NCBI GenBank assembly: GCA_024137785.1
Contig: JAHRHZ010000048.1
Coordinates: forward strand, 12,318,256-12,382,255
Reading direction: 5' to 3'
DNA: 64,000 nucleotides
Source of the DNA: Ginglymostoma cirratum
Lineage: Eukaryota
Positions 1 through 64,000 of this stretch are shown here, in pieces (the stretch's first letter is position 1; each line of letters begins with the position of its first letter). Position numbers and translations under genes: made by a program. The notes beneath the pieces were generated by a model. The model had not been told where the DNA came from and searched no databases. It saw nothing but the letters and a program-made list of their open reading frames with translations.

Positions 1-449
1 TAATAATGCATATTAATTATTCATATAGCACTTCATTAAAGGTAAGTTGAAAGTCTACTTAAATCATATCACAAAGACCAGCTACTTGTTATGATGATCT
101 CCTCAAAAGGATTTGTGTGTTTTTTGTCACTTACTAAGTTATTTTAAGTTAGTGATCAAGTTGCTTTAACTGTTTGATTCCAGCATTTGTCATTGGGATG
201 TGTAAAAATAATGACATGCTTTTATATAGCACTTATAGTGCAGGAGATTAACAAAACAAAAGTTGACTGTACAAGGAAATATTAGTTCGGATGATTATGC
301 AACCATGCAACCTGTACGTTCTCTCTTCTCCAATTCTGGTCTCTTCTATGTCGCCAAATTTAATTTTGCCTCTATTAGCTATTGTGACTTTGCATCCAAC
401 AGGGCATATAACCTGATGTGGCAATGCTTATGTTACCTCCCATTACATA

Positions 450-740
450 GGAAACTGGGCATAGATATCATGGTATTGAATAATCCAACAGGCATTTATT
501 ACCATGAACCCTTATGTACAAATTTTACACACCTCAACCACAGAAGTGTCTGGGCTAATATCAAGCTATTAGTTTACAGAGGAGTATGGTTCTAAGACAG
601 CAGCATGCTTCAAGTGATTTGACATAATATGGGCCAAATGATTTTAACATTCTCAGGTCCCACGTTGTGATACAGTGATGATATCAGGAGCATGTCTCTT
701 ACAGGTATACTGACATACTGCCTCTGAGAGAATCACAACA
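450..740 (-). repeat. 3' LTR of the Gypsy-like relic
   Basis: Aligns by eye to 2668-2946 (gaaac.gggc...gatatcatg...aatcc...tatgtacaaa...cagaggag...cagtgatgatat...acatactg); starts with TG on the minus strand. Confidence 0.6.
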
Positions 741-2667
741 TTTTTTTTTCTCAAAGATGAAAACTTATCCTAAACAGATGCACATTGTTGCTACATAGGT
801 AAGTGTTGTCATCTATATAATTATGCAAACAGACATAACAGTGTTACAAGATTAACATTTCATATTTAAATGTAATGCTTTGGAGTCGTTATAAGTCATC
901 CTGATCTGGTGATCACATACCCATCTGTATAGGTACACAATATCCTCAATTGTACTTGTTTAAAACTTGGTTTTCTTGCTACTGATTGCTGTTAGTCAAA
1001 ACACAAAGTGTTCTTCCTCACTGTCTTCGTACGTGATTGGTGTGTCATAAATTGGCCTGTGCTGACTTCTATTCCTTTACAATGCAACATTATAACCAAC
1101 AATGACTTTGTGTGATCTGGTCCATTTGCATGGTTTGGAAACCTTTGCTGGTATCTAAGTAATTTGAATGTGCACTTCAAACACATACCCTTTTCCCAAT
1201 GCACAGTTTTGGTGGTTTGCTATTTGCTTACTTAGCATGCATCTGTTTCAGTCTTATCTCTGAAGAGGAATGTTTTGTATCTCAGAATGTTAGACAGTTG
1301 GTTGCTGGGCAAGGTCATTCACATTTGCATTCTGATGGCAAGTTATGCTGGGGATGGTAATCCCTTTGCCATTGGTATTGCATGAAAATCTGACAATGCA
1401 ACAGGAAAGTTTTGCTTTGTTGCTCAACACTAAATGATTGTTAATTTGATGGCATGTACAGTATATTGTGCTTGGCTGTTGCAGCATGGATAGTGGGGTA
1501 ACAGTGTAAATTGGTCACTCCCCACATAGCACACAGTTTTGAAATGGTTTGCCAGTGATCTATGTTCCATTGTTAGATATCAATTGCTTCAGGAAGCCGA
1601 TGAAGACAGCAATCACTCAGTCAACAATAGTTGTGATATTTCTGTTTCCAATTTGAACAATGGACACATGCATTAGAGATGTCAGGAAAAGCTGGGTAGC
1701 TTTTGGTTCAGTTCAACAAACCACATGTATTACATCTTTAGCGCACTTTGCTGAGTGTAGCGTTGGCAGCACCTGAACCATGTAATTGTTGTTGGCCTGA
1801 CACTATAGTTTCATGCTTGTGCACTTTCGCAAGTAATCTGTCAATGCTATGGCTCTTTCTCTTCCTCAGAAGATCCTGTCTAAATCTTTAATTGGTGTGA
1901 AGGCTATTATTAACTCAGAGAGCCCCTCTAATAGTTCCTACTCAAGAAACATCAGATTAATGCCCTTTGCTGCAGCATCTTCTGACAAATGGGTCAACAG
2001 ACTCTTAGGGTTGCAGATCTTTTCTGGATCTTTCTAATCATCTGTAGAAAGACCGGATGCATTAATTCTGCAAAGTTCCTCCTGGCCTGTGCTAAGCATG
2101 ATTTTTACAGTTCTCTTCTTTAGAAACATCTACTATTTGATCTGTAAAATAGAACATTTGTAATTTAGTAAGGGTGTTACTGCAATCCCAGTCCATGATG
2201 AGGTTTCCACAATCAATGATTCCACCTTAAAAATGTTGGATGGTACCACATTATGCAGTGTTCCTGACTTTGCATCAATGCAAATTTGGAACTGTTCTTA
2301 TTAAGAACACAGACTCTCCAGCTGCTGTTATGAGAAATTTTTTCATGATGTATAGACTATCAATTCATTGCTTTTGTGTTCTAGTTTAAAAGTGTGTTTC
2401 AGCCCTTTTATCTTATTTTCAAAAAAGGCAGGATTTGAAATTGATTTTATTTTGAAACCATTTGCATTCTAATCAAGATGAAATTAGTTTAGTTTTCTTG
2501 GAGGCCCTATCTATGGATCTATTCAGCTGTCTGTACTCACAGAAATTGAAGTTTTTTCATGGTGAGGAACTCTCCCTTTGTCAAAATCTTTGTTAACAAA
2601 AGCTGCTTCCCTAGTGAGTTTTAATTAATTCTCCTCATTTCTAACATTCAGTTTCATTGTCTGATAA

Positions 2668-2946
2668 GAAACAGGGCCTGGATATCATGATGTTGAAGAA
2701 TCCAAAAGCATTTACCACAGCTAATTTTTATGTACAAACATTACATTCCTCAGGAACATTAGTACCTGGGATAATAGTAAGCTATTAAGTTACCACAGAG
2801 GAGCATATTTCCAATAGAGTATCACGCTTCAGGTGATCCCTGTATCTAATCTTTATATCCACAGATCATATGCTATGATGCAGTGATGATATAATGGCCA
2901 AGTCTTCTAAGTATATATTAACATACTGGCCATAATCCTTAACACA
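2668..2946 (-). repeat. 5' LTR of the Gypsy-like relic
   Basis: Direct-repeat partner of 450-740; starts with TGTG on the minus strand. Confidence 0.6.
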
Positions 2947-3585
2947 ATATGGAAAATCATACCTTCAGTTACCAAAGTTCTAAAGTCTGAAATTCTCACC
3001 CTAAACGTTTTTTACCCATCTCTCTCTTACCTCCTTTATGATGTTCCTTAAAGCCTTAAAATGCACTTCGGCCAAGTTCGGGTCACCTCTCCTAAAATCA
3101 CATGTAAAGTTTATTGTTAAACTCTCAATTAAGTATGTCACTGTGTATTGCAAAGGGGTGTCTTACATTGTTGATGGTACTATATAAATGATACCTCTTG
3201 TTGCTGATATGTCACTTAGTTACAAACTAAAGGTCAGTTATGCAATTATTTTTGCACCGATGGTATAACTCTATGATGAAGTCTAAGAACGACAGAGGCA
3301 ATGTGGTGTTAAATATTCTGGGAAAACTCTTCCACACTGTTTCTGCTGCTTCGATCATTGGTGGCCACACAAAAACAACTCAACTGACAGCTGACTGGAT
3401 ATCTTGCCGTATCATACACCTGGGGGAAAATCAAGCAGTTGGGTTTCAGTGTTTAAGTTTTTTCCACTTTGGATATAACCCAGTTGTAGATTATTTTCTT
3501 AAAACTGCCAAATTGTACAAAATGAGACACTGTTTACAATGAGACATTCTGAACGTGCACACTTTTGTATCAAGAATAAAAATTG

Positions 3586-4051
3586 CAGTAAACTTTTTAT
3601 TATCCAGCCCCTATGGTATCAGGAGTGTGCCAATTGATCAAATATTCCAGATAATCAAGAGATCCACATAACCAGTGTAAAAATACATACTAAGTAATAG
3701 AAATGTAAAACAGAGGGTATGCACATCACTTTTTCACTTTATTTACAGCATTAACTGCTTAAATAGTAATGCCTTAAATAAAACTTACCAGCAGCGAGCC
3801 TTCTCACTCCCACTCTCAATTGACTACTTGAACATTGCAGTATTCGAAGAGAAATTGAATCGATTGTTGATATTTCATGCAGCCATTCCATTGAACAATT
3901 ATATTTACACTGAGGTAAATAAAATTTTTTTAAAAACTGTAACAATTGGATAGAATAATAAAGTAAGCTTTGTAGTATTTGAGCTACGTAATTTTTGCAA
4001 GTTTATCAAGAGAATCGGCTCATAAAGTGCCAGTTAAATCAAAGTTTGCTG
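3586..4051. mobile_element. Tigger/pogo-like non-autonomous DNA transposon (MITE)
   Basis: Imperfect TIRs: cagtaaactttttattatccagc versus the reverse complement of the right end, cagcaaactttgatttaactggc. TA flanks the right end. The internal minus-strand peptide CSMEWLHEISTIDSISLRIL resembles Tigger/Jerky-type transposase C-termini. Confidence 0.5.
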
Positions 4052-4220
4052 TATTTTCACCAAGTCGGAGGTCGGTAATTAATGATAACGAACTCATTCT
4101 TTCACTAATTATTAAGAATTTGTACTCTTAAATTTGTGTGCCATCATTATTTCTTGTTAGCCTTCAATGCATTATAATGAACCTGTCTCTTCATTTTATT
4201 CAATTTATTCTTTCATTGGA

Positions 4221-4552
4221 TGGCCTAGTGATATTATCACTAGACGATTAAACCAGAAACCCAAGTAATGTTCTGAGGATGTGCATCGAATCCTGCCATG
4301 GCAGATGGTAAAATTTGAATCCAACAAAAATCTGGAATTAAGGGACTAATAGTGACCCTTGAAACCTTTGTTGATTGTCAGGAAAATCCATCTGGTTCGC
4401 AAATGTCCTTTAGGGAAGGAAATTGCTGGCCCACCTGTGACTCTAGACCCACAGCACTGTGATTGACTCTTTACTGCCCTCTGAGCAATTAGGGATGGGG
4501 AATAAATACTGACTTAGCTGGTGTCAGCAAATTCTCATGAATGACTAAAAAA
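4221..4552 (+). mobile_element. Shark tRNA-derived SINE with LINE-derived tail (gggcaattagggatgggcaataaatgctgg type)
   Basis: Collinear with copies at 26944-27282 and 53980-54213; has the ccatctggttc..aatgtcctttagggaaggaaa core and the shared tail. Confidence 0.75.
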
Positions 4553-5045
4553 TGTGAGTGCCATCAGCTCAGCAAGGCTGTACTTTCTTGGCCATTCCCA
4601 GTTTCCTTTGACTGACTGGCTTGCCGTTTAGAGGCCAGTTAAATTCACCATGTAGGCTAAGCTGTGTAAAGATGAAAAACTTTCCTTTCCTAAAGAACAT
4701 TTGCAGAAAATCAGTTTTCAATTACTTATTTTTTCTAAATTCCAGATTTATTTATTCAAAGTTGAACATTTGCCATAGTGGGATATTTCGTCATGTGTGA
4801 GAGCAATAAGCTATGTCTTGGGATAACTACTCAGATCAAAGTAAAACACTGTGGATGGTGAAAATCTGAAAGAAGAACAGAAAATACTGGAGAAACTCAG
4901 CGCAATGTGTGGTGAGAGAAATGGAGTTAATGTTTTGAGTCTTCTGCTTGGCTCTCCACAGATACTAACTGACCTGCTGAGTTTCTCTAGTACATTTTAT
5001 CCCTGGGTGACTAGCCCAGTAGCAAAACTACTGCATCAACCCACC
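4553..5045 (-). mobile_element. Older copy of the same SINE, tail-to-tail, interrupted by a Penelope-derived fragment
   Basis: Reverse-complement similarity to the SINE core (tttcctttcctaaagaacatt, ttccagattt...tttgccatagtggga). Confidence 0.5.
4838..5000. mobile_element. Degenerate Penelope-derived fold-back fragment
   Basis: gaaaatactggagaaactcagc...ggagttaatgttttg followed by the inverted arm ctctccacagatact..gacctgctgagtttctctag; same family as 61292-61578. Confidence 0.55.
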
Positions 5046-5313
5046 TTCTTCAAACCGCATTAATTAAATACAGAGCCAAAATTCAATGGAGGAATTGTTA
5101 AGCAGGATTTGGTAATACTCTAAATGGATTGATGTGTTTTACCGATTAATCCTTTTATGGCATCATCTGAGAAAATAAGCTCAATTCCAAGATGAGCTGA
5201 TGGAATCAGAGGTGAGATGAGCCTAAATCAGTAATTGCATGACAGGTTTGAAAATAAATGGAGCAAAATCAATTTATTCACCACAAATGGTTTGTAAATA
5301 TTCTTTTAACAGT

Positions 5314-5660
5314 GGGGTGGCATGGTGGCTCAGTGGTTAACACTGCTGCCTCATAATTCCCCAACCTCGGACGTTTGTCTATGTGGAATTTGCACATTCT
5401 CCCTGTCTCTGTGTGGGTTTCCTCCGGGTGGTCTGGTTTCTTCCCACAGTTCAAAGATGTGCAGGTCAGGGTGATTTGGCCATGCTAAGTTGCCCATAGT
5501 GTCCAGGGATGTGCTGACTAGATGGGTTAGCCATGGGAAATGCAGTCTTAAAGGGATAGGGTGGGAGGTGGGGCAGGTCTGGGTGGGATGCTCTTCAGGG
5601 TTTCAGTATGGACTTGATGGGCCAAATGGCCTGCGTTCACACTGTAGGGATTCTATGATC
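5314..5660 (+). mobile_element. HE1-type tRNA SINE
   Basis: ggtggctcagtggttaacactgctgcctca head, tttgcacattctccc...cccacagttcaaagatgtgcagg body, CR1-like tail tgtagggattctatga. Confidence 0.9.
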
Positions 5661-5974
5661 CTAGTGGAATGGGGTTGTGATTTCTTTCATACCTATACCT
5701 AAGCTGCTTAATTCACTTTATGATGGAGAATAAAATAATGTAAAGACAACCTGGTATTTTTCCAAATATTTAATGATTAGGCTGTCGTCCTCAATGAGGA
5801 ATGTGTATCAAAGTGTACAATACTGCAACAAAGATTTTTACAGCATCTTTTCATTGGAACATCACAGGGTTTTTCCACAGAGAGTCAATCAGAAAAATAG
5901 AATGCCAACAAAGTAGATGTGAGAAGGAGTGGCCGGATCTTAAATCAAACGTTTAAGATTTAAAGGAAGATCTT

Positions 5975-6092
5975 AACAGTCATCTAGACTTGAAATGCTC
6001 GCTTCCTCTCTCTCTATGGATACTGCCTGACCCCCTGCAATTTCCAGCATTTTTAGTACAGATTCAAACATCTGCAGTAATTTTGCTCCTCT
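5975..6092 (+). mobile_element. Penelope-derived terminal fragment
   Basis: gatactgcctgacc...tttccagcattttt...catctgcagtaattttgct matches the terminal arm shared with 60400-60520 and 61482-61578. Confidence 0.5.
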
Positions 6093-6454
6093 TGAGAAAG
6101 AAGAAGAAAGGTGGAGGGGTTTTATGAAACAGCTGTAGAGCCTGGAGTTGAGATGTCCAAAGGACACCACTACTAGTATGAGGAAGGGTGGTGAGGGACA
6201 GTGAGGATGGGACAAAAGGCCAAGAGTTCAAGGAACACTGAGCTCAAGGAGATCTTTGAGAACTAGTGGAGATTATTGAGGTATAAAGGTGAGGTCATGA
6301 AGACATTTAAAAGCAAGGGTGTGAATTTCATAATAGCTGTGAATGTAGATCAATAAGAACAGGGGTGATGGGTGAGCTGAACTTGTGGAACAAAATATGG
6401 TTAGCAGGGATTCAGAAAATGTTAACTTTATAGACAGTGGAGGATAAGTGAACT

Positions 6455-6540
6455 GCACAGATATTGCCAGACCTGCTGAGCCTTTCCTACAATTTCTGTT
6501 TATTTTTCTGATTTCCAGCATCCACAGTTCTTTCGGTTAA
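6455..6540 (+). mobile_element. Penelope-derived terminal fragment
   Basis: cacagatattgccagacctgctgag...ctgatttccagcatccacagttcttt. Confidence 0.55.
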
Positions 6541-7269
6541 ATACTAAGATGCTTGCACATATATATCGATAGCTGGTGGCCCCATTTAATTTGTTGGAGT
6601 GACGCCAGGGTAAATTTATAATTAACACCTCCCACCCCATGAGGTAATGGTAATCATCAGCAGGCTGCCCATCACCACTGGGACGACCCAAAAAACTGAT
6701 GATGTCAAGCCTGAAGTTGGAATGGTCCATTTGCAGTGGACTTCCCTTGAAATTACAGTTGGAGAAGTCATGATGATTTGGAGACATTCTGTCATTCCTC
6801 CCTCAATCATAATGTGAGCTTTCCTCAAGCAGAAACTTGGAAGAAACACTGTAGGTTCAGTTAGATCAAGTTATTAACCTAAAACTGATCACTGGCAACT
6901 GCTTTAGGCATCAGGTTCAAGTGGCCTATTGAGCTACTCAGAGGTTACAAAGGCAACTGAATCAAGGTTTTTGCTAGATATAGCCTCCAAAAATGATATA
7001 TGTGTAAACTTAGTGAGACAAGATTTACCCTTGATTACAAAATCAAAAAGCTAACAGACTCATACCTTCAATAAAATGTTGAAGACTGTTTAGAGTTAAT
7101 CAGAGTCTCAGACTGCACCTCTGTCTGTATGCTCCAAATGTCCTTGTGTAACCTGAGCCATGAGAGGAAAGTAACTGAAGGAGGATTCTCTAGCTTCTTG
7201 GTTAAAGTGTGGCAGCGGTCAACTAATGTGACACATGCTCTCACCATCTTAATGAATAAGCAAACTGTG

Positions 7270-7690
7270 TGTCCCCCAGCCTTGATGACTCAACGATTGA
7301 CACTACATCCAAAAACATTCACGCCACCCACCACTGGTGCTCAGCAGCAGCAGTGTGTCCCATTTACACCATGCACTGCAGAATTTCACCAAGGGTCCTT
7401 ACACAGCATGTTCCAAACCCTAACGTCTGGAATGACATTGCAGCAGAAACATGGGAACACCATAATCTGCAAGTTCCCCTCCAAGCTGCTTACCATCCAG
7501 ACTTGGAAATTCATTACTGTTCCTTTTGGTTTATATGGTAAAAATTCTGGAACCCTCTTCCTAACAACACTGTTGATGCACCACCACCAAAGTGACTGTA
7601 GTAGCTCTGAAAGACAGCTCGCCACCACTTTCTCAAGGGCAACTAGGAATAGACAGTAAATGCTGGCACAGCCTCAGACACTCAGTTCTG
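7270..7690 (+). mobile_element. CR1/L2-clade LINE 3' fragment
   Basis: Ends in caccactttctcaagggcaactaggaatagacagtaaatgctggc; parallels 8190-8630. Confidence 0.75.
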
Positions 7691-7734
7691 CAGAGATATC
7701 TTAGAGCTGAGATGACTGGCCACAACCATCTTCC

Positions 7735-8630
7735 TTTGTGCCAGCTATGACATCACTGCAAGTTTTCTCCAGGTTCCCCCTCCATCTTAAGGTCCGAAGT
7801 GGGATCATTCATTGATGATTGCACAATTTTCAACACCATTTACAACTCTTCAGGTACTGAAGTAGTCCATGTCCAAATAAAGGGAAACCTGGGCAATATC
7901 TAGGCGTGGGCTGAAACAGTGTAAGTAACATTCATGCCACACAAATGCCAGACAATAGACATGTCCAATAAGAGACAATCTATCCTTTGTCCCTTGACAC
8001 ACCATCACTGAATCCCCCACTATCAACATTTTGGGTTTACCATTGACCAGAAACTGCGCTGGACTAATTATATAAAAACAGAGGCTAAAGATCAGGTCAG
8101 AGGCTAGGAATCCTGCAGTGAATAGCTCACCTCCTGGTTTCCAAAACCTGTTCATCATCGACAAGCATAAATGAGAATAACACTTATGAAGCTTGACACC
8201 ATCCAGGACAAAGCAGCCCACTTGATTGGCACTGCATCCACAAACATCCACTGCCTCCAGTACTGATGCTCAGTATCAGAAGTCGGTGCCATCTGCAAGA
8301 TGTGCTGCAGACTTCACCAAAGATCCTCAGACAGCACCTTCTAAATTCATTACCACTTCTATCTCAATAGATAATGACAGCAGATACATCGGGTCATCAC
8401 TATGAGGTGTTCAAGTCACTCGCCATCCTGACTAGAAATATATTTCTTCAGTATTGTTGGGTCAAAATCCTGGAATTCTCTCCCAAATGACACTGTGGAT
8501 CTACCTACAACAAACGGACTGCAGTAGTTCAAGAAGGCAGCTCTAAATCACCTTCTTGAGGGTAACAAGGGATGGGCAATAAATGTAGTCCCACCCAGCG
8601 ATATCCACATGCCATGTATGAATAAAATCA
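7735..8630 (+). mobile_element. CR1/L2-clade LINE 3' fragment (degenerate RT C-terminus and tail)
   Basis: FIDDCTIF (F/Y-ADD-like) at about 7808, WAE.W.VTF-like word, and the agggatgggcaataaatg tail. Confidence 0.8.
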
Positions 8631-10405
8631 ATAAAAAGTTAAAAAAACTCTTCAATTTCCTTTTTAACATTACATCATTCAATTTTCATATTCAGTTTTT
8701 ATTTTTGTTTCAATTCTTTTTGGATGCATTTCGATGGATATTGTAAATAGTGAGGTGTGTGATAACCACTTTGGATCCATGGAAGGCTAAATGACATGTT
8801 TCCTCAATAACAAAAGACTTGTACTGTGGTTGATTGAAGGGTTTTGTACTCAACGCACTGAAAGCTTTATAAGGCCTTGGTCAGATTCTAATAAAAATAT
8901 GGCATCGATTTTAAACACAACATTTCAGGAAAATTGAATTAGATTTGGAATGGATATGACACAGATTCCACACTGAGGAGTATTTCTTTGCTGTGTTAAG
9001 CCAAATCAGACATATTGGGCTAGATCCTTGCAGAGAGGAAGACTCTATAGATTTTTAAAGATGATGGCCATAACCCAGATCAGGAAATCTATCACTATTT
9101 TCTCACAGATCCTATTTTCACCCCTATAGGAAAGGTGCTGGGTCATCATTTACAAATGAAGGAAAGCTAATCTCAGTATAGCCATTTGAATACAGCGCTG
9201 ACCTCAAACAGACGCTTTTTTTATTGTTGCCAGGACCTTAAACCTGCGACGTGGGAGTAATAAACTTAGAAAAGACATAAAGCTAAATGAAGCATGGATA
9301 AGGCTGTAGAACTACCAACTTAAGAAGTTATTTAAATCTGCAGCCCTTTAGAATTAAAACAAAACACTTGTCTCAATCAGCGAAAGTAGAAAAATCTGTT
9401 CTAATAGTTACAATTGTTTCTTCATATGAAGCCAGGGACTATAATTATATCATTACTAATGCTTTCCACAACCTACAGTTATCCTGGTAGAGGGTGTTGT
9501 CAGTTTGCAGTTTGATTGACAGCTCAAAGTGGTTATTAACAGACAAGTTGTTCTTCACGGTGGGGCTTAAGAGCACAGCTCTCTTTGTTTCTGGAATGGA
9601 TTAGCTTCTTTAGGGATTTAAATTTTTTGAATGGGCTTTCATAAATGTATGTATTACACAGCAAAAAGAAAATTATCCCAAGTTTGGATGCTTTCCAATC
9701 AAACCAATTTCCCTTAATCGTAATTAACATTAAAAGTAGCAGTAGCAGCCAACACAGTCCCAGAGGACTATTGAGGTGCTCTCTCATTAAATTGAAAAGT
9801 AAGTGTAACATTACTGGTCATAATAGAAAACCAAATCAAAAAGCAAATACTAATGCTGGATGCTAAAAATCCTTAAAGTCTATGTAAAGACTAGTACAGG
9901 TTCAGTCCTGGCTGGGGTGTTAGATTAAGGATGCAAAGCGTGTTTGGAAATGATCAGCAGTGTTAAGTGGTCAAGGATAGATTGATTGTTTGTTCTGGTG
10001 ACAGAATAGTCAGCTATTGTGACAATGAAACTTGGCTGTTTTGTGATGTGACATTGTGTGGATAGTACAGTGACCGTGGATAATTCAGTCTAGGGATGGT
10101 CAGTGATATTCTGCTGAGCAAATGATCAGGGGAAGAGTAAATATGAAATGTAAATTATTCCCAGTAGAACTCATGAACATCAAGTCTATAGTTCAAGAAT
10201 AGACGAGGCAGAGATTTGGGGAGTATATATTTGGCTCCCTCCTGACTGAGGAATGTATATGTTGCCCTAAGAGCTAATGAAAAACTACCTGACAAAACTG
10301 TTGGAAAGCTTGTTATCCTGATTTCCCATTAACTGACATTGTAGCTTGTCTTCTGCATATCACAAAAATAGCCAATATTAAAAGTGAATGGATGTTAAGC
10401 ATGTT

Positions 10406-10755
10406 CATAGAATCATACAGCATCGAACAGAACATTGAATCTTTACAGTCAAAAATACATTACTACCTACACTAGACCCATTTTCACACACTAGGCCCAA
10501 AACTTTGAAGTTATGACACTTCAATTGTCCACTCAAGTTTTTTTTAAAAGGTTGTGAGGTATCCAACCTCTACAACCCTCCTAAGAAGTGTACTCCAGAC
10601 TATCTCAAACCCCCTCTAAACCTCCTGCCTTTCACTTTAAAAGTGTGACCCCTTGTTCATGACATTTCATCTCAGGGAATAGCTGTTTTTTATCCACCCT
10701 GTCCATGCTCCTCATAATCTTACACATCTCTAACAGGTCCAGCTTTAACCTTTTG
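10406..10755 (-). mobile_element. CR1 LINE 3' end
   Basis: catagaatcatacagc tail repeat and tatccaccctgtccatgctcctcataatcttacacatctcta (reverse strand reads EMCKIMRSMDRVD). Confidence 0.75.
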
Positions 10756-11509
10756 CCTCCACTCTTATTTTAAAGCTGTTATTGTTTTCTTATTGAAGGG
10801 CAGTAACAATCGTGTATTCTATTACTATCTATTTATACCTTGGAAAACAAGTTCTTGTAATCGAAGCCCTCTACTTCATTCTCCTCACATCAGTACAATG
10901 AGCATCACTTTAAAGAGCCTGTTTATAACACATTGCTATTATTATATAGTATTGATATTACGTGACTGATGCACTTATATTGAAACCACAATGTGCCTCA
11001 GTCAATTTTTAGGGAGGTAGATTTATCTCGAAATAGTAGACTTGGGACGGTTGTTGGCACAAGATCTGTTTCATAGCACCACCTAGTGAAAGTTACGAAT
11101 CTCAGATGTAGAGCACTTTCTGTTTAAATGGACTTGTGCTCACTCTCTTTGTAAAACGAATATCCTCTCTGCATGCAATCCCGAGCTGCATTAAACAATT
11201 ATCACTGCTCACCAATACGCAATTTGTACAGTAACCTAATTGCAAAATCAAAATCTCCTATAACTTTATATTTACAACTGGGAAAGTTGTCAGCTGAGTC
11301 TCAATTTTTCTGAGTCAAATGGCTTGTCAAAAAGATCCTCTCTAGAGACTTTCCTGTGCTAGAAGGCTAACACTCTAGCACAGTCATGAAGGGGTAGTAC
11401 AGGAGGCTCCATATTTTAAATGAGTCAAACAAAGGCTATTTCAGCTGGAGGTAAAAGAGTTTATAGGGATATTTCAAAGACCACCAGAAGTGGTTTCACT
11501 GATGGCCCA

Positions 11510-11650
11510 ACCAATATTTGATCTCTAATCAGCAAATTATTTAGTAATTCATTATATTGCTGTTAGTGAGCATTGCTGTCATGTTTCCTATATTGCAATG
11601 TGACCACACATTGGAAGTAAAGTGCTTTGCAACATCCTGAATGTAATATA
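11510..11650 (+). mobile_element. Degenerate 3' part of a Deu-domain (SacSINE1-like) SINE
   Basis: ccaatattt...attgctgttagtgagcattgctg...tttcctatattgcaatg...gtaaagtgctttgcaacatcctga. Confidence 0.5.
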
Positions 11651-12054
11651 TTCCTGGATGATGGCTCCCGCTACCATGTGGTATTTGTCACTTCTATCAA
11701 CATATAGTACTGGGTAAGGGATGATTGAAGTATTCACAAATGTCTATCTTCCTTTGCCTGGGGCCTGTCTAGTGATTAGTGGTAGAAGGTACACTTTTAT
11801 AGAGTATCTACGGAAGAGGTATCATTCTTAGATAAGACACTGGTTAATTGTATGATAACAATAAATGCAACTACATTTGGCTAGGCATTATTACAAGGAC
11901 TTTAAGGAGCAAGTACAAATATATCTGCTCCCTCCAAAAGCCAAACTAGAACTCCTTCTCTTTGCTCGCAGACTGTATGGCATTCATATTTCCATAGAAC
12001 ATTAATCCTTTCCCCAAACCGTTACTTTGTAAATCAATGAAAAGCCTTACTTCT

Positions 12055-12284
12055 TGTAGATATTTTCCTATCCAACCTGTTCAGAGATGTTATTAGATAT
12101 CTCTGTAGCAGATGGGACTTGAACTCAGGCCTCACAGCTTAGAGGTAGGGAGACTACAAGTGCACTTGTAGATATTTTCTAATCAATCTGTTCAGAGATG
12201 TTATTATACAGCTCTGGAGTAGATGAGAACCTGGGCCTCCTGGCTCAGAGGTAGGGATACTACCGCTGCACCATGAGAGCTCCT
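12055..12284 (-). mobile_element. Tandem dimer of a short (about 120 bp) tRNA-like SINE
   Basis: Two head-to-tail copies of tagatattttc...aacctgttcagagatgttatt...agaggtaggga; reverse complement of the monomer at 20683-20805. Confidence 0.8.
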
Positions 12285-12980
12285 CTTTCTTCCTTGTATT
12301 CTACATAAACAAAATGGACCTTGTAGACCAGCAAATCAATTCTGTGTCAATGGGAGAAGGTGGCATTGTTGACAATATGTGTTAAGCTCCATTGTACAGC
12401 TTAAATAATGAAACCTGAAATAACGAATAAAACTAGGCTACTGGTTTTGGTTGGTGAGCTATTTTCATATATAGCTACATTTGGGAGCCCAATGGTCATT
12501 TTCACTAGCTAAACGCTGCTTGCAAGATTCTTTCGCATATTTAATTCTGTTTTGGAAATCTCTCTATCGAGGATCTAATTCCTTGAACATGATGCAGAGG
12601 AGCCTAATAATTGAGACAGTATAATTGATGAGCTGGGCTACAGGCTGCACAACAAGATTGTGAGAACTAGGTCATGTATTTGTATCAATTGCACTCAATA
12701 ACACAATTTCTCTCACCATCTTTTTTTTTAATCAATGGGAGAAGCAAGTTCCTGGCTTCACAATACCTTGAGAGAAAGAGAAGACAAGATTGACTTCAAG
12801 TTGACCTTTTGAGGTAAATTCTGCCTGTTGGGCTCTAATAATGCATTCTGCATTGTGAGAAAGTCTTCCACAGGAGATGAGGAAGTTGTAAAGGGGATTA
12901 ATTTAAAACACGTGTGGAACTGGCCATATGTGAGATATAAGCCAATCTCTTTATTATTGGCCCTACAATAAAATCATATT

Positions 12981-13309
12981 ATAGAATCTCTACAGTGTGG
13001 AAACAGGCCATTTGCCCCTTGGATTCTACATCAACCATCTGAACAGCTCCCCAACCAATCCCTGTACCCCTGCATTTCCCATGGCTAACTCACTTGGCCT
13101 TCACATCCCTGGACACTACAGGCAATTTAGCATGGTCAGTCCACCTAGCCTGCACATTTTTGGACTGTGGGAGAAAACCGGAGCACTCGGAGGAAACCCA
13201 CACAAACACAGGGAGAACGTGCAAACTCCACACAGTGGCCCAAAGGTGGAATTGAACCTGGGTCCCTCGTGCTGTGAGATAACAGTGCTGACCACTGAGA
13301 CACCGAGCC
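12981..13309 (-). mobile_element. HE1-type tRNA SINE
   Basis: ggactgtgggagaaaaccggagcactcggaggaaacccacac...gtgctgaccactgag. Confidence 0.9.
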
Positions 13310-13375
13310 TCCATGTTGAGAATGAGGATATGAATGGGAAGCTCATTTGTAAACCAATAGTCCGTATATTTTAGA

Positions 13376-13531
13376 GATAGTAGGAACTGCAGATGCTGGA
13401 GAATCTGAGATAACAAGGTGTAGAGCTGGATGAACACAGCAGGCCAAGCAGCATCAGAGGAGCAGGAAAGCTTGACGTTTCGGGCCTAGAGCCTTCTTCA
13501 GAAATGGGCCATTTCTGAAGAAGGCTCTAAG
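13376..13531. mobile_element. Penelope-derived fold-back element with minimal hammerhead-like core
   Basis: Arm shared with 27847-28420, 51010-51135 and 62683-62896. The minus strand reads CTGAAGA-AGGCTCTAGGCCC-GAAACGTC. A 21-bp-arm palindrome spans 13487-13529. Confidence 0.75.
13472..13504 (-). ncRNA. Putative minimal type I hammerhead ribozyme
   Basis: TTT CTGAAGA AGGCTCTAGGCCC GAAACGTC AAG; conserved core boxes are intact, stem II is imperfect and helix I is only about 3 bp. Confidence 0.5.
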
Positions 13532-14083
13532 TCCATATATTTTATTGCCTTTTTCAGAAATTGGTGAGGAATCTGATCTGAGAACATATATGGAGATATG
13601 AGCGGTAAACAGGTGCAGAAAATATCCTCCACTAACAAAAAAAAACACTTTATCTTAAACCTAAAGGAGCAGTTACATAAATTAAATTGAGAATAACTTG
13701 CGTAAACTTATAAATGTTAACTCATTTCAATGCAACAAGTCAATCAACTGGAAGATAAATTTCTACTGACAAAACTTCCTAAAACAAGCATTACTGAACA
13801 TAAATATTAGATTGAGGTACTAATGCACATTGTGACTTGCTTATTTAGGTTGGCATGATTGTTGAGAAATGAACTTGAAAAATAATAATGCACAATTAAA
13901 TATTAATTAATTAATCAGGTCTCCTACTTGCTTAAAAGTACAGTGTTTTATGTAGGATTAATAACTCTACTTTTCCATTCAGTCATATATTTAATGCAGC
14001 AATGAGCCAATATAAAGCAATTTCTTTTCCACTATGAAATGAGCATTACAATTTAAATTTACATGTGAGACATTGGAAATCTC

Positions 14084-16560
14084 AGGACAGAACGTTACAG
14101 GGGCCTGAATGACATGTGCGATGGTAAAATTGGCGCAGAATTTCAGGAGAAGCCCTATTTCAACATTGGGAGCAGCATTTCTTTCTGCCTCTGTTAGGTT
14201 TCAGGCAGGTTTCACGCTAGACACAGTGCGTTTCCTTTAAAAGGGGATTATCGCTTGTTAAAAGCCTTAGTAACTGATTATCTCACCTCATTAATATTTT
14301 AACAAATGTGCCAAACAAACTCGACTTTGAGAATACTCGTCACAGAAGTTGGAGCAGGTACCTGGTAACTTCAGCTCCGAAGCTGGCTCAGGGAGTCTCC
14401 ACGCGCTCACGATGTAAAAGCATCTCAGGGCATCATCCGTAAGAACCAGCTGCATGCTGCCTTCATCCATATACATCTGAAATTTGCCAATGCCTTATGA
14501 TCTTTGTGGCACCTTTCTGTACCATTTGGAGGACTTTTAGGGTGTACAGACTTGTATTACATGAGGCACTGTCAACAAACATCAAGAGACTGCAGAGGGG
14601 ACGTTTTGCACAAGGACAGCCATCCAGCTCAGGGACTGAACTAGGTTCTATCTCAGGAGACCATGCTTGCTCTCTTAGTGCTTGGTCACCTAGCATCGAC
14701 CTGCACACCCACAGCATCCCTGCTTGTCTTCATCTGTTATCCCTCATAGTGTGTTAGTGTTTCACCTAAAACCTGAAGGTAACAGTTCTGCCATATTGTG
14801 GTATTCTGTTGAGCAGACACATCAACAGGCTGCCTCTCCGGAGGGGGAGGGAGAACATCTTGCCATACAGCACACCGAAACATCAATCTAACACCCACAG
14901 CTTGTTTCAGTTGCCTCTGTGTTAAGCACACTGCATATGTATTCAACCAAAAAGAGGATGGGGGTAGTCCTTAGTCCAGTCCACTGGGGGCCACTGTCAG
15001 CCAGGGTGTTCTGCTACTGTCTGTCACATGCACAGTCTGCACACAGTCTGGGGCTTGGCCATGTTCAGTTGTCCACTTGAGACACTCACTTTCACGGGAT
15101 ACATTTGATGACAGTACAGGGAATGGGCAGTGGTCAGTCCTGTTGTGCCAGCTCCAGTGGTCAGGGGTCTTGTTGGTTATGCCTAAGAACTGCTTGTCAA
15201 AATCAGTCAGAGGTCCATAGTGAATACAGGCCTGCAGGTCCATACATTGATCGTTAAGGAGGGTTCAAGAGGGGGACTGTACGAGCAATGGGGATGGGCT
15301 CACTGTCAAAATGGGAGAGGAAATCAAGGCTGCGTAAAGAAAGCAGAGATATTGAGATGGGAACAGGGATGGTGACTGAACTCAAGGTTTAAGAAGAGTA
15401 GACAAGACGGTATTGGAAGCATTGTCGGCTATGGAAGGGGAGTTATTGGCAGTGCCCACCATCATGGTCTCCTCAGGGGCAGTGTAGAGCACTTGGGTGG
15501 GCATCATTATAGTGTAATGCCAGGGATCAAAGAACAAGGAGGACATTTGGAGGAAAAGTTCAATGTGGTGGGTCTCCATGTGGTGGGGGGGCGTATTTGG
15601 AAATGAGCTGTCAGGGTAGCAACAAGTAAAAGGGGACATCAAGTCCCTTGGGGTGGTGGGGGGTTGGGGCTGGTGGGGAGTTGGGGATGGTGGGAGTTGG
15701 GGGTGGTGGGGAGTTAGGGTGGTGGGGAGTTGGGGGTGGTGGGAGTTGGGGGTGGTGGGGAGTNNNNNNNNNNTGGGGGTTGTGGAGAGTTGGGGATGGT
15801 GGGGAGTTGGGGGTGTTGGGAGTTGGGGGTGGGGGGGAGTTGGGGGTGGTGGGGAGCGGGGGGTGGTGGGAAGCTGGGGGCTATGGGAAGTTGGGAGTGG
15901 TGACTACCTGCCAACCAGATGGACCTCTGAGTAGATAGTTACCATGAGTGGTGATTCCAGCCAACATTTCTCATTCACTAAGTGCTAACCCCAAATGGAA
16001 AATGGCTGGGACAAAACCCACAGTGAACTGAGTCAATGCCAGTTTGATTGAAGAATGTGCAGGACCAATGTCTGCTGGACTCTAGATCATTGAAACGGCA
16101 TAGGCATGAAGCATGTGCTGTAAACTGCAGCTACTTTTAATTCCCAATAATTGACTTATCCATGTGTTATGCATGTGGAGGGAACATGGTTTGAGTTCAA
16201 ATATTGCTCATAGGTAATATACACTATTCCACTGGCACTCACAAATCTGACATTGGCACATCAGTGGAACAGAAATTAGCAGCAATGATATAAAAAGAGA
16301 CAAATGCTAGGTAAAAGCTTCCCATCTGTTAGAAACCCTCAGTGTTACTGTGGGTGGATGGGAGGATCGCTTCATCACCTGTCATGTATGTATTATGATG
16401 GGCTCTATTGAATCCATTGATGCATTCAATGGTTGGTGAGGGTCTGAGATAGGAAGGAGGTCAGGGCACAGCAGGTTCTCCCTTTTTAATGTCCTGTATT
16501 GCCTGTATTCATACTGAGAATGCCCTTTATTGTGTTGTGTGGCAACGAGGTCATGTGTTC
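14084..16560. mobile_element. Probable highly degraded PIF/Harbinger-family relic
   Basis: The left end (ggacagaacgttacagggcctgaatgacatg) resembles the terminus at 44485 and the reverse complement of 41245. The internal GC-richer sequence gives no clean motif. Confidence 0.35.
15648..15903 (+). repeat. G-rich minisatellite, about 16-17 bp unit (GGGGAGTTGGGGGTGGT), containing a 10-N gap
   Basis: Tandem repeat seen directly; N at 15764-15773. Confidence 0.95.
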
Positions 16561-16842
16561 TGAAGCCAGGGGTTGTGGACTCAGTGAAATGGACTATATT
16601 TGGAGTACTTGTTAAAGATACTTTCATTCTTATCCTGGACGTTCAGTAAGTTGACTACTTTTTAAAACTTTGTATTCCTATGTTAAACTTTTTTTTTACT
16701 CTTTCAATTCTGTAACAAATATTTAAGGTATCTGTACCTAAATACCCTATACCTAACATAGTGCCAAAGCGGCAACATTACAAACTTTCACTGCACTCAT
16801 TCCACTGCATTTGACAATAAAGGCTATCCTATTCTATTCTAC
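16560..16842 (+). mobile_element. Non-coding element with Rex1-like tail
   Basis: gtatctgtacctaaatacc...gccaaagcggcaacattacaaactttcactg...tgacaataaa(ctatt)n; matches the reverse complement of 41290-41400. Confidence 0.65.
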
Positions 16843-16844
16843 CA

Positions 16845-17985
16845 TTGTGTTAAATGGGACAGACGTTGAACAGATCAAGCAGCTCAAGACTGGGCATCCA
16901 TGAGACAGTGCAGCCTATCAACAGCAGCAGAATTGTAATCCAGCCCAATCTACAGCCTCATGGCCCATGATATTCCTCACTTAACCATTACCATCAAGCC
17001 AAGGGTTCAACCCTGGTTCAATGGAGAGTGCAGGACAGCATGCCAGGAGCAGCACCAGGCATACCCGAAGATGAGGTGTCAACCTGGTGAAGCTACCAAA
17101 CAGCCTGCATGTCAAACAACATAAACAGCAAGTGGTAGACAGAACTAAGTGATCCCACAATTAACAGATCAGATCTAAGATCTGCAGTCCTGCCACATCC
17201 AGTCACGAATGATAGTGGACAATTAAACAACCCATTGGAGAAGGACAATTCACAAATATCCCCATCCTCAGTGACAGAAGAGCTCAACGCATCATTGCAA
17301 AACATAAGGCTGAAGCATTCACAGCAATCTTCAGCCAGAAGTGCCAATTGAGTGTTCAATCATGCCCTCCTCCAGTGGACCCCACCATCACAGATACCAG
17401 TCTTCAGCCAAATCACTTCACTTCACACCATATCAAGGAACAGTCGGAGGCACTGGAAACTGCAAGGGTTGTTGGGCCTGACAACATTCTGGCGTTAATA
17501 CTGAAGACTTGTGCTCCAGAACTTGCCGTTCTCCTAGCCAAGCTCTCCTAGTACAGTTACAACACTAGCATCTGCACAACAATGTGGAAAATTGCCCAGG
17601 TATGGCCTGTACACAAGAAGCAGGACAAAATCCAACCCGGCCAATTACCGCCACAACAGTCTACTCGCGACCATCAGTAAAGTGATGGAATGGATCAACA
17701 GTGCTATCAAGCAGTACTTGCTCAGCAATAACCTGCTCAGTGACGCCCAGTTTGGGTTCTGCCAGGGCCATTCAGCTCCTGATCTCATTACAGCCTTGGT
17801 TCAAACATGGACAAAAGAGCTGAATTCCAGAGGTGAGGTGAGAGTGACAGCCCTTGACATCAATGCCGCATTTGACCAAGTGTGGCATCAAGGAGCCCGA
17901 GCAAAACTGGAATCAGTGGGTATCAGGAGCAAACTCTCCACTGGTTGTTGTCATATCTGGCATATCAGAGGATGGTTGTGATTGT
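16845..17985 (+). mobile_element. CR1/L2-clade LINE ORF2 (RT) fragment, pseudogenised
   Basis: GPDNI...LKTCAPELA...NPANYR..SLL..ISKVME...QFGF.QGHSAPDLITALVQTWTKELNSRGEVRVTALDI.AAFD.VWH in ORFs 17348-17551 and 17592-17981. Confidence 0.92.
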
Positions 17986-18759
17986 GTAAAATCTGCATTT
18001 AAACTCAGTCATCACATCAACAATGCTGAGTAAATAGCTAACTTCAAACATTTACCATTCCCCCTTTAGATTTGAAAAGTAGATATTAAAATTACATCCA
18101 TTTTCCAAAAATCCCTCTAGAAATTTAAAATATTTGTGGTTCTTTATGTTGTCTTTGGTCCTCAGTGAAAATACAGTGGCCTGTTTTCAGTTTCTACCTG
18201 CTGTGTAAAGTTTTCAGCACCCTGGTGCAATCTTGTGATGATGTCATGGAGCTGCAAGTAACTGGGTCTAAATAACACAATACAGGTGGAAAAAGTTTTA
18301 GAGAGAATGTAGCAGTAAATATGAAGAAGTATAAGTACATAGCAGTATTTCTAAAGATTTGTAGCTCGAATTGTGGATGATGCTGTTGGCTTGCCTGCCG
18401 AACTTGCTGGTTATTGTCACCATGCTAGGTATTATCATCCGTGCGGCCTCTGATGAAGCAATGTTGTTCTACTCCACTTGGGATTTATGTGATCTGGTCT
18501 GTAAATTGGGTTGTGTCATTTCTGGTTCTGTTCTGCATGGGTTTGTATATGAGGTCTAATTCTACATGTTTGTTGATTGCATTATGGGTTGAAAAGCAGG
18601 CCTCGAGGAATTCCCATGCATGTCTGTAGTTGGCTTGAGCTAGGATGGTCACTTTGTCCCAGTTAAATTGATGGCCTTCATTGTCCGAGTGCACTGAGAT
18701 AAGGGAAAGTTTGTCGTGTTGTTTTGCTGCTTCATCCACGGGTGCCCACTAGATAGACA

Positions 18760-19293
18760 ATGCCAAGAGGACACAGTATGCCCCAAGACACTGGCCATGC
18801 TATTCTATATCAAGAATATATCAGAACCAACAAGGAGACTCCTACGACCATTAGGAATCATGGTAGCACACAAATTCACAGCCTCACTACAACAAACACT
18901 CACAAGGACCAAGGACTCCATACCCAAGACATGCAGGACCAACATAATTACAAAATACCTTGTAATGACTGCAACAAGCATTACATCAGCCAGACCGGAA
19001 GGAAACTAGCCATCAGGATATACAAACACCAGCTAGCAGCAAAACGACATGACAACCTTTCCCTCATCTCAGTGCACTCAGACAATGAAGGCCGTCAATT
19101 TAACTGGGACAATGTGACCATCCCAGCTCAAGCCAACCACAGATACGCACAGGAATTCCTAAAGGCCTCGTTTTCAAACCATAATGCAATCGACAAATGT
19201 CTGGGATTAGAGCCCATATACAAACCCATGCAGAACAAAACCGGAAATGACACAACTCAATTTAACAGACTGGATCATACAAAATCTGAGTAG
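18760..19293 (+). pseudogene. Penelope GIY-YIG endonuclease remnant (frameshifted linker)
   Basis: Linker YIKNISEPTRRLLRPLGIMVAHK lies in one frame and the CxxC...YISQTGR endonuclease in another. Confidence 0.85.
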
Positions 19294-19317
19294 AATAACA
19301 TTACTTCAGCAGAGGCC

Positions 19318-19357
19318 GCACTGAAGATGGTACCTAGCATGGTGATGAAACGTCTGT
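19318..19357 (+). ncRNA. Putative minimal hammerhead ribozyme in the Penelope 3' region
   Basis: GCA CTGAAGA T GGTACC tagcat GGTGAT GAAACGTC TGT: core boxes present, helix I is GCA/TGT, ACGT palindrome in place of stem III; stem II is partly decayed. Confidence 0.6.
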
Positions 19358-20682
19358 ATGATAACCAGCCAGCTCAGAGAGCAAGCCAACAACCTCATAG
19401 CAGTCTTTAATTAATGTAACAGTAAAATTAGAGCCTTGTGTATCTCAGATTATCACATATACTTCCATTTAGTATTAATATGCAACAAAATAAATTCTTC
19501 AGAGTCCTAAGGCTTGAAGACAGTTCTTGACCTTTTCTTCTCCTTGATGAGGCTGCTTTGAACACAGACTCTGCGATGTGACATAGAAACCACATAACAC
19601 AAGAACAGCCACATAGGAATATTAAAAATAGATGCAGGTCATTCAGTCCCTCTAGGCCTGTTTACAACTCAACTCCATTGACCTGCTTTTTCACCCCATA
19701 CTTGTTGCGACCTTTAGCTCAAAGAAATATTTATCATTCTTGATTGCTCCAATTTATATAAAACCACAATCTTTTTAGGAGATATTTGCAAATTTCTACT
19801 GTGCTTTGAATGAAAAGTCTTTTTCATTTACTCTATCTAATTGATCTAATTGATTCTTCCTTCCAATATGCATCCAAATCTAAATCTCTGCAAAAGAAAG
19901 GTCAAACATAACAGACCCTTGTTGTGGATACTCTTCACTTTTAGCTAAAGTGAAGGAAATTGAATACTATGTGTTTGTGACAATGACCTTGTAAAAGATA
20001 TCTAATCCTTATTACCAGATACATCTTATTCACTAGTACCAGTCTACCAATTCATGGTTAACTAAGTGTCTTATGATTGTTGTTGTGACCATGGCTACAC
20101 CAGCTTTGAAGGTTATGATGAAACCAGCAGAACAAAACAATGAATTGAGCTATCTTACTTAGCAGGATCTCATCAGAGTTAGATGAAATGTGGCAATTTT
20201 AGAATCAACTGCACAATCTTAAGTCTTCAATCAAATTTATCTCAACACTAGCATGAAATCAATAGCAAGTCTACAGCATAATAACAGCAAGGAGGCAATA
20301 TTGTAGCAAAGATAAGGAATCTTAACTCTAGTTATAATTAATGGCAAAAGAAATTCAAGCTTTAAAACTAACAAGTGGCCAGGTATTTAACATTAACGTT
20401 ACTGCAGGATAATCATCCCTATCTTTTTTGCTCTATCTTACTGTCGGTCACTTGTGCAGATTTGTTCTAGGATTTATAACAGCACTAGCTGTATCATTTT
20501 ATCATAAGTACAGTACACTTTCCCCTAGATTCTATTTTTAGGTTGCATGGAGTCCCTAGGCAGGAAAAACAGCTGAATTCAACCCGATAGCTTTCTACCA
20601 TCACCTTTCCCAGAATATCCTACCAGTGACCTGAGACATAAAATATCACCAATAATATATGGGCATGTAAGACATTTGTTAG

Positions 20683-20805
20683 GAGGGCTCGTGCGGTGCA
20701 GTGATGAAATATCCCTACCACTGCAGCCAGAAGCCTGGGTTCTAATCCCACTTGGTCCAGAAGTGTGTAATAACTTCTCTGAACAGGTTGATTAGAAAAT
20801 ATCTA
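20683..20805 (+). mobile_element. Short tRNA-like SINE with 15-bp TSD
   Basis: Box A- and box B-like words (cggtgcagtgatg, gggttctaatccc); flanked by taagaca(t/c)ttgttag at 20668-20682 and 20806-20820. Confidence 0.85.
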
Positions 20806-21305
20806 TAAGACACTTGTTAGACCTGAGTTGGAGTATTGTGCACAGGGGGTGTTATGGGAAGGATGTGAGTGCATTGAGAGGGCAGAGAAGAGGTTAAATA
20901 GGTTGAAGAAGTTGAGATTGTTTTCCTGGGAGAGAAGAAGGCTAAGAAGAGATCTGATTGAGGTTCTCAAAATAATGAGCGGGCTGAATAGTGTCGATAG
21001 GGTGAAACTGTTCCCACTCGTGACTTGAACAAAACAGCACAGATTTAAAGTGATCAGCAAAAGAAGCAAAGGTGAAGTGAGGAAAAGCATTTTCACTCAG
21101 CACATCGTGAGGGTATGGATTTCACTGTTTGGAACTGTGGTGGACGCAGATTCATTTGAGGCATTCATGAAAGCATTGGATGATTATTTGCATGAAAATA
21201 ATGTTCAAGGATATGGGGAAAAAGGAAAGAGGTTGTCACTAGGCAATGATGCTCATTGAAGAAATGATGCAGACACAATGTACAGAATGGCCTCCTTCTG
21301 TGTTT
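20806..21305 (+). mobile_element. CR1 LINE 3' fragment
   Basis: RLKKLRLFSWERRRLRRDLIEVLKIMSGLNSVD...FTQHIVRVW. Confidence 0.9.
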
Positions 21306-21427
21306 CTATTTTGTCATTTGATCTATGACCTAAAAATTCAGCCAAGGCAACACTAGTTAGAAGGTACAACTTTGGCTGATACTCAGGACATTTAACATCC
21401 AAAGATGTACAGACATGCTCAATCAAT

Positions 21428-21789
21428 TAGAATCATAGAATCCCAACAGTGCAGAAAGACACCATTCAACCTATCAAGCTTGCATTGACCCTCCAGAGAG
21501 CATCCCACTCAAACACCTACTCTATGCCCATTACCAGGCATTTACCATAGCTAATCCACCCAGCATGCACGCTGCATCCCTGGACACTATAGGCAATTTG
21601 GCATGGCCAATCCACCTCACCTGCACACCTTTGGACTGTGGGAGGAAACCGGAGCACCAAGGCAAAACCCATGCAGACACGGGGAGAAAGTGCAAACTCC
21701 ACACAGACAGTCTCCCAAGGCTGGAATCGAACCTGGGCCTTTGGAGCTGTGAGGCAGCAGTGCCAACTACTGAATCACCTTGCCATCCC
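21428..21789 (-). mobile_element. HE1-type tRNA SINE
   Basis: Full HE1 body and (agaatcat) tail on the reverse strand. Confidence 0.9.
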
Positions 21790-22123
21790 ATAATTGCTGA
21801 GTGACTTGCTGGCTTTTATTATATATACTGGTAGTTCAATAGCTCTGAGCTACACCACACAGTGGCAAGCTTCCAACACAGCCATTCTCCTTAAACATGA
21901 CTGGGGAGCCTTGCCAAAATTATGCAAGTGATCAACATGCTTGAAATTCAACCAGTATCAGGAAGCGCCAACAGCCTGAATTGCAACATCTAAAATTCTG
22001 TTTGTTAGTCTTTTATTAAATATACACAGAATGCTGCCTGTTATCACCATTAATAAATCTGCCTTCCTATTTAATTAAAATGTCTGACACACATAAATAA
22101 CTAACCCTTAATTTACCTAAATG

Positions 22124-22305
22124 TGAAGAAGAAGGGTTAAAAGAAAGGAAAATTTAATCAAAACAAGTAAAGTTTAACTCTTTATCTAAATTGACATTCA
22201 TCAATGGTTGCCTTAAAATCTTTATTCCCACATGTCAATTTAGATAAAGAGTTAAACTTTACTTGTTTTGATTAAATTTTCCTTTCTTTTAACCCTTCTT
22301 CTTCA
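22124..22305. repeat. Perfect inverted repeat, 74-bp arms, 34-bp spacer
   Basis: 22124-22197 is the exact reverse complement of 22232-22305 (checked base by base). Confidence 0.97.
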
Positions 22306-22616
22306 GTTACTTCTACTTTTCATGTACTTGCCCTCATGTAGGTGGTTTGGGTATCTCAGCTACTAGCTCATCTCCTTGAATAGTTGATATTACTATGCAG
22401 CTTAACAATCACACTATTTGTATATGAGTAATAACTAATAGAAGGTTTTGAATTGCTTTAAGGTGCATGGTGTGCAAAAATATCTTTTCAAATTCCAAAC
22501 AAATTCAATTTCATGCTAAAACCATTTTTGTCGTAGTGAGGGAGCTGATTGTGTCGAGGCGCTCCCATGTATAAGTACTTGTTTTATTAAATCTGTTAGT
22601 AACCCCTACTATACCA

Positions 22617-22740
22617 TAAACAAAAACAGAAATTGCTGGAAAAGTTCAGCAGGCCCAGCAGTATCTGTGGAGAGAAATCAGAGTTAATATTTCAGGTCCG
22701 GTGACCCTTCCTCAGAACTGATGGTAGCTAGGAAAAAGTT
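22617..22740 (-). mobile_element. Penelope-derived fragment with hammerhead-like core
   Basis: The minus strand reads AGTT CTGAGGA A GGGTC accg GACCT GAAATATT AACT; same family as 61292-61578. Confidence 0.7.
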
Positions 22741-24507
22741 ATTATACGATATTACCTCATTTTATCTTATTATACCATGGTAGACTGGACTATTATACTA
22801 AATGGAAAAGGAACAAGAACACCTCATTAAACTATTCTATTTGTAAATAGTCTTGTTTATATATAAATATAATTTAACGTAAGTATAGCTGTAGATCCAT
22901 GTATTGCAATGCATTTTCTTTTCTCCTTAAACTAAAGTGAATTTTAATTCTTTAAGTCAGTTTTAATTTGCCAAATGATGTGGTACTGATGCCAGTCACA
23001 TTTAGGTAAATTAAGGGTTAATGAAGAGAGCAGAAATGAGAATGAATTCTGTTTCCAAGTTCCTATTACTGTCTGTTAGTATTAGTGATTGTCACCCAAC
23101 GCCCATGTGCCAGAATAGAAGCCAGAAACGTCATTTTCCATGTGTAATTGAAGTGGCAATAAATGAAGTGGAAAGACACTGTCTAATCTGATCAGCGTGT
23201 AGAACGGTATTTTGACATGCAAATTATACCCTTCCTATATATTTTTTTTCAAATTACACTCTCTCCTGTCATGTTTTTGCTTCAGTTTAAATCACATCTT
23301 AATCTCCCATCTCTCAATAATTATGCCATCATTCTCCTGCTCCTAACACTGTATAATGGTATTTTGTATGATGTGCCATTCATTATTAACTAAAGTCTGT
23401 AAAGAAGTATTAGTTTGACTGTAGCTAAGTATGAGCTGTATGCAGATTTTGCAAAATGTTTAACTTGCATTCTTCAATAAATATTGCAGAACATGAAGCA
23501 TATTCTAACACATTAAGTAATATGATCACCAGACATCAGAAATCCTAAGTTGTAATGTCACCTCTATCAGACAAGATGAAATAACCTGACTTTGTTGCTT
23601 TACTCTGTGATGCAATGCCAATGAGACAAATCTTCTTCCAGAGGAAGTCAATAACTTTGTCAGCCACTGTAATGGTGGACCTTTATGCAAAGAACATTCT
23701 CCAGTGCCCTATAATAGATAAAGTATATGTGCTGTTGAATTTGCAAACCAACATAGACAGCAAAGAGCTGGCGCACACAGCAAACTCAACATTCTGTCTT
23801 ATCTGTTTAGAAAGTGATACAAGGGAGGGCCAAAAGGTTCTGAAAGCTTTTTTTTGAAAAGAAACAAAGGTGAAGGGAAAAGCTCTAGTCTGACTTTATT
23901 GTCATTCTGTCTACATGAATAAGGCATTAGGCAATGACGATCTGTTAGTCAGAATTTTAGAAAAGCAAGAAAAACTTGGCAAGTGTGTAGATGTAGCTTA
24001 GCAGACCCTAGAGTATTGAAATCAAACACTTACTTTGAGATTCTAATTACTATTGGTTTGTGGGTGCTTGTCGTTAATTTTTTTCCACAAAACTGTTTGG
24101 CCTGAGGCTCCAGCTCAATGGTGCTGAATCTGTTCAGTGGAATTTTCCTGAAACCAGAGCAAAAGATCACAAAATTATAAGTGATAAGTTATATTCAGCA
24201 CAAATTTAGTTTCCACAGTGTTCCAAATACAAAACTTGAAATAATGCTTACATTTCAAAATGTCTCTTTTAACTGAAGGTAAAGCAAAATGGTCTGATTG
24301 AGGAATGGTATGATTATGTTAATTCAGTCCCCAGATGAGCCCTTGATATTTGGTTGCCATGGGGAAAGAAGTATAGGTTGAAACCTCCTGAAAATCAAGT
24401 ATTAGGCATCATAACTTGCCACAAAAGAAGGGTAGCTGCCTTTTTTTCCTAGACACAGACTCTTATCTGCAGAGGGACCAAAACAACTGCTGCTGGGAGA
24501 AGTAGAA

Positions 24508-25141
24508 TGTAGAACAGAGAACATAGAACAGTGCAGCGCAGTACGGGCCCTTCAGCCCACGATGTTGTGCCGACCTATTATCCTACTAAGATCAATCTAC
24601 CCTGCATACCCTACAATTTACTATCCTCCATGTGCCTATCCAAGAATCGCTTAAAAGTCTCTAAATTATCTGACTCCACTACCACTGCCGGCAGTGCATT
24701 CCACACGCCCACCTCTCTCTGTGTGAAGAACCTACCTCTGACATCTCCCCTATACCTTCCTCCAATCACCTTAAAATTAAGCCCCTTCGTAATAGTCATT
24801 TCCGCCCTGGGAAAAAGTCTCTGACTGTCCACTCTATCTATGCCTCTCATCATCTTGTACACCTCTATCAAGTCACCTGTCATCCTTCTTCGCTCCAATG
24901 AAAAAAGCCATAGCTCCCTCAACCTTTCCTCATAAGACCTGCCCTCCAGTCCAGGCAGCATCCTGGTAAATCTCCTCTGCACCCTCTCTAAAGCTTCCAC
25001 ATCTTTCCTGTAATGAGGTGAGCAGAACTGAACACAATATTCAAAGTGTGGTCTAACCAGAGTGTAATAGAGCTGCAGCATAACCTCACTGCTCTTAAAC
25101 TCAATTCCCCCGCAGATGAAAGCCAACACACCATATGCCTT
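24508..25141 (-). mobile_element. Young CR1 LINE 3' fragment
   Basis: ORF 24611-25168: LVRPHFEYCVQF.SPHYRKDVEALERVQRRFTRMLPGL...FSLERRR..GDLIEVYKMMRGIDRVD; tail (agaacat)n. Confidence 0.95.
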
Positions 25142-25837
25142 TGTTACAACTGTTGCACTGTTTTGCAATCCCCATCAAGCAGAATGCTTTGAGGAGGTGG
25201 GACTTGCATAGAGGGCCAAAAATTATGTTGGGGATCCTCAGAAGTCTGAGTAAAGAACCTCAGAGTGACACTGGAAGATTAACCCTGGTGTGGCAGAGAA
25301 AAGGGAGACCTCTGGAAAAGCCAGGAGAAGTTTGGATTTGAATTTACAAGGCTGTTTATGAACTACGAGTGCGAGTATATAAAGAGGCTATAAATGTTTT
25401 CCAATGTGTTTATTAGTTAATTGTGAGAAAGGTTTTCTGTAGTTTGGTGTATCAAATGTCTATTGTGCATCTGTTAATTGACACTTAATCTGTGCTGCTG
25501 CTTGTTTGTTTGTTATAGTAAATGCCTTAAAATGCGAAATTATGTCATAGAGTCATACAGCACAGAAACAAACCCTTCAGTCCAACTCGTCCTTGCCAAC
25601 CAGACATCCCAATCTGACCTAGTCCTGTTTGCCAGCATTTGGCTCATATTCTACTAAACTCTTCCTATTCATATGTTCATCCCAATGCCTTTTAAATGTT
25701 GTAATGGTACCCACTTCCATCACTTCCTCTGGCAGCTCATTCCATACACGTACCACCCTCTGTGTGGAAAAGTTATCTCTCAGGCTGTTTTTAAACCTTT
25801 CCCCTTTCCCCTCTCACCTTAAACCTATGCCTTCTAG

Positions 25838-26196
25838 AATCACCTTAGAATTCTTACAGTGTGGCAGCAAGCCATTCAGCCCATTGAGTCCACACTGATC
25901 CTCCAAACAGCATCCCACACAGAACCCCACCCCAGCCTATCTTTGTAACCCTGCATTTCCCATGGCTAACCCACCCAGCCTGCATATCCTTGGTTACCAT
26001 GGGCAATTTAGCATGGCCAATCCACCTAACCTGTACATCTTTGCAATTTGGGAGGAAACTGGAGCACCTGGCAGAAACCCACAGAGACATGGGAAGAATG
26101 TGCAAACTCCACACAGAGAGTCGTTCGAGCATGGAATTGAACCCACCTCCCTGTTGCTGTGAGGCCACAGAGCTAACCACTGAGAAACATGCCACC
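25838..26196 (-). mobile_element. HE1-type tRNA SINE nested in CR1
   Basis: Typical HE1 body on the reverse strand. Confidence 0.9.
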
Positions 26197-26943
26197 TGTA
26201 CAGTCTACTTTTGAACTCCCCCATCCTAGGAAAAAGACCTTGGCTATTCACCCTATCCATGCCCTTCATGATTTTATAAACCTCTATAAGGTCCACCAGT
26301 GACTCGGACCTCCAAATCATGAAATGTTTCAAGGGGCTGGTCATGGTCCACATAAACTCTAGTCTCCCAGCCTGCCTTGGATCCCCCACAGTTTGTCTAC
26401 CAATGCAACAGGTCCACAGCAGATGCCATTTCCCTAGCCCTGCACTCAACCCTGGAGCATCTGGACAACAAAGTCACCTGAGTCAGACTCCTACTCATTT
26501 ACTACAACTCCGCCTTCAACATGATTATCCCCTTCAGACTGACCTCAAAACTCTGAGGCCTTGGACTCAGCTCCACCCTCTGCAACTGGATCGTCAGCTT
26601 TCGGACCCACAGACTGCAATCAGTTAAGATAGACAACTGCACCTCTTCCATGATAACAATCAACAGTGGAGCCCCCAAAGGATGTGTCCTTAGCCCCCTA
26701 CTGTGCGCCCTGTACATTCACGACTCTGTTGCCAAATTCCGAACAATTGTCATCTACAAGTTTGCTGACAACCCCACTGTGTTAGGATGGATATCTAACA
26801 ATGAAGAGTCAGAATACAGAAAGAAGATAGAAGACCTGGTGACGTGGTGCAGTGAGAACAACCTCTCTCTCAATGTCAGCAAAACTAAAGAACTGATCAT
26901 TAACTTCAGAAAGAAAGGAAGAGAACACACCCTCTATCTACAC

Positions 26944-27282
26944 GGGGAGGCAATGGCCTAGTCCAGAGGCCCTGATAACATTCTGGGGACCCAGGTTCAA
27001 ATCCCGCCACGGCAGATGGTGGAATTTGAATCCTGTAAAATATCTGGAATTAAGAATCTAATGGTGACTGTGAATCCATTGCCAATTGTCATTAAAAAAC
27101 CCATTTGGTTCACTGATGTCCTTTAGGGAAGGAAACTGCCATCCTTACCTGGTCTGGCCTCTCTGTGACTCCAGACCCACAACAATGTGGCTGACTCTGA
27201 ACTGCCCTCTTGGCAATTATGGATGGGCAATAAATGCTGTCTAGCCAACGATGCCCTCATCCTATAAATGAATAAAAGAAAA
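26944..27282 (+). mobile_element. tRNA-derived SINE with LINE tail, nested in Rex1
   Basis: ggggaggcaatggcctagt...ggttcaaatccc...ggatgggcaataaatgctg; Rex1 reading (IYINGAEVE) resumes after it. Confidence 0.88.
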
Positions 27283-27846
27283 ACATCAATGGAGCTGAGG
27301 TTGAAAGGGCAGAAAGCATTAAGCTCCTAAGAACGACTCTAACCAAAAACCTGTCTTGGACTTCCCACGTAGATACAATGCTCAGGAGAGCACAACAACA
27401 CCTCTTTTTCCTCAGGTGGCGCAGGAAATTTGACATGTCCGTAAGGTCCCTCACCAACTTCTACAGATGCACCATCGAAAGCATACTGTCTGGGTGCATA
27501 ATGGCCTGGTATAGCTACTGCTCTGCCCAGGACCATCAGAAACTACAGAAGGTGGTGTGCACAGCCCAGACCATCACGGAAGCTGACCTTCCATCCATGG
27601 ACTCTATTTACATGACTTATTGCATGGAAATGCTGCCAACATTATCAAAGACACATCCCACCCCTGTAATGCTGTCCTGCAACCTCTTCCATCAGGCAGA
27701 AGATACAGAAGCATGAACACACAGACTAGCAGGTTCAGGAACAGCTTCTTCCCGGACACTATTAGAATGGTCTCTCTAACATTAAATAATGCTGATCTTG
27801 CTTTGCACATGCCCTTTGCGACATAAGCTGTATGCCTCTGTCGAGG

Positions 27847-28420
27847 ATAAAAGGTACTGCAGATGCTGGAGAATCCGAGATAACAAGGTATGGGGCTGAA
27901 TGAACACAGCAGGCCAAGCAGCATCATAGGAGCAGGAAAGCTTGACGTTTCGGGCCTAGACCNNNNNNNNNNNNNNNNNNNNNNNNNNNNNNNNNNNNNN
28001 NNNNNNNNNNNNNNNNNNNNNNNNNNNNNNNNNNNNNNNNNNNNNNNNNNNNNNNNNNNNNNNNNNNNNNNNNNNNNNNNNNNNNNNNNNNNNNNNNNNN
28101 NNNNNNNNNNNNNNNNNNNNNNNNNNNNNNNNNNNNNNNNNNNNNNNNNNNNNNNNNNNNNNNNNNNNNNNNNNNNNNNNNNNNNNNNNNNNNNNNNNNN
28201 NNNNNNNNNNNNNNNNNNNNNNNNNNNNNNNNNNNNNNNNNNNNNNNNNNNNNNNNNNNNNNNNNNNNNNNNNNNNNNNNNNNNNNNNNNNNNNNNNNNN
28301 NNNNNNNNNNNNNNNNNNNNNNNNNNNNNNNNNNNNNNNNNNNNNNNNNNNNNNNNNNNNNNCTGCTCCTATGATGCTGCTTGGCCTGCTGTGTTCATCC
28401 AGCTCCACACCTTGTTATCT
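27847..28420. mobile_element. Penelope-derived fold-back element spanning the 400-N gap
   Basis: The arms on either side of the gap are reverse complements; flanked by direct repeat tgcctctgt(c/t)gagg at 27833-27846 and 28421-28434. Confidence 0.85.
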
Positions 28421-29754
28421 TGCCTCTGTTGAGGGTTTTTTTTTCACCCTGTGATCTGTATGTCCTTGCTTACTATGATCTGCCTGTATTGCTTGTAAAC
28501 AAAGCTTTTCACTGTACTTAGGTACACATGACAATAAATAAATCAAATCAAATCAAGGTCACCCCTCAGTCTCCAAAGCTCCAATGAAAGAAAGCCCCAC
28601 CCTATTCACCTTCTCCCTATAACTCATACCCTCCAGTCCCAGCAATATCCTTGTATATTTTTCTGCATCCTCTCAAGTTTAACAGTATCTTTCCTATAAA
28701 AGGGCAACCAGAATTGTACACAGTATTCCAAAAGTATCATATAATTCTTCATCAGTTGCTGGGAATTTTTTTTTGGATTATCAGTCTCTATGGGAGAATA
28801 ACTACTCTAAAAATAGTTACCTTTAAAAACATCATGAAAGAAGTAGATCATGCCTCAGGATGAATTAATCGTGATTGGAAGTCTCTGATAATTGAATCTG
28901 CTTGACAATCTTTAAAGATGGAACATTTGAAGTTGAAATTTTTTTGGGCTGAATGATCCTATTTTAATATATTTTGAATGCATCTTTTTAATTTAATGTT
29001 ATTTGTGAAGGAACTGCATACCATAGACCATTGCAACTAGAAAATAATTTTGTAAGTTGATTAGAAGTCATTCTCATTAAGTTAAAACCATGTTACTCAT
29101 AGATAGAATAACACATTGTGTGGATGTTTATCCTCCCTTGATGTTTGTGGCAATGGTGTGACACGTGGGAACATACAGTGAAAATAAAAAAAACATAATC
29201 TCAACATCAAAGTAAGATTTTCCAATTTTCACGTGAAGGTTCAACAACTGAGTACAAAATCTTACTAATAAGCATTGACTATCTTAGTTAAATGCACGTG
29301 CACCTCTTTATTGGCCTAACTCACTTCATTTCTGAGCAGCTTCCAATTCTCCATTCTTTCCTCAAGGGACAAGCTGGTGACAATTGCTGATGTGAGAGTT
29401 AGATGTGGTGGCAGTAACTGCTTGCTTCTCTGGGTCTTCATCTGACTCTGTCTTCACCACGACCTCCCTGCAGGGTCCATTGGATACTGGCCTGCTCCAA
29501 CCTTCATTCATGCACCTTGGCAATGGCAAACCTTCAGCATCACCACATCGTCATGCTAGCTCTCTCTTCTCAGAACAATTCCCACACCAGTACCTGAGGA
29601 CTTCACTTTGCGGCTCAGGGACACCGAGGTCTTGCACATTCCTGGCAGGTTGCTTCTTGTGTGGGGGCACATATGCATCTCATGTAGCTACTCAGGATAC
29701 ATTTAGTTCTATTTGATTCATTTAATTCAGATTGGGCAGTGGGGGGTGGACTGC

Positions 29755-30060
29755 AGCATGGTGGCTCAGTGGTTAGCACTGCAGCCTCACAGCGCCAGGG
29801 ACCCGGGTTCAATTTTACCCACAGACAGTTGTCTATATGGAGTTTGCACATTCTCCCCAGCTCTGTATGGGTTTCCTCAGGGTGCTCTGGTTTTGTCCCA
29901 CAGTCCAAAGCTGTGGAGGCTGGGTGGATTGGCTGTGAAACATGCAGGGTGACAAGGATAGAATAGAGGGGTGGGCCTGGGTGGGTGGCTCATTGGAGGG
30001 TTGGTGTGGACATGATGGGCCGAATGGCCTGTTTCCGTACTGTAGGGATTCTATGATTCT
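29755..30060 (+). mobile_element. HE1-type tRNA SINE
   Basis: Typical head, body and tail. Confidence 0.92.
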
Positions 30061-30065
30061 AATTC

Positions 30066-30405
30066 AGGTCAACACAGTGGCTCAGTGGCTAGCACTGCTG
30101 CCTCACTGAACCAGGGACCCAGGTTCAAATCCAGCCTTGGGTGACTGTCTGTGTGGAGTTTGCACATTCTCCCTGTGACTGCGTGGGTTTCCACCAGGTG
30201 CTGTGGTTTCCTCCCACAGTCCAAAGATGCACAGGTTAGGTGGATTGGCTGTGCTAAATTGCCTTGTAGTGTGCAGGTTAATTGAATTAGCCATGGTAAA
30301 GTGCAGGGTTATGGGTATAGGTTGGGGGGCTGGGGCTGGGTCTGGGTGAGATGCTCTTTGGATGGTTGGCACAGATGGGCTGAATTCTGCACCATAGGGG
30401 TTTTA
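30066..30405 (+). mobile_element. HE1-type tRNA SINE (tandem second copy)
   Basis: Typical head and body directly after the previous copy. Confidence 0.92.
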
Positions 30406-32879
30406 TTATTTTTATCTTCATTTTTTTGCACTCATTCACGTTGAGCTTACTTGGAGCTGTCAGCCTCTGGTTTGCAATGGGGAGAGGCAGTAATCTGTCA
30501 CATCAGAGCGCACTGAACACTCAAGGGATGGACAAGTTTCTGTTGGGCACTATACTACATGTCACACCTACAGCATGCGGCAGCAGCAAACACTGTGTGT
30601 GCCTCATGCAAACGGCCATGTGTGAAAGTCAAAGAGGGTTACACGGAGAACTATATTCAGGGGATATTGCCACTATCAGTCAAGTGGCCCGTCTGGTTCT
30701 AGTCCAGGGGTTTGGCCGTGGTTCATCCTGCAGATCAATTGCAACCAGTCAAAAAAGTACAGGAACATCAGTCATCAGTCTGGGCAAAGTCAATTTTTCT
30801 TGCAATAACACAAAGAGGGGACTGAGTTCAATGGTGCTGGGTGGAGGAGCAGTTTGAGGTGATACATTGGCAGGAGTGGTAGTAAGGCATCCCCAGTGAG
30901 TAAGCCAGAATCACTGAGGACAGGAGAGGTTAATAGTTTGGGAGGATGAGGTGAATGTGAGTTGCTGAGTGGACATGCTCAGTGCAATGGTGAGAGCGGT
31001 ATCCACGAACCTTGCTGAGATTAGGCTACACAGGCAGAGTTAGAGTGAGTGCCGGCTCTGTGAGTGTGAGATAGCAGATTAAAAAATGGTTGCACTTACC
31101 TCTATGGAGTGCAAAGGATCTTTACATGTATATTCTGTCTGCAACGTTCTGCATTGCGTTTCACTGGGACACTGCACGATCCAGACCGCTATCACGGTCC
31201 AGGTTCTTGTGATGTGGCTTCCTTCACCAGTCAGCAGTGAAAAGCACTGCCTTCCTCTCCACCACCCCATCCACCTGCAGCTATAGGGTCCTGTCAGTGA
31301 AGCAAGGAGATAACGTCCATTTCTGGGCCATGTCCTTTGGAATTTCAGTGCAGGACCACTGTGCAAAGGGCAGTTACTGGCTTGCAAAGCCTGAAGTGAT
31401 GAACAGCTAGGGCTTTAATATGGCCAGCAGTGTAAACAGTGCGAAGGCTGAGCGGGAACGAGTACTTCCATCCCTCCTCCCACAAAATGCCATCGGACCA
31501 GCACCTTTGAAGTCAGTTTCATAATCAATGAGAGGAAGAGCAGAAACGTCTGTGAGAAAAGTCACCATGGATCATGTGGACTGGTGTCATGAATCTCACT
31601 TCTAAAAAACATTTTGCCAAAAGATGGGAAAATGAACAAAATTCTTTTTCTTTGTGTGATTCAATCCAATTTCAGCTCTGTTGATCTATGTTGACCAAGT
31701 TACCACTTTTAAGTATAACAAGGAATTTTTTTTATCCAAAATTACTTTAAAGTAATTTTGCACTAAATCATGGCTCCAATTTCATAGCAGAGAGTGCATT
31801 TGGTGAAGTGGTTTGACTCAAAACTCAGCACAATTTTAGGCTCAATTTATTTTGCGGTAGCTGATTTCATTCCAAGTGGAAATTCTAGCCCTTTAAGTTC
31901 CATTCTATTTCTGTCTATGAATACCCTACCACACAGCAGCTAGGATACAGAAGAATCTAATGTTGTGAAGTGGAATGAAAGTTTGGAATGTACTTAGAGG
32001 GTTGTAAGCCTTAAACCATAAGGTCACATTTTACAAGAATGCTTAATGTTGTGACTTACGTGCTACTGTCGAAGAAAACATGTATTTAATCAACAAACTG
32101 CACTTTTGAGTTAGTCAGAATTAGTAGTTTAATATTTAGCCTGTGCTTCAACAGATGGACATCTATAGTTTTGGAATTCTTAAGGGAATATCACTGTAAT
32201 TAAGGAAATATCAGAACAGATCTTGAAGGAAATGCTTGCACGTCTTCTATACGTTCTTTTACATTTTGAGTCTAGAAATTTTGAGATAACCTTTAGCTAA
32301 TTTTATATTTAACATGCGTCATTGCATAATGCTATTGATTTTTATTTAGTCGTAATACTTCTTTATTGGATATTGAGAATAATTCATATTACAAGGCTTA
32401 AAAATAATGCATGTACAGGTTAATTATTCAGGTGGTAACATACCCTCCAGTCAGCGTGAAAAGTAGCTTGCGCATTACTAGCAGATCATAAATGGCAATG
32501 CTCAGTGTATGTCAAAGAAAATAGTGGTACAGGATACACAGAGGCTACATTGGTCATTAGCTTATGCAAAACATAACTTCAGCAGCACCAGGCCCTATTT
32601 GCTGGAGAAATTTCTACTGTAGTTGATTATCTATTGTTATTTTCCATATTAAATGTCAACTGCAAGTAAAGCTTATGACAAAAAAATTTAGATGCGCGCA
32701 AGAAGTTGGGTGTGGAGTCTTCCCAGCCCCTGAACAACATGGTCAATGGCGAGTAAGTCAGACCCAACAATGCGGTGAGTTCAGAAAAGTGAGACTCTCA
32801 GCACTTAGAAATAAAATTTCAACTTTAAGCAACCAAATTTTGAACAGTAAAACACGAATCTCAATGGTGTGGACAGTGG

Positions 32880-33347
32880 GATAACTATCTGCGTGCATTT
32901 TATACCAATAGTACTTGATCTCGCCTCATTGGTTGGGTCCGACGCTAGTGGCAGTGAAGTGGTGGTGGAAGGGAATCGCAATGATATCAGTGAGGTGGGC
33001 CCAGCAGCAAGAGATGTGACTCTGACATTGGCAGGTCCGGTACAGCAGACAGTGAGGTGGTGGAGGAGGAAATTCAGCTCAGTGGTGCCTGAAGAGTGAC
33101 AGATTCAACATTGGTTGTGTCCAGTGTAGATGGTAGCAAAGTTGGTGGAGGAGGGATGATTGTGCTGGCGTCATTGATGATGATCTGGCTCAGAACTCTT
33201 TAAGCTGTACACTTCTTTTTTTCTCTTATTGTTAAAACTATTCAAAATGGTGCCAGATCATGGCAACAGTGGAAAAGCATTTCATTGTATTTTACTGTTT
33301 ATCTCACTGTAAAATACTGTATGACAATAAACCATTCATTCATTCAT
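32880..33347 (+). mobile_element. Non-coding element with Rex1-like tail
   Basis: GC-richer body, then aaaatggtgcc...tttcattgta...tgacaataaa(catt)n. Confidence 0.6.
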
Positions 33348-33349
33348 TG

Positions 33350-33590
33350 ATATCCAGGTTCTTATTCTCCCAGATCGAAACCAAATGCTGACAATTCCTG
33401 ACTTGAAAGTCCAAGCTCCAGCTTTCTGCTTTCTCTTCCGGGTGTCTATCACTGACAGCAGTCCTGAAGATCTCAGGGTCCAGTCCAGGAGCAGCGACTG
33501 CTTGCATCTCCTTTCCACTAAGGTTGGCATCGGGTATCCACCAGCCTCACCACACCATCATGAAACGTTTCCATCTCACTTACAATGCAA
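33350..33590 (+). mobile_element. Harbinger-family internal fragment
   Basis: 33495-33587 aligns by eye to 45803-45897 (aggttggcat...accagcctcaccaca.catca). Confidence 0.5.
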
Positions 33591-33715
33591 GCAAAATACT
33601 GTGTATGCTTGAAATCACAAAACAAAAACAGAGAATGCTGGAGAAACTCTGGTAGTGTCTGCAGAGAGGGAAACAGAGTTAATGTTTTGCGTCCAACATG
33701 ACTCTTCTGCAGAAG
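33588..33715 (-). mobile_element. Penelope-derived terminal fragment
   Basis: aaaacagagaatgctggagaaactc...aacagagttaatgttttg...gactcttctgcagaa (decayed hammerhead region). Confidence 0.6.
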
Positions 33716-34959
33716 CCTTCAAGTTCCCTATTAACGAGAGCAGAACATTCCACCCCATTATTATTTTCAGTACATGAAAAGTTAATGGTTAAAGCGCCGA
33801 ACTTCTGAGCAGGATATTTTTATTTTGAGCATAATCATGAAGTATAGACATGGTTTCTACTTTTAACCAAAAATTAAACAAATCTGAATGTATTAATTAA
33901 AAACTTGGCATTGTGGTCTCTTGCAGTCGTATCTAAATGCTGTTGTTCTGGTTTCTAAACCAATGGTTCATATATACTAAGATTTATTATTTTATATGCT
34001 ACTTCATTTATACATTACTTTTGCTATAGGATTTAAATTTTAATTTGACCTTATGGAGCACTGCTTCATGGCTACAAGTTTGAGCAAGCGTTTGTTTTCA
34101 GTCAGCTGTATGCATAGACTCTGTGCAGTGAACTGATCAAATAACTTTGAAAATTATTTGCTTAAGTAAGGCAAAAGCAAAGTTGGTTTGGTGGCGGTAG
34201 TGGATTGGGGGAAGGGGGAGTTGGTGGAAGTCAGAAACTAGATGTTCATCTTTACAAGTAGCACCTTAAAACACTGATCAAGTAACAGTTATAATTACAT
34301 TTCTCCAAATTTGCCCCCATCCTGAGAAGTGTGGATATAGTTACAGTCAGTAAATTGATATTAGTGTTGTTTCTCCCCCTCAGTGGGAAATAATACCAAT
34401 CACTTTAAAAAGATACCTGTCATTTTGAATAAAACAGAAAATGACAATAAACAGGAAACTCCAAAGCAACTTCTTGTCCCTTGAAGCAGGATTCTTCACA
34501 AAACACTTATGGTTCCTTGTCATTTTCTACAATAAATCCCAAATAAATCTCGAAAAGAGCTTATTATTATTTTACAGAGCCAGCTTGACAGTTTGACAGG
34601 TCAATCCATAACAGTTCATCAAACTATTTTTCCAACTCTTAGAATCAAGAGTAGGGCTCTGATCTTAGAATTCCAGGGGTTATATTCTGCTGGGATTAAT
34701 GAGGTGGAGTGAGATTCAGATTCTCCTGGAGAAGAGTGCAGTATCCATACTCGTTTGAATCTCAGGCACAGAACATGCCTGTGATTTATATCCTGACAGC
34801 TTGTGAAACCCATTAGCTGTGTGGACTGAACGATGACCTGCCCAAAGCTCCAGCTTCACCAGTCCAGCTGGTTCAGAGCATTCGATTCAGGGTGTGTGTT
34901 ATTTGTGTATTGAACCAGCAGCTTCTTGGCTGGTTCTGGGTTTATTTGTGACTTGCGGC

Positions 34960-35748
34960 AGACGGAGTTTTATAATAGATAAATGTGAGTTGTTGTATAT
35001 TGGTAAGGCAAACCAGGGCAGGACATAATGGTGGGGCCCTGGGGTGTGTTGTCGAGCAAAGACACCTAGGGGTGCAGGTGCATAGTTACTCGAAAGTGGA
35101 CTCACAGGTAGACACAATGGTGAAGAAGGCATTTGGCAAGCTTTATTGGTCAGAAGATAAAGTATAGGAGCTGGATGTCATGTTGCAGCTGTACAGGACT
35201 TTGGTGAGGCCACTTTTAGAATACTGTATACAATTCTGGTTGTCCTTCTATAGGAAGAATATTGTTAAACTTGAGAGGGTGAGGAATAGATTTACAAGGA
35301 TATTGCTGAGACTGAAGGGTTTGAGTTATAGAGAGAGGCGAATAGGCTCGGGCACTTTTTTCCTTGGAGTATCGGAGGCTGAGGGATCACATTATAGAAG
35401 TTTATAAAATCCTGAGGGGCATGGACAGAGTGAACAGCTATGGTCTTTTAATTAGGGTGGGGAGGTCCAAAACTAAAGGGCATAGGTTTAAGGTGAGAAG
35501 GGAAATATTTAAAAAGGACCTGAGGGGCAACTTTATCATGCAGAGTGTGATGGGTATATGGAATGAGCTGCCAGAGGAAATGGTGGAAGTGGGTACAATT
35601 ACAACATTTAAAATGCATCTGGATGGATATATGAATAGGAAAGGTTTAGAGGGATATGGCCCAAATGGGATTAGGTCAGATTAGGATATCTGGTCAGCAC
35701 GAATGAGGTGGACTGAAGGTCTGTTTCCGTGTTGTATGACTCTATGAC
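34960..35748 (+). mobile_element. CR1 LINE 3' fragment
   Basis: MLQLYRTLVRPLLEYCIQFW...RRLRDHIIEVYKILRGMDRVN...WNELPEE; tail (tatgactc)n. Confidence 0.95.
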
Positions 35749-36639
35749 GTTATAACTTTTCAATGGCCAATTAAGATGACAGCATCCTGTGTCATCCAGC
35801 AAAATAAAACTAATCTGACGGAAGTGCTTCCTTTTAAAGGTGCAGAAGCAACAAATCGCTGTGTAATGAACACATCAAACAAACTCTTAAATTGAATTAT
35901 GTTGCTGTCTTTAGCTTTGAACATGCTTTCTAGTCCCTCCAGTTCCTGCAATGGAAGGGCTCAAGTGTTCAAACAGAATCTGCTTGCTGCCTTGTCAGAG
36001 CATCTCAGGGCAGACATATCCATGGAAGACAGCAGGTAATCAGAGGGAACAAGCATACCACTTTAATACATCAAAGAAAGAAAAACGTGGGTCAGATGTC
36101 CTCTTCAACAAGCACTCAATTTGCCTAGAAGTAATTCTTAGGGATATCAACAGATGAAGATTTTATGCATTTAATTGAATTTCTGTTGATTATTTTCACA
36201 CAAGTGTTGTTAGGTTGTTGTGAATGTATTAACATAGCAGACAATGGAGTGCAGCTGTTACAATTTAATTGGGAAACAGTGCACCAATGATTATACCCCA
36301 CTGTTCCACAAGTTGCCCTAAAATATATAAAATCTCAATTAAACCACTGTTTGCTTGACTGACTGCTATTGAGGACAAAAGCAATTCACACTAGGTTTTG
36401 TCAGTAACAGAAAAGTAATGATTTAATGTAATATAAGTACATTTAACAAAAGACAGACAGAAGATTTCTAATCAATGACTGTGCTGCTTAAACTGCACCC
36501 TTTTCAAAAACACCAAATATACATGCAGTCATTCATGATTAATACTGAAGAAAGACAAATGGTTTAACAAAGATACTATAGTGGAAAAAGGAATATTGAC
36601 AGGGTAAATAAATTTACAGTGATATGGATGGACTAGAGA

Positions 36640-37500
36640 TGGTGCACAAAATGTTTACGAGGATAATTTTAGAACTGTCAGATTTTACTTGTCAGAAAAG
36701 ATTGAATATTGTGGACTTGTTCCCTTCCAGCAAAGAGTAGACAACCGGGATTCTCATAGATGGTTTTACGTTGATTAAAGGACTTGATAGAAGATGTTCA
36801 GAAAGAACATGTTTCTTTCTGAACAAGGACAAGGACAGAAAGAAGATGTTTCCAATTGTGGAGAACACTAAAACTGGATGGTGGAGACAGGAGGGTGGGG
36901 GGAAGTGTGGTAAGTTGGATAAGTATAACATTATCAATAATAACAAATTATATCATATTTAGCCAGAGAACAGCTAGCATGTTGAATTTGCTACCATATG
37001 GTGTAGTTGAGGTGATTGTAGCATAGACACATTTAAAGGAAAGCTACAAGAAAGCAGGAGCGATAACTAACTGGAGGTTATGTTCATAGAATCATCAAAC
37101 CCCACAAGTTGGGGTTTCCACAACTTGTGGAAACAGGCCATTTGGCCCATCAAGTCCACACTGACCCTCTGAATTGCATCTCACCCAGACCCACACCCCT
37201 GCTCAATCCCTGTAACCCTGCACTTCCCATGGCTAATCCCCCTAACCTGCATATCTTTGGACTGTGGGAGGTAACTGGAGCACCCAGGTGAAACCCATGC
37301 AGACACAGGGAGAACGTGCAAACTCCACGCAGATGGTTGCCTGAGGATGGAACTGAGCCTGGGTTCCCTGATGCTGTAAGGCAACAGTGCTTACCACTGA
37401 GCCACCATGACACCATGCCACCCATGCTGATGAAGTTAGATGAAGGAGGTTGGGAGAAGGCTTGTATTTAATGGACTGAATGGCCTGTTTCTCTGTTGTA
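36640..37500 (+). mobile_element. Degenerate CR1 3' fragment interrupted by HE1
   Basis: IKGLDR...KMFPIV; the tail atggactgaatggcctgtttctctgttgta resumes after the SINE. Confidence 0.6.
37086..37423 (-). mobile_element. HE1-type tRNA SINE
   Basis: Typical HE1 body on the reverse strand. Confidence 0.9.
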
Positions 37501-40500
37501 GAGGGTTTCACTCCGTAAGCCCCATTGAGTTTTCCTACAACATTCTCTGCTCCTTGCCCACGAACCGTGCCTCCGCAGCACTGTGCCTGCATTAGTTACA
37601 GCTTGTCAGTGGCACTGCTTCTGGAACTTTCTGGAATTCACACCAACATCACCATATTTAAAAACCAACCTGTCAAGAACAACTTGTCCAGAACTGCCAT
37701 TCATAATGTGCTGCTGAGCAGTTTTAAACGATATGGCTAAGAAAGGGAAGCTGGCGTCCTATTCGCCAACAGATATCCAGACTTCCTGGTGGATAGGGTG
37801 CTGTCGAAAAAGGTCATTCTCTTTCTCCAGGACCATCAGGAGACAACAGCACCAGACCCTTCCAGCCTCGTTAGAGTTACTACCTCAGTTAGTGTAATGT
37901 CCATGGTCCACGGGAATGTCTAGCAGTGCAGGAAGAAGGTTGATGACCGTCTGTACTCCTTGAGGAGAAGTGCCACCATCTTCTCTGTGCTACACCACAC
38001 CCACTCGAACTCTGCCACTTCATCCAACTCCCACCAAGGCTTGCGCCCTACTACTCTCACTATTGCCTGCAATATCTTCCCCCACTCGCTGTCATTCACA
38101 CCCCCGACACCCTAAATAGTAACCCTGCATACCCTCGGCACTTCCCACTCACTCACTCGGGACACCTCACCACCCCTCCCAGAGCACAAAAAGCTGTGCC
38201 AACCACTTTCATCTCCCTCAACTCCTCCCTTTGTCTCATTGCAGGAGAAAACAGCCAACAGCAGGGTGGAGAGAAACAAGATGGATGGTGAGGTGCCTGA
38301 CATACATCTCCTCATGATCTATAAGGAGACAATCCTTTTTGTAGCAGTAGAGGACAATGCCCACTCCCATGGTGAGGCGGAGAACTCTCAGTGCCAGTGA
38401 CTAAGTGAGATTCATCACCAGGTGCCGAGCTGCTCTCCCACTGCCACTTCTGTGAATGTATTCTTGACATGCAGACCTTCTACCTGATTTCACCACACAA
38501 CCCCTCTCTTGTCTTCTGGAGGCACCAACAGCATCTGTGTAGTCTCTACCCTGGAGGTGCAGCCCACTCCAGCCTCTTCCATCTCTGAGAACAAATATAC
38601 AGTCCATGTAGAGGACACACTGCCAAGATTGTTTCCTGTTCCCTCCATCAGCTCAGTTACTGACACTTCAGTGGGTACCTTAACTGGTCTAGAGTTGGGA
38701 GCACAATTTGATGAGCACATCACTGGCATTACTTGCTGAGGAAGTAACACCACACATCACTAGTACTTAGAGGGCTGCCAAAGACCGGGATCATACTTAG
38801 GCCCAGGCAGGATAGGACCCCATGGTATTGGCCATCATGGCTGCATTAAAATGTACAAATTGACACAGGACCAGGTTTGTCAAAGACTATTGGGAAATTG
38901 TGACACTGGTTAGCGAAGTCAACTAATGTCTGCACCATGCTGACTCCAAAATGTGAGCATCTGTCAACAAGTTGTAATGGTTGTAATGGAGACCCAGATC
39001 CAAAACTCTTAGAGTCTGTACACATAGAGCTGCATTCCATCATTGAAGCTCAGCACAAAGCAAGGCAACAGGAGAATGAGGGACCTTGATCCCACTCCTC
39101 ATGTGCCCCTTCCTCACAAGGAGATAGGGGGATGCCAGTGAGAGGAGGCACCAGAGATCCTATCTCAGGATACACCAGAAGGACCTGCCCTTCCACCTCC
39201 ACCTTTATTCCCCAACTGCGTGGAGGTTCAAGCCAAGGAAGGTAGACCTGCATCTGGAGTAGATACTTTCTGCATATCTGGGCCCTCTCTCCACAATGCC
39301 CCTGGGACTGCTCCAAGACATTGTGGGAGATTAAGGAGTAACAAAACCTTCTGAAGGCACAGTGGTCATGCTTCACAGAGTGAATCACAGGCTCAGGTTC
39401 TTAGTCTAGGTGATGCCCAAGTCTTCATGTATCGTTGTTCCTTGCCATCCTGGTCAAGCCCATTGGTTTGAATCATTCCCACATTCTTAGCCTACCCAGT
39501 AAGTTAACTTCTCATCTCTCCACTTCACTCCCTAAATGTCAGGCATACAACCTGATCATGCACCGTCGCTCCCATTGATGCCAGCGTGCTGGTGAACATT
39601 AATGATGTCCTCAGTCTCCCCCACTCCTGCTGTACTCCTTGACTTCCCATTCTTTGTTGACTTGCACTCTCATATGTTGAGTTGCCATGATTATTATCCC
39701 CCTCTACATCCTAGCATTCTGCCTCCAATCCCCACAACTGGCTTTCCCAGTATCCCCCACCTCAGCACTGACTCCTGATTTGACTTTTAGTGGGTAGACC
39801 CTGTGAGTCACTCCCAACCCTGATCAACTTGGAGAGACAGCCCTGACTGATGAGTGAGCAGACTCTTGACTGATTTCAGTGCAGCTCCCGGACTGACCTA
39901 CCACTAATCCCCTGGACTGGTTGAACTGAACCTGCAGAACTAACCATAGCCCACTCTAGATTGTACATGTACAGATCCCCTGACCCTGGATGCCCCAAGT
40001 ATGAACATGTCCAAGACCTGGACAAACAACAGATGCTACCCTTGACTTATTGTGCCAAAAACACCCCTAGGTGTAGGCAGTCTCTCTTGGCCTGACTGTA
40101 CACGCAGTGTGTTTATCACATAGCCTGCTGACACATGGTGTTGGTCTGGCATTGACACAGCACAGTGCAAACATCCACTTTCTTAACTCATTACTGCTGA
40201 CAGCCTTAGCAAGCTACCCAATTTTGTGCCTTCACCAAATAGCAAGGCAAGACCAAAATACTGCGAGAGTAAATTCTGTATGAAATGGCAAAGTCCAAAA
40301 TTGCAAGGCAGGGAAAGGCAGAGATGTTGTGAGCACCCAAGTAAGTGCAGAGTGGGTGAATGCTGAGAGAGCATGTGAGGAGCCCTGAGTTGTATCATAG
40401 TCCGATCCATGAATAGGATGTTTGAGTCCACGCACAAAGTGTCCTGGTACAGCATTAGAATGCAAGGACTCAGTGTCTCCATTGTGCGACATTGAAGTGG

Positions 40501-41245
40501 AGGGCTGTTTTGTAAGGGACGCAGAGAAGCCATGATGATGTGGCGATGCTAGTGCTGGTCTGATGCCATAACATATGGATGGGGATGCATGTGATCACTG
40601 CTCATGGAGTGTAACCATGCTGTCCATGATAAAGGTCCAGAGTAGCAAGCTGTGAGCTGGAGCTATCAGGAACCTGCTCTGGCTTCCATGTTGAGAATTG
40701 TCACATCTTTATTCAATCTGCATGTGGGAGAATAGGAAACTTCATACCAATGAGGTTCAATTCGGTTCTAACCACAAACTGATGCATGCAATTAGGCCTC
40801 TCGCCACTCACTTTGTCTTAAATTCTCTTTCTTAAATTTTTTTTGTTATATTTTGCGGAAGGACTCTTATTCTGAAATTTTTATTTTTTTTTCTAATTTA
40901 TTGTTATGACTTCATACTTTTGAAGGTCTGTAATGGTGGACTTTTTATTTCTTTATTTTTTAAATGTATTTTTTCCTCGGAATTTGTATTCAAGATTCTG
41001 TATCTAGGTACCTTGGTACCGAAAATGATGCCATAAATGTTGATGTTTCACCATGCTCATGTCAGTATATGTGACAGTAAAGCTAATTCAACTCAATAAT
41101 TCACTAGCAAGACTCTCAGTTTGCCTTTAAAAATCTGGTTGCAGAATTGGATTATTTTTCTTGATGTCTCATTTTTCCAATGTTGCCACATTTTCCCAAA
41201 CGGTTCCCCATGCCCACATCACTCAGGGGCCTGAAAAATTCAACC
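37500..41245 (-). mobile_element. PIF/Harbinger relic in reverse orientation; spliced Myb/SANT remnant on +
   Basis: MAKKGK... from ATG 37733, QCRKKVDD at 37924, acceptor ttgcag at 38244 then EKTANSRVERNKMDGEVPDIHLL, and PSISSVTDTSVG. Both ends resemble, in reverse complement, the ends of 44485-49330. Confidence 0.75.
40850..41097 (+). mobile_element. Rex1-tail non-coding element nested in Harbinger
   Basis: taggtacct...aaaatgatgcc...tttcacc...tgtgacagtaaa. Confidence 0.55.
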
Positions 41246-41284
41246 AGCAGCCTGTAACTCTGTAACACAGTAGGTGTTACTGTA

Positions 41285-41962
41285 ATATAGAAGAAGAATT
41301 TATTGCCACATGCACCTGAATGAGTGCAGTGCAGAAAGGTTTGTAATGTCGCCACTTTGGTGCCAGCTTAGGTACAGGATACCTAGGACAGATACTTAAG
41401 TGTTTGTTACAGAATTGAAAGAGTGAAAAAAATAGTCTAGCATGGGAATACAAAGATTTTAAAACTACTCAAATTACTCAAAGTCCAGAATAAGAATAAA
41501 AGTTTTCTTGACAAAAGTACTCAAATTACAATCCTTTTCACTGAGGCCGTGCCTGCCAGGCTTCAGAACTCAAGAATTTGCTGCCTCCTCACGCTGGCCT
41601 CCAGCCCAGGACCCACCTCCAGGACTCATCTTCAGGCCGGCCTGGTCTCGAACTGCCTCCTGACGCTGGCCTCCAGCCTAGGACCCACCTCCAGGACTGA
41701 TCTCCATGCTGACCTGGTCTCGAACTGCCTCCTCATGCTGGCCTCCAGCCCAGGGCCCACTTCCAGGGTTCACCTCCTGCGCCTGCCTGGTCTCGGACCC
41801 GCCTCCATTCTCCATTCTCTCCAGGTATGTTTAAGAAGTCAAAAGTTAAAAGATTGGGGTGGGCGTTGGGGGGTGGAGAAAAACTGCAGAAACGAGAGTG
41901 AAAAAGAAAGAAAATGGAAAAGGAACTAACGAAACAGAGGAGCTCCGGCTGGACCATCCTAC
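41285..41962 (-). mobile_element. Rex1-tail non-coding element with an internal 72-bp tandem array
   Basis: The reverse-strand tail reads catgtggcaataaa(ttc)n; 72-bp units start at 41581, 41653 and 41725. Confidence 0.7.
41581..41797 (+). repeat. Three 72-73 bp tandem repeats
   Basis: ctgcctcct.a.gctggcctccagcc.agg.ccac.tccagg...cctggtctcg.a occurs three times. Confidence 0.95.
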
Positions 41963-42392
41963 TGTGCTGTAAATCGTTATTGTTGCAAATAAACTCCAGA
42001 TATCTGACTCAAGAAGAACCTGCCTATCTGTGATATATGTTTTTTCACATGTATGTGTTTAACCATGAACAGCACCACTGTGTGTATGGTAATCACATCA
42101 CAGTTGATGATCCTGAAAGGAGATTGAGACTGTGCACTATCAGTGTTTAATTTAACAGAACATTTACTGACCCACAGGCAGGAATGACAAGGAGTAGTCA
42201 TTGGCATTTGGACAATGAGTATTGAGTGGTTGAGATGAAGTGTTAATCTAATTAACTGCAACAGCAGAAGACTACGAATTAGTTTTAAAGAAGCAAGTTG
42301 AAAAAATAAAGTAAACCATTACATCAATGCATAATGTTTGTGGTACATTCAGATTGAACTAGTTTTTTTGGGGTAGTGAACTTTTTTTTCCT

Positions 42393-42682
42393 ATAGAATC
42401 CCTACAGTGTGGAAACAGGCCTTCTTGCCCAACAAGTCCACACCAACACTCAAAGCATCCCACCCAGACTCAAACCCCTATTACCCACCTAATCTACACA
42501 TCCCTCAACACTACGGGCAATTTTCCATGGCTAATCCACCTAGCCTACACATCTTTGGACTCTGGGAGGAAACCCACACAGACAATGGGGAGAATGTGTA
42601 AACTCTACACAGACAGTTGCCCAAGGGTGGAATCGAGCCCGGGTCCCTGGTGCTGTGAGGCAGCATTGCCACCGTGTTGCCC
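42393..42682 (-). mobile_element. HE1-type tRNA SINE
   Basis: Typical HE1 body on the reverse strand. Confidence 0.9.
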
Positions 42683-42809
42683 ATTATTATAACAGAGGAA
42701 TGAACCATTCTTCCAGAATATGCTGCAAATTGTATCCTACTAGCTGGGTTTTAAATATCTTTGAACCTGCTGAAGGACAAATGTACTGCAGAATTGTGCA
42801 AAGCTGTGC

Positions 42810-43150
42810 CACACTGATCTGAAGATGATGTTCAAGTTCCACCCTTGAGATCTGAACGGATAACCTACTCTGGTACTTCACTTCCATTCTAATGGAGTGC
42901 AGCACTGTCAGAGGTGCAGTCTTTTGAACAAGATATTAAACTGAGGCTCTGTCTGCCTCCCCAATGTACATCAAAACTGCCATGATACTATTCAAACAAG
43001 AAGAGCAGAGATCTTCCCAATACTCTAGACAATATTTATTCTGCATCCCGAATGAGTGCATCAGATGTTCAGGTCATTATTGTGATATTGTTTGGTGGGG
43101 TCTTGCTACTGCATTTCTTACATTGCAACAATGTTGACGATCCAAACTGA
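42810..43150 (+). mobile_element. Deu-domain SINE (SacSINE1/AmnSINE-like)
   Basis: ggagtgcagcactgtcagaggtgcagtctttt...attaaactgaggctctgtctgcc...aagaagagcag...aatatttat. Confidence 0.75.
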
Positions 43151-44059
43151 TTTCATGTTCTGTAAAATTACAAAGGTTGCAATATTGTCACAATCCATTA
43201 TATGCAACCCTCAAGACTCCAGGGTCATTGCAAAAATTAAGCATTTAATAAAATCACCCAAAAACCCACAATACCTACCTGGCAAAATCAGAATAATAGA
43301 CTACCCCAGCCAGGTAGTGTGCTAACAAAAAAGTACTGTCTATTATAAATACCTTAATTCTAAGTACACACAAATAAAATATAACAAATGAACTTATCAA
43401 TTCATTAAATTAATCTCTACTTCTTAAACCCCTACACAAACATTCAGAGAGTCACAGATAAACAACAGAAAGATGCGATTGATGGAGGGAAATAAAGGAG
43501 AGCACAGTTCAATAGCACCAAATCAAATAATTCAACAAGGTGTTCTTTTGCTTCTTCCGAGTCCTTCTAACCTCTAATCTGTATCACTCCAAGTCACGCC
43601 ACTTATATACTGCAGGCACCAGGTGGCTCAGTAAATATTCAGTATCTCAGTCACTGTTTAGAAGCAGCAAATGGTGAGAAAGAATAGCTAGTGCTCTTCC
43701 AAATCTTTACTGTGTCTCTACATGGAGACAGAGGATGCCATCTTTTTAAGAGTCTGGATGCTTTCTGTCCCTGCAGTGTTCACAGACAGGCTGTCCACCA
43801 CCTCAGGATCAATCAGAGCATTGTTGCCATGTCGAGAACTCCTGACCCATACTACTGGTCCTGATTGAAAAACTAATCAACGGAATGTGACTGTGTAGAA
43901 CTGCCCGAAACACATATGCCAATGAGTTCAGCAATCCTCCCCCCTTGATCAATCCTTGATTGATCAAGGCCACAGTGTAAATGCAACTCTCAGTGAGTTC
44001 CAGTAACTTGTTTTAAAGCTGTAACATCTCCTTGCATAATTATCTTCTCCACCTCCTTC

Positions 44060-44210
44060 CCGTAAAGCATTGTGGGTCAACCCACAGCAGGAGGACTGCA
44101 GCGGTTCAAGAAGGCAGATCACCCCTACCTTCTCAAGGGCAACTAGGGATGGGCAAGAAATGCTGACCAGCCAGCAACACCCACATCCCACAAATTAATA
44201 GAAAAAAAAG
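44060..44210 (+). mobile_element. CR1/L2 LINE extreme 3' tail
   Basis: ggactgcagcggttcaagaaggcag...aagggcaactagggatgggcaagaaatgctg + poly-A. Confidence 0.85.
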
Positions 44211-44679
44211 TCCTTGGTTTAAAGCAACATCCATTCTTCATTTTGATCCATAATAAAAAAAAAAAGAGACAAATACAAAGAAATTCTCTTTACAAAATGA
44301 ATTCAAATTCCTGTTTCTTTCTTTGACTTCCTTCGGGGCCATTGTCTGGAAAAGTATGGAAGCAGGTCATCGTACTAATTTAAATAGGGAATAAATACAG
44401 AATTACATTAAGCAGTTTAATGAAAATTAAATTTATTAAGTTAGCTGCTTTTTTTAATCTTTTGCTACTAAAATGAAATTGTAGATCAGAATTTTCCAAG
44501 TTCTTGAATGACATGGGCAATGGTGAGCCAATGGAGAAAATGTAGTGAGATCAAAAACATGAGAATCTTGACATTGAGAAAAAAATGTCCAATTTTCCAG
44601 TCAAAATTGGAATGAGTGAGCTGACAATCTCATTAGTGAACAGCAAGGCACCCATCTGCGTATACTAACATCTCATTAC

Positions 44680-45600
44680 TGTTACAGAGAGAGGTTTGAA
44701 TCCCTCTGTTAATTAAACTGAAACACAAGCCCCCAGTCTGTTATGGTGGGAGTAGAGGTGCCCTTCTAATAATTAAACCCGAAACACCCAGAGAAGCTCA
44801 CCTTGCCTTTACAATCTATTAAAAAGAGTGGTTAAATGAAAGAAATCCCTGATATTCACTTTATAAGTAACAAGCGGCAATTTATTTATTTGACTCTAAC
44901 AGTGAACTAACTAACAGAAATACTAACAAACTGAATAATTCCCCCTTAACTACTAACTATTCCCTAACTGAACTAAAATTGACCAGTATGCTGTTCTAAT
45001 AGACACAAGTCCCACTTACATATACCCAAGTAAGCAGAAAATAAGTTAAAACTTAGTCTCTCAAAATCTACACACCTTTCTTCTGCTGTTCTCAAGTCAT
45101 AAATGCCTTTCCTCTGCTGATCCAACTGTCAAGGAAGTTTTCTCAGTGAAGTCTTCTGTGAGGACTGTTAGCTAGAAATGCCATGTTACCTTTTATGGAT
45201 AGGTATTACTCCCTTACAGAGCTTAACGATTTCTTTTGAGGGCTAGATGTTTATTTGTCAGGTGATGGGTTACTCTCACAACGACTTTCAAAAACCATCT
45301 CCTTGTATACCTTGGATGACATATCAATTATCTTACAATAGCATTGGCTTGAGGTTGCCAAAACCATCAGATTTAAATCCAATTGGCTTTCAATCACTAA
45401 GTGCTTGGTTTAAATTAAGTGGTTGATTCTAGCTAGTTGCCAAAACACCAAAACAAGCCTAAGGTTTCCAATCACACAGCCAATTGATATGTGTTTCAAT
45501 TTCAGAACTGGCTGTACACCCTTCAGTTGCTGAGACACATTTTCTATATAAATCTCTAAGCTCAGAAAAGCACTCTACCCCTTAAAGGAACCACACACTC
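44680..45600. mobile_element. LTR-like or unclassified insertion inside Harbinger
   Basis: Starts with TGTTAC and has a diverged duplicate start at 44740; Harbinger-type atctc(c)atta text lies on both sides. Confidence 0.35.
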
Positions 45601-46859
45601 ATCTCCATTATCATTTTTTAATGAACAAATTCTAGCTTCCTGCCTTCCAATTACCCTACACAGCATTACCTATCCTCACCTCATTTATATGCAATTTGCT
45701 ATTCCCCAACATGACACAATACCCATCATGAAAGTCAGATCAAAGCAGGATACCTGATGGCTCTGGGCCTCCATCTTGAACAACAGTCCGCAATATCTGT
45801 AGTGACCACCTGCACCACCTTCATCTGCTGAGGTTGGCATTAGACAGGTACCAGCCTCACCACATCATCACAGCATATGTCCAACTCCCTTAGAATGTAG
45901 CATTGACTTCAATAATGAATTTTGGAGTGCACCAGCACCCTACATTGTGATGTTCCTCCCAGGCCCATTCATACAAAGGGACCCATTCTACGTGTCTGAA
46001 TAGGATACCTCTCAGGGCTCTCCATCTACTTTCTTCATTCCGACTCACTTTGCACCTAGATGGACAATCCTAGCCTTGTTTTCCTTCACCTTGCCCATTT
46101 TGTGCTTTGCCATCTATTCAGAACTTTCTGGCTCACAGTACTTCTGCCTTGCATTGTTATTTATTGTAGATACAAAGCCAGGCAGCTTGTCATGGCTGAC
46201 AGCAGTATATCAGTCAGTTGCTGTTCAGCCCCTTTCTGAGTAAATATCATACCTGCAGCATATGGCAAACACTGCATGTTATTCGACCAAATGGCCATGA
46301 CTCAATGCCCAAGGGAAGTAACTCCTCAGTCAAGTCAAGGGAGTCTGTTATCAGTCAACAGATCCCAACGCAGCAACTTGGACTCTGTCAATTGGCTGCT
46401 TGAGGCAGTCGGGATCAAGGGTTCTGTGTCACTAGTGTCCAGGAAATGAGACACAATAAATCCTGAAGGTGCCGTTCAACCAGTCTGAGAAGCAGTAGGA
46501 CATCAGATGGGGACATGCATAGAGATCACTCAGGGATCTGGCCAATTGGTGAAACAGTTGTGGGGATTGCAGGAACACTGCTAGAATGTAGAAGGGACAA
46601 TAACTGTGAATGATAGAAACTGAACATATGGTGGTTGGAGATGATAGAGCTTGGGAGGGAATGGAAAACTGTGGGAGAGGGTGTTAACAGTGGTCACTAC
46701 CACCCTGGTTTTGATGGGGAGGTGTAGTGAGTAACAATGTTTGACATGAATAAGCTGTACATTGGGGGCTCAGGAGCTTAATAAAGTGGGGACGTGAGCT
46801 GTTAAATAAAAACATTGGCTGAGAATTTGAGGAAGATATATATATGTAATGATGGAGGA

Positions 46860-48030
46860 TGTCATAAATATCACAGATATAAGATAAGCAAGGTGCTAAT
46901 GGGAGGAAAAATCTTGTAATGGTCTCTATCAAAAGGGACAAAATATTTGACAAATCAATGGGACTAAAGGCAAATGACCTACCAGGACCAGATGGCCTCC
47001 ATCCAAGGGTTTTAAAGGAAGTGGTTGCAGAAATGATGCAGACATTCGTTGAAATATTCCAATACTCACTGGATTCCAGGAGAGTTCCAGCAGATTGGAA
47101 AACCACTAATGGAACAACCCTGGTCACAATGTGACAGAGACAGGAAACAGGACACCATAGGCCAGTAGCCTAACATCTATTAAAGGTTGTTATTAAGGAG
47201 AATATAACAGGACATTTAGAAAATACAATCAGAACTAACATGGTTTTGTGAAAGAGACAACATGTTTGACAAATTTCCATAAGTTCTTTGAGGCTCTATC
47301 AAACAGAATTGCTAAAGGGAAACTGGTAGCTGGAGTGTTTTTGAATTTCCAAAAGGCATTCCATAAGTGCAACATAAAATGCTATTGCATGGGATAAAAG
47401 CTCACAGTATTTGGGCTAATGTATTAGCATGGGGTGAGGATTGATAAGACACAGAAAACAGAGAGTCAGATAACCATGCCTTTTACAAGGTGGAGAGGTA
47501 TATCTGGTGGAGTATCATATGGCTCTGTTCTAAGGCCTCAAATATTTCTACCTATATTAAGGGCTTGGAGGAGGGGGCAGAGTGTAATGCATCCAAATTA
47601 TGCTGATAATACAAAAGTAGGTGAGAAGGCATGTTGTGACAGAGTCGCAACAAATCTGCAAGGGGACATGGATAGGGTGAGTGAGTGGACAAACACTTGG
47701 TAGATAAAGTTCAATGTTAGAAAGTGCGAGGTCATGTATTTTGGTATGAATAAGGAGACCCTCATTTGAAACCCGCAAGCAAAGAAAGTTCTGCTCTCAC
47801 AAGGGAGTAAATGTCTGGAAATCTCTACCTTAAGAGATTTGTTGAGCCTAGAAAAAATTTCAAGGGGAGGTAGATAAGTTTTTGAAATACTAAGAAGTTG
47901 AGGACTATGATAAGTTTGTATAAGGGAGTGGTTGAAGCCTGAGATAGATCTGTCACGATCTTGTTAAGTGGTGGGGCAGGCTTAAGGGATGCATAGCCCA
48001 CTCCTGCTCATATTACATATGTCTTCCTAT
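46860..48030 (+). mobile_element. Degenerate CR1 LINE ORF2 fragment nested in Harbinger
   Basis: PGPDGLHPRVLKEV...IFQ.SL...VPADWK; FQKAF; GGVSYGSVLRP...YADNTKVG...LQGDMDRVSEW..W. Confidence 0.92.
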
Positions 48031-51009
48031 TAAATGCTGACATCATGAGGCCCTGTTCTGTTTGAGGGTGACCAGGCACCTGTTGTACAACAGCCCTCTG
48101 AGCGCCAGAGCTCTAGGTCTTTCTTCTTCAGCCAACTGTGGAGATGTGGTGCTGATCTGCTCACTGAAATATGCTCCTGAGTGTAATTGCGCTGAGATAC
48201 CCATCAAGGTGCAAATATTTGAACTGGTGGAGGGTGCAGAAGACATCCTTGCTGACACATTTTCTGAGAGGTCTGTGTCTTCTTCCTCAGAGGTGGAGAA
48301 GGAAGTGTTGCTTGCATTGGCTGCTCTTATGAGGATGAAGACTGTGTGGATCCCACTAGGTGCTGCAGGACAAAAGAAAGGGAATGAGTAGCATATTCGG
48401 GGTAGAAACTTGGACATGTTACAAATGCATTCACAGTTGTGATAAAGGGAGTGTGGTGAAACAGCTTACTAAGAATCTTACTTGGTTGGCAGAACGTGGA
48501 GGTCTCAGCATTCCCACATATGCAGCCACAATTCTCTCCTGTGAACTCAAGGATGCTCTCCTCGTATGAGGTGGTAAGTTGAAGATCAGCCAGTCCACAA
48601 TCTGTCTTGGCACCCCATGTTTTATCGTGGGTCCATTTTCTCCTGCAGTGAGACAATGGGAGGCATTTAGTGAAATGAACATTAACAGCTGTACGGATGG
48701 ATGAAAGATATGGTGTCCTGGCTGAGTGGGTAGGAAGCACACAAGGCAGGAAGAGTTAACAGTTTAGGGGAATGGGGTGGATGAGAACCATTAAGGTGAA
48801 ATACTGGATGCAATAGTGGAAGTGGTAGACCAGAGCTTTGATGGGAATTTTGGGCTGGGGCTGTGTGAGACAGCAGAAAGACGATGGTGGCACTTATTCT
48901 GTGGAGTGCAGAGGTCATTACCCTTCTTACACTGATGAGCAATCCTCTGGATTGTGAAAACTGCATTGGTATAGTTGGCAACTTCAGACTAGGCTGGCTG
49001 GCTCTGGTGGCATGGCGTTGATTGTCAATTGGCAGGAAGAAGGATACCCTTCATTCCAAAACTCCATATGCCAGAAACCTCCAAGTCCCTGTCAACCAAT
49101 CAGGGTGCCAGCTTGGTTCTGTTGGCCATCTGCAAGGTGATTCTTCCTTTATTGCAACTTCTACCATAACTGAGTGCATGATAACACTAGTGTGGCACTG
49201 TAGAGGTGTGGCGCATACATAATGAGGTGAGCTGCAGAGAAATGTGTGAGAGAACTTGTTTGAGCTAATGGAGAGAAACCCCTATGGTACTCTCTGAAAT
49301 TGACTCTAAGTCTACTTATAAAATTTTTAGTCTATAGTCTTTGCAAAATACTTCACAACTAGTACGTGTTTACCACAGCTACATCTTTCTTGCTATCCAA
49401 CCCTTTTAATATCTCAGGACACTTCAAGCATAGTCAGCAGATTAACAGAAGGTAAGAAATTGTTTAATGTAGGTCAAAGTTCAAACAACTATATTGAATC
49501 AGAAGTATCATGTTTCTAAATGGTTCAGAGAATGTACTGGAGGAGATAAAGCATACTGCAAACCATACATGATGGTATCACCTTCATGAAATATTATAAC
49601 TGGGAACAGACGGGAGCATGACTGACATCACTGGAATAATTCTACACAATACAGTTTGCACTGAAAATTAATGCTTTATTTTGTTCTCGCAAGTGAAAAT
49701 AAATTCCTTACATAGGAGAAGTTGTGGGATATAATCGAAATCCTATTTGTAGGGCAGAACATAACTTGATTGTGAACTAGAAAGACAACAGTGTATGACA
49801 TAAAAAAATCACAACCAGAGAGCTGATAGTTACCTTTCATGCGTAACTTTTGTTAAGAATTCATTTGTGCATTTTGCTTTGCTTTTGCAAAGCTCATGTT
49901 TCCTTCCTTTAAAGCTAAGTGTTACAGATGACAAAACATACCAGAGTAGAGATTCCAGTTAATTTGATCTGATTAATAGACATATTGTGGACATAACAGA
50001 TTGTAAGAACGGGTAGAGATATGTTTCACTTGGATTGTAGCCCATTTAGTGCCCCATCCAATTTTCTGTTTTGTAGTTGTATTAATGCCTGACATTCTGC
50101 CCATTTGGAGATAATGGAATTAAAGTTAGCTGCCAGGGACATCATTTCGGCACCCAAGCAGTTTCCTTTCATTTGTGCAAGTATAAACTCACATTATGTC
50201 AGTGTCCAGGTCTGCTAAGGTATTCTTACAGAACTAGAAGAGGGAGATGAAATTGAAGAGGGAGAAAGACAGAGGTAGACAGACAGTGAGAAAGAAATTG
50301 AAGAAATCTCTGTAAATACTAAGCTCAGTCCAGTATAAGGCATGACTTACTTGTTTGAAACAAAAGGTTTATCTTCCTTTTTTTGGTAGGTATTAATACA
50401 TCATCATAGTGCATATCTACAATCTGTTATTAATAAGTTTGTATAAAATATGTTTTGAACAGAGAAAACCCCACCCCACAATAGTTCTTCTGTCAATTAA
50501 GAGCAATGCACAGAAGGTACCACGGCATAGTATTTTAAAAAGTCTCATCAACTCCTTTGGTTATCATAAAATACCATCTTCAGCTCCTCTGCTTATCTTC
50601 ATTGTTAACAGCTTGTAACCCGTTCTCCTCAGTTCTGTCCCACCATATCACCTAAAAGTGCAATTGAACATTGAAGAGTCTGATCATTTGGGAACAAGTT
50701 TCTCATTTGTCCAGCCATTAGCTGTCAAGATTACAGATAACTAAGGATATCAGTCACCCATGTAAACTTTCACAATGTTTTGATAGGATGAGGCAAGCCT
50801 GAAAATACAAAGTCAAGAGCCAAGATTCACAGCATTGAGGTGTGTTATACCTTTACATATTTTCAGACAATTAAAATTGACAATGTCCAATAGGTCAGAA
50901 TTGGAAGAGCACAGATATCTCAGATGGTCCTAGGCATTTTGGCAATCATGGAGAAAGGAAGGAGTGGGACAATAGAGGGACTCAGCAGCAAGGATCTGAT
51001 TATCGGGGC

Positions 51010-51135
51010 TAGTAAGAACTGCTGATGCTGGAGTTAGAGATAACACAGTGTGGAGCTGGAGGAACACAGCAGGCCAGGCAGCATCAGAGGAGCAGGGAAG
51101 TTGAGGTTTCGGTCGGGACCCTTCATTGGAAAATG
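51010..51135 (-). mobile_element. Penelope-derived terminal arm (decayed hammerhead)
   Basis: Same arm as 13376-13531 and 62683-62896. Confidence 0.75.
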
Positions 51136-51139
51136 GCTT

Positions 51140-51737
51140 GACCCTTGTTTCAAACTATTAAGTATATCTCCCTGATTGGTCAGAACTACAGAAAGTTCCA
51201 GAAAACCATCTAAAATGTATAAAAACAGAGTACACCTGCAGACCTGTCTCTTGGAACTGCACTTGGAATCGCCTGAGGCTTTTTGAGGAGACCAGCATGG
51301 CAAGAAGCAGAGACCAGCTGACCATCCAGAGAGACGGTCGGAAATCACACAACACCAGATTATAGTCCAACAGGTTTATTTTAACTGGTGTTGTATGATT
51401 TCTGACCATGTCCAGCCCAGTCCAACACCAGCACCTCCACATCATGGCATCCAGAGGGTGAGGGAGAAAGCAGCTTTGCAGGCCCAGAGACAGAGCCACA
51501 GAGAGAGCGACTGTGTAAATTTACAAGGGATTTGGGAAATATTGTAACTGTAAGCGACCAAATAGGATTAGGGATAGTATGTTCAGTGTTAAAAATTATT
51601 GTAATTTTGTTCCTAATAAAGTGGGACTGTTTTGCTTTGGTACCATCTTATGTCCATATTGATTTGACCACTTTGGAATTGTTGGGACATCTGGGCAAAT
51701 TCATTCATAGCATTCTGGTCGGAGTTGTCTGCAACTT
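51140..51737 (+). mobile_element. Solo LTR-like element
   Basis: ATTGG box, GTATAAAA, and downstream AATAAA in LTR order; boundaries uncertain. Confidence 0.45.
51332..51447. mobile_element. Collapsed fold-back mini element with 9-bp flanking direct repeat
   Basis: Arms gaaatcacacaacaccag / ctggtgttgtatgatttc; catccagag at 51323-51331 and 51448-51456. Confidence 0.7.
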
Positions 51738-53089
51738 GATCAAAGAGGAACTAAGCAACACACTTATGTATGGGGACCGCTCTGAAAGGCATTTTCTAAC
51801 ATTATTTTTCAAGAGCTTGCAGGAACATGAATGATGACATTATTTTGGAGTCTCATTGTTAAAACCAGCACTGATTTCTGAGGGAAAAGGAGCATCACAT
51901 CACAAAGCCAAAGATGGCACTCTCTGTACCTCACACAAAATATAACCAGCAAACCTAATGTAAATGTGTTAGAAAAACGGAAACAAAAACCAGCAGAAAG
52001 GCAGATCCTTTCTATTAGTAGTGGGTGCTTTGACATAAACATGGCTTGCACATATATGTAATTAAATATTAAATAGTTAAGATTCCTCATTTCAAAAATC
52101 TTGTAAAGTCTTCTTTTTCTTTGCTCTATTTGAAGTACTGAAATATTCACATATAGACAATATTCAGGCACTAAAAATTAAAACAGTCAGTTTTGATTCT
52201 CCCTTGTTTCTTCTTTTTCTAAATCCAATTACCAAACAAAGAACCAATTCATAAGTACAGAAAATTGAGGAGACTAATTCATTTAAGTATCTTCTGAACT
52301 GTTGGAAATAGACAAATAAAAGATGCCTTTGTAATAGATTCCTCTAATGTTGATCACTGGGTAGCGCTACCTGCCTGATATGGAGAGCTGTAAATAAATA
52401 TTTCAAAAATCAACATGAGCATTATATGTGTTAGAAATCAAACGTAGAAGAAAAGTATAAACAGACCTAACTGGAAGAGTAAAAATAGTAAATGTATTAA
52501 CAATCTTGATACATAAAGGAACACAAATTGTTCATTATTCCAAACATGAATTTCAGTGTTGGAGTATTACAGTTCACTCAGACTATATAAGTTGCTATGG
52601 TGATATGGATGTTTTATGTCTGTGTTGTGTGAGGGAGCTATGATAGTGCTGGTAGAGATTCCCAACTTTCTTTTCATCATGTGGCTACCCAAGAATGTCT
52701 CCCGATTGTGCAATTCGTTGTGTGCGTTGGAAAGATTTGCTCAATATATTTGGCCAATTTCTGAACGCACCCTCCTAGGCTATCGAGTCCTAGGGTGGGA
52801 CTCAATCCCAAGTTTCTGGTTCAATGGTAGGAACACTAACTGGTGCACCACAAGGCTCTCCTAAAACTACTTTCTATTTGGTACATATTTCCAGCCTCTC
52901 TCATCTTTATGCCTCTGTATATCTTGATATAGAATCTTTTCCTTATTTCTCATTTACCCTCAGCTACGATATCCCATATGCAAACAAAATGCATTGCACA
53001 TCTTCCTTAACTCATTCTTTTCTAAGACCTCTTCAGTCCATCTGGTTTACTCATATCCTTAAGGGAATCTGCTATCATTAACTATTTGG

Positions 53090-53265
53090 GACAATATGTG
53101 ATTCCAGATCAAAAACCAACGTGGTTGGCTCTTAACAGCCCTCTGAAATTGCTGAATAAGCCATTCACTTATAGGTAGCTCACCACCAACTGCTCAAGGG
53201 CAATAATGGATGGGCAACAAATGTTGGCCTTGCCAGTATTGGTCCTATTCGAAAAAGGAGTTAAA
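53090..53265 (+). mobile_element. SINE/LINE tail fragment
   Basis: gtggttggctcttaacagccctctg...caagggcaataatggatgggcaacaaatgttggcc. Confidence 0.7.
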
Positions 53266-53979
53266 ATGCTAAATGTTCCCCGACAGTAAAAATGATTTTC
53301 AGTGTGTTTATGTAAAACACACGAATTTGAACAGCAGAACATGTTTTAAAACATTGCATTGGCTGGTGCACGACAGCTCATCATCTATTAGCAATGAGAT
53401 GGTTTGTGCCATAATTTACCTCTTAACCACTTACGCAGCAGCACTGAGCATCCAAATCAACTGGATGTGCCCCATACATCATCATAGCATTGCAATAGCA
53501 GCGGTGATTTACATGATGAATTAGATATGGTACTTCACAGACTTGTTAACAAGACTTCACGATTAAAAAATTCAAATTTACATATACCAGCAACATTACC
53601 TCTGTACAATTTTATCTCTAGATATATGAATATAAAGGACTGCAAATCAGCACTATTGTTTGAAAAATGATATTATAGAGAGAAAAATATCACAGTAGTT
53701 ATATAAGGGGACACTGAGCTGTTGTCAGTAATGCTCCATCTTGAGCGTGCATTCTGAAAAAGATCTCAAATACTTGATAAATTTCTATGATGTTATATTA
53801 ACTACAGCATTGGTTTGGCTCAAATTTTCAAATGATGTTTTCAGCACAAATTCCAGGGTGGAAGATTATAATCAATGATTTGCACAAAACAGTGTCAGTA
53901 CAAAGTGTTTACAAATCGGTATAAATCTAAGTCAAAATGTGTGTCTAACAGAACAGCAACAGTTTAGCTGAGCGCAAGC

Positions 53980-54213
53980 TAGAATAAAAAGTCTAATGAT
54001 GACCATGAATCTATTGTCAATTGTTGGAAAATCGATCTGGTTCACTCATGTCCTCTGGGGAAAGAAACTGTTATCCTTACTTTATCTAGACTACGTGCAA
54101 CTCTAGACCCACAGCAATGTGGTTGACTCTTAACTGCCCTCTGGGCAATTAGGGATGGGCAATAAATGCTGGCCTAGCCAACGATGTCCTCAACACATGA
54201 ATGAATTAAAAAA
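53980..54213 (+). mobile_element. tRNA-derived SINE (5'-truncated) with LINE tail
   Basis: Same family as 4221-4552 and 26944-27282. Confidence 0.85.
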
Positions 54214-54277
54214 CAGGCTTGATTTTCAAATTGACTTTTGATTTAAGAATGGACTAAAAGATGCCGTTAGAAGAAAA

Positions 54278-54672
54278 TATCTTGCATTCATTTTGCAATG
54301 GTCATAATCTCAGGACATTTCAAATGTTTCACAGCTAACAAACTATCTAATCTGATCCAACACAGTGAAGGACAGTGAACAATTTGCGCAGACTCCCACT
54401 AATAACAAGGTGATAAATGATCAGATGATCTGTTATTAATGATATTGGTTAAGGCACAGTTGTTTGCTGGAATAGCAGGAGATCTCTGCTGTTCGACTTC
54501 AACTAGTCCCAATGTATTTTATACGTTTGTTGAGGGAGCAGAAAATATCTGGTCCAATGTCCTCTGTCAATGATGGCACTGCAATTATGCAGCTTTCCCA
54601 CAGCACTGCACTGAAATGTCAGCCTAAGTTACATGTCTAAGTCTTAAGATTCAGAGGCATGATTACAGTGAA
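54278..54672 (-). mobile_element. Deu-domain SINE (SacSINE1-like)
   Basis: Reverse complement of the 42810-43150 type (cagcactgcactgaaatgtcagcct, atgatcagatgatctg). Confidence 0.7.
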
Positions 54673-55867
54673 GAATTGGTGCTCACTGGACACTGGGTAG
54701 GCAGTTGCCCACAATGGCTCCACTGGCTTCAGGGCAGACACTTGCTGTTATCTGGTGTTGGCACCAGTTTGCCACCCTCATTGGGCAACTGTGGTATTTG
54801 TCAGCAGAGCAAGAAACAGCAAGGTTCTTCAACCTATAGGCAAGATGAATTCTCACTGCATTTTGCAGAGAGCGACCCTAACTTTTAAGAACCCATCAGT
54901 TGATGTTGCATAGCATGTAAAAATGTTTTTAAAAATCCCAATCTAGTCACTTGTGGCTTTAAAGGTGGTGGGATATTGACAGGCAACCAAATGCTTCTTG
55001 GAAACAGGTTATTTAACTATTACGACAAGGTCTCATGCATACCCACCATTTCGAATTGAACCTTGTCTGGCTAAATTTTCTGGGCCTGAGGAAATCTGGC
55101 AGCTAAAGAGGATTCAGAACATTCAGTCTCAAGAGGTAAATGCCCTTCCGTTTAAATGTTAGATCCGGCTTTTGTATTTCACCCAGCTTATGTGATTCAA
55201 CCACTCTGATCTCTCCATCACTGTCATCTACTTTTGGCCTTTGATATTGCCTCTGGCCTCTGATCTTGTCTTTCGCCCATTTCCCTCCATTCTGATCCTT
55301 TCATTTGCTCTCTTCCCCTCTCTAGCCTGGGTCTTTGCTCTCAGACCACCAGATCATCAGCTAACCCAAACACATTGGTTACCAATGAGAAGTGGGAGAC
55401 AGAATTAAGAATCAAATCTTCCAATAAATTCACCAGAACCTGAGGGAGACTGTTCTTCTGTTCTCAACTGACAACATTGCACCCTATTCTTATTCCATCT
55501 CCACCCTGCTATGAGCCCAGTGTAGCAGAGCCTAAACTAGCAAGGATAAAGCAAGCATTTTCAATTTAAATCAAGTGAAGGAAGTAAATGAGGCTTGGGA
55601 ATTACTGATTATTTTAAAGGAGAGAGATGAGGAGATATTATACTGTAAACATAATTTTTCAGTGCCAAAGAAACTGTTCAGAAGAAATTATCATCCAACA
55701 TGCCGTTAAAACTCATTTCATCCTGAATATACAAATCCAAATTTTTCAACAGTCTTTAGTGGGGAGCTATTGGGTGAATACCCATATTTAAAGAATTGCA
55801 CTGATTCTGTGATCAATCAAAGGCAGTGATTGCATGGAACATTTCAGGAGCTCTGGCAACCACTTTG

Positions 55868-56636
55868 AATGTAGAACATAGAACAGTACAGCACATACAG
55901 GCCCTTCGGCCCATGATGTTGTGCCGACCTAATTATCCTACTCTAGGATCAAACTACCCTGCATACCCTACATTTTACTATCTTCCATGTGCCTATCCAA
56001 GAGTCGCTTAAATGTCCCCAGTGTATCTGACTCCACTACCACTGCCGGCAGTGCATTCCACGCACCCACAACTCTCTGTGTAAAGAACCTACCTCTGACA
56101 TCTCCCCTACACCTTCCTCCAATCACCCCTCGTAATTATGACCCCTCGTAATAGTCATTTTGCCCTGGGAAAAAGTCTCTGGATATCCACTCTATTTATG
56201 CCTCTCATCATCTTGTACGCCTCTATCAAATCATCTCTCATCCTTCTTTAGTCAAATGAGAAAAGGCCTAGCTCCCTCAACCTTTCCTCATAAGACCTGC
56301 CCTCCAGTTCAGGCATCCTGGTAAACCTCCTCTGCTCCTTCTCTAAAGCTTCCACATCCTTCCTATAATGAGGCAACCAGACCTGAACACAGTATTCCAA
56401 GTGTGGTCTAATCAGGGTTTTATAGAGCCGCAACATAATCTCGCAGCTTTTAAACTCAATTCCCCTGCCAATGAAAGCCAACACACCATATGCCTTCTCA
56501 ACAACTCTATCAACTTGGTTTGCAACTTTGAGGGATCTATGGACATGGACTCCAAGATCCCTCTGTTCCTCCACACTGCCAAGAATCCTGCCATTAACCC
56601 TGTATTCTGCATTCAAATTCGACCTTCCAAAATGAA
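55868..56636 (-). mobile_element. Young CR1 LINE 3' fragment
   Basis: ORF 56248-56655: HFGRSN..AEY.VNG.ILGSVEEQRDLGVHVHRSLK...LIRPHLEYCVQ; closely similar to 24508-25141. Confidence 0.95.
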
Positions 56637-56646
56637 TTGAGACTTG

Positions 56647-56992
56647 GAGCAGCACGGTGGTTCAGTGGTTAGCCTTGCTGCTTCACAGTGTCAGGGAACA
56701 GGGTTTGCGTCCAGCCTTGGGCGACAGTATGTGTGGAGCTTGCACATTCTCCCCATGTCTGTGTGGGTTTCATCTGAGTGTTCCGGTTTCCTCCCACAGT
56801 CATAGATGTGCAGGTAAGGTTGTTTGGTCATGCTAAGGTGTCCAGGATGTGCAGGCTAGGTGGATTAGGCATGGGAAATGCAGATTTATAGGGAGAGGGT
56901 AGGGGGATGAGTCGGTGTGGGATAATCTTCAGAGGGTTGGCGTGTACTTGTTGGGCCAAATGACCTGTTTCCAGGAATTCAATGATTTCCAT
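56647..56992 (+). mobile_element. HE1-type tRNA SINE
   Basis: Typical head, body and tail. Confidence 0.9.
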
Positions 56993-58419
56993 GTTTAACT
57001 TTTTTGCACAGATGTCAGATGATGCTGTTATAGCATGCTGCATGACTCTTGTCAGCATCACTGTTATTCTTACTGCCAAATTCTGACCCACTGAGCTCCC
57101 ACCCAATATAAATACACCAAATCATAGCCAGCTTAATGGCCATGACTTTGTCTCACATTTGCCATGGTGTAAAAGGAATTCTACAAGAAGTTTAGGATGT
57201 TGTCCATCAAAAGCTTCATGACAGATGTAATTCCCCGCTCTGCGGTGAAGCTAATGAAAATAGAGGACATTTGCTCTCAATGCTAGATGGAAGCTTGGTT
57301 GCATTCATCAAGTTTATCACTGAACCACTTTTTTGACTTTATAATCAACATGGGTGACTGAGCTGCAAAAGTCATTTAACACAGATGGGTTAAATCAATA
57401 TGTCATTGTTCACAATATTAGAGAACACAGCAGTTAACAGGTTGTAACAGGCATACAGGCACATTTCCTGGCATGTAGGCCATAAATAAATGACGTTCTA
57501 CTTCACACGGAACAGTTTTCTTTCCGAGGTTTGTCCTTCTGTTAGTACTGTATCATTAGGAGTAGAATTAACTCTTTAATTATTGAATGTCATCTGGGGC
57601 TGTTTGTTCAACAGCATTGGAACCTGAAGGAAATGTTTTTTGCTACACGATGAACTTTATAAAATGGAAAACCATTCCAGAATTGTGCTCATGGGCAACA
57701 GCTCTTTTCAATTTTCTTTAATTTCGCTTTATTTCTTCAGTCAGTTGGGAAAGGTTCCTGGTCAATGAAATTGTTGATACACTTTGTCAGCGTGATGTGA
57801 AGTGTGAAAAGGAGGAGCACAATGTGATGCATCAACTCTGCCCTCAATCAATGGACTGAATTGCCTGTTTTTGTGGTGTAAAACCCATTTTAACTCTGTG
57901 GATTCTGCTGAATATTGCTGTATTGTAGAGAGGCCTGTGCAACAGTAATCATTGTTTAGCACCATCACTAAAATGTAAGGAAATTTGGTTACAAAGAATG
58001 ATGCTTTGATATGGCTGCTTATCATGTGCAGTGATCATTATGTACAACGCAGTCTTATGGGAACCTCTGAATAAATTAGGACAGCCTCCTGCTGTTGTTG
58101 TGTTTTACTTCCAAGCCTAAAACTTAATATAACTACTCAGCAAGCAGTGTATCAAATTATAGAATCTTAGATGAAGAGATTATCCTTTGTATTTATACAT
58201 TAAATGCTTGTCATTTTCTGAATACGTTTCACGTGTCAAAATATGAAAAGTGCTAGATGGGTGAAACTGCTTTTTTTTATTTTAGCTTGTTGGCTTTTCA
58301 AGTTCATATCACAGTGTTATCATGTTTTTTCAAAAATTACCTCACAGAATGTGAGTATCGCTGACAAGAATGGCATTTATTTCTCATTCCTAACTGTCCT
58401 TGAGAATGTGGTGGCTGCA

Positions 58420-60340
58420 ATATAATGAGATGATGATGATGTAACTAATGAAATGACTCTAATGTCAGTGGGAGAGAAGACGCCAAGGTTGGGAAGAGAG
58501 AGGTCATAGGCACGACACAGGAAATCTGTATTTAATCATCTACAATGCACAGAGAGTGTTAATAAAAGAGTTTTACTGTAGGTTCAGAGCGGAAGAGCCT
58601 TACTTTGAGACAAGGAAAAAACAGCCTCAGGGACAGTGTATGTGCAGACACCCACAGCCTAGTCACACTCCAGATCAATATCTCAATGTGCAGTAGTAAG
58701 TATTGGTTTAAAGCAGAAGAAAAGCATGGCAGCAGCTGGGAAAAATACATTCCCTGATAAAATATGAAGTTCAAACAGAATCCGAGGGACGCAGTTGGAA
58801 GGGAAAGTTCCAAAGTCAGTAGGGGACCCCAGAAGACTTCAAAGGTATAGCTGAGAAAGAAGCAGGAAGAGTCCATGACCTTGGAAGACTTCGAGGCAAA
58901 AGCTGGAAAAGGAGAAGACTCTAAAGGGAGACCAAAGAACCTCAGATGGCTGTGAATACTGGCCAACAAAGCCAGACGAAAGATGTGGAGGAGAACCTCA
59001 GAAGATTTTGAAGTCGAACTAAGAACAAAAGCACAGAATTTGAACACATCGACAGTAAGAAGGGAAAGCTCAAGTACTCACCAAGTTCAGTCAGGTGGAT
59101 TTGTCCACAGGGATGGTGGGTACAGTCAAGATGTCTGGAATCTGAAATCATAGAAGGTCCACAATGAGGCCAGAAGTGAGAGATCTGGAAGTGGCAGTGT
59201 AAGTACAATAAAATAACTCAGGTTTGCATGCAAAGGAGAAGCACCATCTAGTCAGTACATGTTTTTATTCCATAGGTCCAATTGTGGTTGGTATTCTATT
59301 AGGGCAAAACATGCAGGAAGTACGACAGAATATGATGCATTAGTTAAAACATTTGTCTGCACTTTATTCCCAAAAGAAATTTAGTGATAGAGCAGAGGAC
59401 ATGTAATCAACAATCTTAATGTTTGAAAAAATCAATAGAGCTCCTTTTAATGGATTGATTTTGTCAAGCGAGGTGTCTCAGGTACGGAGCTTTGAAAAAT
59501 AAATTAACTAGAGACTGTGTTGTAGTCAGTCTGAGAGATAAGAAGTTGCCAGACTTTCTTCAATTCAAGGAGAATTTGATGTTGGAACAGGGAAACCAAT
59601 TCACTACACAGGCAGAAATCAGGGCCTAAAAATCAGATAGAACTGCAAGAAAATATCAGAGATTTTTCTGACACTGCCAGATGCTCAGGTTAACATTGTC
59701 ACCCTCCTAAATGCCTTCCAAAGTGTGATCTTCAACCATATTAGGATGTACAAGGCATGGCTCCAAACAGAATCGATATATGTCCAGCTGGCAGAACTGA
59801 CTGCTAGAAGTGTGGCCAGGTGGGACAACGTTTTAAAATATTGCAAGTTAACAGCACCTCCATCGCCTTGAAAAACAAAGAAGTGGTCTTGCAAAAGGAA
59901 AATTTTCAGAGAAAAGAAAGCCATAAAACAAGGAGAAAATTTCAAGAAGTTAAATACACAGAACATGTTTCTAGGTGAGTTCAAAGAGAGTCAAAACAGA
60001 TTCTGGATATTCAATTGCATAACATTTGGTGCAGAATCTAAACTCGACACAGGAACAGTTGTTAATACTTAAAGATTGCTTGCCATAGTTTAACTGATGT
60101 GAGTCAGATGAGCTAATATGAAACTCTAAAGTCCGTGAGGCAAAGATCTTCAGGCACATGGACAAATCACCATGAAACTTAGTCACGGGGGACAAAATAT
60201 CAGTGAAACAGTACATATGCTGAAGGATCAGAATACCTCCAAAGTTGGGCAGAAATTTAGATAAGTCTCTTACAGAGAGTAGATACAATAATTCAGAAGG
60301 AAGACAGGAAAGAATTTCCAAAGCTATTTAAAGGCTGAGG
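58420..60340 (+). mobile_element. Degenerate Gypsy LTR retrotransposon (gag to protease region)
   Basis: HFIPKRNLVIE (about 59360), YGALKNKLTRDCVVVSLRDKKLPDFLQ (about 59483), and the zinc-knuckle-like CPAGRTDC*KCGQVG (about 59781). The upstream part looks LTR/leader-like. Confidence 0.7.
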
Positions 60341-60399
60341 TGAATTGAAGCAAATGCATCATAATTACTCTGAAGACAATGAAAAAACAAAGACTTTCT

Positions 60400-60522
60400 T
60401 CTTCAGAAAAAGAAGAGTCATACTGGCCTTGAAACATTACCTCTGTTTCCCTCTGTAGACCTGTTGAATTTCTCAAGCTTTTTCTGTGTTTGTTTCAGAT
60501 TTCCAGCATCTGCAGTATTTTG
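60400..60522 (+). mobile_element. Penelope-derived terminal fragment
   Basis: gaagagtcatactggccttgaaacattacctctg...cagatttccagcatctgcagtattttg. Confidence 0.6.
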
Positions 60523-60818
60523 GATTGATTATTTTGAAAGATGTACAGGATTGCATTTAATCATGCCAAATGTAGGCCATTCTCAGTCATGTGCCTACAG
60601 AGCCAATGATTTCATTAAGATTTTTTGGGAAAGGCTAGCAATAAACTTGTTTAAAAGGATGCAGTTAGGCTTAGCTGACCATTAGTTAAGATGGATTGAA
60701 GTGCAAAACTTCATTCAACCTCAGCTGACTCAGTAAGTTGTAAAAGGATTTTTTGCAGTGCACAGTTTTCCTAAGAATTAATCTTGGACAATGGACCTCA
60801 ATTTCTGTGCAGTGATTG

Positions 60819-61043
60819 TGACAAAGTCAGCCAAGTCTATCTCATAGAATATGAGTTCTTTGATTGGGGCTGTTAATCTGGTTCAATCAGGGAGCCCTGG
60901 CTGACAGATATAAACAGGAGTGTCAGAGGTTCTGTTCACTCTGAGAGCTGGATCTGAGGGAGCTGGATCAATGTCAAGTACAATACATGCATAAATAAAG
61001 GGTGACTTGGTGATGGGATACCAACCTCTGTAGAGTTATTGTA
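60819..61043 (+). mobile_element. Short solo LTR-like element
   Basis: TG start, gattgg/caatc boxes, GATATAAA and AATAAA in LTR order. Confidence 0.55.
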
Positions 61044-61291
61044 TTGTGCATAAGGATTTCAAAAAGCTTGTTATGGAGGCAAGTGTTCAATTCTGCATTC
61101 CGTCCTCAGTCAAATGGAGAGACAGAATGGGCAAACAGGCCTGAGACAAAGAATCCAGACAGGGAATCAACTCTACCCAGTTACAGATCAACACTGTTAA
61201 ATAATGATTACTGTCCATAAGTGGGGAGAATTTGAGCCCTGTCACTCCAAATTTCTGGTGACTAAACAAGGGCTCAAGGTAAGAATTCTGC

Positions 61292-61578
61292 ATCAAAAAT
61301 AGAAATTGCTGGAAAAGCTCAGCAGGTCTGGCAGCATCTGTGGAGAGAAATTCTGAGGAAAGGTCACTCAGTGTTAACGTTTCAGGGCAGAACAGGTTCT
61401 GAGGAAGGGTCAAGTGACCTGAAACGTTAACTCTGAGTGATCTTTCCTCCGAGCCTGTTCTGCCCTGAAAAGTTAACTCTGATTTCTCTCCACAATTGCT
61501 GCCAGACCTGCTGAGTTTTTCCAGCAATTTCTATTTTTGTCTCTGATTTACAGCGTCTGCATTTGTTTTGGCTTTTAT
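61292..61578. mobile_element. Penelope-derived multi-inverted-repeat element with hammerhead-like core and 12-14 bp flanking direct repeat
   Basis: Outer arms at 61294-61351 and 61482-61539, with interleaved inner inverted repeats; taagaattctgc at 61280-61291 and 61579-61590. Confidence 0.85.
61395..61432 (+). ncRNA. Putative minimal type I hammerhead ribozyme
   Basis: GGTT CTGAGGA A GGGTCA ag TGACCT GAAACGTT AACT: 4-bp helix I, 6-bp stem II, ACGT palindrome. Confidence 0.6.
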
Positions 61579-61989
61579 TAAGAATTCTGCGTGTTCGTAT
61601 CCAGTATAATGTCCTAGGAAGCTGTCTGGGATAGGTAATAGCACTCTTGACATCTTATTCTCGGGGAGACAAGCACTGTTTACGACTTAATGGGCCGAAT
61701 GGACTATTACCATCCTGTAACATTTTATGATTCAATATTTCCATGAGCCTCACGCATTACCTAGTCACAGAAACATCTTCCAAACATTCGTCAGCTAAGG
61801 TCAGATATTGATGACAGTGACTGCACTTGACATTTTGAAAAATGTATTAAGGATAGAAGTGTCAGCCTGAATAATCAATACATTTACTGTTGAAATATGG
61901 AAAAAATATTGTATACAACCGTTGACTCCTTAAAGACCAAGCTGGCAACTGGTTAGACAGAAGGAAAGAGAAAAACGTTTTACACAACC

Positions 61990-62140
61990 ACTGGATGCCT
62001 TGAAGTACTTTACAGACAGCAATTGTTTGCAGCGAAAGTACTTCTGAAATCCAATCGCTGTTGTAAAATAGGAACTTAGGTGCTAATTAATGGACAACAA
62101 ATTCCCACAAACAGCAACGAGTTAATGCCCAAATAATTTG
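61990..62140 (-). mobile_element. Deu-domain SINE 3' fragment
   Basis: gaagtactttacag...aagtacttctgaa...gctgttgtaa...caaattcccacaaacagcaa. Confidence 0.5.
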
Positions 62141-62682
62141 TCTCTATTTTATAGTGTTATATTATGACCTAGTAGCTTCAATTGTTTATAAGGTAATGTC
62201 CAGTTAGTGTTAATACCATACAAGTCAAGTTCTTAACAGGAACCTGGCTGGATAGATTTTTTTTTACCCTGAGGTTATCTTTTACAAAAACATAAGCACG
62301 CAATATTTCACTCTTTTTGTTTCAACAATAAATCAAAAGAGAAGTTTACTTTATGAAAACAGAATTGAAGATAAACAAGGGGGAAAGTTCTACTTCTTTG
62401 AAACATAAATTCGAAGACTCTTAAACGCACAGCAGACCTAATGCATGTGATTCCAGGTGCACCCCTAGTCAGGCTGAGCCTAGCTCCTTTCCAAGGGAGA
62501 GAAGTTTTTCTGTTTTGCTTTGCTATTTTGTTGGGCTTGAATTTCAACTCATTTGCTGGAATTGAAGACAACACTTTCTTAGTTGTAATTATTATCATTA
62601 TTACCTTCCTGACTTGGTTTCTTTCCATTGTTATACTATACCTGACACAGCTCACGTTTTTATTAAACTTTGGTCTCATTGC

Positions 62683-62896
62683 TAAGTGAGGAGCTGGAGG
62701 AACACAGCAAGCCAGGCAGCATCAGAGGAGCAGGCAAGCTGACGTTTCGGGTCAGGATCCTTCTACAGAAAATGAAGAACAGTCCCGACCCGAAACGCCA
62801 ACATTCCTGCTCCTCTGATGCTGCCTGGCCTGCTGTTTTCCTCCAGCTCCTCACTGAGTTATCTCAGACTCCAGCATTGGCATTTCTTACTATCTC
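62683..62896. mobile_element. Penelope-derived fold-back element with 10-bp flanking direct repeat
   Basis: Two inverted arms meeting at decayed hammerhead cores; tggtctcatt at 62671-62680 and 62897-62906. Confidence 0.85.
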
Positions 62897-62909
62897 TGGT
62901 CTCATTACC

Positions 62910-63495
62910 AGGAGAGCGGAGGGGGCAGAGGCCGAGTCAATAATAAAGAAGGAGGCACCCAACTGCATCAGCAGCAGCAGTGATGCCAGGATGAGGCAGA
63001 CGTGGTTCCATTCACCCCAGCCCAAGCTCTCCCAGCAAGTGAGGGGCAGGCCCAGGGCTAAATCCTCTGGCCAGGACTCACAGGCCGAGCCAAGCGTCCA
63101 GGTCCACAGCTAACCCTGGGCACCTGAACAAGCTGCAGCGTCAGCAGAGAACCACTGCAACTGATTTCGGGGGGCTTTGTCTGGATTAGAGTCAGCTGGG
63201 ACTCCAGGGGTACAAGGTTAGCCCATGGCTCCTGCTCGGATGCGGCGGTGATGGGAGTGGAGATGGTAGTGGTCCGTAACCGATCCCCAGAGTCCATTTC
63301 AAATACCACAGCCAATGTCAAGTGGAGTAGCAGAGGGAGAACAAGCAAGGGGGGAGAGAAGGTGAACTCTATTTTAGTCATATCCTTTAATACATTTAGT
63401 AAATCAAAGTGGCACTGGAGTGTGGCGATTGTTAACACTTTTCACTGCATTCTTTTTAAAATACATGTGACAATAAATCATTCAATCCAGTTCAA
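62910..63495 (+). mobile_element. Non-coding GC-rich element with Rex1-like tail
   Basis: Tail cttttcactgc...acatgtgacaataaatcattcaatccagttc. Confidence 0.65.
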
Positions 63496-63902
63496 AGACT
63501 TAACCTCACTTCAGTTCCACCAACTTTGTATCCCAACACCCCATAAGAAAGAACTTATTATTCTAAGATAATTTCATTACTTTAAACTCATTTTCTTAGG
63601 AACACTGCTTAGCATATGTTACTTAATTGATAGACTTTCCAACACTGTAGATCTTAGTGCATGCTTCTCCTTTGAGTGACTTCCAGCCCAGGCTAAATTA
63701 ATCTGGAAAGTTCTGTCGCTAAAGTCACTAGAAAATCCCCTTGGAACTCTCAGTAATATACTCTCATATGGAACTATGGGTATTGTAGTTTATCTCTCAA
63801 AAGCCAGTTGTTAACGCTAAACACACAGCCAAGCCAACACATCAAACCTAGAACTCCAAAAGCCTAAGCTTTCAGCAAATGCCACCAAAATACATGCATA
63901 CA

Positions 63903-64000
63903 TGTGAAGTTTGCACATTCTCCCTTTATCTGCTTGGGTTTCTTGTGGGTGCTCCAGTTTCCTCCCACAGTCCAAAGATGTGCAGGTGAAGCAGATTGTC
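63903..64000 (+). mobile_element. HE1-type SINE (partial, runs off the window)
   Basis: gtttgcacattctccc...tttcctcccacagtccaaagatgtgcagg. Confidence 0.85.

Follow-up and report, generated by a model that had tools for sequence, protein, structure and literature searches.

Short fold-back insertions at a Ginglymostoma cirratum locus are probably dead-on-arrival ends of Penelope-like elements

Short insertions with inverted arms and hammerhead-like motifs recur along a 64,000-nt stretch of the Ginglymostoma cirratum genome (contig JAHRHZ010000048.1; hereafter the window), which raises the question of whether they form a system of their own or are pieces of ordinary retroelements. The initial annotation had favored a recurring system of non-coding, ribozyme-tipped Penelope derivatives in at least three distinct families, here called A, B and C. 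All ten insertions that it named were found where it had placed them, and two old family B copies were absent from its list. The inventory is as follows (TSD, target-site duplication).

4833 to 4997, no single strand: old two-armed family B insertion, absent from the initial list, no TSD left.
6453 to 6540, plus strand: old single family B arm without ribozyme, absent from the initial list.
13374 to 13508, minus strand: long family A arm of insertion 13374-13529, putative minimal hammerhead and 100 nt to the distal 3' end.
13509 to 13529, plus strand: inverted 21-nt stub equal to the ribozyme 5' half, partner of the preceding arm.
18351 to 18731, minus strand: probable Poseidon-type element, inverted 5'-truncated arm with a 26-28 nt tail.
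18732 to 19395, plus strand: direct arm of the same element, TSD 18338/19396.
22614 to 22740, minus strand: single family B arm with the short 3' end, core boxes kept, helix III altered.
27847 to 28420, no single strand: two-armed family A insertion, long left and short right, TSD 27833/28421 (14 bp, 1 mismatch).
33585 to 33714, minus strand: single long family B arm whose 5' end lies 2 nt ahead of a decayed core.
51008 to 51136, minus strand: single long family A arm whose 5' end lies 6 nt ahead of a decayed core.
51332 to 51447, no single strand: two-armed family C insertion, short left and long right, TSD 51323/51448 (9 bp).
60390 to 60535, no single strand: family B inverted stub (about 60390-60408) and long arm, decayed, TSD not clear.
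61292 to 61578, no single strand: complex family B insertion, TSD 61280/61579 (12 bp).
62681 to 62896, no single strand: two-armed family A insertion, short left and long right, TSD 62671/62897 (10 bp).

The fully sequenced non-coding insertions measured 116, 156, 216 and 287 bp, in line with the 115-290 bp given initially. The 27847 insertion contains a 400-N gap at 27963-28362, so its arms were read without the hairpin centre. Paired arms lie head-to-head, with one arm about 26-45 nt longer than the other. One long arm with a shorter inverted copy, as claimed for the complete insertions, was found at 18351, 27847, 51332, 61292, 62681 and the unlisted 4833-4997, but not in the single arms at 22614, 33585, 51008 and the unlisted 6453; 13374 and 60390 carry a long arm and only a 10-26 nt inverted stub, and this second arm does not start at the short start site. 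Long and short ends were paired in all six two-armed copies whose ends both align. The 61292 insertion is more elaborate, with a short left arm, four short ribozyme-zone pieces of alternating orientation and a long right arm. Hairpin centres vary among copies, which ruled out a single hairpin master.

We then matched the family A arm to contigs of related genomes in four runs (87,798, 55,128, 138,899 and 1,223 contigs; depth over the arm was not taken as copy number). In the first three, the commonest loose ends into unrelated flanks lay at 13373 and 13406-13409, with at least 912 contigs at the former and at least 492+695+430 at the latter in run X1, placing the two family A 3' ends of related genomes 33-36 nt apart. 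Loose ends at 13470-13473 were considered as cleavage-site junctions and rejected: at that point the window copy carries one additional base, and the family sequence runs on into the loose letters. Since 202 X1 contigs extend beyond 13508 with common sequence (agreement 0.58; 30 letters visible), family A is longer than the ribozyme-bounded piece. Families A and B share with EN+ Penelope-like element (PLE) insertions two 3' ends, a tail on one arm only, an inverted 5'-truncated copy, head-to-head arms and a variable TSD.

All five direct repeats reported initially are present at the positions listed above, and a sixth, of 15 bp with one mismatch (13359-13373 / 13530-13544), bounds 13374-13529. 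Six of 12 insertions scored 10-14 matching bases in a TSD test, whereas the best of 1,474 random position pairs scored 9, a comparison made partly circular by boundaries placed by eye with 4 nt of slack. The remaining six showed no convincing TSD, the best scoring 8 at 22610/22743 (null fraction 0.012). TSD length varies from 9 to 15 bp; together with the two discrete 3' ends and the 5' truncation, this supports the proposed movement through RNA.

The copy at 18351-19395 has the same architecture around coding sequence. Its direct arm holds the frameshifted end of a GIY-YIG endonuclease (about 18761-19290) and a hammerhead motif (19321-19354) whose core is overlapped by an ATG at 19327; the ribozyme of the inverted arm is decayed and partly deleted. 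The endonuclease end is present and the RT truncated away. In a full HMMER search the endonuclease fragment matched 744 proteins at E up to 0.001 (best 1e-30); a word-indexed search with it gave no match, and Pfam alone matched none of three window fragments of this copy. Of 13 protein matches scanned, seven carried RVT_1, six GIY-YIG and four both, with the domains called at E below 0.01. A CxxC linker is absent from the 120 residues preceding the endonuclease in five of five long relatives, and from the window translation; the missing Zn-finger-like RT-endonuclease linker is what separates Penelope/Poseidon from Neptune and Nematis. Translated from the core ATG, the arm weakly resembles the N-terminus of the 832-aa protein P0046 (10/22 identical, pairwise E 0.011). 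Judged by its sequence, this copy is a Poseidon-type EN+ PLE whose arm starts the ORF, with a minimal hammerhead that overlaps the ORF start and has an intact core at 19321.

Its layout is that of Poseidon PAc from Anolis carolinensis: parts of the report by Frangieh et al. (2024, PMC11167929) describe an ORF whose start falls within the hammerhead, the ATG following C3 and G8, and reverse transcription of an uncut RNA substrate from two internal start sites, which produces the tail. The corresponding sites lie about 41-44 and 70 nt past the cut in the 18351 copy and 64-67 and 100 nt past it in family A, in both cases nearer the ribozyme than in PAc. Unlike in PAc, the A and B arms may be non-coding.

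The families themselves are not all distinct. A and B are homologous, with a local alignment score of 67 (at most 35 in 500 shuffles), while every other comparison among A, B, C and the coding element gives 14-20. Within the arm, indels of 1 and 2 bases distinguish the A and B subfamilies, which is unlike a coding N-terminus. Two protein searches of longer proteins with translated family A arms found no PLE ORF, which weighs little either way; a match to one such arm, P0005, was rejected as a chimaeric gene model that includes an unrelated LINE domain. When the window was scanned with a profile built from 11 PLE proteins, no further coding PLE turned up (iE 0.35 for the best other match). Scans with the A/B arm pattern gave 0 and 0 matches in viral contigs, 0 in prokaryote genomes and 0 and 1 in metagenome contigs, the lone match being a chance hit in GC-rich unrelated DNA. 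Our literature search, with Repbase and Dfam outside its scope, found no paper cataloguing these shark families, and the available portion of the PMC4209133 supplement mentions no shark, skate, Callorhinchus or Leucoraja.

The CUGAnGA...GAAAC core ascribed to all the non-coding families was confirmed in A and B but not in C. Neither box occurs on either strand of the family C insertion at 51332, a single copy that may stop short of the core and that does show tail asymmetry and a TSD. In A and B, the motifs support a minimal type I hammerhead form, intact at 13501 and 61399 and decayed elsewhere. The 13374 arm places C3 at 13501, with a predicted cut after 13474; the best-preserved hammerhead (61399-61428, plus strand) lies inside the 61292 insertion. 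Only three of 13 audited arms keep an intact core (13501 minus, 61399 plus, 19321 plus), and the arm at 22715 minus keeps the core with an altered helix III. A strict hammerhead descriptor found 2 motifs in the window; 100 shuffles gave 0 motifs in 94 cases and 1 in 6. No hammerhead family was among the 10 Rfam matches in the window at E up to 10. None of five motifs folded better as a monomer than its shuffles (z -0.37 to 1.43), a result that is expected because the motifs are minimal and that is silent on activity. The insertions cannot be called ribozyme-tipped, as the ribozyme sits 65-105 nt inside the 3' end. Published minimal hammerheads likewise have an extra base before helix II, a palindrome as helix III and a short helix I, and likewise occur as many single motifs and opposite-strand pairs; thousands of the former, and pairs 100-700 bp apart, have been ascribed to truncated PLEs (PMC4209133). 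Separately, the best Rfam matches in the window were microRNA models, below threshold.

Inversion had also been thought to focus on the ribozyme. Some focusing is indeed seen in A and B, but the junctions are not at the cleavage site. Counting longest arms that pass this site, six of eight A/B insertions end 2-7 nt upstream of the core (-7/-6, -6, -3, -2, -2 and -3), and no A/B arm in the window extends more than about 25 nt upstream, the distance seen in the 22614 arm, whose TSD is not clear. Under a smooth-truncation model this cluster of 5' ends has probability 0.0009 at the fitted mean; it rises to 0.09 and 0.55 at mean runs of 10 and 5 nt, both of which misfit the observed distance of 30-34 nt. 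At 62681 the junction falls within the core and both cores are mutated, and the coding copy has its junctions 286 and 589 nt upstream of its ribozyme. A splice acceptor (pyrimidine run and CAG, 22718-22735) was considered for the family B ends 2 nt before the core and dropped because the copies lack common upstream exon sequence and the family A ends misfit. We found no paper mapping PLE junctions against the ribozyme.

Altogether, the insertions are probably dead-on-arrival 3' ends of EN+ PLEs. One Poseidon-type family would have contributed, along with two or more further lineages, C being separate from the related A and B. The Penelope-like origin proposed initially is supported, whereas the notion of a distinct system is not: the same architecture is published for ordinary PLE insertions and is displayed by the coding copy in the window. 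Those parts of Arkhipova et al. (2013, PMC3846280) that treat PLE insertions describe an inverted pLTR, a 31-bp tail on one inverted repeat, 8-10 bp TSDs and junction palindromes, with head-to-head as the commonest form; Craig et al. (2021, PMC8557442), in the part concerned, give a 30-40 bp tail at one end and an inverted 5'-truncated copy as general features. Most copies here, at 116-287 bp, are much shorter than these canonical insertions, and their TSDs can be as long as 15 bp. The architecture is mostly known.

In such a process, the GIY-YIG endonuclease would nick both target strands 9-15 bp apart, and each nick would prime reverse transcription on uncut element RNA. Synthesis would begin downstream of the hammerhead, at either of two internal sites separated by about 30-40 nt. 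The two cDNAs would usually end early and be joined head-to-head, leaving a TSD-flanked hairpin that has the element 3' ends on the outside and a tail on just one arm. What is seen here are the arms in head-to-head arrangement, the pair of 3' ends, the TSDs, a ribozyme region kept uncut and the coding origin of the 18351 copy; two-strand nicking, two internal start sites and an uncut RNA substrate are reported in vitro for the anole element in the relevant part of PMC11167929. A, B and C would presumably have been made by the same route. Single arms without TSD may be hairpins that later lost one arm, and the A/B pile-up 2-7 nt before the core may mark a preferred stop or fold-back point. Several results weigh against this account: the searches above yielded no coding partner for A, B or C, A/B arms do not run far upstream of the core as smooth truncation would lead one to expect, the subfamilies carry indels within the arm, and the stubs at 13374 and 60390 start elsewhere than at the short start site.

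A, B and C could possibly be separate non-autonomous families. In the fuller form of this idea, which corresponds to the initial interpretation, A and B (perhaps C) are PLE derivatives copied in trans by a PLE enzyme, from short RNAs starting just upstream of the hammerhead, with the fold-back formed at each insertion. The six longest arms stopping before the core, the frame-breaking indels between A/B subfamilies and the very numerous copies in related genomes all speak for it, and non-autonomous PLE partners are described in Chlamydomonas (in part of PMC8557442) and proposed for retrozymes (in part of 10.64898/2026.07.22.740005). Yet the 202 X1 contigs run on upstream of 13508 with common sequence, 5' ends and hairpin centres differ among copies, which indicates no single short master, and the coding element in the window yields the same architecture; we regard this reading as credible but unlikely.

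Monomeric remnants of non-LTR retrozymes, whose tandem hammerhead repeats give circular RNA, are far less likely. According to parts of Cervera and de la Pena (2020, PMC7229834) and Li et al. (2026, 10.64898/2026.07.22.740005), retrozymes are also non-coding, carry a type I hammerhead, are kin to PLE terminal repeats, have longer TSDs and occur in the one chondrichthyan genome sampled. Besides the shared motif, head-to-tail joints (13472 to 13373) were found in 9 X1, 1 X11 and 7 X12 contigs, but partial tandems are normal for PLEs too. Retrozymes are head-to-tail repeats with a ribozyme per unit, whereas the copies here are head-to-head or single, their motifs are minimal rather than canonical, and five tandem-repeat scan rows held no array of these families in the window. 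MITEs of a DNA transposon, with the arms as terminal inverted repeats, would likewise be short, non-coding, fold-back and flanked by direct repeats. This last reading is already contradicted and has next to no probability left: one outer end exceeds the other by about 26-45 nt, the TSDs, at 9-15 bp, have no fixed length, the inner ends are variable, and a GIY-YIG endonuclease fragment is enclosed in the same layout.

Read as truncated PLE ends, the insertions are ordinary, in shark-type genomes full of such ends, and of practical use to recognize, as annotation can readily mistake such hairpins for MITEs or microRNA precursors. The feature that retains interest is how the junctions cluster along the front edge of the ribozyme. 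If this clustering is true genome-wide, it would bear on PLE second-strand synthesis, on inversion and on the purpose of the hammerhead, matters that the cited papers call unresolved. On a rather improbable reading, A and B are either non-autonomous short RNAs that depend on PLEs or ends of PLEs, present in very high copy, and the point at which both cDNAs stop and join is set by the 5' foot of the uncut hammerhead. The ribozyme would then act in integration and not in cutting, for example through a palindromic helix III that pairs two template RNAs for a dimeric enzyme. With their tens of thousands of junctions, shark genomes would offer a direct test of what the PLE hammerhead does.

All ten insertions claimed by the initial annotation, and its five direct repeats, were found in the sequence, which has 41% GC, is repeat-rich and contains two N runs. 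Window self-comparison added two old copies of family B.

18351-19395: coding copy, a Poseidon-type Penelope-like element (PLE)
18732-19395 (+): its direct arm, the end of a GIY-YIG endonuclease, frameshifted
13374, 27847, 51008, 62681 (starts): family A, non-coding hairpin insertions
22614, 33585, 60390, 61292 (starts): family B, non-coding hairpin insertions
4833-4997 and 6453-6540: the two added family B copies
51332 (start): family C, a non-coding hairpin insertion

A sixth direct repeat, of 15 bp, flanks 13374-13529. Target-site duplication (TSD) matches of 10-14 bases occurred in 6 of 12 insertions, whereas none of 1,474 random pairs exceeded 9, a somewhat generous control because insertion boundaries were set by eye; the other six insertions tested lacked a convincing TSD. 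Two contigs of related genomes, one each from sets X1 and X17, carry both flanks of 13374-13529 and are too short to hold the insertion, suggesting an empty site, as read from contig tables in which the joint itself is not among the rows listed.

All two-armed copies are arranged head-to-head, with element 3' ends outward and the ribozyme zone toward the centre, and arm lengths differ by about 26-45 nt in all six copies whose outer ends could both be aligned (18351, 27847, 51332, 61292, 62681 and 4833). We compared 13310-13800 with four contig sets, in which at least 87,798, 55,128, 138,899 and 1,223 contigs aligned to the arm of family A. In the first three sets, among the ends listed, contigs broke off into unrelated A-rich flanking sequence most strongly at 13373 and 13406-13409, showing that the 3' ends of family A fall at two discrete sites separated by 33-36 nt. 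A hexamer that occurs twice at a spacing of 33 nt occupies both sites (13374-13379 and 13407-13412) and may be a start signal for reverse transcription. Tail-to-tail joints of a long with a short 3' end (13369-13411) were seen in at least 147 X1, 25 X11 and 44 X12 contigs, with none in X17 among the joints listed and no long-long or short-short joint among the 15 of 64 joint rows listed; they could reflect insertion beside or into the element's own tail.

Families A and B, initially annotated as separate, are homologous over the entire arm (alignment score 67, versus at most 35 in 500 shuffles); neither family C nor the coding element resembles them (scores 14-20). Three lineages, not four, are thus present in the window. 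Hammerhead cores had been proposed for all the non-coding families; this held for A and B; the single window copy of C, which may be truncated short of it, has no core. Shark repeats of type C may have a hammerhead further upstream. A, B and the coding copy share the minimal form of the motif described in PMC4209133. Most copies are decayed: of 13 arms audited, three retain the GAAACGUH ending along with both core boxes, and a fourth has the boxes but a changed helix III. A strict descriptor found two motifs in the window versus 0 or 1 in 100 shuffles, and the window gave no hammerhead match to Rfam. Monomer folding of all five motifs, putative ribozymes, was no better than that of shuffles.

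An isolated hammerhead-like motif at 48932-48963 (+) combines the two core boxes with a 7-bp helix II and matches no repeat family in the window. A pyrimidine run followed by CAG (22718-22735, -) directly precedes the ribozyme of the 22614 copy; downstream of the core, family B arms carry a second such run and CAG, followed at once by a conserved ATG. Both sites look like splice acceptors.

The full protein search returned 744 relatives of the coding copy, and the two best-matching ones examined are gene models from sharks, in line with a shark-type source. Among 13 relatives scanned, RVT_1 was found in seven and GIY-YIG in six (both in four), no family in three and an unrelated family in one. 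The CxxC linker is missing in all five long relatives, which points to a place for the coding copy in the Penelope/Poseidon clade. An ATG at 19327 lies across part of the ribozyme core, an arrangement shared with the anole element (PMC11167929), and the 22 residues after the ATG weakly match (10/22) the N-terminus of the full-length 832-aa relative P0046.

The proposed focusing of junctions at the ribozyme did not extend to this copy, in which they are found 589 and 286 nt upstream of the core; its inversion is thus unconnected with the ribozyme. The proposal gained support in A and B, at the ribozyme's 5' edge. In these families, eight insertions have a longest arm that extends beyond the predicted cleavage site, ending 34, 33, 30, 31, 31, 32, about 54 and 6 nt upstream of it (6453, which stops before the site, and 27847, in a gap, are omitted; the values for 22614 and 4833 are uncertain), and in 6/8 this arm ends 2-7 nt before C3, the first core base. 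Under constant-rate truncation, the probability of six of eight falling in any 5-nt window was 0.0009 for the fitted mean (31 nt) and 0.007, 0.09 and 0.55 for means of 20, 10 and 5 nt; when the cluster had to lie beyond 20 nt, it was at most 0.00002 at all means. At the fitted mean it was 0.02 with a 10-nt window, and 0.01-0.07 with the five two-armed copies only. Few insertions enter these figures, and little upstream sequence serves as reference (for A, 7 nt in the window; for B, a single unverified copy). In the 61292 copy, four additional short segments derive from the ribozyme zone. No arm in the window starts exactly at the cleavage site, the closest beginning 4-8 nt downstream, which argues that templates were mostly uncut, in agreement with the portion of PMC11167929 available.

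Other repeats near 22102-23020 are unrelated to the Penelope families: a perfect 74-nt inverted repeat (22124-22197/22232-22305, within 22102-22305) and a perfect 25-nt inverted pair 869 nt apart (22102-22305 and 22996-23020 region), both AT-rich, reflect either a recent local inversion or an artefact of assembly. The window also holds a G-rich 17/33-bp minisatellite with a 10-N gap (15650-15902) and three copies of a 72-bp tandem repeat (41581-41795).

Altogether, the pattern is real and probably represents the known insertion signature of PLEs. In the parts available, PMC3846280 describes inverted terminal repeats, one with a 31-bp tail, 8-10 bp TSDs and junction palindromes, with head-to-head as the most common arrangement, and PMC8557442 and PMC8969392 treat such traits as general PLE features. 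Single minimal hammerheads in thousands and opposite-strand pairs have been attributed to truncated PLEs (PMC4209133), and the accessible part of 10.1101/443036 reports PLE expansion in a shark genome. That A and B are instead non-autonomous families is unlikely, and we keep this reading because no coding partner was seen for them. At least 202 X1 contigs continue past 13508 with common sequence, so at least part of family A reaches upstream of the ribozyme. Type A may be preceded by an endonuclease-like coding end. The 27847 insertion lies where a LINE-like coding fragment ends (27285-27784 and 28421 onward), matching P0005, a gene-model chimaera with an unrelated LINE domain. Retrozymes form tandem repeats (PMC7229834; 10.64898/2026.07.22.740005); the window has no array of that kind.

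Our literature search, with repeat databases and bioRxiv supplements outside it, turned up nothing published on these shark families or on where junctions fall relative to the ribozyme, and the part of PMC6431247 available adds nothing further on junctions; the families may already be catalogued. The only point that we found to be absent from print is the clustering of junctions at the 5' edge of the ribozyme.
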